Source: a virus
Lineage: Duplodnaviria; Caudoviricetes
Length of the DNA: 64,000 nt
Virus record (IMG/VR): IMGVR_UViG_3300009161_000021
Reading direction: 5' to 3' (one strand)
The position numbers were made by a program, and so were the translations under genes. The notes under the pieces were generated by a model. That model saw nothing but the letters and a program-made list of their open reading frames with translations. It was not told the DNA's origin and did no database searches. This document shows positions 1 to 64,000 of this stretch, in pieces; positions within the stretch are counted from its first letter, which is position 1, and each line of letters opens with the position of its first letter.

Positions 1-689
1 CGCTGTATAGAAACACCGGTCGCTCCTCCGTTCAGAGTGACGCTGGATCCGCTGATGAAGATCTTTTGTCCAGCGGGAACTCCCAGGACAAGGTCTCTTG
101 ATGATGCTGCAATGATCTTTGCTGCATTTGTTGATACAGTTGTTAGAGGGGTATAAGATCCCGACGTGACGTTGAGGTAGCTCGATGGACTACCTGCAAC
201 GTCGTTACTGAAATCAACTCCGCTGGGTGTTCCCGAGTTTGATGACCTTATGTCGATGCAAGATCCGCTCACGGTAACCTGCGTACCCGCCCCCGCCGCG
301 GCAGCGAGAACAAGGCTCTTACCCGACGATGCTTGCAGCGTGGCTTGCTGGAGCGGTCCGCTGGCATCAGAGACGAATGTCGCGAATGATGTTCCACTGC
401 TCTGGAATGCAAGTCCGCTCGAGCCCGCTGATATGTTGAGAGCCGCGGCGGTTGACGTGATGTCACCACCATTGACCGCAAGGTCCCCGCTTAGCAGTGC
501 ATTCGAACCCGTGATATTTCCGGTGACTCGAAGGTCACTGGAGCCACTGATCACGCCGTTGACGAAGAACCTCACACCGGATGGGAGCGTGGGAAAGCTA
601 CCAGGCGGTGAGTCGGATATGATCAACGATCCCGTGACCGCCGTCGTCGAGGTGCCGTTGCTTCCTGATATTGTACCGATGAGTGCCAT
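1..689 (-). CDS. Ser/Gly/Thr-rich structural (tail-fibre-like) protein, partial, runs off the left edge
   Basis: Missing from ORF track. ATG at 689 reads MALIGTISGSNGTSTTAVTGSLIIS... with no stop to base 1; repeated SGS/TGS motifs; ATATTTA motif upstream (709-715). Confidence 0.65.
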   Translation of the reverse strand, partial: MALIGTISGSNGTSTTAVTGSLIISDSPPGSFPTLPSGVRFFVNGVISGSSDLRVTGNITGSNALLSGDLAVNGGDITSTAAALNISAGSSGLAFQSSGTSFATFVSDASGPLQQATLQASSGKSLVLAAAAGAGTQVTVSGSCIDIRSSNSGTPSGVDFSNDVAGSPSSYLNVTSGSYTPLTTVSTNAAKIIAASSRDLVLGVPAGQKIFISGSSVTLNGGATGVSIQ

Positions 690-752
690 GTTCAGCCGTC
701 CTACGGGCTAAATATCGGCTTCGCGGCGCTTCGAGGGCCTATCACCGCATCA

Positions 753-1037
753 TTAATCGACGATCGCTTCGAGGTACTCGATTCGTATCGTGGTGCGATG
801 ACCATCGATGATGACAAGGCACTCCTCGGGATCATCGGGAGGAAAGAGATCATCGGGGTACTCTGGAACGAACCTCGTGTAGGTTGGGTCGATCGCCCCC
901 AGAACCAGCACGATCTTGCCCTCCTCCTTCCACCCGTAACCGGAATCCTTCACGCGTAGGAGATCACCCACACGGACGGGCTGGGAGCAGCCGTACTTCG
1001 GCTCATCGACCCAGAAGAGGGGCTCAGCCCTGTCCAT
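753..1037 (-). CDS. small SH3/KOW-like hypothetical protein
   Basis: VRVGDLLRV...GKIVLVLG pattern; 14-nt overlap with ligase stop. Confidence 0.6.
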   Translation of the reverse strand: MDRAEPLFWVDEPKYGCSQPVRVGDLLRVKDSGYGWKEEGKIVLVLGAIDPTYTRFVPEYPDDLFPPDDPEECLVIIDGHRTTIRIEYLEAIVD

Positions 1038-2349
1038 TCATCCGCTCGTAGGCTGCGAGCACCTTGGGATCGACATCGGCAGCGTCCCTGAACCGGCAGA
1101 AGACCGGGAAACGCATCTTGCCGTCGGGGGTGAACGGGGGCTGGTGCTCGCACTCAGCGATCCGACCGATGTAGGTGTCAGGGCCGTTGCTGAAGATCCT
1201 GTCCTTCAGATCATCGCAGTAGCCCCCGCCGACCCGGGTTGTGACACCGTTGGGGGTCAGGATCACAAACCCACCAAACTGCCCAGCCCGCTTCGTGGAC
1301 TCCTTTGCCTCGTACCAACCGACGATGACTGCCTCTTCTGTCGCGACAGGCTTGAGCTTCAGGATCGCGTCGGAACGCTTCCACCGGTAGGGAGCTGCAG
1401 TATCCTTCAGCATCACCCCCTCGTATCCCTCATCGAGACACCCACTGTAGAACTCACGAAGCTCAGTCTCATTAGCGCAGGTCTTCGACTTGACGTAGCG
1501 GAACGGACCTGCTGCAACAGCAGGACCTGCACCGATCGCCGCCACCAAATTCTGGAGACGCTCTTCATAGGTGAGCTTTGAAGCCTGCGCTTGCCACTCT
1601 GCGAATGGAACGCAGTCGAAGACGTGGTAGCGCATGTCTCCGTCATCTTTCTTCGTCTTTGACGACATCATGACTGACGCAGAGTCCTCCCAGGAGGCAG
1701 CCATCGCCTCACCGTCGAGGACGATGTTGTCAGCCGGAAGCGCCTCGATCGCCGCCTTGATCCTGGGCAGGGTCTCAAGGGGCGTGCCGCTCCGGGTGAA
1801 CATGGTCACCTCACCGTTATGCTTCACGGCGATGCATCGGAGCCCGTCGAGCTTCGCCTCGACCCGGACGGGATACTTGATCGGATCGGTGATCGTGAAG
1901 TCGCCGTTGACGCCCTTCGTGGTCAGCGTGTCCGCGAGCGCCACCGCGAAGGGGACCACCGAGCCGGGCCAGATCTTGTTGATCGTTGTCGCCGAGACGC
2001 CGCACCGGAGGTTGCGCCACAGGAGACGCTCGGCCCATTTCTTGCCCAGATCATCGAAAGCAGAGATGGAGCCCTCGACAGCTCCACGTGCTTTGGAACC
2101 CGTCATCTTCCTGTCGTTGAGGAGGTCCAGGAGGTCCATGAAAGCGTTGAGCATCACGTCCCCGTGACCGTGCGATCCGAAGAAATCGACCTTGTCGTAC
2201 TTGATCACGCCCCAGTTCTTCCAGGGATCGGCCGCCATGACGAGGACCCGCCGCAGGGTCTCATTGTCCTTGTGTTCCCGGAGGAGAGCCTCCTTGAAGA
2301 GTCGGCTGTTGTCGGATTCAAGCGCTTCCAGGATCTCGATGGTATTCAT
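1024..2349 (-). CDS. lig: ATP-dependent DNA ligase
   Basis: Motif I EAKLDGLR, motif III LDGE, EGYEGVMLKD, KLKP, C-terminal OB RFPVF; T4-ligase-like N-terminus. Confidence 0.95.
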   Translation of the reverse strand: MNTIEILEALESDNSRLFKEALLREHKDNETLRRVLVMAADPWKNWGVIKYDKVDFFGSHGHGDVMLNAFMDLLDLLNDRKMTGSKARGAVEGSISAFDDLGKKWAERLLWRNLRCGVSATTINKIWPGSVVPFAVALADTLTTKGVNGDFTITDPIKYPVRVEAKLDGLRCIAVKHNGEVTMFTRSGTPLETLPRIKAAIEALPADNIVLDGEAMAASWEDSASVMMSSKTKKDDGDMRYHVFDCVPFAEWQAQASKLTYEERLQNLVAAIGAGPAVAAGPFRYVKSKTCANETELREFYSGCLDEGYEGVMLKDTAAPYRWKRSDAILKLKPVATEEAVIVGWYEAKESTKRAGQFGGFVILTPNGVTTRVGGGYCDDLKDRIFSNGPDTYIGRIAECEHQPPFTPDGKMRFPVFCRFRDAADVDPKVLAAYERMNGQG

Positions 2350-2370
2350 ATGGTTTGCTCCTTCCAGATT

Positions 2371-2399
2371 ATACTACCACACATCACCTTTTGTTGCAT
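2371..2399 (-). promoter_or_regulatory. sigma70-type early promoter
   Basis: ATGCAA-17nt-TAGTAT with TGG extended -10, upstream of ligase; same architecture recurs at least 14 times. Confidence 0.75.
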
Positions 2400-2599
2400 G
2401 GTTCGAATTCCCACCTGAGCATCTTGTAGAGCTGGTCATTTATCAGGACGATCCAGACGTCGTCCTGCGGTCGATCATGGTCGATCTCGTGGAGCTCAAT
2501 CAGGACTCCATAGAGGATCCCGTCCGATGGTGACTCACGAAGCATGAACGACTCGAGGACGTCCTCGTTCTGAATCACGACGAGATCGCCCGGATTCAT
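2384..2599 (-). CDS. MKPGDL-family small SH3/KOW-like protein
   Basis: MNPGDLVVIQ start at 2599 after GGAGA RBS; ATGA overlap with upstream gene. Confidence 0.7.
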   Translation of the reverse strand: MNPGDLVVIQNEDVLESFMLRESPSDGILYGVLIELHEIDHDRPQDDVWIVLINDQLYKMLRWEFEPCNKR

Positions 2600-2793
2600 A
2601 TCTCCTCTTGGCTCTCGACCCTCACGAGATCGTAGTCGTCCCACATGGATTCAATCTTCGAACCCCATATGACGTCGAGAAACCCGTTGTTGTCACGATC
2701 GAGAACGAGACCCAGATCAACCCATTTCCAGTCAGGGCGACTGATGTGGTACTTTCGACGTACGAGATCACCTGGGCTTATCCTACTCGACAT
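2596..2793 (-). CDS. MKPGDL-family small SH3/KOW-like protein
   Basis: MSSRISPGDLVRRK...GLVLD. Confidence 0.65.
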   Translation of the reverse strand: MSSRISPGDLVRRKYHISRPDWKWVDLGLVLDRDNNGFLDVIWGSKIESMWDDYDLVRVESQEEI

Positions 2794-3034
2794 CTTCTTC
2801 CATGATATCAACGTCATTCACGCTGACGTAGTGTCTCTTACCACCGTGAAGCAGGACGAGGATCTCATCGTAGCGTTCCCCCTCTCCTTCACCGAGCATC
2901 ATGGCATTGAGGGATCGATTTATAACAAGGGCGATCACCCCAACCGGCAGGTCGGGCGACCCGTACTTGACGTGGACGAGGCTGCCATCTTTGATTCCCT
3001 TAAAGTTACCGATCACGACGCGCTTATCCATCAT
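2783..3034 (-). CDS. small SH3/KOW-like hypothetical protein
   Basis: IKDGSLVHV...GVIALV; overlaps both neighbours. Confidence 0.6.
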   Translation of the reverse strand: MMDKRVVIGNFKGIKDGSLVHVKYGSPDLPVGVIALVINRSLNAMMLGEGEGERYDEILVLLHGGKRHYVSVNDVDIMEEDVE

Positions 3035-3398
3035 TGAGCACCTTCAGACACGGGTGACTTGTGTTCGTTGTCCCTCCGTCTCCCCACAGGATGAGAGCTT
3101 CTGGGTAGAGCTTGGGTTCTTTCTTGTCAAAGCGTGCCCAATCCGCGAGCACCCAACGGGTCATAAGGACAAGTCCCGTGTGCTTGTCCTTCCACATGGG
3201 GGTGTACCACCCATCCTTCAACTTTGCGTCCGGGTGCTCCACCCATCCGACGAGATCGCCGGGTCTGAGGGCGGGTTCGCATGATCTCTGGAAATCCGGC
3301 GGGGGCGCGTCGATGGGCCACGCGGTCCTGTACAAGATCTGACGCCAGTCCTCGCGTTGCTCGTATGATTCAAGGTCGGGTACTTCGGTCCGCTGCAT
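3024..3398 (-). CDS. hypothetical protein with internal PGDLV module
   Basis: ALRPGDLVGW; ATG 6 nt after a -10 box (leaderless). Confidence 0.65.
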   Translation of the reverse strand: MQRTEVPDLESYEQREDWRQILYRTAWPIDAPPPDFQRSCEPALRPGDLVGWVEHPDAKLKDGWYTPMWKDKHTGLVLMTRWVLADWARFDKKEPKLYPEALILWGDGGTTNTSHPCLKVLNDG

Positions 3399-3404
3399 GA
3401 TGGA

Positions 3405-3433
3405 ATATTACCACGCCCGTGGGCTGATTGCAC
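3405..3433 (-). promoter_or_regulatory. sigma70-type early promoter
   Basis: GTGCAA-17nt-TAATAT with TGG. Confidence 0.75.
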
Positions 3434-3437
3434 GAGT

Positions 3438-4028
3438 CTAGATTATCCATCCTGCTAGGATGAGCTTCCCGCCCTCGTCAAGGAAGCGCGGGTAAGAAAG
3501 GCGACCCTCACTGAGCATCTCCCTGACAAGAGACCTGATTCTACGTTCGTTCATCCCAAGCGCCGCGTACATGCGGTCTCCCGTTTCACGGCTTCCGTAC
3601 CTCTCGACAAAGTCTCCGACAGTTGTCCGAGAGATGGGACGACCGGGCTGGAGGACCCGCATCTCCCATTCGGTCGGATCACCACGTCCAGGAACCCAGT
3701 TTGGAATCCCACGTTTCTTGTAGTGTATGAGGGCCCCCGCGGTGAAACCAGCCATCGTCTCGAACTGAGCGTCGCGGTCGATCGATCGACCCCTGTGGTC
3801 GCTTCGCTCCCCGCTCCAGAGCATCTCGAACGGATTGCTGACCTTCACGTAGCCGAGTTGGTTGACAGCAAAATTGGAAGGATAATCCTCATCGAGGGGA
3901 ACACCGGGAAAGTAAGCCGAGAGATCATCATGCATCATCTCGTCCGGAACACCCTCGAATTCTCCCGCGGGCGCTATCCACGCTGCCGACTGAGCGCGAC
4001 GAAATGTTTCGGATGGAATGCTAAGCAT
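3438..4028 (-). CDS. hypothetical protein with C-terminal ERRIRSLVREMLSE motif
   Basis: 196-aa ORF; start uncertain. Confidence 0.6.
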   Translation of the reverse strand: MLSIPSETFRRAQSAAWIAPAGEFEGVPDEMMHDDLSAYFPGVPLDEDYPSNFAVNQLGYVKVSNPFEMLWSGERSDHRGRSIDRDAQFETMAGFTAGALIHYKKRGIPNWVPGRGDPTEWEMRVLQPGRPISRTTVGDFVERYGSRETGDRMYAALGMNERRIRSLVREMLSEGRLSYPRFLDEGGKLILAGWII

Positions 4029-4128
4029 CAGTAATCAGACTCCCTTATTACGTTTCGACCATATCCCCTCGAGGATCCTAAGAATCTCGTATGAGAAGTT
4101 GCCGAACATTACGTCCTAACTATGCTGC

Positions 4129-4338
4129 TCAACGAGCGAGTTCCTGTCGTCGCCACTTTCCGTGACCCTCATCGCAGAGGCAGATATTTTCGAATCCAAC
4201 GACGGGAGTAATGGACCGTGCAGGGGCGCAGGCAGCATCGCAAGCCTGCTGCTGCTTTAGATTTGATCCCAAATTAGCGAAGATGAAGACCGATGCCACG
4301 ATCAGGAGGATCGTCGCGAAAATATCATACCTGTCCAT
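4129..4338 (-). CDS. small membrane-anchored hypothetical protein
   Basis: N-terminal hydrophobic helix, CxxxC and CxC motifs. Confidence 0.6.
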   Translation of the reverse strand: MDRYDIFATILLIVASVFIFANLGSNLKQQQACDAACAPARSITPVVGFENICLCDEGHGKWRRQELAR

Positions 4339-4543
4339 CGATCACCTCAAATTCATTCTCGAACATCAGATGCTTCTCATCACGCCACAGGACCCGCCAA
4401 GAGCCGTGTGCTCCTGGATGCAGGCGTCGAGGGGTGGCCACCCGTTCAACGAGAACGCCGGGCGGGCAGTCGATGGGGCAGGGGTGATGAAGCTTGAGAT
4501 ACTGCTCATTCGGCTTCACCAGGAGTCCGGGTCGAAGAGTCAT
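4325..4543 (-). CDS. MKPGDL-like small SH3/KOW protein
   Basis: LRPGLLVK start; C-terminal FEVIDG encoded by the junction-like GAGGTGATCGATG. Confidence 0.6.
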   Translation of the reverse strand: MTLRPGLLVKPNEQYLKLHHPCPIDCPPGVLVERVATPRRLHPGAHGSWRVLWRDEKHLMFENEFEVIDGQV

Positions 4544-5661
4544 ACGATCACCTCACGAAGTCCGATGGCTGCCGTCAGGTTGTCGATGGGAACATCCGCT
4601 AGCCGGCCCCGGATCGTCCCACCCATCCTCCGGACGCCGAAGATGACACCCGACATCCGGAGGTCCTTCACCTGCAGGGCGAAGTCCTTCTGGTTCTCGA
4701 TCCCACGATTCGCCTCCCAGGCAGCCTCGAGCTCGGAGACGAGCGCCTCGAACTTGCCACGGATCTCGTCGAACTGCGGACCGTACTCCGGGAAGTAGGA
4801 GAGGAACTCGCCCTCCTCGCCGGTCCGGATGAGCTCGAGGAGGCGCTTCTTGGAGTTGCCCTCCTTCAGGTGGTGGATGGCGAGGTAGCCTGGGTGCTTC
4901 ACCTTCGCCCGGATCACCCGACCGTCGGGGAGGAACTGGGCCACCACGTAGCCCTCCATCTCGAGAGCCGGGAGCTCCTTGAAGGTCGATTCGATGTCGT
5001 CGATGTTCCCGAGGTCGTAGGACTTGCAGACCTCCAGCCCATCGTCTTCCCATTCCTCAGGCTCGACCTCCCGCCCATTATCGTTGACACGGGCACCAAG
5101 GAGGACGATTCGTTCTTCGGGCTGGGAACAGACGACCCGGTTGTGAAGGGTGCAGAGCTCGAAGCAGAAGGTGAACTGTTCCTCGGTGACTGGAGGAACG
5201 AAGAGCCCCTTACCGTTCCAGACCCGCCAGAAGAGCTCGGCGAAGGTGAACGGGTTGTCGCCGACCAGACCACCGGCGTCCGGGGATCCCTTGGTGGAGA
5301 CGTGCCACTCGTCGCGGTAGAACCACATGTTGAGGAGGGAACCGTCCTCCTTCTTGAAGACGACCGAGCTCCCGATGTCCGGGACCGGAGCACCCTGCTC
5401 GACGCCCTCGCCCCAGTTGAGGAACCGGTCGAAGGGACGGCAGACGTGGTCCCAGTTGAAGTCCTCGTCGAGGATGTGACCGCGCGCTGAGCGGACGATC
5501 GGGTCGAGCTTCGGTGACTCGATCTGGTCGTAGACGAAGAGGACGAGGTTCGGGAACCGGGGGTGGCGCTTCGACTTGATGCCGAGCCGAGCCTCCAGGT
5601 CCTGAAGGTTCCAGCCCGACCGAAGCGCGGCCTGCAGTGGTGATTCGTTGAGATAGCTCAT
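4540..5661 (-). CDS. RNA ligase, T4 Rnl1-like
   Basis: Motif I KEDGSL, TFCFEL, EGYVV, RAKVK; GGAGGAG RBS before ATG 5661. Confidence 0.85.
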   Translation of the reverse strand: MSYLNESPLQAALRSGWNLQDLEARLGIKSKRHPRFPNLVLFVYDQIESPKLDPIVRSARGHILDEDFNWDHVCRPFDRFLNWGEGVEQGAPVPDIGSSVVFKKEDGSLLNMWFYRDEWHVSTKGSPDAGGLVGDNPFTFAELFWRVWNGKGLFVPPVTEEQFTFCFELCTLHNRVVCSQPEERIVLLGARVNDNGREVEPEEWEDDGLEVCKSYDLGNIDDIESTFKELPALEMEGYVVAQFLPDGRVIRAKVKHPGYLAIHHLKEGNSKKRLLELIRTGEEGEFLSYFPEYGPQFDEIRGKFEALVSELEAAWEANRGIENQKDFALQVKDLRMSGVIFGVRRMGGTIRGRLADVPIDNLTAAIGLREVIV

Positions 5662-5678
5662 TTGCTGCTCCTCCAATC

Positions 5679-5707
5679 ATAATACCACGGCCTACCCGGG
5701 TTTGCAC
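5679..5707 (-). promoter_or_regulatory. sigma70-type early promoter
   Basis: GTGCAA-17nt-TATTAT with TGG. Confidence 0.75.
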
Positions 5708-5710
5708 CGT

Positions 5711-5944
5711 TTACCAGATCCCGTCCTCCAGATCCCATTCCTCAACCAGCTCCTCGTTCACCTCGTGCCGCCACTGGCAGACCCTGCAGAGTGAATCGAT
5801 CCGGCATTCATATGTGCCCTCACCCGGACGCGAGACGAGGCAGGGTGCCCCCTGGATGGCACTCTTGAGGTGCTCCACGAGCTCACGCAGATCCTCGATC
5901 TCCTTGGGTCCCCATTCGAGTCGAATCCCAGCGTGCGCGCTCAC
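5711..5944 (-). CDS. hypothetical protein
   Basis: GTG at 5944 coupled (GTGA) to upstream stop; CxxC near C-terminus. Confidence 0.5.
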   Translation of the reverse strand: MSAHAGIRLEWGPKEIEDLRELVEHLKSAIQGAPCLVSRPGEGTYECRIDSLCRVCQWRHEVNEELVEEWDLEDGIW

Positions 5945-6192
5945 TCGTCGTCCCGCTCGAGCCAGGCATGGTACTCCTTCAGCGTGAGGGTCGCGGAGTT
6001 CTTCCCCTTGAAGAGCTTTCGCGGGTTCTGGCACAGCCAACAGTTGCAGCCGAACCGCGACTCCACGAATCGACCCGCACGCTTCTCCAGACCCTCCTCA
6101 CCGTACCCTAGCTTCCGAAGGATCACCTTCGCGCGGGTCTTCTTGGACTCGGTCTTGCTTCTCCGGTATGCCTTGCCTCTTCCCATCACCAA
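5941..6192 (-). CDS. basic hypothetical protein with CxCxxC
   Basis: GCNCWLCQNPRK; coupled to neighbours. Confidence 0.6.
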   Translation of the reverse strand: MVMGRGKAYRRSKTESKKTRAKVILRKLGYGEEGLEKRAGRFVESRFGCNCWLCQNPRKLFKGKNSATLTLKEYHAWLERDDE

Positions 6193-6776
6193 TCTCCCTC
6201 TGGGTTTCCATCAACGATGTGGGCCCGGACGCGGCGACCCTTCTTGTTGTAGAGGATCACGCGCTCCTGGAGCATTCGAACCTCCCACTCGTCCTTGCTG
6301 AGCTTCTTCAGGCTGAAGGGCCCGTAGCCATCGATCCCGATGAACTCTTCCTTCCCATAGTGAACGTTGGTGTGCTCACTCTTGGTGTTCGCCTTCATCG
6401 CAGAGATGATATCACCCAGCTGTCCCACCTCGTCCCGAAGGTCATCGTTCTCGTCCTTCAGGACACGGATGTCCTCACAGAGGGTATTGAGCTCATATCG
6501 GGCATCATCCCGTTCAGCCACCACCTTCTCCGCGTAGACTGGCCCAACGAAACCGGGACCACGCTCGGTCTCAGGTGGGACAAGCTTCCGAAGACGATCA
6601 TTCTCTTCGTCGAGGTCCATTCCGGCCTGATGCGCCTCGTAGCACTCCTTCCGAAGACTATCGATCTCATCGAGGAGGACCCTTACCTGCTCATTGTTGA
6701 GCAGTGTCCCACCGGCATTGATGTGCTCACGGATAGACTCCTCGGTCAACCAGTCTCGTTCAATTCTCTGACTCAT
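6186..6776 (-). CDS. coiled-coil hypothetical protein
   Basis: Acidic heptad-like segments; GGAGA RBS. Confidence 0.65.
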   Translation of the reverse strand: MSQRIERDWLTEESIREHINAGGTLLNNEQVRVLLDEIDSLRKECYEAHQAGMDLDEENDRLRKLVPPETERGPGFVGPVYAEKVVAERDDARYELNTLCEDIRVLKDENDDLRDEVGQLGDIISAMKANTKSEHTNVHYGKEEFIGIDGYGPFSLKKLSKDEWEVRMLQERVILYNKKGRRVRAHIVDGNPEGDW

Positions 6777-6788
6777 GGGTTCTCCTTC

Positions 6789-7001
6789 CTACAAACCATA
6801 CAGTCCGCGGTTCTCGTTTACAAACAGGCGATACTTCTCAAGAGTGGGATGCGACCCATCCCTGTCGCTCGGGTGACGTGTCGCATCAATCATCTTAACG
6901 TGCCGTTCGAGTACATTCCAGAGCTCGATGATCGCCTTGTCACGATCCTGGATGTCCTCATCTCGAATGTCAGCCAGGTCGATCTGTCCCCAGTTTCTCA
7001 T
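6789..7001 (-). CDS. hypothetical protein
   Basis: ATGA coupling to upstream gene. Confidence 0.55.
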   Translation of the reverse strand: MRNWGQIDLADIRDEDIQDRDKAIIELWNVLERHVKMIDATRHPSDRDGSHPTLEKYRLFVNENRGLYGL

Positions 7002-7216
7002 GTGTTCTCCTTGTCTCTATCGTAATCATCAGTGGTATCGTTTACAAGGTTGACTTCGCGAGGTTTGAACCATGCGATACCGACCGGTGTCTGGACTCTC
7101 AACGGGTTCGGGTAGGCCCCAACTTCGATGATAAGACCGATCTGTTCCCAGTATTTCTCGGCATAATCCTTGTCGTATTCCGGCGTGCAGATCCTGACGA
7201 GGTCACCGGCTTTCAT
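6998..7216 (-). CDS. MKPGDL-family cassette (array member 7)
   Basis: MKAGDLVRI; 14-nt overlap 7203-7216. Confidence 0.75.
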   Translation of the reverse strand: MKAGDLVRICTPEYDKDYAEKYWEQIGLIIEVGAYPNPLRVQTPVGIAWFKPREVNLVNDTTDDYDRDKENT

Positions 7217-7412
7217 CGATCACCTCCAGATTCTCCTCCGCCCATGGTTGCATCTCACCATCGATCAGGACCCACCAGTCGCACCAACTGTTGATGGGAT
7301 GGCCGTCCTCGAGTGTGACGGGTTCGACGATCACTCCGGTGTGACCGAGGATATCGTCAGGGAGTTTCTCATCGTCTGAGTGGACAATCCTGACCAGATC
7401 ACCGGGCTTCAT
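7203..7412 (-). CDS. MKPGDL-family cassette (array member 6)
   Basis: MKPGDLVRI...LEVIDESR*. Confidence 0.8.
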   Translation of the reverse strand: MKPGDLVRIVHSDDEKLPDDILGHTGVIVEPVTLEDGHPINSWCDWWVLIDGEMQPWAEENLEVIDESR

Positions 7413-7596
7413 TGATGGGTCTCGAGCTATCGTGGAGAATGTTATACGACCAGCTGGCGCTCAGTTTGCCATTCACCAGGATGGACATGTGATGAGGCGA
7501 CCACCAAGGTAGGACGAGAAAGATAAGTCCGTTGAACTCCTTCTCGTTTGCGAAGAAAGCGTCATCGTGGAAGCGACGGAGATCACCGGGCTTCAT
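7399..7596 (-). CDS. MKPGDL-family cassette (array member 5)
   Basis: MKPGDLRRF...PINEAR*. Confidence 0.8.
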   Translation of the reverse strand: MKPGDLRRFHDDAFFANEKEFNGLIFLVLPWWSPHHMSILVNGKLSASWSYNILHDSSRPINEAR

Positions 7597-7789
7597 GGAT
7601 CACCTCGAGGAACCCCTTCCAGATGTTGCTGATTCCTCTATCTCCCTCATTTAGAACGCGCCAGAATTGGTCTTTTGGTTGAAGGTTCCTGGCATGCGGA
7701 GGAATCTCGATGAGAAGGCAGATCTTGCCGTGAAGGTGGGCCCAGCTCGCATCTGTGTTGTTGATACGCGCAAGATCACCGGGCTTCAT
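7583..7789 (-). CDS. MKPGDL-family cassette (array member 4)
   Basis: MKPGDLARI...LEVIHEAR*. Confidence 0.8.
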   Translation of the reverse strand: MKPGDLARINNTDASWAHLHGKICLLIEIPPHARNLQPKDQFWRVLNEGDRGISNIWKGFLEVIHEAR

Positions 7790-7994
7790 CGATCACCTCA
7801 AGCAAGTCACTGTCGCAAGTGTAAACCCTGGAGTTGAGCAGGTAGTCGACGAGAGTCAGATCCATACCGGGTAATCCAGGAAGCTCACCCTTTCTCACGT
7901 CAAGGACGAGGACGTAGATGTCTTCTTGCGCGGGGTGCAGGCCCGCCGCGGTCAAGTGCCGCTTCATAAATTTGGCTAGATCACCGGCTTTCAT
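7776..7994 (-). CDS. MKPGDL-family cassette (array member 3)
   Basis: MKAGDLAKF...LEVIDEAR*. Confidence 0.8.
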   Translation of the reverse strand: MKAGDLAKFMKRHLTAAGLHPAQEDIYVLVLDVRKGELPGLPGMDLTLVDYLLNSRVYTCDSDLLEVIDEAR

Positions 7995-8175
7995 CGATCA
8001 GCTCGAGGTCGCTCTCCAGCATGACCCACCCAGGGTTCCCATTGACCAAGAGTCTGAAGAGCGGCTCATCCATCTGGTGGCCGACCTCTTCGATGATCAC
8101 GCCGACGAGACCCTCATAGCGATCTGGTTCATCGTCCAGGGCTGGAATGATGTGGACGAGGTCACCCGGCTTCAT
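7981..8175 (-). CDS. MKPGDL-family cassette (array member 2)
   Basis: MKPGDLVHI...LELIDESR*. Confidence 0.8.
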   Translation of the reverse strand: MKPGDLVHIIPALDDEPDRYEGLVGVIIEEVGHQMDEPLFRLLVNGNPGWVMLESDLELIDESR

Positions 8176-8401
8176 CGATATTCACCGAGAAGATCGGTTG
8201 GACCCAGAGGGCATTACCGTTGACAAGGAAGCGGGCTTTTCCGTCTGGAATTCGTGCAGGCTCCAGGAACATTGCGACTGAACCGTCGGGAATGAAGACA
8301 TGATCGTCTGAGTCGGTGTGTGGCTCGGCATCTAACCAACCGTAGATTCCAGCGAGACTGACGTGCTTGCTCCTGATCCTGACGAGGTCACCGGGTTTCA
8401 T
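8162..8401 (-). CDS. MKPGDL-family cassette (array member 1)
   Basis: MKPGDLVRI from ATG 8401 ...NIDEAG*; directly behind promoter 8426-8454. Confidence 0.8.
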   Translation of the reverse strand: MKPGDLVRIRSKHVSLAGIYGWLDAEPHTDSDDHVFIPDGSVAMFLEPARIPDGKARFLVNGNALWVQPIFSVNIDEAG

Positions 8402-8425
8402 GATGCTATTGTTCCTCATGGTCCT

Positions 8426-8454
8426 ATTGTACCATACCCTCGCCCCTGTTGCGC
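8426..8454 (-). promoter_or_regulatory. sigma70-type early promoter driving the cassette array
   Basis: GCGCAA-17nt-TACAAT with TGG. Confidence 0.7.
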
Positions 8455-8458
8455 GGGA

Positions 8459-8755
8459 TCACTCGACCCCACCATGTTCTACTGCCCATCGAGGGTTGAA
8501 TTTGTGCTCTTCGCTCTCATGACACAGCATAAAATCCAATCTGCCGCCAAAATTTGCCAAGATGGAACCGTCAGGTTTAAACTTCAAGTCTACTTCATCG
8601 AGTGCTTTATCAAAGCGATCTATGTGAAAGATGATATCGAAGGCTGACTCTTTTTCAATTCTGACGCGAAGGGCATCGATTGAGGAATAAGAGTGATAGA
8701 AAGCTACGTCTTTGATCAGTTCACTTGAAACTACGCAGTTGTATGATTCATTCAT
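8459..8755 (-). CDS. hypothetical protein
   Basis: ATG 8755 (MNESY) after AGGAG. Confidence 0.55.
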   Translation of the reverse strand: MNESYNCVVSSELIKDVAFYHSYSSIDALRVRIEKESAFDIIFHIDRFDKALDEVDLKFKPDGSILANFGGRLDFMLCHESEEHKFNPRWAVEHGGVE

Positions 8756-8839
8756 CGTTGTCTGTCTCCTTGTTGAATCCTGCCAGTCTGGCAATCTCAC
8801 GCCATCCTGGACGACCGTTGGTGTCAATGATGTTCTGGG

Positions 8840-9022
8840 TCATTCAGTCCTCCCATCATTCATCCTCTTCAGGATATTCTCCCTCTTCTTCTTGAGGGAC
8901 CGGATGTTCGCACGGTAGATCTTCACATTGTTGAGAACGACCTCCAGGAAACGCTCCTCTTCCCGAAGATCGGCCTCACAGACCTGCAGAGCCGTCTTCA
9001 GCTGCCAGTCGTCCATGGGCAT
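8840..9022 (-). CDS. small coiled-coil hypothetical protein
   Basis: TGATG coupling. Confidence 0.55.
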   Translation of the reverse strand: MPMDDWQLKTALQVCEADLREEERFLEVVLNNVKIYRANIRSLKKKRENILKRMNDGRTE

Positions 9023-9360
9023 CAGGTCATCTCACTGAGGAGTTTCAGGATCTTCTGGTCTTCCACATGTTGAATCTCTTCCTTCATCGCTGACATGATC
9101 GCCTCCATGTTACTAGGGGGAGGCTTTGCCGTTCCGGTCCTGAAGATCCTGCCTGCCCTCTGGGTGATCAGGATCCCATCGACCAGCACCTCCCAGATCT
9201 CGATGTGGTCCAGGTGGTCTGGGATTCGACTGATCGCGATGGTGGGCTTTGGATGGACATCGAGTGTCCGCCAGATCTCGTAGAGACCGCCGGGCTCGAT
9301 GTCCATGTGATAACCACGATCGGTGTGGTCAATCGACCAAGTTGCTTTGAGCTTCGGCAT
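9022..9360 (-). CDS. hypothetical protein
   Basis: Coupled ORF in an early operon. Confidence 0.6.
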   Translation of the reverse strand: MPKLKATWSIDHTDRGYHMDIEPGGLYEIWRTLDVHPKPTIAISRIPDHLDHIEIWEVLVDGILITQRAGRIFRTGTAKPPPSNMEAIMSAMKEEIQHVEDQKILKLLSEMT

Positions 9361-9572
9361 TATCGACCCATCGCACTGACAAGTCGAAAGTCTCGCTCAT
9401 CTTCATACTCACACTCGTGATCCTCTTTCGGAGCCAGGCCCTCGAGGCAAACCACGGCGCACCCGCATGTGTCGTTCAGCCAGAGGACTCGGTTGAAATC
9501 GTGGACGAGGTTCTCTCGTTTTAGCCACTTGGAAAACAGAGGATCGGTCTCAGGAATCTTATCCCAGCTCAT
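9360..9572 (-). CDS. hypothetical protein
   Basis: Coupled ORF, CGC..C. Confidence 0.55.
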   Translation of the reverse strand: MSWDKIPETDPLFSKWLKRENLVHDFNRVLWLNDTCGCAVVCLEGLAPKEDHECEYEDERDFRLVSAMGR

Positions 9573-10861
9573 TCCACACTCCCAATCTTCTTGGTGATCT
9601 GATGGTAACCGACGTAGTAGGTCATTCTGTTGATGGAGTCCTTGATGGCGTACTGGATGGGCTCGAAATCGTTTCCGTCCTCGTCCTGAAAGATGCCTGC
9701 TCTCTGTCGTTCCTTGATGACCCCCTCGATCTCGAATCGGACATGATCGCCGGGCTTCAGGTCCTGTCGGGGATCGCGTGGTCGAGGCGGAAGATGCTCG
9801 TAGGTCTCATTCATGACTCGAGTGAACTCATCCTCCTCGACCAGTCGTTGGGTTTGACAGTCACAGCGCTTCATTCCGCGGGTACCTGGGCCATATGAGA
9901 TGAGACCGGTGTCACCACACTTGGGACAGTTGGGTGCCCCGCGCATTCCTGCCGTGTCCTTGTCAAACTTCTTGCGGAGCTCCTGTCCCTCATCGACGAG
10001 ATCCTTGAAGCTCTTCGCGTCATCAAGGGCATTGTCACGGAGGTTCAACTGGCCAACTGTGTACCGAAGACGATGCTCATCAAGCGTTCTCAATGTCACC
10101 CGGAGGAGCGCGCCGTGCGAGACGTCCATCTCATCAGCATAGTGCAGAAGGAGTTTCTTGATGTGCTTCTTCATCGAATGATCATGGACATCGATGACCA
10201 CGCCTACATCGTTTGATGTGTTCACCTTGACAAACTCCAGGGCCTTGATCACCATCGCCGTGGTCCGGCCTGTCCGTCGCTGGTAGTTGCACTCGGAGTG
10301 ACCGCATTCCTTGTTGTCCTCGATTCGAATCCTGGAGAACTCAGCAGCTGGGAGGAATGGATTGCCTTCGGGTGTCTTGATGGCTCGGGTTGGATTGCAG
10401 CGCTTGCATTCCGTGTTGCCATGGAGGCATTTCTTGGGACCCTCATCATCGTCCATCAGGTCATCGAAGATCCGATCGAGTGCCTTGGCGTTCCTGATGT
10501 CCCGAGCCTTCAGTTCATCGCAGGTGCACATTGCCCATCCGTTCTGTCCGTGTGGGCAGTCCTTGTGGTGACCAGGGAGCGGAAGCTTTCGACCCATGTG
10601 ATCGATGACGCCATCGGCCTCAAGATCCGAGAGCTTCGCCTGCAGCGTGTGGGTGTGGAGCTCAGAGGCGCGGAGCTGAAGAGAGAGTCGACCGATCTCG
10701 GCAAGGAGGTCTTTTTCACGGTCCTGGGCCTGAATGCGATCAATGATGGGTAGCGGGATTTCCTTACAGGGATTGGTCATGTTTCCAAACTTGGGCATTG
10801 GGTGGAGGTTGCAGTTGAGGTTGGGACCTGCGACACCGCAGTTTGGACAGGGATTGGTCAT
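9569..10861 (-). CDS. mosaic protein: several Zn-ribbon motifs, degenerate P-loop-like segment, C-terminal KPGD SH3-like module
   Basis: CPNC, CPHG..CTC, CLHG..CKRC, CPKC..CDC; QRRTGRTT; DLKPGDHVRF; GAGGAG RBS. Confidence 0.7.
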   Translation of the reverse strand: MTNPCPNCGVAGPNLNCNLHPMPKFGNMTNPCKEIPLPIIDRIQAQDREKDLLAEIGRLSLQLRASELHTHTLQAKLSDLEADGVIDHMGRKLPLPGHHKDCPHGQNGWAMCTCDELKARDIRNAKALDRIFDDLMDDDEGPKKCLHGNTECKRCNPTRAIKTPEGNPFLPAAEFSRIRIEDNKECGHSECNYQRRTGRTTAMVIKALEFVKVNTSNDVGVVIDVHDHSMKKHIKKLLLHYADEMDVSHGALLRVTLRTLDEHRLRYTVGQLNLRDNALDDAKSFKDLVDEGQELRKKFDKDTAGMRGAPNCPKCGDTGLISYGPGTRGMKRCDCQTQRLVEEDEFTRVMNETYEHLPPRPRDPRQDLKPGDHVRFEIEGVIKERQRAGIFQDEDGNDFEPIQYAIKDSINRMTYYVGYHQITKKIGSVE

Positions 10862-10865
10862 GTTT
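10766..10865. repeat. 19-bp perfect direct repeat ACAGGGATTGGTCATGTTT
   Basis: Copies at 10766-10784 and 10847-10865, duplicating the start (MTNPC) of the 430-aa gene. Confidence 0.85.
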
Positions 10866-10876
10866 GCTCCTCTTAT

Positions 10877-10905
10877 ATTCTAGCTTGTTGGTTGATCATT
10901 TACAA
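10877..10905 (-). promoter_or_regulatory. sigma70-type early promoter
   Basis: TTGTAA-17nt-TAGAAT. Confidence 0.6.
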
Positions 10906-11173
10906 GAAGTTCTATGTCTTGCTCAGCCACCCAGATCCAAGCGGGCTGCCCGTCGATCAGGAGGTGTGCAGCGTCGGGGCGTATGGTGGTGTCGAGGTCG
11001 TTGCATTCGGCGCAGGCGGTCATGGCGGCTTCGCGGCCAGCGGCAGTGGCATCCAGGATGAGACAGATCCGACCCGGAGCGTTGTCCCAGCCTCGACCTC
11101 CATACCAGAAGAGCTGGGTCTTCAGGCGGATGAGTCCGCCCTTGTGGGACTGGAGCTTATCGAGGAAGGTCAT
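10880..11173 (-). CDS. SH3-like hypothetical protein
   Basis: KGGLIRL...GRICLILD...DIELLV pattern shared with cassette family. Confidence 0.6.
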   Translation of the reverse strand: MTFLDKLQSHKGGLIRLKTQLFWYGGRGWDNAPGRICLILDATAAGREAAMTACAECNDLDTTIRPDAAHLLIDGQPAWIWVAEQDIELLVNDQPTS

Positions 11174-11177
11174 CGGA

Positions 11178-11549
11178 TCACTCGTAACTCGACAGGTTGC
11201 CTTCCCACTTCTTCTCTGTCACGTCCGAAGGATCGATGCCGAACCTGTTCTCCAGTGACTTCATTGCGTCAGCCCGCTTGGGATGGCGAATCTCATCCGT
11301 GTGAATGACCAGCTTCCCGTCAGTCCAGGTGTGCCACCAGACCCGCCAGTGCCACTTCGATCCGGGTGGGTCGATGTTCTTCATCGATGTGATGTAGCCC
11401 ATGGGGCCGCGGGTGACCACCACCTTGGCCCCCTCAACCGGCTCATCTGGGTTTCGGGTGATCCAGCCGATCCCACCGGATGGGAATCCTCGGGGTCCGG
11501 AGAGGTCGAATCGGTTTATTCCGTAGTGCTGTTCCCAGGTGTGTGTCAT
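11178..11549 (-). CDS. hypothetical protein
   Basis: Trp-rich ORF, ATGA coupling. Confidence 0.6.
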   Translation of the reverse strand: MTHTWEQHYGINRFDLSGPRGFPSGGIGWITRNPDEPVEGAKVVVTRGPMGYITSMKNIDPPGSKWHWRVWWHTWTDGKLVIHTDEIRHPKRADAMKSLENRFGIDPSDVTEKKWEGNLSSYE

Positions 11550-11731
11550 ACTCCGATCTCCCTCTCTTCTTTCATCTTGAGCATCCGCCAGGCGTATTCG
11601 AAGCAGTCACGTGCGAGCCACACCGGGATGAACCCGTCCTCCAGCTCCTTGATGATCTTCGTCTGGCTCTTCTCGGACTGGATGGCGCTCCAGAGAGTGC
11701 CAATCTTTTGGGCTTTACGAGTGATCTTCAT
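11546..11731 (-). CDS. hypothetical protein
   Basis: GAGGAG RBS. Confidence 0.55.
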   Translation of the reverse strand: MKITRKAQKIGTLWSAIQSEKSQTKIIKELEDGFIPVWLARDCFEYAWRMLKMKEEREIGV

Positions 11732-11733
11732 GT

Positions 11734-11931
11734 TTACTCCTCGCCAGTGATGATCTTGATGTCTTCGAGTGGAATGCCCTTCACCTTGCTGAGGTATTCC
11801 TTGGCGTCATCGAGACTGTAGAACATTGCTCGGGCAAGCTCGCCGTCCTCGTCCTTGGTGACGATCCAGAAGACGTCTTCCTCGCAGTGGTAGACATCAG
11901 TTGGGCTGACTTCGATGTATGGGATGCTCAT
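11734..11931 (-). CDS. hypothetical protein
   Basis: AAGGAG RBS then ATG 11931. Confidence 0.55.
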   Translation of the reverse strand: MSIPYIEVSPTDVYHCEEDVFWIVTKDEDGELARAMFYSLDDAKEYLSKVKGIPLEDIKIITGEE

Positions 11932-11954
11932 GTTGTCTCGCTCCTTATGCACTA

Positions 11955-11983
11955 ATCATACCACATCACCCGCCCGTTTGCAT
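11955..11983 (-). promoter_or_regulatory. sigma70-type early promoter
   Basis: ATGCAA-17nt-TATGAT with TGG. Confidence 0.75.
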
Positions 11984-12179
11984 GGGACTCGACCAGCGCT
12001 CGAGCATGCTCTCGCTGAGATGGCAGCGCCAATCCCCGATGAGAGCACCCCAGTACGGCTCCTCGGGCACCCAGCGATCACCCTCAAGATTGAGGAGGAG
12101 GACGAGCTTCCCTGAGAACATGTCAGTCCCCAGATGCTCGTCATCTGTGTCGAAGCGTCGGAGGTCACCGGGGTTTCAT
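11966..12179 (-). pseudogene. frameshifted MKPGDL-family cassette
   Basis: ATGAAACCCCGGTGA has one extra C versus the family motif, giving MKPR*; removing it gives MKPGDLRRFDTDDE...GKLVLLL, paralogous to 7399-7596. Confidence 0.7.
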
Positions 12180-12397
12180 TCGACAGGCTCCAGCCCGGAC
12201 TCATAGACCCAGCCCTGTATGCCATCGACGAGGACACGGATCTTGCGCTCACCACGTAGGTGAGCCACCTCGTGAAGGCCGAGGACGATCGCAGGGGTCC
12301 CTTCCGGGTACGGTTGTGACATTGCGTAGCCCGTCGAGAGATTGACAACATAAGTCCCCTCAGGATCGGAGATCTGCATGAGATCACCCGGTTTCAC
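12176..12397 (-). CDS. MKPGDL-family cassette
   Basis: GTG start inside junction 12381-12407; MKPGDLMQI. Confidence 0.75.
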   Translation of the reverse strand: MKPGDLMQISDPEGTYVVNLSTGYAMSQPYPEGTPAIVLGLHEVAHLRGERKIRVLVDGIQGWVYESGLEPVE

Positions 12398-12761
12398 TGA
12401 TCACCTCCGAGTTGTCCTCGACGTACCTGTGAGAGACGTCAAACTTTCCATCAGGGCCCATGCTGCTGCAACCGCGGGAGTCGATGCTGATAACAACGAA
12501 GGGTGCCGCACGCCCGTCCTTCCAGCGACGGAGCTCTCCGACCCGGACCGGGATGAACGCCCAGTCGTTTGCTGAGAGGGTGTAGATCTGGTCCCCGACG
12601 ATCGCTCTCGGACGCAAGTTGTACCACTTGTCCCTTCTGACGCTGACAACCTCGGCGCATGTGTTTAGAGGCAGGGTCTCGAAGTTCTTGTACGAGACCC
12701 TGTTCTTCCAGGCCTGCGAGCCCCGGTGCAGGGCGACGGCGGTGTATCCTTTCTTGATCAT
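12384..12761 (-). CDS. hypothetical protein with C-terminal VGELRRW SH3-like module
   Basis: ATG 12761 is 6 nt after a -10 box; ends EVISETG* in the junction motif. Confidence 0.65.
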   Translation of the reverse strand: MIKKGYTAVALHRGSQAWKNRVSYKNFETLPLNTCAEVVSVRRDKWYNLRPRAIVGDQIYTLSANDWAFIPVRVGELRRWKDGRAAPFVVISIDSRGCSSMGPDGKFDVSHRYVEDNSEVISETG

Positions 12762-12767
12762 GATACC

Positions 12768-12796
12768 ATCATACCCTATAGCGGGTCGGGTTGCAC
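12768..12796 (-). promoter_or_regulatory. sigma70-type early promoter
   Basis: GTGCAA-17nt-TATGAT. Confidence 0.7.
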
Positions 12797-12961
12797 GGGT
12801 TCGAGCTCGTCCCCAAAATAGTACATGCACTTCCCGTCCAGCGTCATCACGTAGAAAGCGCACCCGGGAAGATCCTCATGTGGGTGTGCCAGGATGAGAC
12901 CGAGACCGAAGTAGAAATTGTCAGCCGTCACGTGAACGAGATCACCGGGCCTCAGCTGCAC
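12776..12961 (-). CDS. MKPGDL-family protein
   Basis: LRPGDLVHV...GLGLIL. Confidence 0.65.
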   Translation of the reverse strand: MQLRPGDLVHVTADNFYFGLGLILAHPHEDLPGCAFYVMTLDGKCMYYFGDELEPVQPDPL

Positions 12962-13149
12962 GAGAGGTTTTCCAGCTCGTACTCGAAAGCAGCGACACGC
13001 TCACCCCCGATCAGGACATCGAAGAGAATGCTTTTGGGACCCAGCGCGCAGCCCTCGGAGACTATCATGCCGATCTTACCCGAGAATTGCTCCCAGTCCT
13101 CCATTCTGACGTGATCAGCCTTGATGCGAACGAGATCACCCGGTTTCAT
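12952..13149 (-). CDS. MKPGDL-family cassette
   Basis: MKPGDLVRI; 14-nt overlap 13136-13149. Confidence 0.75.
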   Translation of the reverse strand: MKPGDLVRIKADHVRMEDWEQFSGKIGMIVSEGCALGPKSILFDVLIGGERVAAFEYELENLSCS

Positions 13150-13309
13150 TGATCACCCTGGTCCTGTGCTTTCCAATATCGAATACAACCCCGCCCTGCA
13201 GGACCCTGATACGAGGTCCGCTGAAATACGATGGTGCCTCGGAGATGTAGATCGCAGGTGTGAGTTTTCCCATGTCATCTCGAAGCCAGATCAGATCACC
13301 GGGTTTCAT
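13136..13309 (-). CDS. MKPGDL-family cassette
   Basis: MKPGDLIWL from ATG 13309 ...RVINETG*. Confidence 0.7.
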   Translation of the reverse strand: MKPGDLIWLRDDMGKLTPAIYISEAPSYFSGPRIRVLQGGVVFDIGKHRTRVINETG

Positions 13310-13503
13310 GCTTTCTCCGACCCCTGCCCATCGGGCTCCTGGAGGTTGTAGGGGTGCATGCGACGAAGACCATCGTGGAACAGGACCACGAGGAGGGTGA
13401 AGCTGCTGTTCCATTGGTGATCCTCGACCTCGCCGATCACGACTCCGACCTCACCCCGGCCTTGGACACCCTTCTTGATCTGGACAAGATCACCTGGTTT
13501 CAT
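13306..13503 (-). CDS. MKPGDL-family protein
   Basis: MKPGDLVQIKKG...GEVGVVI, the most KOW-like member. Confidence 0.75.
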   Translation of the reverse strand: MKPGDLVQIKKGVQGRGEVGVVIGEVEDHQWNSSFTLLVVLFHDGLRRMHPYNLQEPDGQGSEKA

Positions 13504-14177
13504 CAGACCTCCAGGATGTTGCCGTGGCTCGTCACCGTGCCCATCCGCCCATCGTCGCAGCAGGACCCGTTGCTGAAGACCGTCGGCAGGCCGCCCACCG
13601 TCCGGGTGCCTGCGTTCCGGATGTCATCCGTCGAGTGGACGTGACCAAACAGCATGAACCGTGGTGGGGCCTTAGCAACACGCTTCCGGAGGGCGCTGCA
13701 GCCCACCAGCTCCACCTTATTGTGGTGGTCGTAGGTGGCATCCAGAACCCCATACGGGGGCCCGTGCGTGATCAGGATGTCAAGTCCCTCCGGAATGTTG
13801 TCCCAGATCCGGTTGATCGTCCCACGATCCTTCATGTACGCCCAGTCGCCGTAGCGCGGGCTGAAGGGAGATCCCCAGATCCGGAGCCCGTCGATGACGA
13901 TCTCCTCGTTGATGAGGAGGTGGATCTTCCGGTGCTCGACGAGCTCACGGGTGATGAGACCCTTCTCGAGGGATGTGTCGTGGTTACCCGGGACGAAGAT
14001 CTTCGTCGGGATCGGGAGCGTCGCGAACCAGTCGATGAAGGCACGGAGCTCCGACTCGTTGCGGTACGGGTCACGCCAGTTCGAGGCGTCCCCGCTGTGG
14101 ATGACGCAGTCGACCCCTTCGGGTACGATGAGTTGACCATGCGAACCATGTGTATCAGAGATGTGCCAGACCTTCAT
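13503..14177 (-). CDS. calcineurin-like metallophosphoesterase
   Basis: SDTHG, HSGD, PGNHD, THGPP, FGHVH motifs; start MKVWH at 14177. Confidence 0.9.
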   Translation of the reverse strand: MKVWHISDTHGSHGQLIVPEGVDCVIHSGDASNWRDPYRNESELRAFIDWFATLPIPTKIFVPGNHDTSLEKGLITRELVEHRKIHLLINEEIVIDGLRIWGSPFSPRYGDWAYMKDRGTINRIWDNIPEGLDILITHGPPYGVLDATYDHHNKVELVGCSALRKRVAKAPPRFMLFGHVHSTDDIRNAGTRTVGGLPTVFSNGSCCDDGRMGTVTSHGNILEV

Positions 14178-14392
14178 TCGCTCTCCTTGACGGGTCGGCA
14201 CCAAGTGCTGGGGACCGACCATCGTTCATTTTTATGTAGTACCAACCATTCATCACCGTACTTCTCATCGCCCGGACGGCGGGCGGTGACCTCCAGAAAG
14301 AGCCCGATCTTGGCCCTCTCCCAGTTGGGATGTTCACCGATCTCTTCCATTAGATTCGGCCGTGCAAACATGATGAGATCACCCGGCTTCAT
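14174..14392 (-). CDS. MKPGDL-family protein
   Basis: MKPGDLIMF. Confidence 0.7.
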   Translation of the reverse strand: MKPGDLIMFARPNLMEEIGEHPNWERAKIGLFLEVTARRPGDEKYGDEWLVLHKNERWSVPSTWCRPVKESE

Positions 14393-14401
14393 TCCGTCTC
14401 C

Positions 14402-14611
14402 TTACTCCTGAATCATACCAGGTTCAGTCCCGTCTTGCACAGGTTGCAGGGCGAGATCCGTCAGGGACAGAACACCGTCCTCCGGAGTGAGGACCTCGTA
14501 CACCACACCCTGACCAGTGATACTAAGGTTCTCGAGTCTGGTACCGATGACGAGCCCGATGATGGAGGGGCGTGTGCCTATGTAGAACCTGACGAGATCT
14601 CCGGGTTTCAC
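14402..14611 (-). CDS. MKPGDL-family protein
   Basis: MKPGDLVRF...IGLVIG (GTG start). Confidence 0.7.
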   Translation of the reverse strand: MKPGDLVRFYIGTRPSIIGLVIGTRLENLSITGQGVVYEVLTPEDGVLSLTDLALQPVQDGTEPGMIQE

Positions 14612-14614
14612 CGC

Positions 14615-14833
14615 TCACTCCTTTCCTACGATCTCACTTTCGTTCTCTATGTCATCAGCGAAGAACCACCTCTCCCCACCATTAGAGAGGACCCACCAGA
14701 TCTTGTCGGTGACTGTTGAGGAGAATGTCATCTGATCGGGACGGACCGTCATGAAGAGCAGGGACTCCGCCGGAGTTCCGACTCCTGCAAGACCGTCGGA
14801 CTTCCAGCGTCGAAGCTGCCCTGGCTCAATCAT
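14615..14833 (-). CDS. SH3-like cassette-family protein
   Basis: MIEPGQLRRW. Confidence 0.65.
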   Translation of the reverse strand: MIEPGQLRRWKSDGLAGVGTPAESLLFMTVRPDQMTFSSTVTDKIWWVLSNGGERWFFADDIENESEIVGKE

Positions 14834-14836
14834 CGC

Positions 14837-15088
14837 TCAACCGCCGCATCGGCTCTCAACGAGGAGCACCTCACCCTCGACCAGGCCGTAGCTCGAGTAC
14901 TCGATGAATCGCTTCGTCTGAGGGTTCCAGCCGCTGGTGGCGGGTTGAGTGGCGTACCAGAGGTTCTCACCCTTCCACGTCACGTCGAAGATCTGCTGGT
15001 CGCAGGGAACCTGCACCGCCATCGAACCGCCGAGGACCTTGGTTCGCTGGTTATCGGTGCAGGAGAGAAGGAGAAGGAGCGCGATCAT
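14837..15088 (-). CDS. putative lipoprotein
   Basis: MIALLLLLSC lipobox-like signal. Confidence 0.6.
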   Translation of the reverse strand: MIALLLLLSCTDNQRTKVLGGSMAVQVPCDQQIFDVTWKGENLWYATQPATSGWNPQTKRFIEYSSYGLVEGEVLLVESRCGG

Positions 15089-16272
15089 ACGTCGATCCGA
15101 CCGACGGAGTAGCCCGTCCCCCAGGCATTGTGGTTCCGTTCCTCGGAGATCTGAACGAGGAACTCGACCCCGTCGTCCTCGATCTTGAAGAGGAAGGTTC
15201 CCGAGTAAGGGTCGACCTTGAACAGGTGCTCGCTTCTGAGCTGGAGCCAGAACTGACGACCGCTGGGGACATCATCCTCCTCATCAGCCTCGTCAACGGA
15301 ACGGGCTCGCAAGCTTGCCCTCTTCGCCTCCAGGTTCTTACGACCGAGATCCTCGACCGCTCGGACACTGAGCCCTCCGTAGCGCTCGCTGTTGATCATG
15401 ATGAGCGGCGAGACGCTGAGACTCGAGTTGTGCGTGACCTTCCACGTGCGCTTGGGATCATCCGGGGTAGCCACGGTGACGATCCACTTGCCCCCAGCGG
15501 GGCCCCCGAAAGGCTTCACGTTGAGGACCTCAAGGTTCTCATCGAAATCACCACCGTATCGGTTGAGCTCGTCGACAAGGGTCTGCAGCATGTCGAAGTT
15601 GAACTCCTCGCAGGTCCCGCTCACACCGAGGATCTTGTCGAGGTAGCTGCTGTCCTGAAGGACATCACCGCAGTACTCCTCGATGAATTCAGCCGTGAGA
15701 CCGGTGAAGCTGATCGCGTACCGGAGGCGCCCAGGTCGGTTGTGGAAGAAGTCCCGGACGGAGTACTTGTCGTTGCAGGTGATGATCATCACCTTGTTCC
15801 GAGCCGTGAATACACCATCGAAGAGGGTGAGGATCGATTCCTGCGCGTCCTTGTCGTACATCTTCTCGAACTCATCGAAGATGATGACGGCGGGCTGCTC
15901 GATGCCCTGGATCGTCCGCATGAAGCGTTCATCCGAGAACGGGGTATTGACGATGATTGTCGGCAGGCCAGAGGTCTTCGCGACGTACTTCGCCAGGAGA
16001 GTCTTGCCCGAGCCCTTCGTCCCGCTCAGGAAGACGCCCACCTGCTCGTCCCGGGAACGATTCTGGAAGGTCTCGAGGATCCGATCTCCGTGTCGACGGG
16101 TCTTACCGTAGAGCTTCCGCGGAAGGGTGAATGCCTCGCTCTCCTCGAGGAAGTACTCCTTCGTGAGTGGATTCTGGCAGACAGTGTAGTTTCCAACCGG
16201 AAGGGCATCCCGGACATCTAGCTGGGCATCGGGGGTGAGGGACCAGCGGTCCTCGTTCTTCAGGTACTTCAT
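15085..16272 (-). CDS. AAA+ ATPase
   Basis: Walker A GTKGSGKT, Walker B IIFDE, sensor TCN, arginine finger NRPGR. Confidence 0.9.
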   Translation of the reverse strand: MKYLKNEDRWSLTPDAQLDVRDALPVGNYTVCQNPLTKEYFLEESEAFTLPRKLYGKTRRHGDRILETFQNRSRDEQVGVFLSGTKGSGKTLLAKYVAKTSGLPTIIVNTPFSDERFMRTIQGIEQPAVIIFDEFEKMYDKDAQESILTLFDGVFTARNKVMIITCNDKYSVRDFFHNRPGRLRYAISFTGLTAEFIEEYCGDVLQDSSYLDKILGVSGTCEEFNFDMLQTLVDELNRYGGDFDENLEVLNVKPFGGPAGGKWIVTVATPDDPKRTWKVTHNSSLSVSPLIMINSERYGGLSVRAVEDLGRKNLEAKRASLRARSVDEADEEDDVPSGRQFWLQLRSEHLFKVDPYSGTFLFKIEDDGVEFLVQISEERNHNAWGTGYSVGRIDV

Positions 16273-16306
16273 GTTTATCTCTTTTTGTTGCGGACGTTAC
16301 TTTGCT

Positions 16307-16335
16307 ATCTTACGGGAGGTTTCAGGAGTTTGCAA
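16307..16335 (-). promoter_or_regulatory. sigma70-type early promoter
   Basis: TTGCAA-17nt-TAAGAT. Confidence 0.65.
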
Positions 16336-17374
16336 TCAGGATCTGCATCGCCTCGGCAATGTGAGCCGCCGGGCCACTCGTGTGCATCATGACGCGGATG
16401 CGACCGCCCACGCCACGAGACCAGGTCGGGTCAACGACAGCCGCGAGGCCCAGATGGCTGAGGTGATTGTTCACGGTGCTGACGATGCTAGGAAAGCAAG
16501 CCTGCATCGCTGCCTGCTGCTGGGTCGGTTGGGATCCCTTCGGGACCTCAATGTGTAGCTCAGCCGAGATCGTGTTCCCGCGGACGAGGAACTCGTAATG
16601 GATCTCGCCCTTGCTCTTCGGGTACTTGCTGACGTTGGTGTACTTGTACGTCGCCCGGGCCGATGGGCTTGCGAAGGTCACCCCGCAACCCAGAGCGTTG
16701 AAAGCTGCGATCGCATCAGCGAGGTGCGGACCCTGCGCGACCGATGCGCCAACCTTCGACGGGGTCGCCGGACTGGTCGGGCTTGAGCTCTGTGGGATGA
16801 CCGTGAAGCCGCCCGCGCCGTCCGTTGTCCGCGGGAACCAGGTGTAGCCGATCGAGAGGCCACGACGCCGGGCGAAGGTGACGATCCGCGAGAGGTCGAG
16901 GACCTCCTCGTCGAGAGCAAGGTGAACGTTCACATCGCCCGCCGCCAGACGGGCACGGGCGGTCTCCTCGAGGCTCTCCCGAAGTGCCTCATCACTGCCA
17001 CACAGACGATCGATCGCCCCGCAGAGCCGGCCACCCGTGGCGTCATCGAGATCGTAGAAGTCGTACTCGGCGAGAGCCGACGCGTAGTCGAGTCCCTGCG
17101 CCACGATCTCACGCCGGCTCTCACCGTTCCGGGCGAGCTTCGCCTCGACGACGGTCAGCAGGCCCGATCGGTCGATCAGGAGGACATCGATCTTCAGGCT
17201 GCCACCGTTGAGGTGGATCTGCTGGCCCACGACCTCGACATCACCCCGGCTGAACCCAGGGACGATGTCAGGGTTCTGGACGATCATCGACTCGAGCTCA
17301 GCCTCGTTCGTGTATCCTGCGGTGACCTGCTGCACTGCGACTCCGTTGGATCCGATGCTGTATACCTGACTCAT
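16322..17374 (-). CDS. PD-(D/E)xK nuclease, NucS/EndoMS-like N-domain plus unknown C-domain
   Basis: EAELESMI...IDVLLID...VVEAKL...QGLDY. Confidence 0.75.
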   Translation of the reverse strand: MSQVYSIGSNGVAVQQVTAGYTNEAELESMIVQNPDIVPGFSRGDVEVVGQQIHLNGGSLKIDVLLIDRSGLLTVVEAKLARNGESRREIVAQGLDYASALAEYDFYDLDDATGGRLCGAIDRLCGSDEALRESLEETARARLAAGDVNVHLALDEEVLDLSRIVTFARRRGLSIGYTWFPRTTDGAGGFTVIPQSSSPTSPATPSKVGASVAQGPHLADAIAAFNALGCGVTFASPSARATYKYTNVSKYPKSKGEIHYEFLVRGNTISAELHIEVPKGSQPTQQQAAMQACFPSIVSTVNNHLSHLGLAAVVDPTWSRGVGGRIRVMMHTSGPAAHIAEAMQILIANS

Positions 17375-17393
17375 TCGCGCTCCTTATGATACC

Positions 17394-17422
17394 AGTATAC
17401 CACATCCCGTCATGGGTTGCAT
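17394..17422 (-). promoter_or_regulatory. sigma70-type early promoter
   Basis: ATGCAA-17nt-TATACT with TGG. Confidence 0.75.
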
Positions 17423-17640
17423 GAATCGGGATCGGCCGGAATGAGGGTCCAGTTGCTCGTGTTCAGGTATCTCAGCTCTCCCTTCTCATCGATGACGCTG
17501 AAGTGCCAGAAGAGGTCGAGGGTCTTTCCGTTTGCCAGATCCGAGTGCGGCGGGTGGAGATCCATGAAGACAGCGAGACCTGTGTCACGCCCCCACTCAT
17601 CGATAAGGCGCACGAGAGCGCCCTTCTCCGGGGGTCTCAC
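17410..17640 (-). CDS. SH3-like hypothetical protein
   Basis: EKGALVRL...GLAVF. Confidence 0.55.
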   Translation of the reverse strand: MRPPEKGALVRLIDEWGRDTGLAVFMDLHPPHSDLANGKTLDLFWHFSVIDEKGELRYLNTSNWTLIPADPDSCNP

Positions 17641-17819
17641 ACTATCACATCGCTGACAATCTCGGACGCGTGGACAGCGTGGACAGAGATCTGTCGGATC
17701 GATCCGTACTCATTGATGAGCAGCGTGCGATCTGTGATCTCAAGGACGAGGAAGAGGCCATCCTTGAAGGCGCCATCCTTCCAGCGACGGAGCTGACCGA
17801 GCTTGATGTTCATGGCCAA
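17637..17819 (-). CDS. SH3-like cassette-family protein
   Basis: IKLGQLRRW...LFLVLE; ends SEIVSDV. Confidence 0.6.
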   Translation of the reverse strand: MAMNIKLGQLRRWKDGAFKDGLFLVLEITDRTLLINEYGSIRQISVHAVHASEIVSDVIV

Positions 17820-17835
17820 TCCTACGGCTGGAGGT

Positions 17836-18117
17836 TCAGCTTTGCACCTTGTGGAGGAAACGAAACGGGATCCCGAGCCTGCGCTCCCCTACGACCACCA
17901 CGTAATGGACATCGAAGTCCTCGACGCCGTGGTGGTCGAAGGAGACGACCATGCCGAGTGAGCCGGGCGGGAGCTTGACCCTGTTCGCGCGTCTCATTTT
18001 CTTCGACTTCATGTCCAGGATGGAGGTGTGATCCCATCCCCACGGCGGCTCGACACCCTCGCAGTCCCAGGGTTCGATCGATACGAGATCGCCGCCCTTC
18101 AGCTTGTGCTCAGACAT
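17836..18117 (-). CDS. SH3-like hypothetical protein
   Basis: MSEHKLKGGDLVSI from ATG 18117. Confidence 0.6.
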   Translation of the reverse strand: MSEHKLKGGDLVSIEPWDCEGVEPPWGWDHTSILDMKSKKMRRANRVKLPPGSLGMVVSFDHHGVEDFDVHYVVVVGERRLGIPFRFLHKVQS

Positions 18118-18355
18118 TCTGGAGATCCTCGATATCGCAGCGAACGAAGTAACCAGCAAGCGTCTCACCGACGATCCCTCCACCGGAGAAACGAACCTTG
18201 TCACGACCAAATTTGTCGTGGTCACCGGGGTCCCTCTCGACCCCGAGGATCATGAAGACGGTGTCCTTTTTCGTGATCCAACCGCGGACCTCATCGAGGT
18301 CGCGCATGAACACGAGATCACCTGGATTCAGCTGCTGATACGATTCGCCTTCCAT
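18110..18355 (-). CDS. MKPGDL-like protein
   Basis: LNPGDLVF; leaderless start. Confidence 0.6.
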   Translation of the reverse strand: MEGESYQQLNPGDLVFMRDLDEVRGWITKKDTVFMILGVERDPGDHDKFGRDKVRFSGGGIVGETLAGYFVRCDIEDLQNV

Positions 18356-18378
18356 GGTATCACTATACCATGGAAGGC
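18347..18378. repeat. perfect 14-bp inverted repeat over a -10 box and start codon
   Basis: GCCTTCCATGGTAT-cact-ATACCATGGAAGGC. Confidence 0.85.
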
Positions 18379-18390
18379 TAGTGTTTGCAC
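18362..18390 (-). promoter_or_regulatory. sigma70-type early promoter
   Basis: GTGCAA-17nt-TATAGT with TGG. Confidence 0.75.
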
Positions 18391-18394
18391 GGGA

Positions 18395-19189
18395 TCAGTA
18401 CAGGCTACCCTGGTAGAGATCGACGAGCTTATGCGAACGACGTGAGCGGCGAATCGTCGATTCGGAAAGGGCCTCTTCTGAGGAGCTGTCGGAACCCTTT
18501 CGTCCCGAGAACTTCGTGACAGTCTCATCGTCGACGTCCACCCCCGCCTCACGTGCAGCGATCTTGAGCCCCGACTCCTTGGCAAGCTGAATCATCTTCT
18601 CCTTGTCACCGGATGTGAGAGAACCCACGGCAGCGACGATGTCGTCATGATGCTCCTCTGCGCCTGGGAGGTGCTCAGCGGCGACCTTGGCGATCGCGGC
18701 CGAGCTCGTCTGGATCTTCTTGATGGATTCCCTGTGGGTCCCAGCCCATTTAGCGATCCTGCTGATAACGTTCATCGTGGCCTTTCCACCGCCCACCAAA
18801 AGTTTCTCGCCCTCGATGAAAGCAGCGGCAGCGTCTCCAGCGAATGGAATCGCGCAGATAAGTGAGAGCGCCCCGTTGAATTTGTCACCGCGTGCGAAAC
18901 GACGGAACGCGTTGACAAGATCAGGTATCATCGCGATGATCGCCGTGAGGCCGAGAGACTCTGGTGCGAGGAAAGAGCCGATCGCGCCCCCGAAGAGACC
19001 CAGCAGATCCAGTCCGAGATCGACGAGGCTGCTGTCGCGGAACTTCTCCCACAGCTTCTCCATGAATCCCTTCTTGCTTTTCTCGTCGCTCTCGACCGCC
19101 TCGTAGAGCTGACGCATCCCCATGCTCTCGAGCATGAGACCGGGGACACCTACGCGGGACTCGCGTATGATGGTGATGCTTCGGCTCAT
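18395..19189 (-). CDS. putative virion protein with pre-toxin-TG-like hydrophobic segment
   Basis: DLGLDLLG...IPDLVNA...GDKFNGALSLICAIPFAGD. Confidence 0.6.
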   Translation of the reverse strand: MSRSITIIRESRVGVPGLMLESMGMRQLYEAVESDEKSKKGFMEKLWEKFRDSSLVDLGLDLLGLFGGAIGSFLAPESLGLTAIIAMIPDLVNAFRRFARGDKFNGALSLICAIPFAGDAAAAFIEGEKLLVGGGKATMNVISRIAKWAGTHRESIKKIQTSSAAIAKVAAEHLPGAEEHHDDIVAAVGSLTSGDKEKMIQLAKESGLKIAAREAGVDVDDETVTKFSGRKGSDSSSEEALSESTIRRSRRSHKLVDLYQGSLY

Positions 19190-19623
19190 TAGTCTATGAT
19201 GTCCTTCGCAAGATGAAGCGCGATCTTGGCAGCAAGCTCCTTGATCCTCTTTCCCTCTTCCTTGGTGATGTGAACCTTTCCGTCGACGTCCTTCTTGAGG
19301 GCCTCGGTCAGGGCCTTGACGAGGGCTTCTGCCTCGGGGACGAGTGTGATAAGTTCTGAAGCGGTGAGTCCCATTTGTTCGTTCTCCTCATCCATTAGAT
19401 ATCTCTCATCTCGGAATTTTATCGGTCTTATCCACCTCGAAGCGAGAATTCCGACCTGATTTTCGAAAAGAACCTGCCAGCATGGGAGGTACCAGCCCGT
19501 CGGCTCATTCTTCAGGAGCAGCACGAGATCGCCTGACCTTATAACCTTCACGGGATCACCGTGAATGGGTTCAAAGATTGACGGGATCGGTATCACGACG
19601 TGTGCAAGGTCACCTGGTCTCAT
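19189..19623 (-). CDS. MRPGDL module joined to a helical C-terminal module (possibly two genes)
   Basis: MRPGDLAHV start; internal ATATCTA-ATG near 19395 could start a second gene. Confidence 0.55.
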   Translation of the reverse strand: MRPGDLAHVVIPIPSIFEPIHGDPVKVIRSGDLVLLLKNEPTGWYLPCWQVLFENQVGILASRWIRPIKFRDERYLMDEENEQMGLTASELITLVPEAEALVKALTEALKKDVDGKVHITKEEGKRIKELAAKIALHLAKDIID

Positions 19624-19747
19624 GGAGAATTCTAACGTCTTTTCAAGGAAATGTCCTTTAATCTAGATATTTACGAGCAGCGGTCATGCGTCGCTGTTGT
19701 ACTCCTCCGGGTACGTTAGAGCTGAATTTTAACGTTAAGGAGTAAAA

Positions 19748-20224
19748 ATGGAACCCATTATCGGAAATCCCGAGGCGCAGCCCACTGAAGAGGCTCACAT
19801 CGTGGATCAGGTTGTCAACGAACCAACCGCCGCCGGACACTCGATCAGCACCACTGCCGAGGTTGTCGCGGATCCACCGAAAGAGAAGACCTATCCGAGC
19901 CTCTACGATACGCTTCCAACCACGGTGGCTGCGATCGCGATCGGTATCGGTATCATCGGCGGCATCCAGTGGATCGTCAGGAGAATCTTCTCGACCGAGA
20001 AGGCGGAGCATAAGGCCCTCACCCAGTTCGTCACCGCGATGTTTGCCCTCATCGTCGGAGTCTGGATCGCGGACAAGCTCATCGCTGGCCCCTCCACAGA
20101 GCTGATCTCCCCAGAGGAGAGCTCGCAGCTCCTCACGTTCATCAAGGACATCACGCTCATGGTGTTCAGCTACTACTTCGGTACGAAGGCGAACGTGCCG
20201 ACCGACGTGGCCCCGGAGGAGTAA
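19748..20224 (+). CDS. multi-pass membrane protein (holin-like candidate)
   Basis: Three hydrophobic segments; AGGAG RBS; ATATTTA at 19667-19673. Confidence 0.6.
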   Translation: MEPIIGNPEAQPTEEAHIVDQVVNEPTAAGHSISTTAEVVADPPKEKTYPSLYDTLPTTVAAIAIGIGIIGGIQWIVRRIFSTEKAEHKALTQFVTAMFALIVGVWIADKLIAGPSTELISPEESSQLLTFIKDITLMVFSYYFGTKANVPTDVAPEE

Positions 20225-20565
20225 TGAGTGACAATAAACAGCTTTCTGTCAGCGAAGACAGCGCAATTTCGATACCCCTACGTAACCTCATCTCACTGCT
20301 GGGCGCAGTTGGTGCAGCCGTCTGGGGATACTCTGAGCTGAACGGTCGCATCGCCGCGCTTGAAAACGAGAATACGATGACGAAGCAAGCCATCACCGAC
20401 CTCCAACAAGCGAATCGAGACGCTGCGACCGGCATCGATCCATGGGCAACAGACGTCCAGCAGACTACTCGAATCGATCGGGCAGAGCAGGACATCAAAC
20501 GTATTGAAGAGCTGTATCTTCAGTCACATAGCAAGAACGCATGTTATCAAAAGGATGGTGAGTGA
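20224..20565 (+). CDS. single-TM coiled-coil protein
   Basis: IPLRNLISLLGAVGAAVWGY then coiled coil; TAATG coupling. Confidence 0.6.
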   Translation: MSDNKQLSVSEDSAISIPLRNLISLLGAVGAAVWGYSELNGRIAALENENTMTKQAITDLQQANRDAATGIDPWATDVQQTTRIDRAEQDIKRIEELYLQSHSKNACYQKDGE

Positions 20566-21032
20566 TGGCTGATCCATTAGCGCAGGTCCTTGAGGCCTCT
20601 GGCGGTGGCAATATCTGGGCAGTCCTCGGGCTCGCGGTCTCCGGAGCGTTGGGTAAGTACGCCTGGGACTTCTATAAGAAGAAGGCTGAGCTCGGCTTCA
20701 AGGAGAAGGACAACGTCCGTAAGGATACGAAGGAGGAGAAGCTCCTCGATCGCAAGGAGAGGAACGAGTTCAAGGATGACCTGAAGGAGCGTGTTACCGC
20801 TCTTGAAGTGAAGCTCGAGGCGGCGGTGAAGGCAAAGGAGGACCTCCTCGAGCAGGTTGGTGAGCTCCGCGCAAAGCTCGCAAAGATCGAGACGAAGCTC
20901 GAGATCCTCCTCGCGGGTGGGAAGGTGGCGCCGGAACCACCGGCTCCGGAACCGCCACCCAAGAAATCGAAGTCAGCTCCGCCACCAGCTCCAGCCAAGA
21001 AGGCGGCCGGCAGGCCGAAGAAGAATGGCTGA
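20562..21032 (+). CDS. single-TM coiled-coil protein with Pro/Lys-rich tail
   Basis: IWAVLGLAVSGALG then heptads. Confidence 0.6.
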   Translation: MMADPLAQVLEASGGGNIWAVLGLAVSGALGKYAWDFYKKKAELGFKEKDNVRKDTKEEKLLDRKERNEFKDDLKERVTALEVKLEAAVKAKEDLLEQVGELRAKLAKIETKLEILLAGGKVAPEPPAPEPPPKKSKSAPPPAPAKKAAGRPKKNG

Positions 21033-21624
21033 TTGCGTCATCAGGTCTGGGGAGTCGGTCGATCCGATCGACCCCCGTCTCTCTGACACTGCGTGCACCA
21101 TAGAGACGGGAGTCATCATCAGACCCCCACCAGATCTAACCGTTGTGGCGGAGATTCCAAAGAAGATAAAGCCTGCACGGGTCTCCGCCCCAGTTGTGCC
21201 CGTGGTCGCTCCCACGCCGGTTATCGAGACCCCTAAACCCAGTACCCCAGCTGTGGTTGTCGCTCATACGGCGGTGGTTGAAAAGGAGATCCCAATTCCG
21301 CCCGTTGAACCAGCGACTGGTGTTAACCCGACGACGATCGCTCTCGTCGGTGCCGCAGCTGTCGTCGCTGGAACTGCAGCGGCTGGAAGCGCTATGGGTG
21401 GATTCTCGGCCCTGCAAGCGAAGGTTGCGGCGGCGCTCGGAACCTCGAAAGGAGCTGCCGCAGGGGCGGCAGTCGTGACGGTTGGAACCGTCGTAGCCGT
21501 GAAAGCCATCGAATCCAAGATGGCGAAGCTTGAGAAGGACCTGGAAAAGACGAAGCAGGACATCGGCGAGACGTCCTCCTCGGCCGACAGGATCGACGCC
21601 CTACTTGACCGGCTTGGACGCTGA
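21025..21624 (+). CDS. Pro-rich membrane protein
   Basis: ATG 21025 (MADCVI); two Ala/Val-rich hydrophobic segments and C-terminal coiled coil. Confidence 0.55.
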   Translation: MADCVIRSGESVDPIDPRLSDTACTIETGVIIRPPPDLTVVAEIPKKIKPARVSAPVVPVVAPTPVIETPKPSTPAVVVAHTAVVEKEIPIPPVEPATGVNPTTIALVGAAAVVAGTAAAGSAMGGFSALQAKVAAALGTSKGAAAGAAVVTVGTVVAVKAIESKMAKLEKDLEKTKQDIGETSSSADRIDALLDRLGR

Positions 21625-22122
21625 AACGACGAACTCGACACGGCGGTTCCGAGCATGTCCCTCCGCCGTGTCGTGGCTGTCGATCCGACCATCAGCGCCA
21701 GCTGCCTCAACGGTGATGCGAGCTGGATCGATTCCCTCGGAGACAAGGTAAGCGCCCGTGACCTGGGCGCGACGAAGCGAGAGATCAAGCAGGTCACCCT
21801 GCTCAGCTGAATCGGCGTAACCCACGACCTTGATGCTAAGTTGCTTCCTCAGACTCATGATCGTGGCAACTCCGTCGATGGTCTGCTTCCCGCCGTCGGT
21901 AAGAGCGCTGTCGTTGCTGTGAAAACCGATACCGGGTTGCGTCTCAGCCGGGGTGACCTCCTCCACCCGAAGGGTGATCACGCTTCCGACCGGAAGGACG
22001 CACGTCTTCATGGCCTCACGGAGCTCGCCCATTGAGACAGGTCCCTCGAAGTGACAAGTCTCAGGATCCTGAGCTCTCGACGTGGACGATAGGAGCAAAA
22101 AAGCTAATGATGTTAGTGACAT
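21601..22122 (-). CDS. OmpA-like C-terminal peptidoglycan-binding domain protein with signal peptide
   Basis: VVGYADS...LSLRRAQV...L...GID..RI...NRRVEF. Confidence 0.85.
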   Translation of the reverse strand: MSLTSLAFLLLSSTSRAQDPETCHFEGPVSMGELREAMKTCVLPVGSVITLRVEEVTPAETQPGIGFHSNDSALTDGGKQTIDGVATIMSLRKQLSIKVVGYADSAEQGDLLDLSLRRAQVTGAYLVSEGIDPARITVEAAGADGRIDSHDTAEGHARNRRVEFVVSASKPVK

Positions 22123-22149
22123 GGAGCACCTCCCCCTGCCATCTAAGTA

Positions 22150-22587
22150 TCACTCATCTCCGTGCTTCCGTCCCCTTCCGTGACAGGTGTCGCAAAGCGT
22201 CTGGATCCATCCGCCGGAACGCCTATGACCCTTATTACCGCAGTCCTCGCAGGTTCGATAGCTCACGCTCTCGGCCATCGAGACCGCACCGCGAATGTAA
22301 TCATCGCAGTTATCAACGTAGAAGCGCAGGCCGCCGAATTTCTCCTTCACCTGAACAGCGATCGTCTGGTGCTCAGCATCGAACTCCTCATCGGTGAGCT
22401 CGGGATGCTGGCGACGCTTCCAATCTACGTGGTTCTGAATGTTCGCGCAGAGCGACTCGATGATGTCGTACCAGCCATCGCCGTGCTCGAATCCCCAGCA
22501 CATGCAGGTCTCCTGCATCGAACGGTTGCGATCCCGAAAGATCTTCGGGAACTTCTCGCAGAGAATCTTGTCGAGATCTTCTCTCAC
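22150..22587 (-). CDS. conserved phage hypothetical protein
   Basis: GWYDII...QVKEKFGGLRFY...CEDCG...TLCDTC. Confidence 0.7.
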   Translation of the reverse strand: MREDLDKILCEKFPKIFRDRNRSMQETCMCWGFEHGDGWYDIIESLCANIQNHVDWKRRQHPELTDEEFDAEHQTIAVQVKEKFGGLRFYVDNCDDYIRGAVSMAESVSYRTCEDCGNKGHRRSGGWIQTLCDTCHGRGRKHGDE

Positions 22588-22790
22588 CTGGAACCTCCCT
22601 TCACGAAATTGTTGATCGTCTCAATCACAAGAGCCTCGAAACCCGCCTCGTCACCGGGCTTGAGACCGAACTTTGCGAAGAACTCATCGCTACGATCGTC
22701 ATCGATATCGAACACGAAACGGGTCTTTCCATCGGGGGTGGTCTCCTCGATGATCTGCTTGAGGCCCGGAATTTCACTCTGTGTTGCCAT
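22584..22790 (-). CDS. hypothetical protein
   Basis: ATG 22790. Confidence 0.55.
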   Translation of the reverse strand: MATQSEIPGLKQIIEETTPDGKTRFVFDIDDDRSDEFFAKFGLKPGDEAGFEALVIETINNFVKGGSR

Positions 22791-23112
22791 CTTGTTTGTT
22801 CCTGTTGTATTCTTCGAGCCATTTGAGCGTGGATTTGGGATCAAAATCTGGCTTCTCGTGATCGCGTGACAGATCCTTCCCCCACTCGGAAGCTAGCCAA
22901 CCCTCGACGATCATGCGCCAGAGGGTGACATCGATCCGAAGTCCGAGCTTCGGGCGGGGACCGGTGTCCTCCCGCCAGTCGACGTTCGCTGTGTCGAGGG
23001 AGGCTGCCCACCCATCGCCATCAAGTTGAAGGTAGACGTTGTCGTTCTCGAAGCATTCCTGGTAGAGATGGAAGTCCTTCTGATCGAAAGCTATCGTGCA
23101 TCGTGTGCTCAT
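22774..23112 (-). CDS. hypothetical protein
   Basis: TATAAT (23119-23124) 6 nt before ATG. Confidence 0.6.
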   Translation of the reverse strand: MSTRCTIAFDQKDFHLYQECFENDNVYLQLDGDGWAASLDTANVDWREDTGPRPKLGLRIDVTLWRMIVEGWLASEWGKDLSRDHEKPDFDPKSTLKWLEEYNRNKQDGNTE

Positions 23113-23140
23113 ATAGAGATTATACGAGCACCTCGATTAT

Positions 23141-24511
23141 TTACAGGCCCGCGGCGGCTTCCGCGTTGGGAACCTCTCCAGCTCCCGCTGACAAGCCACG
23201 GATAAGACCACGAGAGATCTGTTGAGCCCTTGCGGGAGAAATTCCCTGATTCAAAAGAATTTGTGACCATCTTTTAGTTTTCATTAGTTCACTGGGAGTA
23301 GCTCTCGTCGCAGATTTTCCAGGCACCTGACGGAAAATCTTACCTTCCGCGTCCATCCAGATTCTGGCAGCTTCCTTTCCCGCTTTGTCCGTGTAGATGA
23401 TCGGGTCTGCGCCTCTGAGGGCGTTGAGAGCTTGTTTCGTCTGCATCGCCTCAACTTTACTTACCAGCTTCCCAGCCTGGGCATCGAGGAAGGAGTTAAA
23501 AGCGCGTAGATCTGCCATCGCAGCTGATCCGAGATTCTTCAATGCGCCGGCCGTCTGGGTAAGCGGTTCGGCCGCAGCTGCTGCGGCGCCAGCCTCAGCG
23601 CCTGCTGCCTTCGCTTCAGCGCCAGCCGCGGTGCTGAAGCCTTGCTTACCAGCTGTCGTGATGAAAGTCTTCAGGTTCGTGATGAACTTTGACATCATCT
23701 CGGCGGCGGTGCCAACTTTCTTGGAAAGGAAACCGGCGACGGTCCCGAGCTGACCTTCAGCCGTCCCGGCAGCCGCCTTCGCCGCGCCCTTTTTGGCCAA
23801 CCACTCTGCGAGACTAGCTGTGTTCTTAGAAAGCCATCCGCCTGCCTGCTCGAGGGCGGGCAGTCCCGCCTTTCCAACCCACTCGATGAACGCTGCCAGC
23901 GCTTTATTCTTCATGAGCAGCTTGGCGACAGGACCGAAAGCTCCCTTGATGATAAGTCCGAGGAACGATTCGAACGCTTGCCCGAGCTTCGTGAGGGGTC
24001 CAAGTGCGGTGACGATTGGACCCACGAAAGCAGTCGCGCCGAGGGGTTCAATCGCAGCAGCGGAGAGAAGGGTCAGGAAGAGATTTCCGACGCCGCCAAG
24101 CGTTGAACCGCCGTTGAAACTATCGTATGCCTGATAGGCGTAGTAAGCGACGCCGGCGATTCCGGCGAAAGTTTTCACGCCGGGAATCATCTGACCTATG
24201 CCCAGGGCGAGATCCATCCCGAAGCTCTCATCGAGCTTCTTATGAGCCAGATCGCCCGCTTCGGTCGTCGCAAGACGGAGGGCTATGACGTCGTTAGACT
24301 CAAGCAAGTTCAGGTAGTGCTTCGGATAGTACCCCGACCTGATACCGAACCGGATGATGGACTTCGCCTCAAGAAGAGCATACGGTCTCATGACAGGGTC
24401 GACTATGTACGCTGACTCGCTCAACGACATCAAACCGTATCTCGCGCACTGGACTCTCTTTATCTCCTCCGACAGGAGATCGATATCACGAGAAACTCTC
24501 GAACTTCTCAT
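23141..24511 (-). CDS. Ala/Gly-rich putative virion protein with pre-toxin-TG-like segment
   Basis: DLALGIGQMIPGV...; repeated LxE motifs in the N-terminus; ATATTTA upstream. Confidence 0.6.
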   Translation of the reverse strand: MRSSRVSRDIDLLSEEIKRVQCARYGLMSLSESAYIVDPVMRPYALLEAKSIIRFGIRSGYYPKHYLNLLESNDVIALRLATTEAGDLAHKKLDESFGMDLALGIGQMIPGVKTFAGIAGVAYYAYQAYDSFNGGSTLGGVGNLFLTLLSAAAIEPLGATAFVGPIVTALGPLTKLGQAFESFLGLIIKGAFGPVAKLLMKNKALAAFIEWVGKAGLPALEQAGGWLSKNTASLAEWLAKKGAAKAAAGTAEGQLGTVAGFLSKKVGTAAEMMSKFITNLKTFITTAGKQGFSTAAGAEAKAAGAEAGAAAAAAEPLTQTAGALKNLGSAAMADLRAFNSFLDAQAGKLVSKVEAMQTKQALNALRGADPIIYTDKAGKEAARIWMDAEGKIFRQVPGKSATRATPSELMKTKRWSQILLNQGISPARAQQISRGLIRGLSAGAGEVPNAEAAAGL

Positions 24512-24554
24512 TTGCTGGTAATCCTCTCACCCTAAATATAGGATGCGAGTGCAA

Positions 24555-25040
24555 TTACGCCTTGAAACTCGTCGGTTCGATCTTAATTTCCGTCGCCGAG
24601 AAGGCGACCTGCGTCGCCCAGGGGGCGTCGTCCTGGATGTCGAGCTCTGCGAAACCCATCGCTCCCGGAACCGCGGTCATCGTCCACTGCTCGACGTCCA
24701 GTCCAGCACCGTCAAGCATCTTGAGGGTCACACGACGGGGCTTCGGGGTCATGAGCCAGCCGCGGAAGTAGCTGTTGAGGGCGATCTCCGGGACGTTGAT
24801 CGTCTCGATCGTGATATCGCCCCGATCGATCATGCCAGTCGTGAACATCGGCAGCTTGACACCCGTCAGTGGGATGTCGAGATCGAGCCCCTCGACCCGC
24901 ATGATCCAGGGCGGACGCTTCACCACGAAGCCACCCTCATGCTCGGCATCAGCCTCGAGCTCCTCCGGCTCAGGGAGCTCGACGGGTGCGGTCTCAACGG
25001 GCTCCTTGATCTTACGCTTACGCTTCTTCTCTTCGCTCAT
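24555..25040 (-). CDS. T4 gp19-like tail-tube-fold protein
   Basis: RRVTLKMLDGAGLDVEQWTM...GFAELD...QVAFS resembles the gp19 C-terminal pattern; acidic N-terminal extension. Confidence 0.5.
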   Translation of the reverse strand: MSEEKKRKRKIKEPVETAPVELPEPEELEADAEHEGGFVVKRPPWIMRVEGLDLDIPLTGVKLPMFTTGMIDRGDITIETINVPEIALNSYFRGWLMTPKPRRVTLKMLDGAGLDVEQWTMTAVPGAMGFAELDIQDDAPWATQVAFSATEIKIEPTSFKA

Positions 25041-25059
25041 TTGATCTCCACTGTTAATT

Positions 25060-25305
25060 CTAGTTAACGTGTTGGGTGTTTACAAGAACAAGCTCATCCA
25101 GTACGCAGGTCACGTGGCCGTACTTCGGGTGGAGGACCCGCACCGTGTGCAACCCTGGGATAACCTCCAGGGTTTCAGTGTCGCAGAGTAGCAGGAGATC
25201 CCCGCGACGAACCGGTAGATCGCGTGGAAAAGCTCCATCTCGTTCCCTCCAACAGACCGTAGCCTCCCTCGGCTTCAGCAGCGAACCAATGACCAGTGTT
25301 TCCAT
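25060..25305 (-). CDS. SH3-like hypothetical protein
   Basis: IGSLLKP, RRGDLLL; leaderless start. Confidence 0.55.
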   Translation of the reverse strand: METLVIGSLLKPREATVCWRERDGAFPRDLPVRRGDLLLLCDTETLEVIPGLHTVRVLHPKYGHVTCVLDELVLVNTQHVN

Positions 25306-25310
25306 GGTTA

Positions 25311-25339
25311 ATCATACCACACAACTGGTCTTGTTGCAC
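25311..25339 (-). promoter_or_regulatory. sigma70-type early promoter
   Basis: GTGCAA-17nt-TATGAT with TGG. Confidence 0.75.
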
Positions 25340-26032
25340 CTAAATGGACAGATTCCTGTCCACAATATCGTGAACCATGTCCCAGGCGTCCTGCAGCTCA
25401 CCCGTGCGGCGGAGAACCCTGTACGCGAGGTTCTCGCTCGAGAGCTCACCGTCACGTTCGAGGCCCGCCTTCCTCATCTTCGTGATCCGCTTCATGGCCG
25501 ACATCATCGGACCCTCTTTCCGTGAACTCTCCGCCCTTCTGATGACCTCTCGGAAGTCGGACACCTTTCTTATCACCTTCGACTCGTCGTATGACGGACC
25601 GTCGTCCGGGGGCTCGAGAAGCCATTCATTTCCCGGGATGCTCCAGCGACCTGTCACCTCCGGTGGGTCATCGTTGGTGTCCTCGACGTAGACCTCGACG
25701 GGAATACCGCGGATCGTGATGTCGTGCTCCTCCTCCCACTTGAACTTCGCAAGCTTGCAAGCCTGCTTGATCGCCTCCGGGTCATCGTAGGAGCTGAGAT
25801 CTGCGATGATGTGAAGGTCGAGATCGCTGCCCGGACCCCACGTCCGACCCGCGTACGATCCAGTGAGGACGATGTCCTCAACATCGAGATCTATCTCGAT
25901 CTCCTCGAGGAATTTCTTCGCTATCTTCGCGAGCGCGTTTGCGATCTCCGGTCTGAGCTCATCGTCGCTCCAGATCTTGTCGCTCAGCTGCGATTTCGGT
26001 CGCACCGATGCTATCGCGGCGCGGGTCTCCAC
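25340..26032 (-). CDS. Pol-beta superfamily nucleotidyltransferase
   Basis: IVLTGSY...SDLDLHII and downstream VEVYVED. Confidence 0.75.
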   Translation of the reverse strand: METRAAIASVRPKSQLSDKIWSDDELRPEIANALAKIAKKFLEEIEIDLDVEDIVLTGSYAGRTWGPGSDLDLHIIADLSSYDDPEAIKQACKLAKFKWEEEHDITIRGIPVEVYVEDTNDDPPEVTGRWSIPGNEWLLEPPDDGPSYDESKVIRKVSDFREVIRRAESSRKEGPMMSAMKRITKMRKAGLERDGELSSENLAYRVLRRTGELQDAWDMVHDIVDRNLSI

Positions 26033-26034
26033 TC

Positions 26035-26346
26035 TCAGCTCTCTTCGGGACGACCCATCGGGGCGCGCTCGACGTCGTCGAGCTCCGGTTCCTCGAGGTT
26101 GCGATAGAGAGTTCGGCTTGAGACCCCCAGCTTTTCCGCAGCATCAGGAACTCGTCCACCCGACTTCGCCATCGCGTTATAGACGTTGTTTCTCCAATCA
26201 AGCGGGTCCTTGATTCGGGTCGCGAGAAGATCAGTGATGTTCTGCGGCTTGAACGAGCGACCGCGGCGTTTCTTACGAGACTTCCGCTTCTCAAGAAGGT
26301 TCTCGACGTCAGCTATTTCACGAAGTAGTTCCTGAATCTTGTCCAT
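26035..26346 (-). CDS. Fis-like HTH protein
   Basis: GRVPDAAEKLGVSSRTLYRNL. Confidence 0.75.
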   Translation of the reverse strand: MDKIQELLREIADVENLLEKRKSRKKRRGRSFKPQNITDLLATRIKDPLDWRNNVYNAMAKSGGRVPDAAEKLGVSSRTLYRNLEEPELDDVERAPMGRPEES

Positions 26347-26350
26347 ACGC

Positions 26351-26716
26351 TTAAGTATTTCGATCGTGTAATACTGACGCGAGCAACCTCAACGAGGCAA
26401 AAACTTCCGCCTCATGTCGCGGGTGATCACGTTCAATAATCTCGAAGTAGTTCCTGTCGCTGGATGACTTAAACCGCTGCTTGATCCAGCATCCCTCGGA
26501 GTCGATGCCCCACTCGACGTCCTCCCAGAGGAGAGCATCCTTCGCCGCCTCCGCAGCGTACTCGACTATCCGAAGCGGGTTCTGCGGGATCTCCAGGAAC
26601 ATATAATCTCGGGGACCGTGCTTCACCCACTTCGGATTTCGAAGCCGACGAATCTTGAGTCGATGCTCGGAAGGAATCTCCCCCAGAACATGGTAGAAAC
26701 GATCGTTGGTTATCAT
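26351..26716 (-). CDS. hypothetical protein
   Basis: 121-aa ORF filling the gap. Confidence 0.55.
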   Translation of the reverse strand: MITNDRFYHVLGEIPSEHRLKIRRLRNPKWVKHGPRDYMFLEIPQNPLRIVEYAAEAAKDALLWEDVEWGIDSEGCWIKQRFKSSSDRNYFEIIERDHPRHEAEVFASLRLLASVLHDRNT

Positions 26717-26719
26717 CTT

Positions 26720-26956
26720 CTAGGCCTTCTCAAGCGACTTGTCAAGAGCCTGCTTACGAGTCTTGATCTCTCGATCAATATACCATCGAGCCTTTTCAAG
26801 ATCCAAGATGTACTCGTCTGGGTCCTTTTTACCATTGCGACTGATGTACTTCACGGTGTTTCCCAGGTTGAAATTGAGATCCCACGCTTCGATAACGTCG
26901 ATCGCCTCGAAACCGGTGTCCTTACGATAGTGCGACGGATGGTCGACCTTGCTCAT
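26720..26956 (-). CDS. DUF3310 / T7 gp1.7-like nucleotide-kinase-family protein
   Basis: VDHPSHY...EAIDVI...GNTVKYISRNGKK...DLEKARWYI. Confidence 0.85.
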   Translation of the reverse strand: MSKVDHPSHYRKDTGFEAIDVIEAWDLNFNLGNTVKYISRNGKKDPDEYILDLEKARWYIDREIKTRKQALDKSLEKA

Positions 26957-27050
26957 TCGAACCACTCCTTCGTCGCGACAAGCGGGTCGCCCCCGGCGAC
27001 GAGGAATTGAGCCCAGAGCGCCCTCTCGTATGCCATCTTCTCGTTTGTCG

Positions 27051-27515
27051 TCATGCGTGCCCCACAAGCCACTCTGCGTACGATTTTAGATCACGATTTC
27101 GTGCCTTGTAGTAGGCCTGATAATCGATCTCGAGCCCCATCCGGCGGGAGAGCGTCTCTCCAAGTGCCCAAGCCTCCCATTCCTCGCCGAGGGTCTCGGC
27201 CCGGACGCAGAGCTTCTCCCGGCTCTTCTCGCGTCGGTTCTTGAACTCATCCGAGTTCGCGAAACGAACGATGTAATCGGGCGACTCGTAGAGCATGATG
27301 TGACCGATCTCATGGATGATACCGAAGATCTGGCTCTGGGGCGTCCGATTGGAGTTGATCACGATCTGACGATCGGTAAAATCGACGTGATCGTCCTGGG
27401 AGTAGCTCCAGTTGAGACTCCAGCGACGCTCGTCAAGCCACTTCTCAAGCTTTTTGAGCGCAGTCGGGAGGGGACCCTCACTGTACTGAGGGTCCCTGAA
27501 GATGAGTGGGCGCAT
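27051..27515 (-). CDS. HExxH metallopeptidase-like (ImmA/IrrE-like) protein
   Basis: IIHEIGH...EEWEAW. Confidence 0.6.
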   Translation of the reverse strand: MRPLIFRDPQYSEGPLPTALKKLEKWLDERRWSLNWSYSQDDHVDFTDRQIVINSNRTPQSQIFGIIHEIGHIMLYESPDYIVRFANSDEFKNRREKSREKLCVRAETLGEEWEAWALGETLSRRMGLEIDYQAYYKARNRDLKSYAEWLVGHA

Positions 27516-27516
27516 G

Positions 27517-27720
27517 TTACTCCCGCATGAGATCGTTAGTGGCAGCCGTGAACGTCTCCTGACCGTCGATGGGCTTGTCCAGCCTCACGACAGCAAAAAA
27601 CTTCTTCGCTGAGGTTCCACCCTCGAAATGCTCCGTTCCAGCCTGCTCGAGGAGCTGGACTACAGTCCCCAAAAGACGCATATTGTAGACGTGATTGACT
27701 CTATCACCTGGCTTGATCAT
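27517..27720 (-). CDS. MKPGD-like SH3/KOW protein
   Basis: MIKPGDRV...LGTVV; AGGAG RBS. Confidence 0.65.
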   Translation of the reverse strand: MIKPGDRVNHVYNMRLLGTVVQLLEQAGTEHFEGGTSAKKFFAVVRLDKPIDGQETFTAATNDLMRE

Positions 27721-27735
27721 TGTTGCTCCTGGTTG

Positions 27736-27981
27736 TTAAGCAGATATCCTCTGCGTTGTTTGTATTATAGCGTCCGCCGCCACCAGATTACCAACGACAA
27801 AATCATTTTCCATTAATTCGTCGATCGTGATAGAAGTTGGGAGGGGCACGGACTGCAGCTTCAGAATGTAATTGTTGAGGGTTAACGTGTAATAGAGGTT
27901 GTTGGCTAACGTCTCGACGTTTGCCCTTGCCTTCTCGAACGGTCCCTTCTGTTGTTGCTTTGATGATAAGCTCAGTGTCAT
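27736..27981 (-). CDS. hypothetical protein
   Basis: CTATTTA late-like motif upstream. Confidence 0.45.
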   Translation of the reverse strand: MTLSLSSKQQQKGPFEKARANVETLANNLYYTLTLNNYILKLQSVPLPTSITIDELMENDFVVGNLVAADAIIQTTQRISA

Positions 27982-28008
27982 GCTGGCCTCCCAAAGCTAA
28001 ATAGGACG

Positions 28009-28551
28009 TCAGGAATCCTCCCAGTAGACAACGTCACCGCGTTTGTAATGTTTGAGATTTTCCTTCGCAGCTTCCTCCACGAAGTGAGAATCGTGGAGTG
28101 TGAAGTAGTTGTTGGGCAGAAGCGCGAACTGACCTGACTCAAGATTCACCAAGCTCAGGGGCTTGTGCTCCTGTGGGTATCGGGAGAATCCATCGCTCCA
28201 ATCGATCACGATCCCAGTGTGACGACCCTTCTCCTTGATCGGTTTTAGTGTGGAGACAACAAGGCCCTCTAGGTATCGAGCGTGCCAGACGTCAAGGTTC
28301 TCACCCATTCCACCCCACGGGACCAGGGCGTGCTCGTCATGCTCGAAGCTCGACGTCGAAATTGCATGGAGTGGTAGACCGCTCCAGTGCGCACCACTTT
28401 CAAGAAGTACGTGAGCGGAAGGTATCTGACCAGGTCTGCAGTGGATGCCGTGCCAGATAGCGGGCGTGTGACCTGCGGGCATTCCGCTCCCCAGGAAGTC
28501 ATTCCTGACATTCACGTAAAAATGATATGGTAGGCTAGCGTGTCTGCTCAT
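28009..28551 (-). CDS. conserved phage hypothetical protein
   Basis: 180-aa ORF with LLESGAHW, ALLPNN. Confidence 0.65.
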   Translation of the reverse strand: MSRHASLPYHFYVNVRNDFLGSGMPAGHTPAIWHGIHCRPGQIPSAHVLLESGAHWSGLPLHAISTSSFEHDEHALVPWGGMGENLDVWHARYLEGLVVSTLKPIKEKGRHTGIVIDWSDGFSRYPQEHKPLSLVNLESGQFALLPNNYFTLHDSHFVEEAAKENLKHYKRGDVVYWEDS

Positions 28552-28611
28552 TTTTTTCCATGATCTATTAGATTGTAAGAGCTTTAATTCGACTTTTCAT
28601 TGATATTTACG

Positions 28612-29187
28612 ATGAGGCTTATCATGGACGAAAGATCGCAGCAGAAGAACAATCCTGGGTATTACCGCGGGCTCGGTGGTAAGACGCGCTCCGCCCGTGA
28701 GAAGCACTTCAAGAGACAGAGCAAGATGCACTGGGGTGACCCGGACGCTTATGAGCCCGCTCCGGGCGATGAGAAGCCGACGAAGACGTCGAAGTGGACC
28801 AAGATTGCAAACAAGCGTTTTCCCAAGAAGGACGAAGGAGAATCGATGGAACTGGATGAATCTGCTATTCGTGAGATAATCAGGGAAGCCATCGAGCTTC
28901 TTGAGACCGACGAGCTTGAAGAGCTTGAAGAGCTCGATGAGGCAAAGTCGAATGCCAGCCAGGCCCTCAAGAACAAGGCGAAGTCAGCCAATGCTCCTCT
29001 CGGAGCGCTCCGAGCGATCTACAACAAGGGCCTTGCAGCCTGGAGAACCGGACATCGTCCCGGAGCTGGTCAGCACCAGTGGGCGATGGCCCGCGTGAAC
29101 TCGGTCCTCGCCGGTGGCCCAGCGAGGAAGGTCGACGCCGCACAGTGGAAGAGGATTCAGCAGCACAGGAAGAAGAAGCGGGGCTGA
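28612..29187 (+). CDS. conserved phage protein (DUF5824-like C-domain) with internal IREIIRE motif
   Basis: AAWRTGHRPG...QWAMARVNS; ATATTTA immediately upstream; family name recalled, not searched. Confidence 0.6.
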   Translation: MRLIMDERSQQKNNPGYYRGLGGKTRSAREKHFKRQSKMHWGDPDAYEPAPGDEKPTKTSKWTKIANKRFPKKDEGESMELDESAIREIIREAIELLETDELEELEELDEAKSNASQALKNKAKSANAPLGALRAIYNKGLAAWRTGHRPGAGQHQWAMARVNSVLAGGPARKVDAAQWKRIQQHRKKKRG

Positions 29188-29188
29188 G

Positions 29189-30205
29189 TCAGGCGACCTT
29201 GCGCTTCTCAGCCCGGGCAGCAGCCTTCTTCTCCTTGTCCTTCCGGGCGATCTCGTTGAGCTTCTCGTCGGTCGTCCCACGCTGCTCATCGTAGAAAGCT
29301 GACATGTTCCGGCCAGTGACGAGCTGGATGACCGCGAGCTCCTTCGCCTTTGCCTCGACGACGCAGTCGATCTCGAGACCGTGAGGATCGACGGGGCCGT
29401 CGACGAAGTTGGAGTGGGCGGTGGCGGAGACGTCGCGACCTTCACGGTCCTTGGCTGACTCGGAGTAGTGAGTGCAGGGGCGGATACCAATCGGCCAGGT
29501 GCTGGCTGCCAGATGGAGGGCATCGCGTTCGGAGAGGCCGCCATCGCAGAACTTGTGGTGATGGTAATCGAAGACGATTGGGACGCCGGTACGCTCGTGA
29601 ACCTTGTGAAGATCGACGACGCTGTAGCAGTTCGCCTTGTCATCATTCTCGACGGTGAGCCGCCGCTTGACGTTCTCGGGTACACGCTCGAAGTTGCGGC
29701 ACCAGCGATCCATCGACTCGTCCTTCTGGCCGAAGGCGCCGCCGAGGTGGATGTTGATCTTCGCCTCAGGGGTGTTGGGTAGGCCGATGGCGTCCATGAT
29801 CTCGCCGTGGATACGGAGGTCGCGGATGCAGTTGGCGACGACGTGCTCACGGGGAGAGGTCAGGCAGTTGAACTGACCGGGGTGGAACGAGAGACGTTGA
29901 CCACCTGCCGCGGCGAGCTTGCCAGCCTGCTCGAGGCCAGCCCGGATGGCGGGCCAATCGGGTAGCTGCTCGAACTCGTATTCCGAGGCCCACGGGGCCA
30001 GGTCGGAGGTCATCCGATACACTTGAATCCCGTTGGTGTTGTTCCATTGGATGATACCGCAGAGTGTCTCCACATTCTCCAGGGTGAGGCGGGATGCATG
30101 CTGCACGCCCTTCTCGGCGAAAGTGCGCTTGATCATCGAGCGGAAGCCACCGCGTTTGGGACCAAGGGTCATGTTGAGACAGGCGTAGCCGAAACGAGTT
30201 GCCAT
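29189..30205 (-). CDS. uvsE: UV-damage endonuclease
   Basis: FGYAC, YRMTSDL, RLSFHPGQF, INIHLGG, TVENDD, FDYHHH, HYSE, EAKAKE. Confidence 0.95.
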   Translation of the reverse strand: MATRFGYACLNMTLGPKRGGFRSMIKRTFAEKGVQHASRLTLENVETLCGIIQWNNTNGIQVYRMTSDLAPWASEYEFEQLPDWPAIRAGLEQAGKLAAAGGQRLSFHPGQFNCLTSPREHVVANCIRDLRIHGEIMDAIGLPNTPEAKINIHLGGAFGQKDESMDRWCRNFERVPENVKRRLTVENDDKANCYSVVDLHKVHERTGVPIVFDYHHHKFCDGGLSERDALHLAASTWPIGIRPCTHYSESAKDREGRDVSATAHSNFVDGPVDPHGLEIDCVVEAKAKELAVIQLVTGRNMSAFYDEQRGTTDEKLNEIARKDKEKKAAARAEKRKVA

Positions 30206-30222
30206 TGATAACCTCCAATCCT

Positions 30223-30251
30223 ATAGTACCACAGGACGGAGGCTATTGCAC
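30223..30251 (-). promoter_or_regulatory. sigma70-type early promoter
   Basis: GTGCAA-17nt-TACTAT with TGG; GGAGG RBS follows. Confidence 0.75.
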
Positions 30252-30265
30252 GGGTTCAGGATCGA

Positions 30266-30640
30266 CTAGCGGTCCTCAGCCATATCACGCTCGTGCTCAC
30301 CGCGGTCCGCCTCATTTTCCATGAGGTATGAACGAAGCCACATGTGCATCGAGTCCTTCAACTCCTCGCAGAGATCATCGATCAGGCCCTCAGCCTCTGA
30401 CATCGAGTCCTCGTGATCGTAGCCACCGACAAAAAGGTCCTCGATGTTCGTCATGTACTTCTCGACGAGTCCCACGGGGTCCATCGTGTTCGAAGAATGG
30501 AAGCTCGAGAACTCGTCCTCCATCTCGGGAGGAGGCTTTCCGTAGACGGCCTCAACCTCCTCAGGAAATGCTCCCTCACGAAGGACCCTCTTTGCTTCTT
30601 CGCTGATGATTCTGCGGATCTTTGACTCAGACAAACTCAT
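30266..30640 (-). CDS. acidic protein with N-terminal SESKIRRIISEE motif
   Basis: Motif family member. Confidence 0.7.
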   Translation of the reverse strand: MSLSESKIRRIISEEAKRVLREGAFPEEVEAVYGKPPPEMEDEFSSFHSSNTMDPVGLVEKYMTNIEDLFVGGYDHEDSMSEAEGLIDDLCEELKDSMHMWLRSYLMENEADRGEHERDMAEDR

Positions 30641-30660
30641 AATTTTCTCCGTTCTCTAAA

Positions 30661-31371
30661 TTAGGTAGGTTTTGCAGCGGCGCCCATGCTGGTGCCGAAA
30701 TCCTCGACAGCCTTTCCGGCGCCCTGGACTAGATTCGTAAGGGTGGTTCCGATGTCACCAGCTGACTTCGCGGATCCTATTCCCGGAAGAAGGCTGCTAA
30801 GGTTGATCTTGCAGACAGTGTCGGTTATCGCCTTCACGATCGGGCCGCCCTCGATAAATTGTGACTTTAGGGCTTCTACGATCGTCTTCCCGAGGAGGGT
30901 CGAGGGTTCGAGCCCGTTCGGAGACGTGATGAATTCCTCGAAAAGTGATTCCTGGATTGCGCCTGCGAGACGGGAGGCGACCGTCTTGCACTTGTCTCCG
31001 CCACCGAAGAGTCCGATGAGCTCAGTGGCAGTGATGTTCTCGACAAAGTTTGCTATGACCCGACCGAGAAACGATCCAGGCTGGAGTCCCATCATCCCGA
31101 CGAGCTTCTCGCCGAGCATACCCTTGAGACCCTGGGAAAGGCTCGAGTCTCCGATTGTCGTCAGGAACCCACCGAGAGCATCCATCAACCCCTCATCAAT
31201 ACGACCGCTTTCGAGCTGCAGAAGAACACGCCCGACGTACCTGTCACACTGCTGTGTGGTGTATCCTCGTGCTTCCATCAGCGCCACTTTATTTCCGAGG
31301 TGATGCCACATGAGTCGAGCTTTGTGCTCACGAGACTCGGAGATTCTTGTTTTAATCGTGTACGTACGCAT
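30661..31371 (-). CDS. putative virion protein
   Basis: ATG 31371; ISE, LME, IDE motifs then hydrophobic Gly-rich helices; ATATTTA upstream. Confidence 0.6.
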   Translation of the reverse strand: MRTYTIKTRISESREHKARLMWHHLGNKVALMEARGYTTQQCDRYVGRVLLQLESGRIDEGLMDALGGFLTTIGDSSLSQGLKGMLGEKLVGMMGLQPGSFLGRVIANFVENITATELIGLFGGGDKCKTVASRLAGAIQESLFEEFITSPNGLEPSTLLGKTIVEALKSQFIEGGPIVKAITDTVCKINLSSLLPGIGSAKSAGDIGTTLTNLVQGAGKAVEDFGTSMGAAAKPT

Positions 31372-31394
31372 GTTCCTCTCGCTCTCTAAATATA

Positions 31395-31661
31395 TCAAGA
31401 TTCCGATATCAGAATCTTAAGATTCTCCGTGCCTTTTAACACTCTGTGCCAGCTTTCTTTTGGAATCGAATACTCTTCTCCGACCTTCATCTCGAATGGA
31501 AGACCGCTCTCGAGCTGTAGTTTCCAGCCAGAACCCTCGATGACCTTGATTCGTCGATCTCGACGGTCCATGTGCCATTCAAGCTCCTCACTTGAGATGC
31601 TCTTCGAAAACTCTCTGAGAATTAGATCCTCTGAAATCTTTGACTGCGTGTATGGTTGCAT
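31395..31661 (-). CDS. small cupin-like conserved phage protein
   Basis: REF...EELEWHMDRRDR...IPKESWHRVLKG. Confidence 0.65.
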   Translation of the reverse strand: MQPYTQSKISEDLILREFSKSISSEELEWHMDRRDRRIKVIEGSGWKLQLESGLPFEMKVGEEYSIPKESWHRVLKGTENLKILISES

Positions 31662-31662
31662 T

Positions 31663-33012
31663 CTACCACCAGCCGGGAACGTTCCTTCCGAAAAGTTTCG
31701 TCGCTCGACACGCCCAGTAGCCAGCTTTCGTCTTGTCCTTCTTGTCGGAGCAGCCGTGACGCTCGCCGAAGCTCTTTCGACGAGCCTTCGCCTTCGGCCC
31801 GGATCCCATCGCATCGGGCATGCTCGATCCGAACGACACCTTCCTGATGTTTCCGGACTTCGGGTCACGAACGAACACGTGAGCACGGCCGCCTGACTTC
31901 GAGGCACCAGCCTTTCCAAGCTTCACCGTCCGTCCCTTGTACTTTGCCTCATTCATGCCGCCGACGTTGGGAAGACCAACCATTATTTTTACGTGATCTT
32001 CCCCACCGATGTTCCTTCTGTACCACCCGTAGGTTCCCGGGAACTTGCCGTCAGGATGCTCACCGAACCACTCTATTTCCTTTCCGTCCAGCACTTGTCT
32101 GACGACCTTCTCGTCAGAGACGGTCTTCGCTCCACGGCCCAGGGCAACTTTTGCCATCGCGTCACTCACCTCGGCGTAGTATCCTGGAGTGGTGAGCTCT
32201 TCACCAACCCGAGCTTTCAATGCTGACTTAGCGAGCCCGGTGCCATCCGTCGCGGATGCGACATTCTTCAGACCGAAATTGGTCCTCTTTCTCATGCTGG
32301 CAGCGTCGACCTCGCGGTCATCATCAAGATCGATAAGAGCGAAAATCGATGTGTCTGATGCTTTCACGGCTGCGACAGACTTGTAGTTCGCGTGACCGCC
32401 GATGTAAGCGTATGATTGATCGATGATGCTGAAGATCTCGTCGTAAATCTCCGGATTCTCGATGAGATCATCGTGGGAGAGCTCGATCCATCTTCCATGC
32501 TGGTCTCCGTAGTGATCGGCGAACGATTCTCTCAAGCCCTCATCCCACATCGGGAAGTCGAGTGGGACCATCCGACCCTCGTGCATCGCCCACCTTCCCA
32601 GATCGCTCTCGAAAATCTCGTACTCTTCCTCGGTCGCAGCGTACCTTCCCTCTAGCCAGAGATGACGAGCTTCATTGACAAGTCGAAAGAACTCCTTCGT
32701 TCCTGGACGGTAAACGTTCTCGCTAAGCGGAATCCTGTTCTTCAGGTGGTAGTTTAACCCTTCCGAGAGAGTCTTCGCTTTCTTGTAAGCGGGAGTATTA
32801 TTGTAAACGTCACGGGTTCCAAGCTTCTTCGGATTGTTGGGATTGCCCTCAACGTCCAGGTCGAGCGTCGCCCCACCGTAAATCTTGCTTTCCGTGTCAT
32901 GACCGGGTAGGATCTTGTCCGTTACCTGTGGGGGACGAACGGAACCGGGACCCTTCTCGATGAGCCTGCTGATTTCTTCTCTGACAAGTATTTTAAGAGC
33001 TCTTGAGTTCAT
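31663..33012 (-). CDS. multi-module putative head-associated protein
   Basis: Modules separated by LIE/LSE/LRE/MNE; C-terminal RRKSFGERHGC...AGYWAC domain typical of large myovirus proteins. Confidence 0.65.
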   Translation of the reverse strand: MNSRALKILVREEISRLIEKGPGSVRPPQVTDKILPGHDTESKIYGGATLDLDVEGNPNNPKKLGTRDVYNNTPAYKKAKTLSEGLNYHLKNRIPLSENVYRPGTKEFFRLVNEARHLWLEGRYAATEEEYEIFESDLGRWAMHEGRMVPLDFPMWDEGLRESFADHYGDQHGRWIELSHDDLIENPEIYDEIFSIIDQSYAYIGGHANYKSVAAVKASDTSIFALIDLDDDREVDAASMRKRTNFGLKNVASATDGTGLAKSALKARVGEELTTPGYYAEVSDAMAKVALGRGAKTVSDEKVVRQVLDGKEIEWFGEHPDGKFPGTYGWYRRNIGGEDHVKIMVGLPNVGGMNEAKYKGRTVKLGKAGASKSGGRAHVFVRDPKSGNIRKVSFGSSMPDAMGSGPKAKARRKSFGERHGCSDKKDKTKAGYWACRATKLFGRNVPGWW

Positions 33013-33013
33013 G

Positions 33014-33690
33014 TTACCTGTGCTTCTTGTAAATGTCGAAGTTCTTCAACTTCTTACCTTTCATCGGTCTACCGAGATAATCCTCATCGTTGCTCAAAGA
33101 GACGCCAGTGAAAGATTTTCCCTCGTCCTCCGGATGTCCGAGAAGTGTGTCGCTTTTCGTGTCCTGGGGCGGACGAACAGTTCCAGGACCCTTGGCCTCA
33201 CCTATCTCTTTTTTTTTACGGCGCGTGACTTCTTCTTGGGAATGTCATACCACTCCGACTCGTTGGTCTTCTTCATGTTGCGGCGCTTCTTCATGTACCA
33301 CGGCTTCTTTGCCTCGTTCATGTCACCACGTGCCGTCTCTGCATTGAGGTAATCGTAAATTACGTCTATCATCTCGGAGGCAACAGCGATCTTCTCCTGA
33401 ACCCATTCAGGGAGATCATCGCCGTCCTCAAGGGCGTCGTGAAGCTCTTGAGCCTGCTGAGCCATGTTGTAGAGGTTTCCCTTTATCATCGAGGATTCCT
33501 CATACTCGTCAGAGTCCTCGAAGGTCATGTGACCTTCCTCATCCTCATAGGGAGCTGCGCCGTCCATGTGACCGTATCCGAGAATGTCGAGCATCGGCAT
33601 CGCTGCCGCAAGAGCATTGGGAAGCTGTCCCTCACGAGCCATGCAGCCGCACTCTTGCAGGATCATATTACGAAGTGCTTTCTTGTCCAT
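33014..33690 (-). CDS. hypothetical protein with candidate -1 frameshift extension (short form 33202-33690)
   Basis: A9 run at 33209-33217 (A_AAA_AAG); the -1 frame is open to 33014 and reads EAKGPGTVRPPQ, paralogous to EKGPGSVRPPQ in the next gene. Confidence 0.6.
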
Positions 33691-33959
33691 TATTTCTTTC
33701 CCTTCTTGATCTTAACTTCAACGGCGGGTGTCTTCGGTACCATACGCGCAGTTTCTGAGATTCTTGCAATTTCAATCGCAGCCATCCTGACGACGGTCTC
33801 TGCCTGCTCGAGTGTTAGTCCTGAGCTCAGTAAGTCGACAACGCTCATGTCGGCGATCTCCTTCAGCTCCTGCTCACCAGCGCGTCCACCGTGCTGAAGT
33901 GAACTTATCGCAAGTCGCGTTGGATCTTTTATGCTAATACTATGTGCCTTCGGATTCAT
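33690..33959 (-). CDS. hypothetical protein
   Basis: TAATG coupling to downstream gene. Confidence 0.55.
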   Translation of the reverse strand: MNPKAHSISIKDPTRLAISSLQHGGRAGEQELKEIADMSVVDLLSSGLTLEQAETVVRMAAIEIARISETARMVPKTPAVEVKIKKGKK

Positions 33960-34024
33960 AACTCTCCTCGCCTGCTATAGATATGATGCAGGTGGTGAGT
34001 TTAATGAGACAGGCCGCAGTTAAA

Positions 34025-34480
34025 ATGACGATTCTCGAGTACATCAGCTTCCTGCGTATGATGGAGCTATGGTTCCACGGTGCCCATCATCTCACCCGCG
34101 GAGACAGCTTCTCCGGGGATCATGTGAACCTCTACGGTAAGATCTACGGGGCGATCGGTGACCAGGTTGATCCGGCTGTCGAGAAGGGCATCGGTCTCTT
34201 TGGGGATGAGTGCGGTGATCCGATGATGATCACCGCGCAGGCGACGATGATCATGTCCGAGTACCCGAGTCCACGTGAGCTCCCGCCGGCTGGCATCGCG
34301 GCGATCGGGTTTCAGATCGAGAAGGATTTCCTGAAGTTCTCACAAAGCATCTACGAGTCGCTCAAGCAGAGCGGCGCGATGACCCTGGGGCTTGACGATA
34401 TGATCATGGCGAATGCAAACGCTCATGAGGGTCATGTCTACCTGCTCCAGCAGAGGATCAAGCGCTCACTCGACAGGTAA
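34025..34480 (+). CDS. Dps/ferritin-like protein
   Basis: WFHGAHHLTRGDSFSGDH..LY..IY...D..VEK, four-helix-bundle pattern. Confidence 0.6.
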   Translation: MTILEYISFLRMMELWFHGAHHLTRGDSFSGDHVNLYGKIYGAIGDQVDPAVEKGIGLFGDECGDPMMITAQATMIMSEYPSPRELPPAGIAAIGFQIEKDFLKFSQSIYESLKQSGAMTLGLDDMIMANANAHEGHVYLLQQRIKRSLDR

Positions 34481-34765
34481 GCAGCAGACTCTCAGCTCTT
34501 GGAAAAGCTCCGGTGACTCGATCAACCGGAGCTTTTTTTGCCTTGAGAGCCGCTTTACCTTTCTCTCCGTCCTCAGGGAGCATGAGAGGCAACACACAAG
34601 CCATGATGCTAGAAAACGGACGGGCCGCCGGGAGCGTGTGTATTTTGCTCCTCGGCGGCCGCCGTTATGCTCTTCCACCCTTCTCCCGACGTCCGTCGAG
34701 ATACCACAGTAGAGTGTGCCATCAGCGCACTCCACAAGGTAGAGGTGGTAGGATCTACTCGTCAA
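34466..34765 (-). CDS. GIY-YIG nuclease (YhbQ/UPF0213-like)
   Basis: LYLVECADGTLYCGISTDVGRRVEEHN..GAKYTRSRRPV. Confidence 0.9.
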   Translation of the reverse strand: MTSRSYHLYLVECADGTLYCGISTDVGRRVEEHNGGRRGAKYTRSRRPVRFLASWLVCCLSCSLRTERKVKRLSRQKKLRLIESPELFQELRVCCLPVE

Positions 34766-34982
34766 TGTACTCGAGCATCTGATCAGCCTCGTGGCTCGAG
34801 TCGCCCAGGCGAGCCCGAATCTTCGCGATGCGGAGCGCAGCCTTGAGAGCCTTCACATCGACCCCGTGACCCTCCTCATACTCGGAGAGGATCTCCTTCT
34901 GGGTCTCACGAAGGAGTCCCATCTCGTTCTCGATCGAGGTGAGCTTGTCAACCAGTTCCTTAACAACTTCCTTGGTAGCCAT
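34755..34982 (-). CDS. GapR/DUF2312-like DNA-binding protein
   Basis: LVDKLTSIENE...KEILSE...GVDVKALKAALR. Confidence 0.6.
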   Translation of the reverse strand: MATKEVVKELVDKLTSIENEMGLLRETQKEILSEYEEGHGVDVKALKAALRIAKIRARLGDSSHEADQMLEYIDE

Positions 34983-35014
34983 CTTGAATCTCCTTTACTT
35001 TGATATTAATGATC

Positions 35015-35230
35015 TCAGTCTCTTTTTTCAAGCTCATCATCCCAGGCATGAAGAACTTGGTCGTTTACCAACACTTCAAAATACTCGTGATCGTTCGGAT
35101 CCTTGCCCACGCTCTTGATGATCAATGCCAGGTTACCGTCGCAGCTATTAGGCGCGTGCTTCGTGGACACAAAGCGCGGACTGCGTGAGAGATTGAGACG
35201 GACCAGAGATCCTGGTATGAGAGCTGACAT
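35015..35230 (-). CDS. SH3-like hypothetical protein
   Basis: LIPGSLVRL...LALII. Confidence 0.55.
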   Translation of the reverse strand: MSALIPGSLVRLNLSRSPRFVSTKHAPNSCDGNLALIIKSVGKDPNDHEYFEVLVNDQVLHAWDDELEKRD

Positions 35231-35439
35231 TAGGCTAAATCCTCGCCCTCGGGCTCCTCGTAATCGAGTTCCTCGATCTCAGTTCCGCATGACTTGCAGG
35301 TGTGCATCGTTACTTTCGTGTTTGACTTCAGAACGGTCGAGATGTCGTCGATGATATTTGAGAATTCGTCGAACTCATCAAACTGAAACTTTAGAAGAAC
35401 GTTTCCCGTTGGTAGACACACCAGACCCGTCTCCTTCAT
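35230..35439 (-). CDS. hypothetical protein with CxxC
   Basis: Start uncertain (35439 or 35499). Confidence 0.5.
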   Translation of the reverse strand: MKETGLVCLPTGNVLLKFQFDEFDEFSNIIDDISTVLKSNTKVTMHTCKSCGTEIEELDYEEPEGEDLA

Positions 35440-35665
35440 CAGCCAGGCTCCGTGCGGCAGACGGATCGATCCCTTCGGGGGTGACGGTAACTGATTCATT
35501 CTTCATCTCCGTTGGGAACATAATCGAGATCTGCTCGTCACTCGGCGGCTCAACTTCCAATTCTGACAGAAGACCCAGAAATTGCTCTCTGCTGACGACT
35601 CCCTTTGAAAGGAGCCACATTTGCTCATCAATTCGACGACGGAGCTTGTATTCATTCCAATTCAT
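35378..35665 (-). CDS. hypothetical protein
   Basis: ATGA coupling upstream. Confidence 0.55.
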   Translation of the reverse strand: MNWNEYKLRRRIDEQMWLLSKGVVSREQFLGLLSELEVEPPSDEQISIMFPTEMKNESVTVTPEGIDPSAARSLADEGDGSGVSTNGKRSSKVSV

Positions 35666-35898
35666 TCTTCAATTATCCTCATTTCTTTTCGAATGTTTTG
35701 GTCGAGAACTCTAAAAATGAGCCTCGCCCCCTCTTCGCTTATGCTGCTTCTGAGGTGCGAAATCAGAAGTCTCTCCAGCGAACCGATGTCGCTCGTTGTT
35801 TGGCTCTCCAGAAATTTAGCAGCTTTCTCGTAAACTCTTTCGAGTCGGGCTTCATCCCAATCGAGAATCTCCAGCAGTCTGGTTTCGGTGTCTATCAC
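35662..35898 (-). CDS. hypothetical protein
   Basis: GTGA coupling; ATATTTA at 35911-35917. Confidence 0.55.
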   Translation of the reverse strand: MIDTETRLLEILDWDEARLERVYEKAAKFLESQTTSDIGSLERLLISHLRSSISEEGARLIFRVLDQNIRKEMRIIEE

Positions 35899-36194
35899 GG
35901 CGATCCAGTGTAAATATCTCCCAGCATCGAAGCCATCGACTCCTGGAATCGCGGGTCGAGAGAGACCCGCTTCGACTCCTCATCGAGCTTGTCCGTGGGA
36001 GTTCCCTGCAGGATGCAAACCTCACGAGCGATCTTCTCGAGAGCTCGCAGGACCAGATTACGTGCGGTCGAGATCGAGATGTCGTCTCCACCCTCAGCCA
36101 TCTTCTCGACAATAGCTCGATACTCCATGCCTCCGAAATCGGAGCTCACGGTCGCGTAGCCATTCTTGAACTTGGAACCAGTGGGCATGCTCAT
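35895..36194 (-). CDS. sigma region-4.2-like HTH protein
   Basis: GMEYRAIVEKM...ISISTARNLVLRALEKIAR resembles the sigma4 HTH; in frame directly after the sigma stop. Confidence 0.55.
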   Translation of the reverse strand: MSMPTGSKFKNGYATVSSDFGGMEYRAIVEKMAEGGDDISISTARNLVLRALEKIAREVCILQGTPTDKLDEESKRVSLDPRFQESMASMLGDIYTGSP

Positions 36195-36980
36195 TTACTT
36201 GATCTCCGAGCTGATGGTAAGAGCGTGAAGCTCTTCATGGGTGATGGGGAAATTGACATGATCGGTGGAGCTTTCGGTGATCCCGAAGCGGAGTCGAAGG
36301 ATCTTCTCCTCACGAGCCGTGAGCTTCGAGAGTCCGCGACGGATCGCTGCTGCGATCTTCTCTCGGTCGATGTTGTCATTGATCTCATCGGCGCCGGTTC
36401 CCGGGATCATCTCGCCGAGAGTGGGACCGTCGCCATCATCGCCTGCCATTCCGGGAGCATCGATCGAGAGAGTGTACTTCGAAGTCTGGAGAAGAATGTC
36501 CAGAGACCCGGAACCCACGCCCAGGAGGTCGGCGAGCTCCTCCACGGTCGGCTGCACACCGAACTGTCGATTGTACTCCTCCGTAACCCGACGGGCACGC
36601 CACACGAGGTTATTCGCGCCCGCCGGGAGACGGATGGAAGAGGACTGGAGAGTGATATGCCGCATGACCGCCTGGCGGATCCACCACGTCGCGTAGGTCG
36701 AGAACTTGAAGCCTCGACGCCAATCGAAGCGATCGACCGCCTTCATGAGACCGAGAGTCGACTCCTGGATGAGATCCTCGAAGTCACAACCACGGTTCTG
36801 GTACTTCTTCGCGATCGAGATCGCCAGTCGAATGTTCGACTGAACCATGCGATTTCGGGCCGCAGCCCGAACTGCCTCGTCCTTGCTCTCCATCTGCTGA
36901 GCGAGCTCAACCTCACCCTCACGATCGAGAAGCTTGTGGCGACCAACTTCCTTGAAGAATGACTGCATCATGTCCGGCAT
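36195..36980 (-). CDS. phage RNA polymerase sigma70-family factor with truncated region 4
   Basis: NIRLAISIAKKYQNRG..FEDLIQE...GLMKAVDRFD..RGFKFSTYATWWIRQA; region 4.1 LTAREEKILRLRFGI present, 4.2 helix absent. Confidence 0.92.
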   Translation of the reverse strand: MPDMMQSFFKEVGRHKLLDREGEVELAQQMESKDEAVRAAARNRMVQSNIRLAISIAKKYQNRGCDFEDLIQESTLGLMKAVDRFDWRRGFKFSTYATWWIRQAVMRHITLQSSSIRLPAGANNLVWRARRVTEEYNRQFGVQPTVEELADLLGVGSGSLDILLQTSKYTLSIDAPGMAGDDGDGPTLGEMIPGTGADEINDNIDREKIAAAIRRGLSKLTAREEKILRLRFGITESSTDHVNFPITHEELHALTISSEIK

Positions 36981-36995
36981 GTTTACTCCTTTCCC

Positions 36996-37256
36996 TTAGT
37001 TGTCGTCGTAGTAGTAGTCGTCGAAGGCCTGCGGATTACGCCGCATGAACTCCATGTGATTACGCTTGCGCGTCTCACGGAGCTGAAGCTCTTCGGCGAG
37101 ATAGCAATACTCGACCTCGAGGGCGTGCGTGTCCTGACCACGGCGGCGATCGGCTTCGATCCAACCACGGTACTGGACTACCTTCCCACGAAGGTCATCC
37201 TCGGGGATGACCGCAATATAGTCACGGTCGTGAACGGGTACATTCCTACCTGCCAT
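36996..37256 (-). CDS. hypothetical protein
   Basis: ATG 37256; EVEYCYLAEELQLR. Confidence 0.55.
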   Translation of the reverse strand: MAGRNVPVHDRDYIAVIPEDDLRGKVVQYRGWIEADRRRGQDTHALEVEYCYLAEELQLRETRKRNHMEFMRRNPQAFDDYYYDDN

Positions 37257-37337
37257 TTTCTTTCTCTTTGCTTGATGTTCCGTTGGAGGGATATCCGCCA
37301 CCGGTGGGGAGGAAGCTTCCTTCCTTCACCCTTTATT

Positions 37338-37366
37338 ACTATACCACGCCTTACCGGGGTTTGCAC
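37338..37366 (-). promoter_or_regulatory. sigma70-type early promoter upstream of the sigma operon
   Basis: GTGCAA-17nt-TATAGT with TGG. Confidence 0.75.
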
Positions 37367-37389
37367 GTTTCCCGCGCGTTATTTTCACA

Positions 37390-37674
37390 TCAGGTAATTT
37401 TTTCTTTGATCTGCTTGACGTCGTCCTCTACGTTATCGAGGCGCTGGGTCAATCCCGAGATGGCAGCTTCAAACGTCCGGCGATCAGCCTCGTGACTGTC
37501 GACGGTCTTCTCGAGAGCCTTGACGAGATCTCCGAACTTCTCGTTCTGACCCTCGAGGTACTTCTGGAGTACGGGTAGAATCTTACTCGCCAGCCAATAA
37601 AGAATTCCAGTTGAAAGAACCAAAGCCCCCAGGGGACCAGTAACCAAGCTCACAAGAGGGGCTGCGTCCATCAT
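37390..37674 (-). CDS. single-TM coiled-coil protein
   Basis: GPLGALVLSTGILYW. Confidence 0.6.
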   Translation of the reverse strand: MMDAAPLVSLVTGPLGALVLSTGILYWLASKILPVLQKYLEGQNEKFGDLVKALEKTVDSHEADRRTFEAAISGLTQRLDNVEDDVKQIKEKIT

Positions 37675-37697
37675 TACTCCACGATGCCTGTCGCTAA

Positions 37698-39293
37698 CTA
37701 TTCCGCAGGAGAGTCATCTGTGATCGTGCAACCCACAGAAAGCAACATGCTCGCAGCGGAGTGCGCGTTCTCTAGAGCGGAGCGAACCACCTTCAGAGGA
37801 TCAACGATCCCGGACTCGAGAGTATCAACGTAGCGCTCCGTGGCAGCATCGTATCCCATGTTATCGCGGAGACGTTCAACCTTCGAGAGGACAAGCTCGG
37901 GATTGCGTCCAGCGTTCAAGACAATCTGACGGAGAGGGGCGCAGCATGATTGAAAGATGACCTCAGCGCCCTGTTTGAATGAATCGCTGCGATTCTTCGT
38001 GAGTCGGCGGCGAACCTTGGCTGCGGCACGGACAAGAGCAGTTCCACCGCCCGGGAGAATTCCCTCCTCGACGGCAGCTTTCGTGGCATGTAGAGCGTCA
38101 TCAACACGATCCCTGCGTTCCTTCAGCTCCGGTTCAGTTGCACCGCCGACCCTCAGGACAGCGACACCGCCAGAGAGCCGTGCAAGTCGACGACGTAGGA
38201 CCTCACGCTCCTGCTGATCGAGTGAGTTATCATCGATCTGGGATCTAATCTCCTTCGAGCGATCCTCGATCTCCTCTTTCTTGCCGGCTGCATCGATCAG
38301 GATCGTCCTGTATCGACCGACAATCGCGCGCTTGCAACGGCCCAGATCCTGGATCGTGACCTTGGCTAGCTCTGACTCTCCAACAATGACTCGCGTCCCC
38401 AGCAGCGCCGCGAGATCCTGAAGAGCGTGGAGACGGTTCTCACCGAACTCTGGACCCTTTATGGCACAAACCTGCAGGATACCCTTTGTTCGATTAACGA
38501 CAAGACCCTGCATCGCCTCGCCCTCGATATCATCAGCGACGATTAGGACGGGCTTCTGGGCATTATGAATCTTCTCGAGAAGTGGGAGGATCTCCTTCAG
38601 AGCCGTGATCCTATTGTTAGTTAGGAGCACGTATGGTGACTCAAGTGAGGAGACCATCTTCTCACTGTCTGTCACGAAGTAGGGAGAGAGGTACCCACGA
38701 TCGAGCTCAGCGCCCTCGACAACGTGAAGACTTGTGCTGAAACCCTTTGCCTCCTCAACAGTGATCGTGCCATCGCGACCGACAGCTCTCATCGCTCGCG
38801 AGAGAAGCTCTCCGATCTCACGTTCTCCATTGGCTGAGATCGTTCCAACCTGGATGATCTCCTCATCCGAGGAGACAGGTTTCGACATCGAGCGAAGCTC
38901 ATCGATAACGGAACCAACTGCCCACGACATGCCCGCGCGTACCTCGGGGCTGCTATGATCACCCGAAAGCACCCTAAGCCCACCGTTGAAAATCGCGTGG
39001 GTCAGCACGGTGGCTGTCGTCGTTCCGTCACCAGCAGCATCGCAGGTGCGATTTGCAGCCTCCTTGACGATCTGAGCACCGAGATTCATGTTACGATCCC
39101 GGAAATCGATCGCACGGGCGACGGAGACTCCATCCTTCGTGACGACCGGTGGTGCGCCCGGTATCTCAATTATCACGTTCTGACCTGAGGGTCCCATGGT
39201 GACCCTAACAGCCTGAGCGAGGGAATCGACCCCGCGTCTCAGACCCTCTCGTGCCTCATCATCAAATATGAGTGCCTTGAAACCCTCGGTCAT
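37698..39293 (-). CDS. groEL: group I chaperonin GroEL-like
   Basis: VTKDGVSVA, AGDGTTTAT, GGVAVLRVGG, EGILPGGG; no GGM tail. Confidence 0.95.
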   Translation of the reverse strand: MTEGFKALIFDDEAREGLRRGVDSLAQAVRVTMGPSGQNVIIEIPGAPPVVTKDGVSVARAIDFRDRNMNLGAQIVKEAANRTCDAAGDGTTTATVLTHAIFNGGLRVLSGDHSSPEVRAGMSWAVGSVIDELRSMSKPVSSDEEIIQVGTISANGEREIGELLSRAMRAVGRDGTITVEEAKGFSTSLHVVEGAELDRGYLSPYFVTDSEKMVSSLESPYVLLTNNRITALKEILPLLEKIHNAQKPVLIVADDIEGEAMQGLVVNRTKGILQVCAIKGPEFGENRLHALQDLAALLGTRVIVGESELAKVTIQDLGRCKRAIVGRYRTILIDAAGKKEEIEDRSKEIRSQIDDNSLDQQEREVLRRRLARLSGGVAVLRVGGATEPELKERRDRVDDALHATKAAVEEGILPGGGTALVRAAAKVRRRLTKNRSDSFKQGAEVIFQSCCAPLRQIVLNAGRNPELVLSKVERLRDNMGYDAATERYVDTLESGIVDPLKVVRSALENAHSAASMLLSVGCTITDDSPAE

Positions 39294-39296
39294 CCG

Positions 39297-39506
39297 TTAG
39301 TCCCTCAGGATGCGGCGCTGAGGCGCCTCGGTAACGATGTTCTCGGTCGTGATGGAGCGTCGGACGCCCGTGAGGGTGTTCACAGCGACGAGCAGATCGC
39401 CAGCTCGAACAGCGACCTCCTCGGTCTGGAGAACACCACGCGAACGAAGCCCAGCCTGCTCGGCATCGGGGAGGGGTTGATCGAAAGAAAGACCGTTGTT
39501 TGCCAT
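39297..39506 (-). CDS. hypothetical protein
   Basis: AGGAG RBS, ATG 39506. Confidence 0.55.
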   Translation of the reverse strand: MANNGLSFDQPLPDAEQAGLRSRGVLQTEEVAVRAGDLLVAVNTLTGVRRSITTENIVTEAPQRRILRD

Positions 39507-39532
39507 TTTGACTCCTTGTGTTGAAATTATAA

Positions 39533-40363
39533 TCACGCAGCCTGGGATGGAAACTGGATCCACATTCGATCGAATGATCCAACCCACTTCGGCCATGTCT
39601 TGTCATTGGTGAGGGATGCGATACCGAGACCCTGCATGCGCTCACGGAGCTCATCATTTCGACGTGATGGTGCGCTGAAGGTTGTCCCGTGCCAGGTCTC
39701 ATCCAGATTCTCGAAACCGATCATGGAGAGGTTATGCTCAAAGATCTGCCGAGTCTCTGGCTTCTTAAGGAAGAATGCTTCCAGAGCTCCCGCTTCGGTG
39801 ACGAGCGTAGTGGCTCGCTTGTCGCCGATGCCAGGAATGCCAGGGATATTGTCGGCCCCGTCACCACGAAGCGCCTTCCATCGAACATAGTCGTAGGGAG
39901 GAGCTTCGACGAAGATGTCCTTCACGGGAGAGTAGAGGGTGATACGTCGATCATCCGGACGGATGAGCTGGGTAAAGTCGGTGTCGGTCGAAACGATCGT
40001 CACTCGATCATCACGATGGTGCTTCTCTGCAAGATGAGCGATGACATCGTCAGCCTCGTAGTCCGCATGCCTCGTCACGATGACCGGTAGGTGGCGTGAG
40101 ATGATGTCTGTGATCTGTCGCTTCTGATTCCGGAAGGCGTCATCCATTCCAGTGCGCTGTGCCTTGTAGGTGCCCTCGGAGGCCTCGATGCGCCTGCGAG
40201 GAACTCCCTCCATGACGAAGTAAGCGACATCAGGCTTGAAGCGCTCAACGAGGGAGCGGACAGAGCGTAGTGCTGCGAATGTGCAGCCGTGCTCGGCATC
40301 CTGCATCGCGACGCGGGCCCGGTGAATGAGATTGAGACCATCGATAACGAGAACGTGCTTCAC
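39533..40363 (-). CDS. 5'-3' exonuclease / flap endonuclease (T4 RNase H / PolI 5'-exo type)
   Basis: IDGLNL, YEADDVI, STDTDF, GDGADNIPGIPGIG. Confidence 0.92.
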   Translation of the reverse strand: MKHVLVIDGLNLIHRARVAMQDAEHGCTFAALRSVRSLVERFKPDVAYFVMEGVPRRRIEASEGTYKAQRTGMDDAFRNQKRQITDIISRHLPVIVTRHADYEADDVIAHLAEKHHRDDRVTIVSTDTDFTQLIRPDDRRITLYSPVKDIFVEAPPYDYVRWKALRGDGADNIPGIPGIGDKRATTLVTEAGALEAFFLKKPETRQIFEHNLSMIGFENLDETWHGTTFSAPSRRNDELRERMQGLGIASLTNDKTWPKWVGSFDRMWIQFPSQAA

Positions 40364-40779
40364 GGGATCTTAACCTTCGCCCGAGTTCCATCAGGCAGTA
40401 CGATTGTTGCAGTGTGTTCAGCGAGAGACTCATTCGCTACTTGAGGAATCAAGTCATCGACAGGAGGGCTCGAGCTCGGAAATGCCTCGGCAGCGGCCGC
40501 GACGACCCTATCAACCATCGAATTAACCTGCTGGGTGGTTCGTTCGATCAGCGTAGATCTCAGATCAGAGATGCTGACATAGTACTCAGCAGCCTCCGGA
40601 TCGAGGGGAACGCTCTTCTGGCTTCCGGCGAGCTGGATCATCCAGACCGTCTCCGTGCCATTAAGAGTTCTTCGAAGGATCTCCTCGGTGACCTGCGCAG
40701 GCATCACGCGCCTCTCTCCCGAGGGGATCAAATAAATGACTTGACCGACTTGAAATGGTGGTAGAGCTGTTGTACTCAT
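40360..40779 (-). CDS. hypothetical protein with SH3-like N-terminus
   Basis: FQVGQVIY; leaderless start. Confidence 0.6.
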   Translation of the reverse strand: MSTTALPPFQVGQVIYLIPSGERRVMPAQVTEEILRRTLNGTETVWMIQLAGSQKSVPLDPEAAEYYVSISDLRSTLIERTTQQVNSMVDRVVAAAAEAFPSSSPPVDDLIPQVANESLAEHTATIVLPDGTRAKVKIP

Positions 40780-40785
40780 ACCACC

Positions 40786-40814
40786 ATTATAAGTCGGTCA
40801 GGAAGTTATTGCAC
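40786..40814 (-). promoter_or_regulatory. sigma70-type early promoter
   Basis: GTGCAA-17nt-TATAAT. Confidence 0.75.
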
Positions 40815-40828
40815 GAATTCGTGCGCGT

Positions 40829-41248
40829 TTAGCGTCGGAATCCGGGGCCGACGCCGCCCATGGTCACGCCACGTGAACGAAGAACAGAGCGGATCTCCTT
40901 GCGGACAGCCTCACGAACAGACTGCTCCTCCTGCTTCTCATCGTCCATAGCCCTCTTCGCCTTGCGGAGCTCGGTGCGGATCATCTCGCGAACAGCACCT
41001 TCCTCATCGTCCTCGCCCTTCTTGCGACGAGCTTCCATGGGCTCCTCTTCCATCTCGTCCATGGCGTCTTCAGGCTCATCGCCCTCGTGAAGATCGTGAT
41101 CGGCAGTGCTGACGTCGCCGTCGAGCCAGGGATCACCCTCTTCCTTGCCACCGCCGAACTGATCAGCCTTCGCGTCCTTGATACCCTTGTGCGAACCCTC
41201 GACCATGAGACCCGAGAGCTTTGCCATTCTGTTCTTATCGAAAATCAT
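40829..41248 (-). CDS. acidic protein with two VREMIR/VREAVRKEIR motifs
   Basis: ATG 41248; ATATTTA at 41267-41273. Confidence 0.65.
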   Translation of the reverse strand: MIFDKNRMAKLSGLMVEGSHKGIKDAKADQFGGGKEEGDPWLDGDVSTADHDLHEGDEPEDAMDEMEEEPMEARRKKGEDDEEGAVREMIRTELRKAKRAMDDEKQEEQSVREAVRKEIRSVLRSRGVTMGGVGPGFRR

Positions 41249-41351
41249 TTTAGTTGCCTCCGCATGTAAATATTCCTGACTCTGCAAATCATCCTGAACA
41301 AAGAGGTTCAAGGACTCACCTGCTACAAACTAACTATTATGCAGGCAACCA

Positions 41352-41705
41352 TTATTCATTAGATCCGACATTTTCTCTAACAGCTTGCGTGATCTTTTTG
41401 CCCTTCTCGACCGCCTGACGAAGCGGCTCAAGCCCAAGAACGCTACGAACCTTGTCATATTCCTGCTCATTTAACCCCGTCTTCAAAAGACCGAGATCAA
41501 CAAACTGCTTCAGGTCCATGTCGATGACGGGAACATCTTCGCCCTCGGATCCAGGCTCAAACTCACCCGTCTGATGAGCGACGAAGATGAAGAGCATCTT
41601 CGGGTCCTCCTGATCGGGAGGTACGTGAATGAAAGGAAGCTGTCCCTCGCCCTCTTCATATACAATCTCTGGGATCCAATTCTTAGGTTGCTTTTTCTTG
41701 CTCAT
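41352..41705 (-). CDS. conserved phage hypothetical protein
   Basis: WIPEIVYEE...LPFIHVP. Confidence 0.65.
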   Translation of the reverse strand: MSKKKQPKNWIPEIVYEEGEGQLPFIHVPPDQEDPKMLFIFVAHQTGEFEPGSEGEDVPVIDMDLKQFVDLGLLKTGLNEQEYDKVRSVLGLEPLRQAVEKGKKITQAVRENVGSNE

Positions 41706-41735
41706 GGGAAATTTATAAATCGTCTATCGTAGTAG

Positions 41736-42905
41736 TTAAACGTTCGAAGGAACTTGCAGCTGCCTTTCTCCAGTCTCTAGCTGCTGCTCAAAGCTTGTGA
41801 GATAAGAGAGGTACTGCTGTCCAACAGGGAAAGTGGAAAGTTGGGACTTCATCTCTTCGCTAAGGGGCAAAAACATAGTTTGCTTCGCCGACTGTATCAT
41901 TTCTTCGAAAGAGTTGGAAAGCTCCTGCTGAATGCTCGACTTCGAGAGCCTAAAAGAGAGTTCGGTAACAGCTTTTAGATCATCCCTCTTGTCAATGTCG
42001 GGAAACTGTGATCTCGCTTTCGCAATGAAGGCGGCGAAATCCTCAGGCTTTTCGCTCATCATCTTTTTCGCTTCCTGCTCAATCTTCGATTTGGCAGTAA
42101 CGATCTCATTCGTGGACATCTTTATTCCTTGAGCCTGGGCACCCGTTGCGGCAGCCTCGAACTCCTCCACGGATTTCGCGTCCACGATCTTCTTGAAGAA
42201 AGCTATACGACCGAGGATCATATCCAATAGCTGCTGACCGCGAGCTTTCTCTCCCTCCACGAAGGATTGGGCGATCTTCTGCAGCTTTAATTTCTCCTGT
42301 TGGATTTCAGGATTCATGGCTTGCGTAGCTGGGACTACGGGTGCCTTCTGCTCCGAGATATTTGATTCCCTACCAAATTCAAAGAAACTCAACGCTCTTT
42401 CAAGACGATCTGAGGCTACGCTGGTGGTCTTTACGTTGGTTTTCTTTGAGGTAGGAACGTCGATGAGATTGTCAATTTCTCCGTCAAATCCCCGTCCCGG
42501 TTGATACGCCATCACGGGCAGAAGCATCGGGTTCCCAATGCCCACAAGGAGCGCTGGTCCGATCTTCATCTTCTGGATTGTTCGGCCATCCTTCGTCTGA
42601 GACTTTTCGTAAAAAGCGTCTCGAAAATAGCGTAAGTTCTCGTCGGACTCTTTCGCAAATTCCTCTCTAGCGTCCGCGAATTTCTTGAAGGCGTCCTTCA
42701 TCTTCTCGCGATCGCCGTCCATCGCTGCGACAGCCATTCTCGCGTTGAACATGAGGTTGTTACCGAGAAGCTTCGTTGACGACCAGATCGATTTGAAAAT
42801 GTTCCCAAAGCTGCTGACCAGCTTCTCTCGCATCTCCGGACTCGCGCGCATCGACGCGGGAACAGAGCCTATTCTCTCGGCGAGAATCCTACGAGAGTGA
42901 GGCAT
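41736..42905 (-). CDS. helical hypothetical protein
   Basis: 389-aa ORF. Confidence 0.65.
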   Translation of the reverse strand: MPHSRRILAERIGSVPASMRASPEMREKLVSSFGNIFKSIWSSTKLLGNNLMFNARMAVAAMDGDREKMKDAFKKFADAREEFAKESDENLRYFRDAFYEKSQTKDGRTIQKMKIGPALLVGIGNPMLLPVMAYQPGRGFDGEIDNLIDVPTSKKTNVKTTSVASDRLERALSFFEFGRESNISEQKAPVVPATQAMNPEIQQEKLKLQKIAQSFVEGEKARGQQLLDMILGRIAFFKKIVDAKSVEEFEAAATGAQAQGIKMSTNEIVTAKSKIEQEAKKMMSEKPEDFAAFIAKARSQFPDIDKRDDLKAVTELSFRLSKSSIQQELSNSFEEMIQSAKQTMFLPLSEEMKSQLSTFPVGQQYLSYLTSFEQQLETGERQLQVPSNV

Positions 42906-42910
42906 CGGTA

Positions 42911-43408
42911 TTACGCTCCGCCAACCTTGATGGGAACGGGACCCGTCGAAGGGGCTGCTGCGGGTGCAGAGACAGAGGGACTCGGGGCTCGAGTCGCGTT
43001 CGCAGTGCTTGCTCCCAGCGACTTCTTGATCTGCAAAGAGTAAGGGTCAGCTGGATCAGCGGCATCAGCAGAGTCTACACCACTCGTCAGGATCTGGCCC
43101 AGACCCTGGAGGAAGGCCACTAGGGCCATCTTCTCGTCCTCATTGAATTGGCCGATGTACTCCTCGAGTTCTCTCTTCACGTCAGCGTCTTTGGTCGACC
43201 GACCCGCTCGAACGATGTTGAGTTTCTCTATAATATCATCAACCGTTATGGGCTGCTGGGCGCCGGGTTGTGAAGCATCGGGCGTGGGCCCGGCTGCAGA
43301 AGCAGGAGCTGCTGGATCTGCCGCGGGTGCGGGCGCGGGTGGTGTAGCCTGCTCCCTCAGACCACGTAAGAAGCTGATAAGCTCCCTTTCGCTTTTGATC
43401 GTTTTCAT
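42911..43408 (-). CDS. Pro/Ala-rich hypothetical protein with SERELISFLRGLRE motif
   Basis: IIEKLNIVRAGRS core. Confidence 0.65.
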   Translation of the reverse strand: MKTIKSERELISFLRGLREQATPPAPAPAADPAAPASAAGPTPDASQPGAQQPITVDDIIEKLNIVRAGRSTKDADVKRELEEYIGQFNEDEKMALVAFLQGLGQILTSGVDSADAADPADPYSLQIKKSLGASTANATRAPSPSVSAPAAAPSTGPVPIKVGGA

Positions 43409-43584
43409 CACTCACCGTCCTGGGTGTAGCGTATCCTGTTATGAGTCTTCTCACGATATCTCTCGTTGTACCTACGCGCTGGGCTGTCAGCGTGATTCTC
43501 TGCGTACTCCTTGATCTTCTCGCGGGCGTTGTCCTCGCGCTGAACGATGTCCTTCATAAACTTATCGAATTCAAATTCTTGCAT
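43408..43584 (-). CDS. small hypothetical protein
   Basis: 58-aa MQEFEFDKFMKDI..., below ORF-track cutoff; CTATTTA upstream. Confidence 0.55.
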   Translation of the reverse strand: MQEFEFDKFMKDIVQREDNAREKIKEYAENHADSPARRYNERYREKTHNRIRYTQDGE

Positions 43585-43590
43585 GTTTGA

Positions 43591-43947
43591 TTACCTCAAC
43601 AATCTTAAATAGCATCGTCCTGACTCTACTTTCAAAACTTGGGACTTAAACTCTTTACCCGAAAGAGTCACGGGAAGATTCGACTTTTCGAGAAGAGCGT
43701 TTATCATTGAATCGATCTTTCCGAAGCAATCAACGCAGAGAGTTATGAGATGATCATCCGTGAGCTCGACAGAAATGAACTGAAGGTTCACGGCCCTTCC
43801 ATCGATCTTTACTGTGACTCCTTTCCTATTCTCACGCTCATCTTCCAGCTGAATCTCGCTTTCGAGACCCTCTGACATCATCACGTACGATTTCGAGTCA
43901 TCTATACCCGTAAGAGCAGACGTCGTTGTAGATGCCCTCTGCCTCAT
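43591..43947 (-). CDS. hypothetical protein
   Basis: ORF fills the gap; start uncertain. Confidence 0.5.
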   Translation of the reverse strand: MRQRASTTTSALTGIDDSKSYVMMSEGLESEIQLEDERENRKGVTVKIDGRAVNLQFISVELTDDHLITLCVDCFGKIDSMINALLEKSNLPVTLSGKEFKSQVLKVESGRCYLRLLR

Positions 43948-44284
43948 TCGCGTACTCCTTGTCGATCTCGGTTACGCACTCGACACCGTGAGTGAAAACT
44001 TCCACTGTCACAACCGGACCCTTACACTTGATCTCGGCGTGATGATCTCTCTGGTCTTCGTAGTTCATTAGCTCTTCGATAAAAGAGCGGGCCGATCTTC
44101 TGTCTCCAAATGTGTATGTCCGGCAGAGTCGCTCAGGTGACTGCTTCACGTGCCATTTGTTCTCAGACTTCGGAACAACGGGAAGAGCGCGAGTATCGAA
44201 AGAGAACTCACGTGGAAAGTACTGCGGGGGTACCTCATGCTCGAAGTACTCCCGCAGCAGGTTCGAGACCCGAGGGGTCCTCAT
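43898..44284 (-). CDS. pterin-4-alpha-carbinolamine dehydratase-like protein
   Basis: W...LCRTYTF...F...DHHAEI...VTVEVFTH...VTEID. Confidence 0.75.
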   Translation of the reverse strand: MRTPRVSNLLREYFEHEVPPQYFPREFSFDTRALPVVPKSENKWHVKQSPERLCRTYTFGDRRSARSFIEELMNYEDQRDHHAEIKCKGPVVTVEVFTHGVECVTEIDKEYANEAEGIYNDVCSYGYR

Positions 44285-44287
44285 GAT

Positions 44288-45823
44288 TTACTTCCTCGCA
44301 GCCTTACGAGCCGCCCTATCCGCTGCCTTGATCTGACCGACCATCGGCTCGTCCTTGCCCATGTAATCCGCAACGTGAAGTTCGGGGGGCTTGGAAACAG
44401 ACGCCGCCTTCTTCATCGTTGAGAATGCGGGTGAGGCATAGCTGCCGTACTCTTCCTTATCGGCATCATCTGCGGTCATCGCAGCAGCCGCGGTGAGAAG
44501 GCCTCTGTGACCATTCTCCTCCGAAGTTTCCAGGACATCGTTCACGAAGTCGGCGTATTCACCGCGCTGTGCCATCTGCTCGAGCTGATCCTCTTCGAAA
44601 GATTGCAGCTTCTTATTCTCTTCTCCAAACTCAGTCATGAACGCCTTACCGATCTGTCGACCTGGCTGTCCACGATGCGGCTTGAAGTTGAGCTCAGCGA
44701 TAGAAGCGAGTGCCTCGTAAGTTATGGCTCCAGCGAAATTCTGAAATAGAGCTGAGTGGTTGAGAGCGGCCTGATCCTTCATGATTGCCTTGTACTCATC
44801 GAGACCTTCCTCGTCGAAGAGCGTCTTCAGGAACTCCTGGTTCTCAGGAAGTTCGAAAGCGTCCTCGAAAGCCTCACGGATGGAGTTGTAGACGTAACGC
44901 TGAATCCTTCTAGGAGCGACGAACGCGTTGAGTCCCCGGACGCCGAGCACGTCGCGGATGAACGACTGACGGAGTCCGGATGCGGCTGCATACCCGTAAG
45001 GCTTTGCAGCGGTCTGGTACTCGAACTTGGGCGACGCCTTTTCGGCGGCGGCGGCGGCGTCACGAGTGACCTGGTCCTCGTAATCGTCCTTGAACCTGCT
45101 GATGAATGCGACGAGACCACGATCGTTCGGGTTCCGGAGACGAGCTCCGACCCTGTCAACGATCGCAGGATCATTCTGAAGAGCACCAAGAAGCTCGAAG
45201 AAATCCTCGATGTCGCTCGTCGAAATACGACCATCGCGAGTGGAGCGTATGATGTTGTCGAAGTGTATACGCCCAAGACCATATGCCTGAAGAACGCGCT
45301 CATACTTGAAGTACATCGCGTCGGGACCGGTGGCCTCCTGACGCTCGATCGCAGCAAGCTCAGCCTCTTCCTCGGGGGTGAGCTCTTCGTCATCGTCATC
45401 ATCGATCCCCTCAGATTCGCGAAGGCGTGCCTTCAGGCGGGCGTTCGCTCGACGAAGTGATTCGATCTGCATGTCCTTATTGTCGGACGCTTCGCTCTCT
45501 AGCTTCTCAATGACTCTCTGGAACTCTGAGTAAGCCTGGTCCACTTGATCATCGGGTACCATCTCTGCGAGAGCCTGAAGCGCGAAACCGAGCTCCTTTG
45601 AATTCGCTGGAATGTACTCAGGATCCTCAACGGGCGGACGCTCAACATCGAGCTGAGTCGACATCCTGTCGCTCGGAGAAAGCGGCAGCATTGAGGGTAA
45701 AGATGAGCTTTCGGGTCCAACCGTGAGACGTCTTGAAACGTCGCTATGCTTGCCGCCCGACTCGCTTAATGACTTTTTGATGATGCTCTGAAGCACAGAC
45801 TTTTTGATCTTGACATTTGACAT
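44288..45823 (-). CDS. acidic putative virion protein
   Basis: KSVLQSIIKKSLSE leader; ATATTTA upstream. Confidence 0.65.
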   Translation of the reverse strand: MSNVKIKKSVLQSIIKKSLSESGGKHSDVSRRLTVGPESSSLPSMLPLSPSDRMSTQLDVERPPVEDPEYIPANSKELGFALQALAEMVPDDQVDQAYSEFQRVIEKLESEASDNKDMQIESLRRANARLKARLRESEGIDDDDDEELTPEEEAELAAIERQEATGPDAMYFKYERVLQAYGLGRIHFDNIIRSTRDGRISTSDIEDFFELLGALQNDPAIVDRVGARLRNPNDRGLVAFISRFKDDYEDQVTRDAAAAAEKASPKFEYQTAAKPYGYAAASGLRQSFIRDVLGVRGLNAFVAPRRIQRYVYNSIREAFEDAFELPENQEFLKTLFDEEGLDEYKAIMKDQAALNHSALFQNFAGAITYEALASIAELNFKPHRGQPGRQIGKAFMTEFGEENKKLQSFEEDQLEQMAQRGEYADFVNDVLETSEENGHRGLLTAAAAMTADDADKEEYGSYASPAFSTMKKAASVSKPPELHVADYMGKDEPMVGQIKAADRAARKAARK

Positions 45824-45878
45824 GCGTTGTTCTTCCGTGGAATCTACACTAAATATCATATAACGCGAATAGAAATCG

Positions 45879-45903
45879 AAAAGGCCGCATGATGCGGCCT
45901 TTT
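45879..45903 (-). terminator. rho-independent terminator (potentially bidirectional)
   Basis: AAAAGGCCGCAT-g-ATGCGGCCTTTT downstream of 45930-46196. Confidence 0.8.
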
Positions 45904-45929
45904 CTTTTTAAGAAGCTATCTAGATTAGA

Positions 45930-46196
45930 TTACTTCTTCTCGACAGCAGGAGCGGCGGGGGCCGTCTCCGCAGGCTTAGCCTCAGCAGCGTCGGCCGGGG
46001 CAGCGTCGGCAGGCTTGACCTCGGGAGCAACCTCGGGGGTCGCGGGGGCCGTCTCTGCTGCGACAGGCGTCGTCTCTGCTGCGGGAGCAGCCTCAACCTT
46101 CTCATCGTCCTTCATGGTCGCGAGGAAAGCGGTGAGTCCAGCGATGAGAGCTGCGATGAGAGCTGCGACGAGCTTGTTGTTCTTGATCATTTCCAT
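45930..46196 (-). CDS. secreted/membrane-anchored Ala/Pro/Glu-rich small protein
   Basis: Signal-like helix then low complexity; AGGAG RBS. Confidence 0.65.
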   Translation of the reverse strand: MEMIKNNKLVAALIAALIAGLTAFLATMKDDEKVEAAPAAETTPVAAETAPATPEVAPEVKPADAAPADAAEAKPAETAPAAPAVEKK

Positions 46197-46209
46197 TTTT
46201 GTCTTCTCC

Positions 46210-46476
46210 TTAGTTGATTATATCATCATCGTTCGATTTTCTTCTTAGAGGAGCAGGTCCTGCTTTACCCTTGTTTAGCATGGAGATTTCCATGAGAGCA
46301 ACATGGGACGCGACCCTTCTAATGTCATTAGCCATCTGTTCGTCGAACGTAGCTAAAATATTAAACATCTCGATCAATTTTTCAATTTTTTTATCACTTT
46401 CGTCGAGTCGAGCTCGAAGAGACTCAATCTCCTTTCGATCATCTGGGAAACCCAGAATTGAACGTAGAAATTTCAC
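46210..46476 (-). CDS. coiled-coil hypothetical protein
   Basis: GTGA coupling. Confidence 0.55.
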   Translation of the reverse strand: MKFLRSILGFPDDRKEIESLRARLDESDKKIEKLIEMFNILATFDEQMANDIRRVASHVALMEISMLNKGKAGPAPLRRKSNDDDIIN

Positions 46477-46796
46477 GGCTCGCGACCCGTCTGGTTGGCG
46501 ATGAAATCGTAAATGTCATTCGAATCTTTCTCTGTCAGCTTCTTGATCCGATTCTCTTTCTTACGCTTCGCTAAATCGTCCATCTTTTTTTGGATACTCA
46601 TGTCGCCGTCAACTATCAATTGGCAAAATTCTACGAACATCTCTTGCAGAGAGAGTTTTTTTCTCAATCCAAAAACGCGCATCTCAGCGTGGAGCTCGGC
46701 GGGAAGTTTGATATGAACGCACTTCCGCGGATCGATGATAAAATCGATCTGCTTACGCAGCTCCTCCGCCGCCTCCTGCTCCTGCTCCGACTGCAT
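46473..46796 (-). CDS. ribbon-helix-helix-like DNA-binding protein
   Basis: VHIKLPAELHAEMRVFGLRKKLSLQEMFVEFC. Confidence 0.55.
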   Translation of the reverse strand: MQSEQEQEAAEELRKQIDFIIDPRKCVHIKLPAELHAEMRVFGLRKKLSLQEMFVEFCQLIVDGDMSIQKKMDDLAKRKKENRIKKLTEKDSNDIYDFIANQTGREP

Positions 46797-47532
46797 ATGA
46801 ATCCGGTGGTGCCTCTGGACGTTCCAATGATATGTTGTAATCCTTTCGAAGTAAATCCTTCAGCTGCTTCTTGAGACTGTCGGTCTCATTGGGAAAATCG
46901 TTGTCGAGATATTCCTCCGCCTGAGTGATCACATTCTTCTTAACATCGACAAGGGACGTGTAGTTCTTAATCAGCTTCGCAATTTCGCCGGCATACACCT
47001 CCATATCGATCTTGGGCTTCTTGTCTTCCTGCTCGATGAGGAATCGAAGAGACTTCCTACGAAGACTTTCATTCGCGGCAGACTCTGAGTCTTCTTCGGC
47101 GGATGAGGTCGCTTTCATAAGTGCCTTGTTAACCTGCGATTTGACGGGCTCCTTAACGGGATCAGGCGCTTTCGCTTTCTTTTTTGCAGTCGCTCCGGCT
47201 GCAGCGGCTCCCGGAGCGGGTGCTGGGGTCCCTGGAATTGCGGGGGCAGCTCCGGGGGCAGCTGCGGGAGCGGGAGCGGGGACTGCTGGCGTGGCAGGCG
47301 CAGCGGGAGCTGCAGGCACTGCAGGAGCTCCGGGAGCCGCTGCAGCCGGGTCAACTGCGGGGGCAGTGCCTGCAGCAGCCGGATCGGTCGCTGGAGCTGT
47401 GGCAGCTGGATCTGCTGCGGGAGCAGTTGCGGCCGGATCAGCAGGAGGCGCCTGCTCGTAAAGATTTGACAACTTTGTGTTATACATTTCCTGAATAACA
47501 AGTCGTCTTAGCACCGAACGGCTTGTGGTCAT
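46753..47532 (-). CDS. Ala/Pro-rich putative virion protein
   Basis: RSVLRRLVIQEM leader; APAADPAA repeats. Confidence 0.6.
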   Translation of the reverse strand: MTTSRSVLRRLVIQEMYNTKLSNLYEQAPPADPAATAPAADPAATAPATDPAAAGTAPAVDPAAAAPGAPAVPAAPAAPATPAVPAPAPAAAPGAAPAIPGTPAPAPGAAAAGATAKKKAKAPDPVKEPVKSQVNKALMKATSSAEEDSESAANESLRRKSLRFLIEQEDKKPKIDMEVYAGEIAKLIKNYTSLVDVKKNVITQAEEYLDNDFPNETDSLKKQLKDLLRKDYNISLERPEAPPDSYAVGAGAGGGGGAA

Positions 47533-48254
47533 TTTGCAGCCTCCATCATTCTCTCGACCTTCCTGATTCGATCTTCAATGATTGACCACTTGAGCTCTTT
47601 CATCATCGAGAAGATGTACGATTTTCTATCCTTCAGGTAATCTCGATAATAAGAGTGTTCCCAGCAATCGAGAACAATCACTGGGTAGCTCGAAAATGGA
47701 ACTCCCGAGTTATGAAGATCCACCACAACGTTGACGTAGCGCTTGAGGAACATGTTGTACGCCATAACGACCCAACCGTTCCTTGAGCTCATCGCGCAGG
47801 CGATAAAGTCTCTTTGCCACGCGTCGAAGCTGCCCCAGTCACGTTCGATGCGCATGTAGGCGAGCGAGTCCATCGCCAGGGTCGATCTCACATCAGAGAT
47901 GTTCTCAAAGAACATTCCATGGAGAAATGCTGCATTTAGATTGTGTGTCTCGTCCATCTTCATGTTTCTGAAGGTGGAGTTGTTTGGGTTCGCGTTCTCA
48001 CGATCCGCAGAGTCTAGACCCGCAGATATCTCATTGAGGGATTTTATGTACCCGTCCATGAGCTCCTGGTGCGCAGCCTTGTTTTCCTCGCTAAGCTTCT
48101 CAGTCCTCAGGTCGAATTTGGTTGTCGACACGACGTAAGCTTCGTTCAAAGGCTTCGGGCTTTGCTCCTGCTTCTTCGGAAGAGTCAGAGATTCGCGAAT
48201 CACGTCAACGATCTCTTTCTCAGATAGACCTGCGATCTTTAATGGGTCTTTCAT
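47529..48254 (-). CDS. Fe/Mn superoxide dismutase-family protein with N-terminal leader
   Basis: HQELMDGY, LHGMFFEN, WGSFDAW, GWV, DCWEHSYYRDY. Confidence 0.88.
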   Translation of the reverse strand: MKDPLKIAGLSEKEIVDVIRESLTLPKKQEQSPKPLNEAYVVSTTKFDLRTEKLSEENKAAHQELMDGYIKSLNEISAGLDSADRENANPNNSTFRNMKMDETHNLNAAFLHGMFFENISDVRSTLAMDSLAYMRIERDWGSFDAWQRDFIACAMSSRNGWVVMAYNMFLKRYVNVVVDLHNSGVPFSSYPVIVLDCWEHSYYRDYLKDRKSYIFSMMKELKWSIIEDRIRKVERMMEAAK

Positions 48255-48263
48255 TTTATGTCC

Positions 48264-48593
48264 TTAAACCTTGAATTTCTTTTCGAAATCTTCGATGCTG
48301 TAAGAGTGTGAGTTCTGTCCAGGTGAAACTAATGTTTGAGCGCCATTTGAAGTTATCGGACCAGTGATGTTCTCGGGTGATATCAGATTGACCGTGATAT
48401 CGCTTCCATTCTTCTGCACGCTCTGGACGGTGAATTTTTCGCCTGTCTTAACATCAGTAACCTCAAGACCCGCATCGATCCGGACCTTTCCACCTGACCC
48501 GATGACTTCCATCTCAAGAAGCGTCGTGTAAATGCGTTGCTCGTAGCTCTCTCTCATCAGACGAATGATCTTTTTATCAGAGGACGTTCTCAT
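48264..48593 (-). CDS. hypothetical protein with DKKIIRLMRES leader
   Basis: ATGA coupling. Confidence 0.6.
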   Translation of the reverse strand: MRTSSDKKIIRLMRESYEQRIYTTLLEMEVIGSGGKVRIDAGLEVTDVKTGEKFTVQSVQKNGSDITVNLISPENITGPITSNGAQTLVSPGQNSHSYSIEDFEKKFKV

Positions 48594-50023
48594 TTTCCTT
48601 CCTTGATTCCTGCAAGCTCGCACCATCTGTCGATCGTGCCTTCGGTAAATACTACGTTCGGGGCAACGAATCTGTTAAGTTCCTGTCTCATCGAGTCCCT
48701 GTCTATCAGCCCTAGAACGGTGCTCAGATTTGCAGCGCGTTCAGTTGGCGTAGCCCCCTTGACGATCGAGGGAGTATTTATGAAGTTGTTGAAAGAATGG
48801 GATCGAGAGGCACCACGAACTGCACCAGCGCTGCCGCCAGAACCACCGGCGCTGCCTGTGCCTCGTCCACCTCCAGCTGATGCACCGCCGCCCGCAACTG
48901 ATCCATCTTCGCGACCGCCCTCTGGTCGAGTCAAACCCAGCATCCCCGAGATTGACGCAAGCCCTCCGAACACGAGAGTGTCAGCGATATCGTAAGAGAC
49001 CATGTCTCCTGTCGAGTTCGTAGTTTTTTCAACGAGAGCTTCGAAGTATTTCCTAAAAGCATCGAGTGTGATTCCCTCGATATCGGATGTTAGTTCGATC
49101 GGAGTTAACGTGGTAGGTTGTATCGCCTGCTTCTTTCTTATCGCCCTGTATATGCTGACGATGGTTCCCTCAACTGGTTGAGGAACTCGCAAGTTATCCT
49201 TCACGACTTTTCCAAGGTCGAAGGTCTTGTTTCCTCGTGAAGGATCCGTTGCAAGGAAGTCAATAGTCTTGTCAAGAACACCACGATCGGCGGGCTTAAC
49301 GACGCGGAGGAACAGGGTCTTAAACCCGTCCGGTACGGGCGTGGGCTCTCCATCAGAACCTCGACCGACGAGGTACATCTTACCGAGTGAGAGGTTCGAG
49401 ATTGCGAAGCTTCCGACGCCAGGGATATTCCAGGTGGCAGTTCTACCCGCACCGGCGCTTTCCGGACCGATCAGCATATAGTTGTTTCCCTGCTCGTATA
49501 TCTCATACGAGCCCAGCTCTTTAACCTTCGAGATGGGAACTCTTTGTGGCGTTGAGAGTCTCGCAGCCCCAGGGCCCGCGTCCACCACATTGTAAACCAC
49601 AGCTTCCTCTTCGAAGAATTTTAGGTTATTCTTCTTGAAGTCAGTTATGAACATCATCCTGACAGCATCCATCGCGTTGAGGATCGAGAACTTCAGAACC
49701 TCGGCGGTCGTGATAGCGTTGAGCAGATCCCTCTGCGGGTCAGCGAGACCCATGGCGCTGAGAATCGGATTCGGCTTCGCCGAGATGGAATCGTTGACGG
49801 ATTTAATGACGTCTCTGATTGCCTTCGCAGTATTCGGCATCTCGTTTGAACCTGCAGTTATTAGATCCTCGAGCTCAGAAAGAGGTTCGATCGTCCTAAG
49901 TGCAGTGTCGAACATGGACCTGTCGACAGCCTCGTCGAGCAGAAAGCTCATGCTCATCTCGTTCAGAGAGTAAATGTCGTGATCACTCATGGAGTTTTTC
50001 ATTTTCTTCTCAGCGGTCCTCAT
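48590..50023 (-). CDS. putative virion protein
   Basis: LNE/LDE motifs, Gly-rich linker, C-terminal RWCELAGIKE; ATACTTA upstream. Confidence 0.6.
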   Translation of the reverse strand: MRTAEKKMKNSMSDHDIYSLNEMSMSFLLDEAVDRSMFDTALRTIEPLSELEDLITAGSNEMPNTAKAIRDVIKSVNDSISAKPNPILSAMGLADPQRDLLNAITTAEVLKFSILNAMDAVRMMFITDFKKNNLKFFEEEAVVYNVVDAGPGAARLSTPQRVPISKVKELGSYEIYEQGNNYMLIGPESAGAGRTATWNIPGVGSFAISNLSLGKMYLVGRGSDGEPTPVPDGFKTLFLRVVKPADRGVLDKTIDFLATDPSRGNKTFDLGKVVKDNLRVPQPVEGTIVSIYRAIRKKQAIQPTTLTPIELTSDIEGITLDAFRKYFEALVEKTTNSTGDMVSYDIADTLVFGGLASISGMLGLTRPEGGREDGSVAGGGASAGGGRGTGSAGGSGGSAGAVRGASRSHSFNNFINTPSIVKGATPTERAANLSTVLGLIDRDSMRQELNRFVAPNVVFTEGTIDRWCELAGIKEGK

Positions 50024-50048
50024 CCCGAGAGTATACCTCTACTAGGGA

Positions 50049-50474
50049 CTAAGTATCTTCCACTTCGCATAACTGACGAACCTTGATGCCAGCATTTGTA
50101 AGAAGAGTGATTCCAGACTCGTCTCGATACCTGTCGATGTAGATGACCTCGTCTATCTTCGCGTTTATGATCGCTTTCGCGCACATGCGACAAGGGTTGA
50201 GGCTCACATACATCTTCTTCCGTTTCGGGCTGTTGAAGTCAAGCTTGATAAGAGCGTTCACTTCAGCGTGAATGAATCCAGAATCTCCAGGATTGTCGGA
50301 CTCCCGACAATTCGGTCCTCCGGCATGATCGCCATTGTACCCGAGTGATAGGAGCTGCGTGTTGTCATCAGCTACAATTATCGCCGCAACTTTGAATGAG
50401 GGATCTGAGGATCTCTTGGAGATCGTAAAAACGACATCGGACCAGATCCGATCCCAGGAGGGTCGTGAGCTCAA
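50049..50474 (-). CDS. dCMP deaminase
   Basis: LGYNG, HAEVNAL, PCRMC zinc motifs. Confidence 0.9.
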   Translation of the reverse strand: MSSRPSWDRIWSDVVFTISKRSSDPSFKVAAIIVADDNTQLLSLGYNGDHAGGPNCRESDNPGDSGFIHAEVNALIKLDFNSPKRKKMYVSLNPCRMCAKAIINAKIDEVIYIDRYRDESGITLLTNAGIKVRQLCEVEDT

Positions 50475-51319
50475 GTGTTCACCGCGTCGAAGATTGTTTC
50501 AATGCTAACGTTGGGAGGCAAGCTGAATCCAGCAGCTTTCCGATGACCGCCACCGCCGAACTTCTTCGCGACCTCGCTCACGTCAGCGTCATCATGGTGC
50601 GCTCGAAGGCTTGCCTTAACACGGCGGCTCTCATGATCGTAGTACCAGATCACGGAGAAATCGCACTTTGGAGAGAGAGCAGCGCCGATTTCAGACATCC
50701 AATGTGAAGAGTTAACCACGAGCACGCTCTTTCCAGCGATCTTCCGATGTGAGGCGTTCTTCGTAATCTTGGAGATAACGGTCTTGGAGTAGGCAAGGAT
50801 GTAAGCACCGCGCTCCTGGGCACTGTCCACTTCGGAATCGTCGAGATACTTGTCGAACTCCTCAAAATCAAACTTTACCATGTCGAAGGCCGCAGCGAAC
50901 TCCTTGGAGTAGGGGATCTCCCACTTCCAAAGGTCACGATCCTCGATGAACTTGATGAGTCGAGGAGCTTCCTTCCCGGGATGGAAGAACTTCCAGGCGA
51001 GCATCGCTCCGCTGTGGTTCATGTCGAAACGCGTGCATGAGACATCATGGAGCTCGACCATAGCTGACTTGTGGTGGTCGATGATGAGGAGGTTCTTGGC
51101 CTCCTGCATCATACGCTTCGTGGTGGCGTTATCGTAGGAGAAGTCCAGGACGACCACATTCTTTCCTGTCACGTCAGGTGGAGGCTCTCCGTGCTTCGCA
51201 GCGAGGTACTCCGCCCGATCACCGAGCAGCTTCCAGGCTGCGTAAGCAGCCCCAAAACCATCGGTGCAGTTTTCATGATAGATGACGAGATCGACGCTGG
51301 ACGGTTCTAGCATATTCAC
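50471..51319 (-). CDS. DHH/DHHA1 phosphoesterase
   Basis: YHENCTDG, VLDF, IDHH, GGGGHRKAAGF. Confidence 0.88.
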   Translation of the reverse strand: MNMLEPSSVDLVIYHENCTDGFGAAYAAWKLLGDRAEYLAAKHGEPPPDVTGKNVVVLDFSYDNATTKRMMQEAKNLLIIDHHKSAMVELHDVSCTRFDMNHSGAMLAWKFFHPGKEAPRLIKFIEDRDLWKWEIPYSKEFAAAFDMVKFDFEEFDKYLDDSEVDSAQERGAYILAYSKTVISKITKNASHRKIAGKSVLVVNSSHWMSEIGAALSPKCDFSVIWYYDHESRRVKASLRAHHDDADVSEVAKKFGGGGHRKAAGFSLPPNVSIETIFDAVNT

Positions 51320-51339
51320 GTAAGCTCCGGACTAAACTA

Positions 51340-51915
51340 TTATCCCACGTTCTCGTTCGGATTGCACATTATCGGGTGATGCCTGAAACACCTTGGTTCG
51401 TAGAGATTCTTCCCACCGACCTCGATCTCCTTGTCATCGTTTGTGAGCTTCGCTGTGTAGTACGCATCGCTTCCGCAAGCTGGGCACACAGCAGGGCACT
51501 TTTCGACCTTCGTAGCGAACGGTAGAAGTGAGGTCACCTCCTCGAAGGGACGACACTTCGCGCTCAGATCAAGGGTCGCGATCAGCACGTCAACACCACT
51601 CCGCATGATCTCCAGGGCCGCTGGTGCCACCCCGTCTATCATGAAGGCTTCGTCTATGGCCACCGCATCAATATCACCCTTGATGCTTCTGAAGTGGTTC
51701 AGAAGGGCAGCTCCCGAGCTGACGCAGGTAGCAGGCCACTTGGCACCTGAGTGGGTGCAGATCTGAGATTGCTCGTATCTCGCGTCCATCGAGGGCTTGT
51801 ACGCTATCACCGTCCGACCCTGAAGCTTAAGACGCTCGATGGACGCGATCAGACGTGATGTCTTGGAGCCCCACATCGGACCACAGAAAATAACAAGATT
51901 TGGATTACCCTGCAT
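51340..51915 (-). CDS. tdk: thymidine kinase (type II)
   Basis: GPMWGSKTS, AIDEAF, CPAC lasso, YEPRC. Confidence 0.9.
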   Translation of the reverse strand: MQGNPNLVIFCGPMWGSKTSRLIASIERLKLQGRTVIAYKPSMDARYEQSQICTHSGAKWPATCVSSGAALLNHFRSIKGDIDAVAIDEAFMIDGVAPAALEIMRSGVDVLIATLDLSAKCRPFEEVTSLLPFATKVEKCPAVCPACGSDAYYTAKLTNDDKEIEVGGKNLYEPRCFRHHPIMCNPNENVG

Positions 51916-52309
51916 TCGTTCTCCCGTAATCATCCTCTATTATGATCGAACCGTCGTTCGACTTGTCGCCGATCTCAATGACAACACTTTCTTCGAGAGC
52001 CTCAAGTCTGTATGGACACTCGGATTGCACGTTGAAGACATCGCCTGGAGAAAGAATTCTCTCTTCCCAGGGATACTTCTCTGGCTTTTCAATCGTCCGC
52101 GAGCTGCCAAACGTCACCTTAACAAGTCCGCTCATTATCAGGAAGAACTCATTCTTAATCTTATGAAACTTCAGGCTCGTTCTATGGCCCTTCCTGATCG
52201 TGATGAGCTTTCCCTGAAAGTCAGCAGTGGAGCTCCAAACCTGAGCAGTGCCCCACGGCTTTATCTCGTTCGATGACTTGGTGACCCAAGCATGCTTAGG
52301 AGCCCTCAT
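51905..52309 (-). CDS. cupin, sugar isomerase/epimerase-like
   Basis: KPWG...GKLITI..G.RTSLKFH..KNE...SG...PGDVF. Confidence 0.75.
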   Translation of the reverse strand: MRAPKHAWVTKSSNEIKPWGTAQVWSSTADFQGKLITIRKGHRTSLKFHKIKNEFFLIMSGLVKVTFGSSRTIEKPEKYPWEERILSPGDVFNVQSECPYRLEALEESVVIEIGDKSNDGSIIIEDDYGRTNAG

Positions 52310-53312
52310 TAAAATCCCACCAATCAAGAGTCATCTTAAGACCATCCACAAACTTGACCTGCGGCTTCCACCCAAGAACCTGCTCAATGATCGTCACGTC
52401 CGCAAGAGTATCCCGCACATCGCCCGCGCGGACCGGTGCACTGTTCACCTCGAGGTTCGGAAACTTGAGACGAAGGAGGTCGAGGACTTCATTGTTCGAA
52501 AGTGACTCGCCCGACCCAACGTTGAAAGCGTGCCCGCGGAAGTCATGCTGAGATTCAGCTGCCAAACGATTCGCCCGAGCAACGTCCTTGACGAAGACAA
52601 GATCTCGAGTCTGGTATCCATCACCGTCAGAGCGAAGTGGACGTCCCTCCTTCAGAGCTGAGCACCACGCGGCGACTGCTGTCGAGTAGGGAGACTTGCC
52701 GTCCTGGCCGGGACCGTAGACGTTGAAGTAACGTAGGCAGACACTCTTCTGCTGGTAGAGTCGCCCGAAGAGGGTCAGGTAATCCTCGATCATCCGCTTC
52801 TGCAGACCGTACGGAGACTGAGGGTTGGAGGGCGAGAACTCGGTGGTTGGCAGCTGGTCGATCTCGCCGTAGACGGACGAAGACGAGGAGAACACGAACT
52901 TGGTGCTTCCACCACGAATCGCATCGAGGAGAGCAAGGGTGCGAGTGACGTTGAGATCGTTCGATTCGAAAGGAAGCTGGACGGAGTACTCAACGCGTGG
53001 CATCGCAGCGAGATGGAAGATGACATCGTAGAGCCCAGCCTTGGAGCGAGACAGAATCTCACGATGAGCGAAATCGCCCTCGATCACGAGAACAGAGCCA
53101 GCGACCCTTTCGGACTCAGGGTGCTTCAGCTCGAAAGCCCCAATAAGATCGGCAGGAACTGCTCGAAATGAGATTCCGTTGAGAGAATCAAGTGAGCCGT
53201 TGGACATGTCGTCGATAACGTCGACGATGTAATCGTTCATGATGAGCTCACGAACAACATGAGAACCGATAAAACCACATCCGCCCGTTACAAGGGCACG
53301 CTTGTTATTCAT
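52296..53312 (-). CDS. NAD-dependent NDP-sugar epimerase/dehydratase (extended SDR; GalE/WbpP-like)
   Basis: GGCGFIGSH, FHLAA, SSSSVYG, YGLQK (YxxxK), RYFNVYGP, RDLVFV. Confidence 0.92.
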   Translation of the reverse strand: MNNKRALVTGGCGFIGSHVVRELIMNDYIVDVIDDMSNGSLDSLNGISFRAVPADLIGAFELKHPESERVAGSVLVIEGDFAHREILSRSKAGLYDVIFHLAAMPRVEYSVQLPFESNDLNVTRTLALLDAIRGGSTKFVFSSSSSVYGEIDQLPTTEFSPSNPQSPYGLQKRMIEDYLTLFGRLYQQKSVCLRYFNVYGPGQDGKSPYSTAVAAWCSALKEGRPLRSDGDGYQTRDLVFVKDVARANRLAAESQHDFRGHAFNVGSGESLSNNEVLDLLRLKFPNLEVNSAPVRAGDVRDTLADVTIIEQVLGWKPQVKFVDGLKMTLDWWDFNEGS

Positions 53313-53314
53313 TT

Positions 53315-54313
53315 TTACCTCTTGAAGAAATGATAGCCCTGATGATTTGTCGAGAGAAGGTATCTCTGGGCAAGCTTTTGATCCTTCATCTTTCTAGCCC
53401 TAAACGAGCAGAGAATGTTTCTCCAGTCATTAACAAGCTGGTAGAAGGCTGGATCATCCATCTCGTCGCTGAGCTTGGGACTGATAAGCATGAAACCGTC
53501 GAGGAATTCGCCATCGGTCATCTTGTGAACCCGCTCCTCAACTCGCATCAGATCATGGATCGGAAAAGATCGAGGATATGCTGGCATCGGACGGCCAAGA
53601 TTGTCGCTTGAATTCGCAATCGCGTCCAGCATCTCGAAATCACGTTCATAGCAGTGGAGAGAATTTGATGTGTGTACGTACTCGCCAAGTTCGACGTTAA
53701 GCTCATTCGCCAGAACCTCCTGCATAGTTGTGAAAGCTGGAACATCGTATGCGATCCCAAGGATGATGTCGCTGGATCGCATGTTGACGTGAAGGTGGAG
53801 CTTACCCTCGCGAATGAAGAATTGGAGCGCGAGAGTGCATGGAACGTCCTTCACGGCGTAGATCGAATCGTCAGGGGTCCTGATATGAATAACAGCGCGG
53901 CGACTGTCAGGATCGCGCTTGAGCTCGCTCTTGACGTACTCCCACTGATTCAGCCCACCATCAGCGATCCTCGGATGAAGCTTGAAGATTCGAGCGCCGT
54001 ACGCGGAGTTTGCAGTCTTTCCATCATCGCTGATGTCCTTCCAAAAGGAAGCGTATCTCGAGATCCATTCGGTGGAGTTGCTTCCGCTCATGTACCAGAG
54101 AGTCTCAGCCACAAAGTAGGAGAGCGAGAAGTTGCGAGCTTCGATGTAAGGAAGGCGATCTCGAACGTTCTTGATCCTGAACTGAACCCCCAGCTTCTCC
54201 TTGATCTTCATGCCACGAGGAGAAGAGATGAAATCGGACTCATCTCGAATCAAACGGCAAAGATCGACGTAAGCATGTGAGAAATTTCCGTAAGTCTTCA
54301 TACCTTCAGCCAC
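53315..54313 (-). CDS. thymidylate-synthase-fold enzyme, dCMP hydroxymethylase-like
   Basis: NSAYG, DSRRA, catalytic DVPCT, MRSSD..LGIAYD with Asp at the ThyA Asn177 position as in T4 gp42, SLHCYER. Confidence 0.85.
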   Translation of the reverse strand: MAEGMKTYGNFSHAYVDLCRLIRDESDFISSPRGMKIKEKLGVQFRIKNVRDRLPYIEARNFSLSYFVAETLWYMSGSNSTEWISRYASFWKDISDDGKTANSAYGARIFKLHPRIADGGLNQWEYVKSELKRDPDSRRAVIHIRTPDDSIYAVKDVPCTLALQFFIREGKLHLHVNMRSSDIILGIAYDVPAFTTMQEVLANELNVELGEYVHTSNSLHCYERDFEMLDAIANSSDNLGRPMPAYPRSFPIHDLMRVEERVHKMTDGEFLDGFMLISPKLSDEMDDPAFYQLVNDWRNILCSFRARKMKDQKLAQRYLLSTNHQGYHFFKR

Positions 54314-54813
54314 TCCCTAATTTCGAGCGTCTCGCGCTCAAGATTCTCGTCATCAACCCAGATCGTGAGAACCTCGCACTTCGTCCAGCCCTCGAACTCC
54401 TGATAGAGGCTGTCAAGCCCCTCGAGCGCGTGAGCGTCAATGTAACTGTGGAGGTCGTCGCGTATCCCATTATAGCTCTTCCGGCGACAAATGACAATCT
54501 TACCGCCGGCTTCAGCAAACTTCTCGTCAACCTTGCGAAGGACGACGTCATCCGTCTCACGATTGAAGTGCCTCGAGTAGACCCATTCCGATGCATAGTT
54601 CCTGTCCATGATGGCGCTAGCCTTTGTCTGGCAGAGAAAATCTGCTAGAAACGTCGCTCCGTACGTCAGCAGATTCTTGAAGTAGCTTGGATCACGAAGG
54701 TCGGTGAACCACTCACCCGAGTTCTTAAAAACAGGAATCCCGAGCTGCCGAGAAAGCTCGGCTGCCATCTCCGACTTTCCGCATCGATCTGGACCCTCGA
54801 ATGTGATAAGCAT
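54298..54813 (-). CDS. dNMP kinase (thymidylate-kinase-like)
   Basis: FEGPDRCGKS P-loop, MDR...SEWVY. Confidence 0.85.
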   Translation of the reverse strand: MLITFEGPDRCGKSEMAAELSRQLGIPVFKNSGEWFTDLRDPSYFKNLLTYGATFLADFLCQTKASAIMDRNYASEWVYSRHFNRETDDVVLRKVDEKFAEAGGKIVICRRKSYNGIRDDLHSYIDAHALEGLDSLYQEFEGWTKCEVLTIWVDDENLERETLEIREWLKV

Positions 54814-54814
54814 C

Positions 54815-55870
54815 TTAACCTCGCTTTGCGTGTTGCTCGATCAAATCAATCTTATGCGACGGGCTGAAATCTACAACCTGGCGAAGCGCTTCCTCCTGAC
54901 GATTGATGATATCGGTCCGCTCAGCAACGCTCATCTTGGAGAGACGGGTCACAGCTCGAACGACGTCCTCTGGATCGTTGACGAGGAAATCGCCCAGACC
55001 GACCGGACGAGCGTGAACGTACTCGTTCGGGATGAGAGACACAACCCCCGCCTGAATCGCTTCCGTGAATCGCATCGTGATGTTACCGTAGGGTGTGTAA
55101 TCGTCGCGGGTGATGTGAGTCACAGCGATGGAGTTGTTGATGACTCCGAAGATCTCCTTGTAAGCGAGGCGGGTACCAAAAGCGACGTGAGGATTCTCCT
55201 GCAGAAGAACGCTCGGGTCCTTACGTTCCGGGCTCCTTTCGAGCCAGTTACCCCACACCTTCGTCTGAATCCCGCGAGTCCTGAGGGAGTGACTCGGGAC
55301 GGAGTAGTACTTTCGGAACTGCGGATCGCGATCGTAGTTGTTACCGACGTAAGTGTAGTTGTACGAGTACTCAACGGGCTTGAAGAGACGCCGAGCCGAA
55401 GAAGCCCATGGCATCGAGATCCTGGCTCGGGTCTGTTCACGCGGCTTGATGCAAGCATCAGCGAGTTGCGCGTTGGGCCATCGAAGCTCCTCCTCCGGAG
55501 TCATCTTCAGATCACCGTCATGGATGATGATGGGAACTCCCTTCGCGTGATAGTGATCGAGGAGCTCGCACTGACGCTTGTAATCGGGCTCAGTAGCACG
55601 CTCGCCGCCGATGGACTCGTCGTTCTTCCAGGTAGGCCAACGCCACTCGACGAAGAGAACGTCTCCCTCGGGGAATCCAGCGTCATCGTACTCGACGCCA
55701 GGGTATGGCTCATCATCACGACGCTTCTGCACCTGAACAACAGTATGTCCGTGACGATGCATCTCGTCCACGAGATCGACTCGACCACCACGATAGTGGT
55801 CAGGAGTGTTCGAAACTGTCTGCTTCTCGAATGGGGTCACGAAACCCCAGAATGAATATAGAATTCGCAT
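54815..55870 (-). CDS. T4 beta-glucosyltransferase-like DNA glycosyltransferase (GT-B)
   Basis: SIAVTHITRDDY..GNITMRFTEAIQAGVVSLI matches BGT AIAALIIGDKNY..NFITLRVWETMASDAVMLI; HDGDL at the BGT catalytic Asp region; YVGN, VWGN, LVND motifs. Confidence 0.8.
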   Translation of the reverse strand: MRILYSFWGFVTPFEKQTVSNTPDHYRGGRVDLVDEMHRHGHTVVQVQKRRDDEPYPGVEYDDAGFPEGDVLFVEWRWPTWKNDESIGGERATEPDYKRQCELLDHYHAKGVPIIIHDGDLKMTPEEELRWPNAQLADACIKPREQTRARISMPWASSARRLFKPVEYSYNYTYVGNNYDRDPQFRKYYSVPSHSLRTRGIQTKVWGNWLERSPERKDPSVLLQENPHVAFGTRLAYKEIFGVINNSIAVTHITRDDYTPYGNITMRFTEAIQAGVVSLIPNEYVHARPVGLGDFLVNDPEDVVRAVTRLSKMSVAERTDIINRQEEALRQVVDFSPSHKIDLIEQHAKRG

Positions 55871-55878
55871 CTTTTACC

Positions 55879-58800
55879 TCACATAACCTTGATTTTCTTA
55901 CCCTTTGTCGACAACCCGAAGTCAGACCGATCGACCTCGGCAACGCAGAGCGTGTATGGTTCAAAAGCAATCTTACCGTCCCAGTCCCACATGAACATCT
56001 TTTCCGTGTTTCCAGCCTCACCCATCACCTGAAGCATGAGATAGGGCTTCCCGTTCTTCGTCTTCTTCTCGACAGAGCTCACGATAACGAACCAGTAGAC
56101 ATCAAGTCTCTCCCAGTTATCGATGGAGTAAACCTCCTTGTCCTTAAATTTCTGACGAAGTTCGGTGGAGACCAGGGAGATTGGATCCATCTTGCCCGAG
56201 AGCTCGATCTGCATCAGGGCAATCTCGCGACGGGTCCACTCGGGCATGCCCTCGGTCTCGACAGTGAGCTCGCGGAACTTCTTGATGCCGCGCTGTGGAT
56301 CCTTCTTCGCCCACTTCTTGATGTCGTCAGCATTCTCGATGATGACGTGGTGCATCTGCTTCCAGGACGAGAACTGCTTTCCGCTTCCAACGATTCCCAT
56401 CGAATCGAACGCGTTTGCCTTGATGAGTGCCTCGAGAGCGCGCTTGTTGAACTTGGAGGGTCGCCACTGACCGTCCTCCTTCCAGAGCATCTCCTCGATG
56501 CTGCGGTAAGGTCGGCATGCCACGATCTCCTCGATTGCTGTCTCACCGACTCCCTTGATAGTGTTGAAGGATGGGATGAGGAGCTTACGCTCAGAGTCGA
56601 CCGACCACTGATTCGTGGAGAGGTTGATGTCGACGTTGCCGATATCGTACCCCATCTTCTTCACATCGGAGATCGCCTGGGCACGATCGTCAGGGTTACC
56701 GATCATCGACTCCATGTAGGCGCAGAGCCACTCGGATTCGAAGTACGTGAGGAGCCAGGCGCAGTAGAAGGAATCGATAGCGTAGGCCAGGGCGTGGGAG
56801 AGGTTGAACCCGTACCCCGCGAAGAAGAGGATGTCGTCCCAGAGCTTAGAGGCGACGGATTCCCTGATGCCATTGCCCACCGCGCCGTTGACGAAGTTGT
56901 CCTTCATCGCTTTCGCCTTCTTCATCGACTCCTCAGGGTTACCGCCCTGACGCTTCAGGATGTTCTTTCGAACCTTGTCGCACTCGGACTTTGGGAACCC
57001 AGCCACCACGTTGCAGAGCTGCATGAGCTGCTCCTGGAAGATGATGCATCCGAATGTCGGCTCGAGGACCTGCTTGATGAGTGGATGCTTGTAGTCGATG
57101 TCTCGCGGGTTCGCCTTCGCCTCGAGGTAGAGCTTGTCAACCTTCGCCGCGAGCGGACCAGGTCGGAAGACCGAAGTCAGGGTGGCGATGTCGATGATCG
57201 ATCGTGGCTTGGCGTTCTGGAAGAGACGCTGGGCACCCTTGCTGGTGAGCTGAAAGACACCTGGCGTTCGGGATGTTGCCTCGTGGTAGACGTTCTCATA
57301 CACCTTCTGATCATCGAAGTTGATAACGTCGGTTGCCATGTGCTCATCGAACCACTTCTTGACCTCCTGGAACGTCGGGTTCTTGATCCCATGATGACGC
57401 TGAAGAATTAGCTCGATCGTTCGATGGATCGTTCGAAGCGTTTCAAGCCCCAGCAGGTCGAACTTAACCCACCCCAGCATCTCGAGATGCTTGTAGTTCA
57501 TGCCCTCGACCCAGGGGGTCTGCTGCTCTCCCTTCGCCATGATGAGTGGCATCCGCTCGGCAATACGTTCCGAGATGATGACACCACCAGCGTGTCGCCC
57601 CAGAGCCTTGTTCTGCTTGAACAGGACCTTGATGGATTCCGAGACCTGTGGGTGGCGATCGATGAAGTTTCGGAAGCTCTCGCAGTGCTCGTAGCTGTCC
57701 TCATAGGTCAGGACGAACAGGTTCTTGTCATCCCCAACCTTCTTCGTTGCGTTCATGACCTCACGTTCGACGGTCTTCAGGGCCTCGTTAACCTCCTCGA
57801 GCGGAATGTCATAGAGACGGGAGACGTCGCGGATGAGTGTCTTCAGCTTGAAGGTGTTGTAGTTCGAGATTGGAACGATGTTCTCGCCGCCAAACTTCTC
57901 ACGTAGGATCGAGAGTAGGAGATCTCGGTTCTCGACGTCGGTGTCGATGTCGGGTAGACCCTCGCGGTCAGGGGATAGGAATCGCTCGAAGAGCAGACCG
58001 TACTTGATCGGATCAACGTCAGTGATGCCGAGGACGTAGCAGACGAGGGAGCCCGCACCGGAACCTCGACCGACGCCGACGAACATCTGCTCCTTCGCAG
58101 CGGAGATGATCTCCTTCATCGTGAGGAAGTAGGACGAGAAGTCCTTCTGCTTGATGACATCGAGCTCGTACTTCGCACGTTCGACGTACACAGGATCGGT
58201 GTGGAAACCCTTCGCGATGAGGCCCTGCTTCACGGATTCGACAAGAGCCTGGTTCGCCGTCTTACCCTCAGGGATGACGTAGCTCGGAAGCTTGACGGAG
58301 CGATCAGGTTGGACGTCACCGATCTCCTCATGGGCGAGATGCCAGGTTCTCTCGACCGCCTTGCGAATGAGCTCCTCCTCACCACGGTAGAAATCATCGG
58401 TCCCGCGGGAGATCATGAACTCATCCCACACCTGCGATGCGTTCTTCGGGTAGAGCTCACACTTCAGCTGATCCTTGCTCTTTGGGATGGAATCCGCCGA
58501 GAGGTCAGCGTAGTTGAGCCAGCCGAGCTTCTTGTAGATCTCGCGCTCCTTCCAGTGCTCAGGGCGGGCATAGTGGGAGTCGCAGGTAACAACGAGCTGG
58601 TCGGTCATGCCCTGACGCTTCGCGAACTCCATGATCGCGCGGTTGACGATGTGCTGGGCTGGGAGACGGTTGAACTGCAGCTCGAGCATCACGTTCTTGC
58701 GACCTACAGCCCAAGCAAGACCATCGAACGAGTTACCGACTCGGTTGATGACGCGCTCCATGATCGACGGATCATTGAGAAGCCGGCTGTTCAGGCTCTC

Positions 58801-59502
58801 GAAGCTGTGCTCCTGCAGCTCGCGGAAGACCTCGAAGGCGAGCGGACCACCGATGCAGGCAGTGGAGACGATGAAGTTATCGTCCTCCTGTGCCTCCTTT
58901 AGCATCGCGAGGTCGACACGTGGGAACTTGTAGAAGCCCTCCGAGTAACCACGGCTCACGAGACCGAAAAGCCGTTCGAGACCCTTGCTGTGACGCGGTA
59001 GGACAACGAGGTGATGACGACGGTTGATTGGGTTGAAGTGCTTCGTGGACTTCGTCTCGTCCTCGTTCTCGATCGTGAGGGCGGAGGCGTCGGTGTCGAT
59101 GCCGATAGTCTCATCGTTCTCGTCGGTGACAGCGACGATCGGAGTCACGATGCTCTCGGGCTTCTCCTTCGCCTTCGCGTGGCTCTTGCGGTCTCGCTTG
59201 AGCTGCTGCCACTCGTGGTACTCAGCCTGCCAGGCATTGAGATCCGGGTGGATGTACATCTCACAACCCGGGATGAACTTCAGGTCCTTCCCCGCTTTTT
59301 TCAGCTTGTCAGCGTGAAGCCACGCGTGACCGAAGCCGTTCATCTGACCGTGATCGGTCAGGCTCCAACCATCGAGACCGTTCTCGAGGCAGAAGTCAAT
59401 GTGCTCTTGTGGGTAACCAAGTCCATCAAACGTCGAAAACCCCGAGTGCGAATGAATTCCAAAGAACTTTTCTGGACGTTTAAGTTCGCTAAGGTCTGAC
59501 AT
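55879..59502 (-). CDS. dnaE: DNA polymerase III alpha subunit (family C)
   Basis: PHP HSHSGFS.FDG, TDHG; GRGSGAGS, PDIDTD, HAGG, KFDLLGL, FAGYGFN.SH; C-terminal OB; no intein seen. Confidence 0.97.
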   Translation of the reverse strand: MSDLSELKRPEKFFGIHSHSGFSTFDGLGYPQEHIDFCLENGLDGWSLTDHGQMNGFGHAWLHADKLKKAGKDLKFIPGCEMYIHPDLNAWQAEYHEWQQLKRDRKSHAKAKEKPESIVTPIVAVTDENDETIGIDTDASALTIENEDETKSTKHFNPINRRHHLVVLPRHSKGLERLFGLVSRGYSEGFYKFPRVDLAMLKEAQEDDNFIVSTACIGGPLAFEVFRELQEHSFESLNSRLLNDPSIMERVINRVGNSFDGLAWAVGRKNVMLELQFNRLPAQHIVNRAIMEFAKRQGMTDQLVVTCDSHYARPEHWKEREIYKKLGWLNYADLSADSIPKSKDQLKCELYPKNASQVWDEFMISRGTDDFYRGEEELIRKAVERTWHLAHEEIGDVQPDRSVKLPSYVIPEGKTANQALVESVKQGLIAKGFHTDPVYVERAKYELDVIKQKDFSSYFLTMKEIISAAKEQMFVGVGRGSGAGSLVCYVLGITDVDPIKYGLLFERFLSPDREGLPDIDTDVENRDLLLSILREKFGGENIVPISNYNTFKLKTLIRDVSRLYDIPLEEVNEALKTVEREVMNATKKVGDDKNLFVLTYEDSYEHCESFRNFIDRHPQVSESIKVLFKQNKALGRHAGGVIISERIAERMPLIMAKGEQQTPWVEGMNYKHLEMLGWVKFDLLGLETLRTIHRTIELILQRHHGIKNPTFQEVKKWFDEHMATDVINFDDQKVYENVYHEATSRTPGVFQLTSKGAQRLFQNAKPRSIIDIATLTSVFRPGPLAAKVDKLYLEAKANPRDIDYKHPLIKQVLEPTFGCIIFQEQLMQLCNVVAGFPKSECDKVRKNILKRQGGNPEESMKKAKAMKDNFVNGAVGNGIRESVASKLWDDILFFAGYGFNLSHALAYAIDSFYCAWLLTYFESEWLCAYMESMIGNPDDRAQAISDVKKMGYDIGNVDINLSTNQWSVDSERKLLIPSFNTIKGVGETAIEEIVACRPYRSIEEMLWKEDGQWRPSKFNKRALEALIKANAFDSMGIVGSGKQFSSWKQMHHVIIENADDIKKWAKKDPQRGIKKFRELTVETEGMPEWTRREIALMQIELSGKMDPISLVSTELRQKFKDKEVYSIDNWERLDVYWFVIVSSVEKKTKNGKPYLMLQVMGEAGNTEKMFMWDWDGKIAFEPYTLCVAEVDRSDFGLSTKGKKIKVM

Positions 59503-59519
59503 GTTATCTCCTGTGTCTA

Positions 59520-59548
59520 ATCATATTACAAGACCCGTGCGTTTGCAT
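59520..59548 (-). promoter_or_regulatory. sigma70-type promoter for the dnaE-modification operon
   Basis: ATGCAA-17nt-TATGAT; AGGAG RBS follows. Confidence 0.7.
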
Positions 59549-59552
59549 GAAT

Positions 59553-60260
59553 TCAATTTTTTTCCCAATTCGGTATTTTTTCAGCGAACTCAACACTAAT
59601 TCTCTCGTATTCATCTCGTTGGATAAGTGTTACGCCAAAGTTGTATTCTTTGATAAAGTCCTCTACTTTCTCTTTAGCGCGACCGGTCCACAGTCCTTTT
59701 ACTTCATAAAATCTTTCGTCGTCCTCGACCCAGAAATCCGGAACGTATTGAAGACCTGATTTCAGAGAAAAACGTGAAGGTTCGTATTTCCACTTTTTTC
59801 CGATATACGTCAAATACCTCGCAAAGTTTGCCTCCCACGAACTTCTGAAAGTTGTTGATAAGTCATCTCGGAATCCAAATTTTGCAAATGACATTTTCTT
59901 AATTGACTCGATGTAACTTTCTCTTTGCGTGTGATGATTGCATTTGTATTTCCGTGAGCATGTTTCTTTTGTCTTACGTTCCATCTCGCCAGAAGACCAC
60001 CGTTCTTTCATTGATCGTGATAGCTTCTCACGATGCTCGGGCGTGTTTGGGTCCCACCCACTTTCATAGCGTCTTTTCATGGACTCGCTCTTCTTAAGGC
60101 GCTGGGCTTCATTCTGAACGTATGAACCGCGCTCGCGACGCAGCTTCACCATATTCGACTTTACACAAGTCGGGCAATTTCTGGATGTTTGGCGGCGAGT
60201 TACGTCAACGAACACCTCGAAACACGTTTCGCAATTCTTTTGAACACCCTCAGTTTTCAC
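59553..60260 (-). mobile_element. putative free-standing homing endonuclease (Zn-finger + NUMOD3-like repeats + PD-(D/E)xK domain)
   Basis: GTG 60260; CETC..CPTC; KKSESMK/EKLSRSMK; FRSSWEANFA...YEP...YVPDF...EVKG; visibly more AT-rich than flanks. Confidence 0.7.
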
Positions 60261-60286
60261 TAAAGTTTCAGCTTTTCTTTGTGATC

Positions 60287-60376
60287 TTAAAGCGGCAGCT
60301 TTCCGTCGAGGTGATCCCCCGCGTCCTTCGCCGCCGCCCTTACGATCTCCAAACTTTCTTTCGATAGTGCCATCAT
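60287..60376 (-). pseudogene. 29-codon ORF, possible truncated remnant
   Basis: TAGGAG RBS, MMALSKESLEIVRAAAKDAGDHLDGKLPL* ends where the AT-rich insert begins. Confidence 0.35.
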
Positions 60377-60420
60377 CGCTCCTACCGAAATTTAAGGACG
60401 ACCGTCCTTTTTTACTGGCC

Positions 60421-60705
60421 TCAGCCGCGGCCCGGACGCTTTCCACGATGACGCAGCTTGGAACGAGACATTCTCTCAGCGTCGTCATCGGAGACTCCAG
60501 ACGCTTTCAAACGAGCGAGTCGAATCTTCTGAAAGTCGTCCTCGTTTGTTGCTCCAGGAATGTCACCGAATTCGGTGCTATATCCACCACCGAACTCTTG
60601 CTCCTCAAGCTCGTCTGATTGGACTATGAGCTTCTTCTTGTCATGATCAACGCTCTCGATTTCCTCACGGATGATACGACGGAGCTGTGACTCGGTGATC
60701 TTCAT
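60421..60705 (-). CDS. small protein with MKITESQLRRIIREEIE leader
   Basis: Canonical motif copy; ATACTTA at 60722-60728. Confidence 0.75.
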   Translation of the reverse strand: MKITESQLRRIIREEIESVDHDKKKLIVQSDELEEQEFGGGYSTEFGDIPGATNEDDFQKIRLARLKASGVSDDDAERMSRSKLRHRGKRPGRG

Positions 60706-60720
60706 TGTAACCTCTGACGG

Positions 60721-61164
60721 TTAAGTATCATCCCAGTCATCATCCTGGAGTTCGATCTTCTGCTTCTTTTCAGTTTTCTGAGCGTCCAGCTCCTCCAGCT
60801 GGGCATTAGCGAAGTTGACCATCGTTTCGATGGATCGCTTCATGCCGTTTTGAGTCGCCTCGAGGCTAATGATTTCCTCTCTCTGAGCTCTTGGTAGATC
60901 CTTCAGAGATTGAATCAATGACTTAACGACCTCATTGACGTTTTGAATCTTAGATTCAGCATCCTGATTTTGGTCCTCTAAATTTTCGTGGATCTTATCC
61001 ATGAAATTTAGGATATCGCTGGAGAAAGTCGTTACAGCAGCCAGCGCGATCTTACGATCTTCGATCATCTTTTCATTTTGCGCCAGTTGTTCATTGAAGC
61101 CATTCGCGACTTCGACAAGATACTGCGCGGCAAATCTCTTCTTCTCAGTTTCTGTAGTACTCAT
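60721..61164 (-). CDS. coiled-coil hypothetical protein
   Basis: TAAAAT 6 nt before ATG. Confidence 0.6.
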   Translation of the reverse strand: MSTTETEKKRFAAQYLVEVANGFNEQLAQNEKMIEDRKIALAAVTTFSSDILNFMDKIHENLEDQNQDAESKIQNVNEVVKSLIQSLKDLPRAQREEIISLEATQNGMKRSIETMVNFANAQLEELDAQKTEKKQKIELQDDDWDDT

Positions 61165-61205
61165 GGTGTCATTTTATCGTGACGCCCAGGAAAAGAAAAC
61201 GAAGT

Positions 61206-61427
61206 TTAGGATCCGTAAAGCGCTTTTTTCAGCGCACGAACCTGAGCGTCATAAGCGCTGAACTCTCCATTGACGAATTCAAGGGCGAGCTCACTGCAGG
61301 TTCCGTCATCCTCAAATGTGAACTCGAACTTTCCGCCCAGAAGCTTACCCGCGGATAGCAGCTTGCGCCCGCGCATCTTTAGGAATGCAGCGAGCGCAAG
61401 GTCTGATGTTCTGTAGTTCGTTGCCAT
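61206..61427 (-). CDS. DUF5659-like small protein
   Basis: YRTSDLALAAFL...FEFTF; family name recalled, not searched. Confidence 0.6.
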   Translation of the reverse strand: MATNYRTSDLALAAFLKMRGRKLLSAGKLLGGKFEFTFEDDGTCSELALEFVNGEFSAYDAQVRALKKALYGS

Positions 61428-61444
61428 AACCTAAATTATGGCGA

Positions 61445-61828
61445 TCAGTAGCCGTTCTTGAGCCTCTCGCAGATCTTGTTGTGCTTCTTGACGTAGGCTG
61501 CATGCAGCTCATCGGGAGTGACACCGACTAGCTTCAGGGTCGTAAAAAAGTACTTCATCGCGTCCACGATCTCCTCGAGGAATGCCTCCCGATCGAGATG
61601 TGGGACCTCGGTCTGCCGGTGGGACTTCGCGTTCTTCAGCTCCTGGAGAGCTTCGAACATCTCCTCGACACCCTTCAGCGTGACGTCCCTGAGAAGGATC
61701 TGTGACTCCTTCTTAGTCACATCGACGGGCCACTGGGGATAGTAACCCTGGAAACGCTCGCAGAGAAGTTGCATGAACTCCTCGCGGAGCTCAAACATCT
61801 CCTCTAGCTTGTCAGTTGACGTCGGCAT
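61445..61828 (-). CDS. all-alpha (dimeric dUTPase / T4 gp56 dCTPase-like) dNTP pyrophosphatase
   Basis: EEMFEALQE...LEEIVDAMKYF...YVKKHNKICERLKNGY; ATG 61828. Confidence 0.8.
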   Translation of the reverse strand: MPTSTDKLEEMFELREEFMQLLCERFQGYYPQWPVDVTKKESQILLRDVTLKGVEEMFEALQELKNAKSHRQTEVPHLDREAFLEEIVDAMKYFFTTLKLVGVTPDELHAAYVKKHNKICERLKNGY

Positions 61829-62051
61829 TCTGCATGCCCTCAGCCGCGAGCTCGTCAGCCTTATCCGAGAGACGCCTGACGGCATCGAGGAAAGCTTGGT
61901 TGTCATCCTCGTTGATGGTGAGCTTGTCACCATCGACCGTGAGTCGAAGAGTCCTGAGGTTGTCAATGATGTCGGTACCAGTCAGCAGAGCGAGCTGGAG
62001 GAGGTCAACGACACGGACGATAGCATGATCTGAAAGAGTGTATGTGCTCAT
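61812..62051 (-). CDS. conserved phage hypothetical protein
   Basis: LSD..I..VV.LLQLALLTGTDIIDNLRTL. Confidence 0.65.
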   Translation of the reverse strand: MSTYTLSDHAIVRVVDLLQLALLTGTDIIDNLRTLRLTVDGDKLTINEDDNQAFLDAVRRLSDKADELAAEGMQNADVN

Positions 62052-62103
62052 ATGTTCTTACTCCGTTGAGATTATAGTTCAGCGCCTGAGAAGTTTATAG
62101 GAA

Positions 62104-62913
62104 TCAGCTCTGTCGAGCTGGGACCCACCAAGTGGTTCTTCCGTCGAGGGTCTCCTCCTTTATGATCTCCTCTCCGTCTTCGTCAGTCTTTCTTCCGTAG
62201 CAGAGAAGTTCATTTCCGTAACCACCCGACTCATCATCAAACCCCTTATATGATTTGATTGTTGCCCCCTGAGACTCGTATGAGGCTCTGAGCACTCTCT
62301 TAACGCTTTCGTTGAGCGCCTCGAACTCCTCCAGACTCAGTGAGTCGACCTTGCGATGGGGAGAGAGCCGGGCGAGCCAGAGGGAATCAGCCTTCACGTA
62401 GTTACCGACCCCAGCGACCACACCTTGATCCATGAGCGCCTGGGCGAGTGTCCACTTCGGTTTCCTCAGCATCGCAGTCTGGAATCGCTCGTGGCTCACG
62501 TCCTCAGCCAGCATATCAGGTCCGAGAGTCTTCAACTTCGCAGCCAGCGTCCGCCGGCCCTGGGACCACTTCAGAGTCCCGAAGTTCCGGGTGTCATTGT
62601 AGTATACGTCCGTCCCATCATCGAGGCTCAGACGCACTCTGGCGTGGCGCGATGCACTTCTGGACCAGTGACCTGTCATGCCCAGCGTCGACCAGATCGA
62701 TGAGTCACCGCCGTCGAGCAGGATGTAGATGAACTTGCCGTGGCATCCAGCTCCGACGACCCGTTTGGGCAGTTCGGAGACAAGATCGGCATGACCCTCG
62801 AAAGGCTTCCTGGCGTAACGACCCGACAGGATCTGGACACCGGTGATCGTTCGATCGGTGAGAGCTCGAGCGAGCCCTTCGGCAGCTAACTTGCACTCTG
62901 CACCCTCTGGAAT
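62104..62913 (-). CDS. Fpg/Nei DNA glycosylase with ATT start and zincless finger
   Basis: AGGAGG RBS then ATT-CCA-GAG (xPEG); HGKFIY, LGMTG, H2TH GVGNYVKADSLWLARLSP; C-terminus lacks the Cys ligands. Confidence 0.88.
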   Translation of the reverse strand: MPEGAECKLAAEGLARALTDRTITGVQILSGRYARKPFEGHADLVSELPKRVVGAGCHGKFIYILLDGGDSSIWSTLGMTGHWSRSASRHARVRLSLDDGTDVYYNDTRNFGTLKWSQGRRTLAAKLKTLGPDMLAEDVSHERFQTAMLRKPKWTLAQALMDQGVVAGVGNYVKADSLWLARLSPHRKVDSLSLEEFEALNESVKRVLRASYESQGATIKSYKGFDDESGGYGNELLCYGRKTDEDGEEIIKEETLDGRTTWWVPARQS

Positions 62914-62954
62914 TTCGCACCTCCTAATTCATATTGTATAGGAAGTTCCCGATT

Positions 62955-64000
62955 TTACAGCATCTGCCTGATGAGTTGCCGGAGCCTGGATTCACTCATT
63001 GTTTTCTCTCGTTTTTTCAGAGCTTCACCGGCGAGCTGGGTGACACGGAGGTCATCGTCATTCAACATCGAGCGGATAACCTCCGTCGGAGTATTCGAAT
63101 GCTGCACGACCCATCTACGAACCTGATCCTCATCATCTCTTGCGAGCTTAGAGAGGATCTCTGGCGGGGTGTTCAGGTTCCACGCGACGCTTCTGCGCTT
63201 TATAGGGTCGGGATCGCTGGAAAATGACACGAGCATCTCTTGGGGCAGATTTCTGTTTGCGATCGCGCTCATATACACAGCTTCTCTTTTGTCATTTGAC
63301 AGCTTGACCAAGACATCTGGTGGTGTGTGCAGATTTTGTGCGACTCTTTCCCTGACGCCATCCGCGCGATCGCTCGCAAGCTTGGCGAGAACGACATGAT
63401 CTCTTGTCGAGCGCGCTGCTCTCCCGCGATCATCTTTGTTTTTGCTTCGTGATAGGTCCTCAAAGAAAGCGTTGATACTTTCTTTAGGGATCGATGGGTG
63501 CTTAGCGATCATGTACTTGTTGTCATTATCAGGATCGTTCCATAATTTTAGAGCCAGCCAGGCGGGTACGGCTTCTCTTCGTTTTTCAAAGTAATACAAG
63601 ATTGCTCGCCGAACGCTGGCGTCAGGATCGGAAACTACTCTATCGAGCATCTCATCTGAGAGCGTTAGATTCGATCCGCCGACAACCTGAGCTCGAACGC
63701 CTACGTTTCCTCTATCGAGCATCAACTTGAGAACGCCATCATCAACTCCTGGCTCTCTCAGAATGAGATGCATGAGGTCGCTCGCCTCGTCCTTTGAGAT
63801 CCCCTTCGTCACGTGATTAAAATCTTCAACGCTTCTCGCAGCGAGTTGAACTTTCAAACTAGCAGGATGCCTTCCACCCAAGCTTCGATTCTTTTCCTTG
63901 AATATCACCATGATCTCATCGTGATAAGGACCGAGAATATCTCGCAACCTTGTTTGAGTGAGACCTTTATTGGCTCTATCGACCGACAGCCCACCATCTT
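62955..64000 (-). CDS. HEAT/LRV-repeat protein, partial (start beyond right edge)
   Basis: Repeats L..L..D....VR..VA.N..TP; frame open to 64000; C-terminal SESRLRQLIRQML. Confidence 0.75.
   Translation of the reverse strand, partial: DGGLSVDRANKGLTQTRLRDILGPYHDEIMVIFKEKNRSLGGRHPASLKVQLAARSVEDFNHVTKGISKDEASDLMHLILREPGVDDGVLKLMLDRGNVGVRAQVVGGSNLTLSDEMLDRVVSDPDASVRRAILYYFEKRREAVPAWLALKLWNDPDNDNKYMIAKHPSIPKESINAFFEDLSRSKNKDDRGRAARSTRDHVVLAKLASDRADGVRERVAQNLHTPPDVLVKLSNDKREAVYMSAIANRNLPQEMLVSFSSDPDPIKRRSVAWNLNTPPEILSKLARDDEDQVRRWVVQHSNTPTEVIRSMLNDDDLRVTQLAGEALKKREKTMSESRLRQLIRQML

What the first reader, a model, noticed from the sequence alone, without database searches (positions are those of the whole stretch)
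3438..63000. Shared amphipathic 'ESxIRRIIREE' tag and LxE sites on about 14 unrelated proteins
Seen: variants at N- or C-termini, e.g. TESQLRRIIREEIE (60705), SESKIRRIISEE (30640), ESAIREIIREAIE (28612 gene), NSRALKILVREEI (33012), RSVLRRLVIQEM (47532), SEKEIVDVIRESL (SOD), SESRLRQLIRQML (62955 end), ERRIRSLVREMLSE (3438 gene), KSVLQSIIKKSLSE (45823). Many are followed by LNE/LSE/LDE. Known: T4 prohead protease gp21 cuts after (I/L)xE, and T4 internal proteins carry a capsid-targeting leader. Inference: a portable head-packaging signal that loads diverse cargo into the capsid for ejection.
Basis: partly seen in the sequence, partly recalled or inferred. Interest (0 to 1): 0.7.

Follow-up and report, generated by a model that had tools for sequence, protein, structure and literature searches.

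The report
Shared leader tag on phage proteins
Many unrelated proteins of this uncultured T4-like jumbo phage and its relatives start with the same 17-residue helix ending in a T4-type protease site, which most likely is an address label that loads them into the capsid, a much expanded version of a trick known from phage T4.

Summary
The motif is real, but it is mainly an N-terminal leader: M-K-[IL]-[TS]-x-x-x-[LI]-[RK]-x-[LI]-[IV]-x-E. A model trained only on distant genomes finds it on 7 of 84 window genes (about 1 expected).

The same leader heads 22-32 unrelated proteins per genome in related uncultured jumbo phages, two proteins of the cultured Flavobacterium phage immuto, and at least 120 stretches in IMG/VR. 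Codons differ between copies, so the peptide is under selection.

The window has no head genes. Its collinear relative, and every complete tag-bearing genome tested, encodes a T4 gp21-type prohead protease and a gp23-type capsid protein. The tag follows the spacing of the T4 capsid-targeting sequences (h-x-x-h-h-x-E), shifted by one helical turn, and 47 of 48 tagged N-termini contain [IL]-x-E. A conserved small gene beside the protease has a tag-like start, and G004 has about ten tagged genes between its capsid and head-completion genes.

Best reading (about 0.55): a CTS-like capsid-loading propeptide removed by the prohead protease. No virion data exist. A phage chaperonin also co-occurs with the tag, and the rival that it reads the tag is weakened but not excluded. 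This is a new variant of a known kind. This scan had not noted the tag before.

The parts
60421..60705 (-). 94-aa ORF with the canonical N-terminal tag MKITESQLRRIIREEIE (tag = nt 60655-60705)
   Evidence: HMM without window rows E=6e-9. Independent PSSM score 29.6, p<0.0001. The G001 orthologue starts MRITESRLRRIIREELA.
30266..30640 (-). 124-aa ORF with N-terminal tag MSLSESKIRRIISEEAK
   Evidence: HMM E=4e-4. PSSM p<0.0001. The G001 orthologue starts MRLTESMMRRIIKEEAK. No Pfam or PHROG family.
46753..47532 (-). 259-aa Pro/Ala-rich ORF with N-terminal tag MTTSRSVLRRLVIQEMY
   Evidence: Independent PSSM score 18.2, p<0.0001. Orthologues start MKVVSKSQIRRLIIQEGY in G001 and MRLDKRALRKSVIKEMY in L054.
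44288..45823 (-). 511-aa ORF (probable start ATG at 45823, not 45859) with tag variant MSNVKIKKSVLQSIIKKSLSE
   Evidence: Independent PSSM score 15.3, p<0.0001. The N-terminus and the L-x-E are kept in G001, L054 and G004 (MKVAVKKSVLFNILKKRLNE).
33202..33690 (-). 162-aa ORF with tag MDKKALRNMILQECG
   Evidence: PSSM p=0.0095. G001 and L001 orthologues are more canonical: MNRNQLRKMIIAECG.
31663..33012 (-). 449-aa ORF with tag MNSRALKILVREEIS; its C-terminal domain matches phrog_7595
   Evidence: PSSM p=0.0095. PHROG match. Most distant homologues share only residues 81-449 or 353-449, so the leader is a separable module.
48264..48593 (-). 109-aa ORF (start ATG at 48593) with weaker tag MRTSSDKKIIRLMRESYE
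   Evidence: PSSM p=0.014. It contains h-x-x-h-h-x-E (IIRLMRE).
47529..48254 (-). SOD-like protein (Sod_Fe_C) with an N-terminal extension ...SEKEIVDVIRESL; doubtful member
   Evidence: Pfam Sod_Fe_C 1.4e-18. Not significant with the independent PSSM. Orthologues keep IIKE[ST]L near the N-terminus: G004 MKDLFSKKAKEIIKETL.
62955..63947 (-). LRV/HEAT-repeat protein ending in ...KTMSESRLRQLIRQML-stop: a tag-like copy at the extreme C-terminus (nt 62958-62996)
   Evidence: HMM E=0.055, borderline. No orthologue in G001. It may be a remnant of a gene start or a C-terminal propeptide.
28600..29187 (+). DUF5824 protein with an internal tag-like helix ESAIREIIREAIE (nt 28858-28896); lookalike, not an N-terminal tag
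   Evidence: Pfam DUF5824 2e-17. The upstream 85 residues are conserved in G001. HMM E=1.6, not significant.
3438..4028 (-). 196-aa ORF with a tag-like helix ERRIRSLVREMLSE 23 residues from its C-terminus; lookalike
   Evidence: HMM E=0.75, not significant.
40829..41311 (-). 160-aa ORF with two tag-like helices near its C-terminus (EEGAVREMIRTELR, EEQSVREAVRKEIR), conserved in G001, L001 and L054; meaning unknown
37698..39293 (-). Phage-encoded GroEL-like chaperonin; context gene that co-occurs with the tag across genomes
   Evidence: The ORF's translation begins like a chaperonin. It is 45-46% identical to annotated GroEL genes of cultured phages. PF00118 is found in all 8 tag-bearing genomes searched and in none of 4 tag-free relatives.

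Best explanation
The motif is a portable N-terminal leader of about 17 residues: M-K-[IL]-[TS], a basic turn, then L-x-x-[IL]-[IV]-x-E. It works like the capsid-targeting sequence (CTS) of phage T4. Inferred steps: the amphipathic, positively charged helix docks the newly made protein onto the acidic scaffolding core of the assembling prohead. The gp21-type prohead protease then cuts after the Glu of the [IL]-x-E and frees the mature protein inside the head. The cargo leaves with the DNA at infection. Shown: the tag exists, is N-terminal, is under selection at the protein level, sits on unrelated proteins, and occurs only in genomes with a T4-type protease and capsid. Inferred: docking, cleavage, packaging and ejection.
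For: (1) The tag is N-terminal and portable. In G004, 32 of 43 PSSM hits are N-terminal, 22 of them exactly 3 codons after the start codon. The M-K-[IL] prefix was not part of the PSSM. Tagged bodies are unrelated: 29 families among 30 proteins in G004 and 22 among 22 in G009. (2) Selection acts on the peptide. The motif is the same in genomes of 35% to 55% GC, with 5-8 codons per conserved column and 39-58% codon identity at identical residues in the larger sets. (3) The clade is T4-like. PF03420 (gp21 protease) and PF07068 (gp23 capsid protein) are found in G001, which is collinear with the window, and in G002, G003 and G004. The G001 protease matches phrog_207 at 1e-50. (4) Independent association. 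Among contigs found only by a back-translated tag pattern (at least 120 stretches), 4 of 4 complete genomes have both genes. Overall 8-9 of 22 do, where about 10 are expected from summed completeness. (5) Same spacing as T4. T4 IPII and IPIII (MKTYQEFIAE), gp24 (MAKINELLRE) and Alt (MELITELFDE) are all h4-x-x-h7-h8-x-E10. PMC9026906 reports residues 4 and 7 as needed for targeting and 8 and 10 for processing. The tag is L8-x-x-I11-I12-x-E14 and also starts MK.T. (6) [IL]-x-E lies in residues 9-24 of 47 of 48 tagged N-termini against 23% of untagged genes, and the next residue is mostly S, A, E or T. In G009 the figure is 21 of 22. (7) Link to the head module. A conserved small ORF beside the protease starts with a tag-like helix in G001, G004, G009, G015 and G017. 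About ten tagged genes lie between the capsid and head-completion genes in G004, and one does in G001. (8) The protease keeps an N-terminal L-x-E like T4 gp21's LIE. The capsid proteins have LLRE|S, VLRE|A or LINE|A before the mature core. (9) The tag carries a net charge of +2 to +4, and the gp22-like scaffolds have pI 4.4-4.6.
Against: There is no virion proteome, N-terminal sequence or expression timing for any tagged protein. The window has no head genes, so the link runs through relatives. Most tagged genes sit in arrays far from the head module, among replication and nucleotide-metabolism genes, and some have sigma-70-like promoters. T4 ip genes are also outside the head module. The clade has no T4-type late promoter, so co-regulation could not be tested. 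The Glu at tag column 11 is present in only 58% of tags; the others have the E one to seven residues later. The large terminase of some relatives, which is not a packaged protein, has a tag-like N-terminus. Tagged bodies are not basic, unlike T4 IPs. The T4 sequences themselves do not score with the tag profile, so the resemblance is in spacing only. Tag, protease and phage GroEL are all traits of one clade, so the co-occurrences are confounded by shared ancestry.
Confidence: 0.55

Rival explanations
1. The leader is a docking tag for some other shared partner that is not the prohead, for example a host target, a membrane, a replication or transcription factory, or a phage-encoded regulator. 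It groups these proteins for a purpose unrelated to packaging.
For: Most tagged genes lie in arrays of small ORFs away from head genes, next to early-type genes, and some have sigma-70-like promoters. All genomes use the same tag with no genome-specific dialect, which fits any conserved reader. Cargo bodies have no recognisable function.
Against: It does not explain the near-universal [IL]-x-E, the match to the T4 CTS spacing, the tag-like start of the protease-adjacent head gene, or the block of tagged genes inside the G004 head operon. No candidate reader was identified.
Confidence: 0.2
2. The basic amphipathic leader is a client signal for the phage-encoded GroEL-like chaperonin (window 37698-39293) and directs a set of phage proteins to it for folding.
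For: Co-occurrence among close relatives is perfect. All 8 tag-bearing genomes searched encode GroEL, and 4 tag-free T4-like relatives (G002, G003, Mel-JY01, XacN1) do not. From my own knowledge, not tested here: GroEL binds basic amphipathic helices.
Against: Nine GroEL-encoding phages of other lineages, four of them not T4-like, have no tag. The tag is never seen outside genomes with a gp21/gp23 head module. A chaperonin signal need not sit exactly 3 residues from the N-terminus or end in [IL]-x-E. In T4-like phages the chaperonin itself serves head assembly by folding the capsid protein (PMC9026906; T4 gene 31 annotation). The link may therefore reflect one clade with one head-assembly system.
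Confidence: 0.1
3. The shared start is not an address at all. It is a gene-start cassette spread by recombination or duplication, or a translation-initiation feature, with no common protein-level function.
For: Tagged genes often lie in tandem arrays (G009 47.6-57.0 kb, G004 24.5-43.8 kb), where illegitimate recombination between gene starts would be easy. MK as the first two residues is common in highly expressed genes (my own knowledge).
Against: Conserved columns use many synonymous codons, and identical residues share a codon only 39-58% of the time in the larger sets. The peptide is conserved between genomes of 35% and 55% GC and between orthologues whose bodies are 45-55% identical. Upstream DNA is not conserved.
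Confidence: 0.07

Closest known systems
Capsid targeting sequences (CTS) of phage T4 internal proteins IPI, IPII, IPIII, and the N-terminal propeptides of Alt and gp24 (Mullaney and Black 1996, as reviewed in PMC9026906, PMC5694885, PMC3012670)
   Same: A short N-terminal leader on otherwise unrelated proteins. It starts MK.T and has the spacing h-x-x-h-h-x-E, ending in the (L/I)-x-E rule of the gp21 protease. The phage has a gp21-type protease, a gp22-like scaffold and a gp23-type capsid. Cargo genes are scattered outside the head module and vary between relatives.
   Different: The tag is 14-17 residues with an extra basic turn, not 10, and T4 sequences do not score with its profile. It marks 7 or more genes in this 64-kb window and 22-32 per genome (6-14% of genes), against a handful in T4. 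Cargo bodies are mostly acidic, not basic. It is found in an aquatic, largely uncultured clade with DnaE-type polymerase and its own GroEL. None of the functional steps has been tested.
N-terminal propeptides of head and ejection proteins in phiKZ-like giant phages (SPN3US, phiKZ, 201phi2-1; PMC5694885, PMC7411985)
   Same: Many internal head proteins of a jumbo phage are made with N-terminal propeptides that a T4-related prohead protease removes after Glu. These propeptides are thought to target the proteins into the prohead.
   Different: Those propeptides are mostly over 100 residues, are not a shared sequence except between two paralogues, and are cut at A/S-x-E. Here one short consensus leader is shared by dozens of unrelated proteins and ends in I/L-x-E.
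Leader peptides of multi-substrate RiPP systems (one maturase, many precursors with a shared leader)
   Same: Arrays of genes share a conserved N-terminal leader and have hypervariable remainders. This implies one reader for many substrates.
   Different: The bodies are 60-800-residue proteins, some of them enzymes (SOD-like, 5'-3' deoxyribonucleotidase), not short cores. I saw no maturase beside the arrays, but I did not annotate their neighbours systematically. The resemblance is only in logic.

Membership tests
T4-type capsid targeting sequence (CTS) / gp21-removed N-terminal propeptide | A short (10-20 residue) leader at the extreme N-terminus of otherwise unrelated proteins | tested here: met
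   The tag starts 1-6 (mostly 3) codons after the start codon. Bodies are unrelated by BLASTP: 29 families of 30 in G004 and 22 of 22 in G009.
T4-type capsid targeting sequence (CTS) / gp21-removed N-terminal propeptide | The leader ends in the gp21 cleavage motif (L/I)-x-E | tested here: met
   [IL]-x-E lies in residues 9-24 of 47 of 48 tagged N-termini against 23% of untagged genes, and of 21 of 22 in G009. Cleavage itself was not tested.
T4-type capsid targeting sequence (CTS) / gp21-removed N-terminal propeptide | The phage encodes a gp21-family prohead protease with a gp22-like scaffold and gp23-like capsid protein | tested here: met
   Not in the window itself. Met in the collinear relative G001 and in G002, G004, G009, G015, G017, G020 and G027. 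Scaffold N-termini resemble T4 gp22.
T4-type capsid targeting sequence (CTS) / gp21-removed N-terminal propeptide | Sequence similarity to the T4 CTS MKTYQEFIAE | tested here: inconclusive
   The spacing h-x-x-h-h-x-E and the MK.T start are shared. The tag profile finds nothing in the T4 genome, and the tag has an extra four residues.
T4-type capsid targeting sequence (CTS) / gp21-removed N-terminal propeptide | Tagged proteins are present in virions in processed form and are ejected with the DNA | not testable with these tools
   No proteome exists for any tag-bearing phage. The cultured carrier is Flavobacterium phage immuto.
T4-type capsid targeting sequence (CTS) / gp21-removed N-terminal propeptide | The leader alone is sufficient to encapsidate a foreign protein | not testable with these tools
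   This needs a fusion experiment.
Sec/Tat signal peptide | An uninterrupted hydrophobic h-region of about 7-15 residues after a basic n-region | tested here: not met
   The logo shows hydrophobic positions alternating with R, K, Q and E (columns 5, 8, 9 and 13 only) and no hydrophobic run.
RiPP leader/core precursor family | Short precursor peptides with an adjacent maturase | tested here: not met
   Tagged proteins are 78-834 residues. The few Pfam and PHROG hits in the tagged set are enzymes and domains of unknown function. Neighbours of the arrays were not systematically annotated.

The most novel reading that the evidence does not exclude
These aquatic T4-like jumbo phages package and inject a large, fast-evolving repertoire of 20-30 or more different proteins per virion, all loaded by one universal 17-residue leader. 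The leader alone would then identify the injected proteome of uncultured phages from sequence, including likely anti-defence and host-takeover factors. It would also be a natural protein-packaging tag for a cultivable marine system (Flavobacterium phage immuto).
Probability: 0.4. Interest if true: 0.75.

Novelty: new variant of a known kind. Interest (0 to 1): 0.6.

Why it matters
Capsid-targeting leaders are established experimentally only in T4 and its close relatives, where they mark a handful of proteins. Here a distinct and longer leader with the same spacing marks 6-14% of the genes of several jumbo phages and occurs at 120 or more sites in IMG/VR. If it is a capsid-loading signal, it gives a sequence-only way to list the proteins that widespread uncultured aquatic phages inject with their DNA. 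Nearly all of these proteins are of unknown function and are candidates for anti-defence or host-takeover roles. It would also show that the T4 strategy of loading diverse proteins through a common leader is old and expandable. One cultured phage (immuto) carries the tag, so the idea can be tested directly.

Tried and rejected
1. T4-type late promoters (TATAAATA) upstream of tagged genes. There are none in the window or G001, and the 4 on the coding strand of G004 are unrelated to tagged genes. Upstream regions are varied, some with sigma-70-like boxes, so expression timing cannot be read from them.
2. Complex prediction of the G001 protease (with alignment) and the first 45 residues of a tagged protein returned no answer (score 0.00). 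This is not evidence either way.
3. Genome-specific tag dialects, as a sign of co-evolution with a reader, were not found: within-genome identity 0.263 against 0.251 between genomes, and 104 of 500 shuffles reach that difference.
4. Homology of the conserved protease-adjacent small protein to T4 gp67 or gp68 by hhalign gave nothing (probability below 1%). PHROGs gave no name for it or for the scaffold-position ORFs.
5. I first suggested that the DUF5824 gene starts at the internal ATG (28846), which would make its motif N-terminal. I rejected this because the upstream 85 residues are conserved in G001 and the G004 homologue is longer still.
6. I considered that the tag at 62955 belongs to the downstream Fpg/Nei gene through a frameshift. 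I rejected this because that gene has its own AGGAGG plus ATT start.
7. A tblastn search with a 24-residue tag against cultured phages gave no match, probably because of the low-complexity filter. The profile search instead found two tags in immuto.
8. Function of the cargo: Pfam and PHROGs on 47 tagged proteins gave almost nothing, and ESM Atlas look-alikes for the 449-aa and 511-aa proteins gave nothing usable.
9. Charge of the cargo: tagged bodies are not basic like T4 IPs (median pI about 5 in the window and G004).

Full report
What the window is. The 64-kb window is phage-like. Nearly all genes are on the minus strand and GC content is 52-59%. It encodes an ATP-dependent DNA ligase, a T4-type RNA ligase, an AAA ATPase and a UvdE endonuclease. 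It also encodes a GroEL-like chaperonin (37698-39293) and a DnaE-type Pol III alpha subunit (55879-59502), plus many ORFs with no known family. It has no near relative among cultured phages, and no whole genome is held for it. It is collinear over about 56 kb with the IMG/VR contig G001 (143 kb, CheckV completeness 43%), so the phage is probably of jumbo size.

Checking the observation. A loose regex gives 12 hits against 0.67 in shuffles, and a seed PSSM mostly recovers its own seeds. Both are circular, so I tested on sequences that did not contribute to the models.
- In 55 related IMG/VR loci, high-scoring matches fall almost only at ORF starts, as MK[IL]T..QL[RK].II[RK]EE on ORFs of very different lengths.
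- In the whole distant genome G004 (237 kb, 35% GC), 32 of 43 hits are N-terminal, and 22 of those lie exactly three codons after the start codon. The reversed-sequence control gives 4 hits. The preceding M-K-[IL] was not part of the PSSM.
- An HMM built without any window sequence finds two clear tags in the window (60705, E=6e-9; 30640, E=4e-4) and one borderline C-terminal copy (62955, E=0.055).
- A PSSM trained only on G004, G015 and G017 and applied to gene N-termini finds seven window genes at p<=0.014 among 84 tested, where about one is expected.

The DUF5824 copy is internal.

Anatomy of the tag. The logo is M-K-[IL]-[TSN]-[RKE]-x-x-[LI]-[RK]-[RKQ]-[LI]-[IV]-x-[E>K,Q]-[ESA]-[ILF], with no conservation beyond about residue 17. 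Conserved columns use 5-8 different codons. Identical residues share a codon only 39-58% of the time in the larger sets. The peptide is the same in genomes of 35% to 55% GC. Selection is therefore on the peptide and not on the RNA.

The proteins behind the tag are unrelated to one another. The 47 tagged proteins from the window, G001 and G004 fall into 41 BLAST families. G004 has 29 families among 30 proteins, and G009 has 22 among 22. Of the 47, 44 have no Pfam family. The exceptions are an SOD-like protein, DUF5824 and a weak DUF2408 hit, and PHROGs adds a 5'-3' deoxyribonucleotidase.

How widespread it is. The profile finds 33 tags in G009 (293 kb, complete), 29 in G027 and 12 in G020. The PSSM finds 10-11 in G015 and 2 in G017. 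The profile finds two in the cultured Flavobacterium phage immuto and none in T4, XacN1, Mel-JY01, G002 or G003. In G009 at least 18 consecutive genes (47.6-57.0 kb) carry the tag.

What kind of phage carries it. The records behind the relatives encode a gp21-family prohead protease (PF03420; phrog_207 at 1e-50) and a gp23-family capsid protein about 4 kb apart. The gene order is TerL, portal, a roughly 280-aa ORF, protease, small ORFs, a gp22-like scaffold, then the capsid protein. The scaffold N-termini (LYDEAISDAK, LFEEAIADAK, and LLKQAIAEAK in immuto) resemble T4 gp22 (MLKEQLIAEAQK).

Contigs found only through the tag give an independent test. All 4 complete ones have both the protease and the capsid gene. 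Overall 8-9 of 22 do, against about 10 expected from their summed completeness.

Why a capsid-targeting propeptide is the best reading.
1. Spacing. The T4 sequences fetched here show that IPII and IPIII (MKTYQEFIAE), gp24 (MAKINELLRE) and Alt (MELITELFDE) all follow h4-x-x-h7-h8-x-E10. PMC9026906 reports that CTS residues 4 and 7 carry targeting and residues 8 and 10 carry processing. The tag follows the same spacing one helical turn later (L8, I11, I12, E14) and also starts MK.T.
2. Cleavage motif. [IL]-x-E, the gp21 rule, lies in residues 9-24 of 47 of 48 tagged N-termini against 23% of untagged genes. The next residue is mostly S, A, E or T.
3. Head-module gene. A conserved small ORF beside the protease starts with a tag-like helix: G001 MALSRSELKDIIKECILEV, G004 MNNKTRKAMKSIVKECLLEI, G015 MKKSELKNIIKECVKEV, G009 KISKSMLKGIVKECLVEI, and weaker in G017 and Mel-JY01. 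It is the only tagged family shared by the distant genomes G001 and G004.
4. Position in the head operon. In G004 about ten tagged genes lie between the capsid gene and the gene that immuto annotates as head completion protein, and one does in G001.
5. Protease and capsid sites. The protease keeps an N-terminal L-x-E (LLTEW, VLREW) like T4 gp21's LLIETW. The capsid proteins carry LLRE|S, VLRE|A or LINE|A before a Gly/Ser linker upstream of the mature core.
6. Charge. The tag is basic (+2 to +4) and the scaffolds are acidic (pI 4.4-4.6).

The reviews also state that T-even internal proteins share only a CTS (PMC3012670). They note that Alt is trimmed at both ends, which leaves room for the C-terminal copies (PMC9026906).

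What speaks against it, and the rivals. Nothing functional has been shown. Most tagged genes lie far from the head module among early-type genes, and some have sigma-70-like promoters, although the T4 ip genes are also scattered. The clade has no TATAAATA late promoters, so co-regulation could not be assessed. Some large terminases have tag-like N-termini. Cargo bodies are not basic.

An unexpected result is that the phage GroEL co-occurs perfectly with the tag among close relatives: 8 of 8 tag-bearing genomes against 0 of 4 tag-free ones. Nine GroEL-encoding phages of other lineages, four of them not T4-like, lack the tag. This weakens a chaperonin-client reading but does not exclude it, because tag, protease and GroEL are all traits of one clade.

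A generic docking tag for an unknown partner remains possible. A non-functional gene-start cassette is unlikely given the codon data. The complex prediction gave no answer.

Comparison with what is known, and novelty. The system works like the T4 CTS and probably descends from the same head-assembly logic. It is a different, longer consensus that T4 sequences do not match. It is used on 6-14% of genes rather than a handful. It occurs in an aquatic, mostly uncultured clade related to the immuto group (10.1101/2024.04.26.591309). I class it as a new variant of a known kind. My confidence in the capsid-loading mechanism is about 0.55, and I score interest at 0.6.

Noticed in passing
window 900-27800, minus strand (e.g. 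7399-7596, 7583-7789, 6998-7216, 12952-13149, 8162-8419, 19189-19623, 27517-27720): A second, unrelated family: 21 small ORFs (about 65-145 aa) start with, or contain close to their start, M-K-P-G-D-L-V-R-I and share a later G..G.I motif. This looks like a large expansion of a small beta-barrel-type paralogue. Its function is unknown.
   Followed up: partly
window 62104-62913, minus strand: The Fpg/Nei-type DNA glycosylase has no ATG, GTG or TTG start. Its catalytic N-terminus (PEGAEC...) follows an ATT codon at 62913-62911, 6 nt after a strong AGGAGG. This suggests an ATT start codon. The longest standard-start ORF (62104-62679) misses the N-terminal domain.
   Followed up: partly
window 37698-39293 and related genomes: A phage-encoded GroEL-like chaperonin is present in all 8 tag-bearing genomes searched and absent from 4 tag-free T4-like relatives (G002, G003, Mel-JY01, XacN1). 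Nine GroEL-encoding phages of other lineages lack the tag.
   Followed up: yes
window 55879-59502: A phage with a T4-type head module (seen in its relatives) replicates with a DnaE-type Pol III alpha instead of a T4 gp43-type polymerase. This fits the reported polymerase swapping in the immuto group (10.1101/2024.04.26.591309).
   Followed up: partly
window 40829-41311, minus strand: A 160-aa protein, conserved in G001, L001 and L054, carries two tag-like helices in tandem near its C-terminus (EEGAVREMIRTELR ... EEQSVREAVRKEIR) and ends in a Gly-rich tail. Whether it relates to the tag system, for example as a partner or mimic, is unknown.
   Followed up: no
G004 38789-39460 (locus L077:18789-19460, minus strand): A 5'-3' deoxyribonucleotidase (HAD-type) carries the tag as a roughly 20-residue extension directly in front of its DMDGV catalytic motif. 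This is a clear case of the leader grafted onto an ordinary enzyme.
   Followed up: partly
L013, L014, L017, L022 and immuto L089:4116-5690: The T4-like large terminase of several relatives starts with a tag-like helix (e.g. MAVQQKKSLKEIIREEYQKC). This is either chance resemblance or a sign that this type of N-terminal helix has uses beyond cargo loading.
   Followed up: no
G009 176509-180120 and G027 139350-142938: Two tandem copies of the gp23-type major capsid gene (about 631-643 aa each) lie side by side in these jumbo genomes. They may be the capsid and vertex (gp24-like) paralogues.
   Followed up: no

Follow-up and report, generated by a model that had tools for sequence, protein, structure and literature searches.

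How can small genes be gained, lost and exchanged in a phage genome without breaking their expression? Small accessory genes with fast turnover are common in phages; gain and loss that leaves expression intact is documented in few systems, and the promoter-early stem-loops (PeSLs) of T4-like phages are the main documented example. The question is raised here by a chain of seven small paralogous genes in a stretch of 64,000 nt (the window) from a metagenomic Caudoviricetes record, IMGVR_UViG_3300009161_000021.

Organization of the array

Seven open reading frames encoding paralogs of 64-79 aa lie on the minus strand between positions 6998 and 8401, and every N-terminus reads MK(P/A)GDL. This agrees with an earlier note on this DNA, which had described an array of paralogs of about 65-80 aa with such starts. 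The seven cassettes are linked by six 14-nt start/stop overlaps (ATGAARSCNGGTGA), each behind SD-like GAGGTGATC. The features are, in order of the coding strand:

8424-8436, minus strand: extended -10-like site, TGGTACAAT / TATGGTACAATAG, within the 57-nt gap that precedes cassette 1
8162-8401, minus strand: cassette 1, 79 aa, type I, first of the array; alternative upstream ATG at 8419
8159-8191, minus strand: junction 1/2, copy of the 33-nt repeat; its 14-nt overlap is 8162-8175
7981-8175, minus strand: cassette 2, 64 aa, type B, 'DDEPDRYEG' subfamily
7978-8010, minus strand: junction 2/3, copy of the 33-nt repeat
7776-7994, minus strand: cassette 3, 72 aa; matches the family HMM with E = 3e-16
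7773-7805, minus strand: junction 3/4, copy of the 33-nt repeat, GAGGTGATCGATGAAGCCCGGTGATCT
7583-7789, minus strand: cassette 4, 68 aa
7580-7612, minus strand: junction 4/5, copy of the 33-nt repeat
7399-7596, minus strand: cassette 5, 65 aa, 'MKPGDLRRF' subfamily
7396-7428, minus strand: junction 5/6, copy of the 33-nt repeat with weak SD (AGACCCATCA)
7203-7412, minus strand: cassette 6, 69 aa, type A
7200-7232, minus strand: junction 6/7, copy of the 33-nt repeat
6998-7216, minus strand: cassette 7, 72 aa, type N, last of the array; terminal tail LVNDTTDDYDRDKENT

Cassette 7 leads into the next gene (6789-7001) by AAGGAG and an ATGA overlap. By its layout, the array appears to qualify as a translationally coupled operon, and its cassettes are probably coupled in translation. 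The single promoter assigned to the seven genes by the earlier note is reduced to the extended -10-like site, a possible promoter candidate. A sigma-70 scan did not call this site, and it is missing upstream of cassette 1 in two contigs of related phages (L014 and L010). No promoter-like or terminator-like sites were found at any of the array's junctions, and no RNA sequencing run was found to contain the locus.

What conserves the junctions

Repeat search recovered a 33-nt repeat in six copies and a 27-nt repeat in seven, spaced by 181-226 nt, and no inverted repeats at the array's junctions. The 17-mer ATGAARSCNGGTGAYCT occurs 11 times in the window, always on the minus strand, whereas 0 copies are expected from shuffles. 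Mean pairwise identity is 79% for junctions compared with 43% (nt) and 22% (aa) for cassette interiors, so the strong divergence of interiors relative to junctions was correctly perceived at first sight, and the count of 1 difference in 27 nt between junctions 3/4 (7773) and 4/5 (7580) was reproduced. It is also true that each junction encodes the C-terminus and stop of the upstream gene together with an SD and the start of the downstream gene.

Constraints on this sequence were analysed in a set of 46 distinct junctions, across which the start/stop overlap recurs, its SD lying within the coding sequence of the upstream gene. The junction codons for M-K-P-G-D (ATG AAR CCN GGT GAY) contain the TGA of the upstream gene and force the last four residues of the upstream protein to be [D/N/H]-E-[A/T/S]-[R/G]. 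L-E-V-I of the last upstream strand is spelled CTN GAG GTG ATC. Since GAGGTGATC is complementary to the 3' end of 16S rRNA, it would act as SD for the next gene; GAGGTGA is located 5-6 nt upstream of ATG in 4 of the 6 array junctions, and 61% of the Val codons found at the SD position are GTG, compared with 20% in the genome as a whole. Synonymous positions vary across the 46 junctions: the third base of the Lys codon is A in 26 and G in 19, that of the Pro codon is C in 22, G in 20, A in 3 and T in 1, and those of Asp and Leu vary too. The T of the GGT codon is required only for TGA; of 16 non-overlapping starts, 6 have C or A in its place. Junction conservation is thus explained by the M-K-P-G-D codons together with the SD and the TGA stop, and a recombination signal is not needed as an explanation. 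The synonymous-site check proposed by the earlier note found no excess conservation, as every position of the overlap that is synonymous in the downstream frame varies.

Two further candidates were considered in the junctions. The internal direct repeat GGTGATC-N10-GGTGATC does exist, but no more than 11 of the 37 cassette-cassette junctions compared across loci contain it; it is a product of the V-I and G-D-L codons and was rejected as a functional element. An attC-like hairpin was rejected as well, since folding of six 71-nt windows gave no common structure (z-scores -0.34, +0.32, +0.74, -2.52, -0.55 and -0.29).

A family of small SH3-like barrels

The AF2 model of cassette 2 (pLDDT 90.4) contains strands at residues 6-9, 24-34, 37-44, 47-53 and 57-59. 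Its structural neighbours are PetP, YorP, KOW, Tudor and SH3 domains (TM 0.6-0.75, Z about 7), among them YorP 2heq (TM 0.64, Z 6.8) and, at fold level, the KOW domains of NusG/Spt5 (Z 6.1-6.9). Cassette proteins are confidently predicted to form a five-strand SH3/KOW-like barrel, in line with the fold first proposed from the letters alone. Sequence searches with the seven cassettes gave no Pfam family at E <= 1, hence neither KOW (PF00467) nor YorP (PF09629), and nothing at useful E-values among PHROGs; profile search of the PDB gave only weak SH3-like matches (CarS, E 0.15; eL21, E 0.64).

The family comprises 229 clusters at 50% identity, has no Pfam or PHROG model and was found only on phage-like metagenome contigs. 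Nearly all of its representatives are stand-alone proteins, 57-99 aa long, and their match begins at residue 1. Full-text literature search for 'MKPGDL' returned no paper; the locus defines a previously unnamed SH3-like phage protein family.

Cassette 1 is 90-92% identical (nt) to its orthologs in L014 and L010, with dN/dS of 0.38-0.46, and cassette 6 is 94% identical to its ortholog in L012, with dN/dS of 0.15. The range of 0.15-0.46 across four ortholog pairs indicates purifying, not diversifying, selection on cassette orthologs. The cassette proteins may be accessory binders of host macromolecules, and rapid turnover of the family suggests a role at the phage-host interface; an anti-defence or host-takeover role would be pure conjecture.

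Genomic neighbourhood

The family extends beyond the seven cassettes, with at least ten further members elsewhere in the window:

11966-14833, minus strand: second cluster, about ten family members, surrounding a metallophosphoesterase gene
4325-4543, minus strand: divergent family member, ends FEVIDGQV* and carries GAGGTGATCG

In the second cluster, the same 14-nt overlap is found at 12397 and 13149, one of them following a non-family gene of 159 aa. The junction also joins family members to non-family genes: 12384-12863 onto 12397 and 4325-4543 onto 4338 in the window, the latter a 14-nt overlap onto a membrane-protein gene (4129-4338), and 4220-4384 onto 4371 in L012.

Pfam and PHROG models identify DNA ligase, RNA ligase, AAA ATPase and metallophosphoesterase genes next to the array, along with ORFans. 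Only generic Metallophos models match the adjacent metallophosphoesterase, and its assignment as Mre11-like nuclease was dropped. No integrase or other recombinase was detected by these models in open reading frames about 10 kb to either side of the array, within the 64 kb window of a contig of at least 206 kb. The source is best read as an uncultured freshwater jumbo phage, with the array in a hyperplastic region on the early/replication side. Neither blastn of the locus nor tblastn of cassette 2 gave any match in 50,697 deposited phage genomes, and the nearest cultured DnaE polymerase is less than 32% identical, which leaves no cultured relative available for comparison. A search of the viral contig collection anchored on the RNA ligase did not find relatives.

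Arrays in related phages

We wondered if cassettes are arranged in the same way at the orthologous site of related phages. All comparison sequences are metagenome contigs, and exchange events are read from contig comparison. The number of cassettes there varies between one or two and at least eight. Written as strings of cassette types, the arrays are:

Window: I=B=.=.=.=A=N
L012: A=N
L014: I=M
L010:.=I=5-like
L015:.=F=B=C=G=A
L001:.=F=x=C=G=A
L021: E=O=C=B
L022: E=O=x=C=B
L023: X=B=H

Cassette types recur in changed order, including B-C versus C-B, and type B occurs in five distinct neighbour contexts. L010 has a cassette resembling cassette 5 immediately after cassette 1. The body of type A (cassette 6) ends in L019, L011 and L003 with a terminal tail that replaces the junction tail. 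The arrays of L021 and L022 are distinguished by exactly one cassette of 181 nt, with a 23-nt junction repeat at both edges. Imprecise relics also occur: L010 contains a solo junction (MKPGDPCNSP*), and L021 and L003 have degenerate tails.

The genomes are mosaic cassette by cassette. Between genomes with 72-82% identity in the backbone, single cassettes share 92-95% identity (type C, 94% versus 78%; type I, 92% versus 77-82%), and the A=N block shares 89-92% identity against 69-79% in the backbone. Junction 5/6 is the left edge of the high-identity block common to the window and L012. All 31 of 31 homology-block ends inside arrays fall at -11 to +25 nt from a junction ATG, a figure composed of non-independent ends and biased toward the junction by BLAST extension into conserved sequence. 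Polymorphism in cassette number and order with break points at junctions, predicted by the earlier note, is therefore seen in relatives. The note had named fixed order and number, together with junctions fully explained by protein constraints, as the outcome that would speak against it; order and number are not fixed, yet junction conservation is explained by coding, SD and stop. Other cassette numbers and orders in relatives, taken together with break points at the junction, point to the junction as the place where entire genes are swapped.

Logan contigs aligned to the window also break at junctions. Their junction-to-junction 'joints' have sides of 21-33 nt with 85% likeness and are probably other family members, hence they give no evidence of rearrangement within the population. 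One Logan contig is informative: it joins cassette 6 to a terminal tail, with a side of 131 nt.

How the array may evolve

We consider it probable that the locus is a translationally coupled paralog array in a hyperplastic region, evolving via homologous exchange at short coding junctions. Cassette ends of about 30-35 nt are near-identical and interiors are about 43% identical, which would channel recombination to the junctions. General homologous recombination or template switching would act there, within one genome or between co-infecting relatives. Each event would delete, add, replace or reorder whole cassettes and regenerate a working stop, SD and start, while the last cassette would retain a separate end-cap tail coupling it to the next non-family gene. 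Homology-driven recombination is thereby proposed as the mechanism. Weighing against this explanation, a repeat of 23-35 nt is short for efficient homologous recombination, and selection alone would likewise keep only events that respect gene boundaries. From the interpretation in the earlier note, cassette polymorphism at junctions survives, and the recombination signal and attC-like structure do not. Its term 'recombinase-free' holds only in the sense that no site-specific recombinase is nearby, as general homologous recombination is still required.

An extended version can be entertained tentatively, with a modest chance of being right. The junction would be a selected universal adaptor, its stop, SD and start encoded within the conserved first and last barrel strands, and would make cassettes, and even some non-family genes, plug-compatible; cassettes would move within and between co-infecting jumbo phages, possibly as one-cassette circles and without a site-specific recombinase, and supply combinatorial, fast-turnover binders for host takeover or counter-defence.

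It seems unlikely that these are ordinary tandem paralogs lacking any preferred exchange site, with conserved junctions as a by-product of protein, SD and stop constraints and with selection acting on the outcome of random illegitimate recombination and differential loss. Every conserved junction base does have a coding, SD or stop function, synonymous sites vary, the GGT codon is lost at non-overlapping starts, and the imprecise relics fit as well. However, the one-cassette indel bears the 23-nt repeat at each edge, loss alone cannot invert the order of B and C, and single cassettes with edges at junctions are 12-16 points more similar than their backbones.

We regard as distinctly improbable a dedicated mobility system, integron-like or resembling PeSL mini-circles, in which the junction adaptor is under second-order selection, circles excised with one cassette each would re-enter the array at any junction, possibly with the aid of a phage-encoded recombination function, and the products are fast-diversifying anti-defence or host-takeover binders. 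Such a system would account for cassette types that shift between arrays and genomes, for coupling of the junction to non-family genes on either side and for restriction of the family to phage-like metagenome contigs. It is contradicted by the lack of an integrase or other recombinase within about 10 kb, by the lack of a conserved hairpin (z between -0.6 and +0.7 in 5 of 6 junctions), by nucleotide conservation that does not exceed coding and SD needs, and by purifying selection on orthologs.

Very improbably, the mosaicism is an assembly artefact, produced by De Bruijn assemblers fusing co-occurring strains at common junction k-mers. Junction repeats of 23-33 nt are longer than small assembly k values, and contigs of several runs end exactly at junctions; on the contrary, reads of 100-150 nt span the 33-nt repeat, and independent samples and assemblers agree on the same arrangement (window, L007 and L009; L003 through L006; L013 and L018; L020 and L021; L023 in four samples). 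Barely conceivable is that the overlaps are programmed +1 frameshift sites yielding fused multi-barrel proteins: an SD-like element before the stop and a rare CGG codon loosely recall the prfB site, but such a polyprotein was rejected because conservation of a slippery codon is lacking (CGG, GGG, AGG or TGG precedes the stop) and nearly all family representatives are stand-alone, and every cassette starts at an ATG or GTG of its own with ideal SD spacing.

Comparison with known systems

Small SH3-like barrels (YorP, PF09629, 2heq; PetP, 2n5u and 7r0w; NusG/Spt5 KOW; DUF4314; DUF2862) likewise have five strands in 60-80 aa and share with the cassettes a KOW-like G-D-x-V ... G-x-x-G-x-I pattern. 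Many of these barrel proteins come from phages or prophages. The likeness of cassettes to them is at fold level only, without sequence match.

Tandem paralog arrays evolve by unequal crossing-over, as in poxvirus 'gene accordions', and Botstein's modular theory of phage evolution invokes 'linker' or boundary sequences. The array resembles both in changes of copy number between repeated units and in mosaic boundaries at gene borders. Its units differ in being paralogs of old origin and high divergence (22% aa identity), homologous only at their ends, so that exchange swaps different genes rather than simply amplifying one.

Integrons (IntI, attI, attC) likewise contain small, mostly promoterless cassettes in variable number and order, delimited by a repeated boundary element. 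In contrast to them, the array has no tyrosine recombinase gene within about 10 kb, no attI and no imperfect palindrome or hairpin of attC type; its boundary is coding sequence, and exchange presumably proceeds by general homology. 'Integron-like', as the array was first called, is thus an analogy only, and PeSL shuffling is the nearer precedent.

PeSLs mediate modular shuffling in hyperplastic regions of T4-like phages (Arbiol et al. 2010, PMC2839356; Comeau et al. 2014, PMC4122927). They are non-coding intergenic units of about 100 bp that contain a sigma-70 promoter and a terminator and flank unrelated ORFans (PMC2839356, PMC4122927). In both systems, short conserved motifs between small non-essential ORFs of a plastic region serve, in the array probably, as homologous exchange points, whole ORFs are deleted, inserted or replaced with expression signals kept, and indels and replacements among related phages are bounded by the repeated motif. 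The array junctions lack an intergenic sigma-70 promoter and stem-loop terminator; the 14-nt overlaps between its cassettes leave the array without intergenic DNA. Its motif of about 30 nt is dual-coded, being part of both genes at each overlap, and its signals are those of translation (SD, start, stop), whereas PeSLs carry transcription signals. Array cassettes all belong to one fold family, and PeSL ORFs are unrelated ORFans. Mini-circles have been demonstrated for PeSLs, while the array is known here from assembled contigs.

The array can be regarded as a variant of the module shuffling already known in T4-like phages. It reaches a PeSL-like outcome by another device, a protein-coding, recombination-competent boundary with translation signals, and makes this locus of uncultured freshwater jumbo phages a natural setting in which homology-channelled gene shuffling can be tested cleanly.

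Organization of the array

Every gene of the array region lies on the minus strand. Seven of them, numbered in reading order as cassettes 1-7, encode proteins of 64-79 aa which all share the MK(P/A)GDL N-terminus.

Cassettes of the array
8162-8401, minus strand, cassette 1, ORF with start MK(P/A)GDL
7981-8175, minus strand, cassette 2, ORF with start MK(P/A)GDL
7776-7994, minus strand, cassette 3, ORF with start MK(P/A)GDL
7583-7789, minus strand, cassette 4, ORF with start MK(P/A)GDL
7399-7596, minus strand, cassette 5, ORF with start MK(P/A)GDL
7203-7412, minus strand, cassette 6, ORF with start MK(P/A)GDL
6998-7216, minus strand, cassette 7, ORF with start MK(P/A)GDL

All six boundaries are 14-nt overlaps, ATGAARSCNGGTGA, reading (D/N/H)-E-(A/S)-(R/G)-stop in the upstream frame and M-K-P/A-G-D in the downstream one; in four of these junctions GAGGTGATC stands directly 5' of the ATG. 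Repeat search of the window returned a 33-nt repeat in six copies and a 27-nt repeat in seven, with spacing of 181-226 nt. The 17-mer ATGAARSCNGGTGAYCT occurs 11 times in the window, on the minus strand only, versus zero in 100 shuffles. Mean pairwise identity is 79% for junctions (range 63-96%) and merely 43% (nucleotides) or 22% (amino acids) for cassette interiors. Given the overlaps, repeat counts, shuffles and this difference in identity, the repeated-junction array is genuine and well above chance expectation, which confirms the seven chained small paralogs recognized in the earlier note.

A single promoter, also assumed there, is unproven: the only candidate, an extended -10-like TGGTACAAT at 8424-8436 inside a 57-nt gap, was not called by promoter scan and is lacking in relatives. 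The internal GGTGATC direct repeat does exist, but it is not general to junctions (11 of 37). The consensus junction GGTGATCGATGAAGCCCGGTGATCT (e.g. 7773-7805) holds two GATC sites and the palindrome ATCGAT.

Cassette polymorphism among relatives

Syntenic relatives were found by anchoring on a conserved 196-aa downstream gene (6186-6776), additional contigs by look-ups of family proteins. The array does behave as cassettes. The window has seven, as do L007 and L009, which are nearly identical to it. Among the other related metagenome contigs, L012 carries cassettes 6 and 7 only, L014 combines cassette 1 with another final cassette, L013 and L018 have one cassette each, and L015 has at least eight.

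Order of cassette types (letters; clustered at at least 45% identity; "=" joins neighbours)
Window: I=B=.=.=.=A=N
L012: A=N
L014: I=M
L010:.=I=5-like
L015:.=F=B=C=G=A
L001:.=F=x=C=G=A
L021: E=O=C=B
L022: E=O=x=C=B
L023: X=B=H

Type B, found in five distinct neighbour contexts, stands before C in L015 but after it in L021 and L022. Type H recurs in another cluster of the window. The contigs L021 and L022 are 87-89% identical, and the difference between their arrays is exactly one cassette of 181 nt; its edges lie within a 23-nt stretch common to both flanking junctions. This extra cassette is not a copy of a neighbour; its ortholog precedes cassette C in L001. Assembly chimerism as the source of contig mosaicism is unlikely, since the same arrangements were found again in independent samples and with independent assemblers.

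Cassettes and backbones also differ in identity. Cassette C of L015 or L001 is 94% identical to that of L021, as compared to 78% for the backbones, and cassette 1 is 92% identical between window and L010 (backbone 77-82%). Between window and L012, the cassette 6-7 block reaches 89-92%, whereas the ATPase, metallophosphoesterase and H genes reach 69-79%; the left edge of this block falls exactly on the cassette 6 ATG. All 31 homology-block ends located up to 110 nt from a junction lie -11 to +25 nt from its ATG. These ends are non-independent, and their position is biased by BLAST alignments running on into the conserved junction; even so, the single cassette is clearly the unit of sharing.

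The array end-cap is modular as well. A-type bodies end in one of two ways: with the junction tail ENLEVIDESR ahead of a further cassette, or with the terminal tail ENLRLVNDxxDGYDRxKE ahead of a non-family gene. The latter tail is also present on N, M and other bodies. Such a pattern is what recombination within the last-strand/junction region predicts. Relics include a solo junction in L010 encoding MKPGDPCNSP followed by stop, and degenerate junction tails in L021, L022 and L003. Logan contigs break at junctions, and the one informative variant has cassette 6 fused to the terminal tail. Number, order, indel and block edges together bear out the central prediction of the earlier note, cassette polymorphism with break points in junctions, and represent comparative footprints of cassette exchange.

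Constraints acting on the junction

The window and 12 related loci together supplied 46 distinct junctions with the 14-nt overlap and 16 family starts without overlap. Synonymous-site conservation, suggested previously as a check, was not found: across the 46 junctions, all downstream-frame synonymous sites inside the overlap vary (K3, A26/G19; P3, C22/G20/A3/T1; D3, T28/C17; L3, all four bases). Only one third position is invariant, T in GGT, which makes the TGA; where no upstream gene uses this TGA, the base drifts (T10/C4/A2). Downstream codons dictate the residues of the upstream tail. On the 5' side of the ATG, Val is encoded by GTG in 61% of junctions versus 20% genome-wide and Glu by GAG in 89% versus 77%, an excess that fits selection for the SD GAGGTGA. 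GAGGTGATC is complementary to the 16S 3' end. Terminal cassettes retain the strand (NLVND) but without the SD wording. Folding of junction RNA windows revealed neither significant nor shared structure. Considering synonymous variation, the TGA-bound T, SD codon bias and lack of RNA structure, constraints from protein, stop and SD account in full for junction conservation, and a separate recombination signal is unnecessary.

Of the family genes, 57% have AAA as second codon, as compared to 14% AAA among Lys codons of long ORFs in the window. This agrees with the known preference for A-rich codons following the start codon.

Family members, fold and genomic context

The family is not confined to the seven genes: profile search detected at least ten further members in the window (11966-14833, 2384-2817, 3024-3398 and 4325-4543). 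Genes outside the family are also coupled through junctions, on either side (window 12384-12863 onto 12397 and 4325-4543 onto 4338; L012 4220-4384 onto 4371). At 4129-4543 (minus), a divergent member, MTLRPGLLV...FEVIDGQV-stop, retains GAGGTGATCG and the 14-nt overlap; the gene 3' of it encodes an unrelated 69-aa hydrophobic protein (MDRYDIFATILL...), with TGA derived from TAT GAT. The member at 11966-12179 (minus) starts with ATGAAACCCCGGTGA, where four C instead of three yield MKPR-stop; in the +1 frame, the MKPGDLRRF-type cassette continues intact. A recent frameshift, an assembly error at the homopolymer and a slippage site are all possible explanations. The ORF listed at 8459-8827 (minus; 122 aa, TTG start) probably starts at the ATG at 8755 (MNESYN..., 98 aa), in agreement with the L007 call. 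From there it shares an 8-nt overlap (ATGAATGA) with a short upstream gene ending EIARLAGFNKETDNDE-stop, whose 54-aa homolog in L012 and L010 ends in a 14-nt junction onto a cassette. A distant relative, L003/L004 (252-kb contig, 4500-9700), has three or more separate arrays built with this 14-nt overlap and including two A-type copies, one with terminal tail, the other with degenerate junction tail.

Cassette proteins matched no Pfam or PHROG family. The AlphaFold2 model of cassette 2 (94-sequence alignment, mean pLDDT 90.4) is a five-strand barrel, placed by Foldseek and VIA-align among SH3-like barrels (TM 0.6-0.75, Z up to 7.4). Its neighbours are PetP, YorP, NusG/Spt5/eS4 KOW domains, Tudor/PWWP and Mib repeats; in the viral structure library, uncharacterised small phage proteins and DUF4314; and in ESM Atlas, viral hypothetical clusters, a "KOW domain-containing" viral cluster, DUF2862, YorP and DUF4314. 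These support a predicted SH3-like fold, but neither a specific family nor function. Exhaustive profile search of 1.84 billion representatives retrieved 229 clusters (E up to 1e-3), nearly all of them stand-alone proteins of 57-99 aa aligned from residue 1. Since dN/dS between ortholog pairs is 0.15-0.46, the cassettes are genuine genes that evolve under purifying selection.

The window appears to belong to a jumbo phage: nearly all genes lie on one strand, GC content is about 55%, and the content comprises DnaE-type polymerase (55879-59502, minus), GroEL chaperonin (37698-39293, minus), UvdE UV-damage endonuclease (29189-30205, minus), ATP-dependent DNA ligase, RNA ligase, AAA ATPase and many ORFans. 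Its DnaE is less than 32% identical to any deposited phage, without close cultured relative, and searches of 50,697 deposited phage genomes with the array locus gave no match at DNA or protein level. Identical and related contigs come from freshwater and lake metagenomes. The array sits between two sets of conserved genes: AAA ATPase and metallophosphoesterase on its upstream side, RNA and DNA ligase on its downstream side. In the metallophosphoesterase gene, 354 nt of L021 (931-1284) are replaced by 100 nt in L020 (4074-4173), these contigs being otherwise 100% identical; either a true deletion variant exists or the assemblies differ.

Proposed mechanism and relation to known systems

The evidence best supports a translationally coupled array that occupies a hyperplastic region, with conserved genes on both sides. 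Between its old paralogs, DNA homology survives only at the junction, over about 30-35 nt. General homologous recombination or template switching may act there, leading to deletion, insertion, replacement or reordering of whole cassettes, with stop, SD and start rebuilt at each exchange. We infer this recombination mechanism, translational coupling and any circular intermediates.

The locus bears on phage genome evolution. In principle, it is related to Botstein's linker idea and to tandem paralog arrays that change by unequal crossing-over. No recombinase gene was found near the array. Neither the "integron-like, recombinase-free system" of the earlier note nor the anti-defence role considered there is demonstrated, and the array is not an integron, since IntI, attI and attC are lacking. 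The nearest precedent is modular shuffling mediated by promoter-early stem-loops (PeSLs) in T4-like phages, conserved promoter-terminator units of ~100 bp between ORFans which serve as exchange points and form mini-circles (PMC2839356; PMC4122927). The array locus would work in a comparable way but is not itself a PeSL system. Unlike PeSLs, it is devoid of intergenic DNA, promoter and terminator; its motif is coding in two frames and carries translation signals, and one fold is common to all cassettes.
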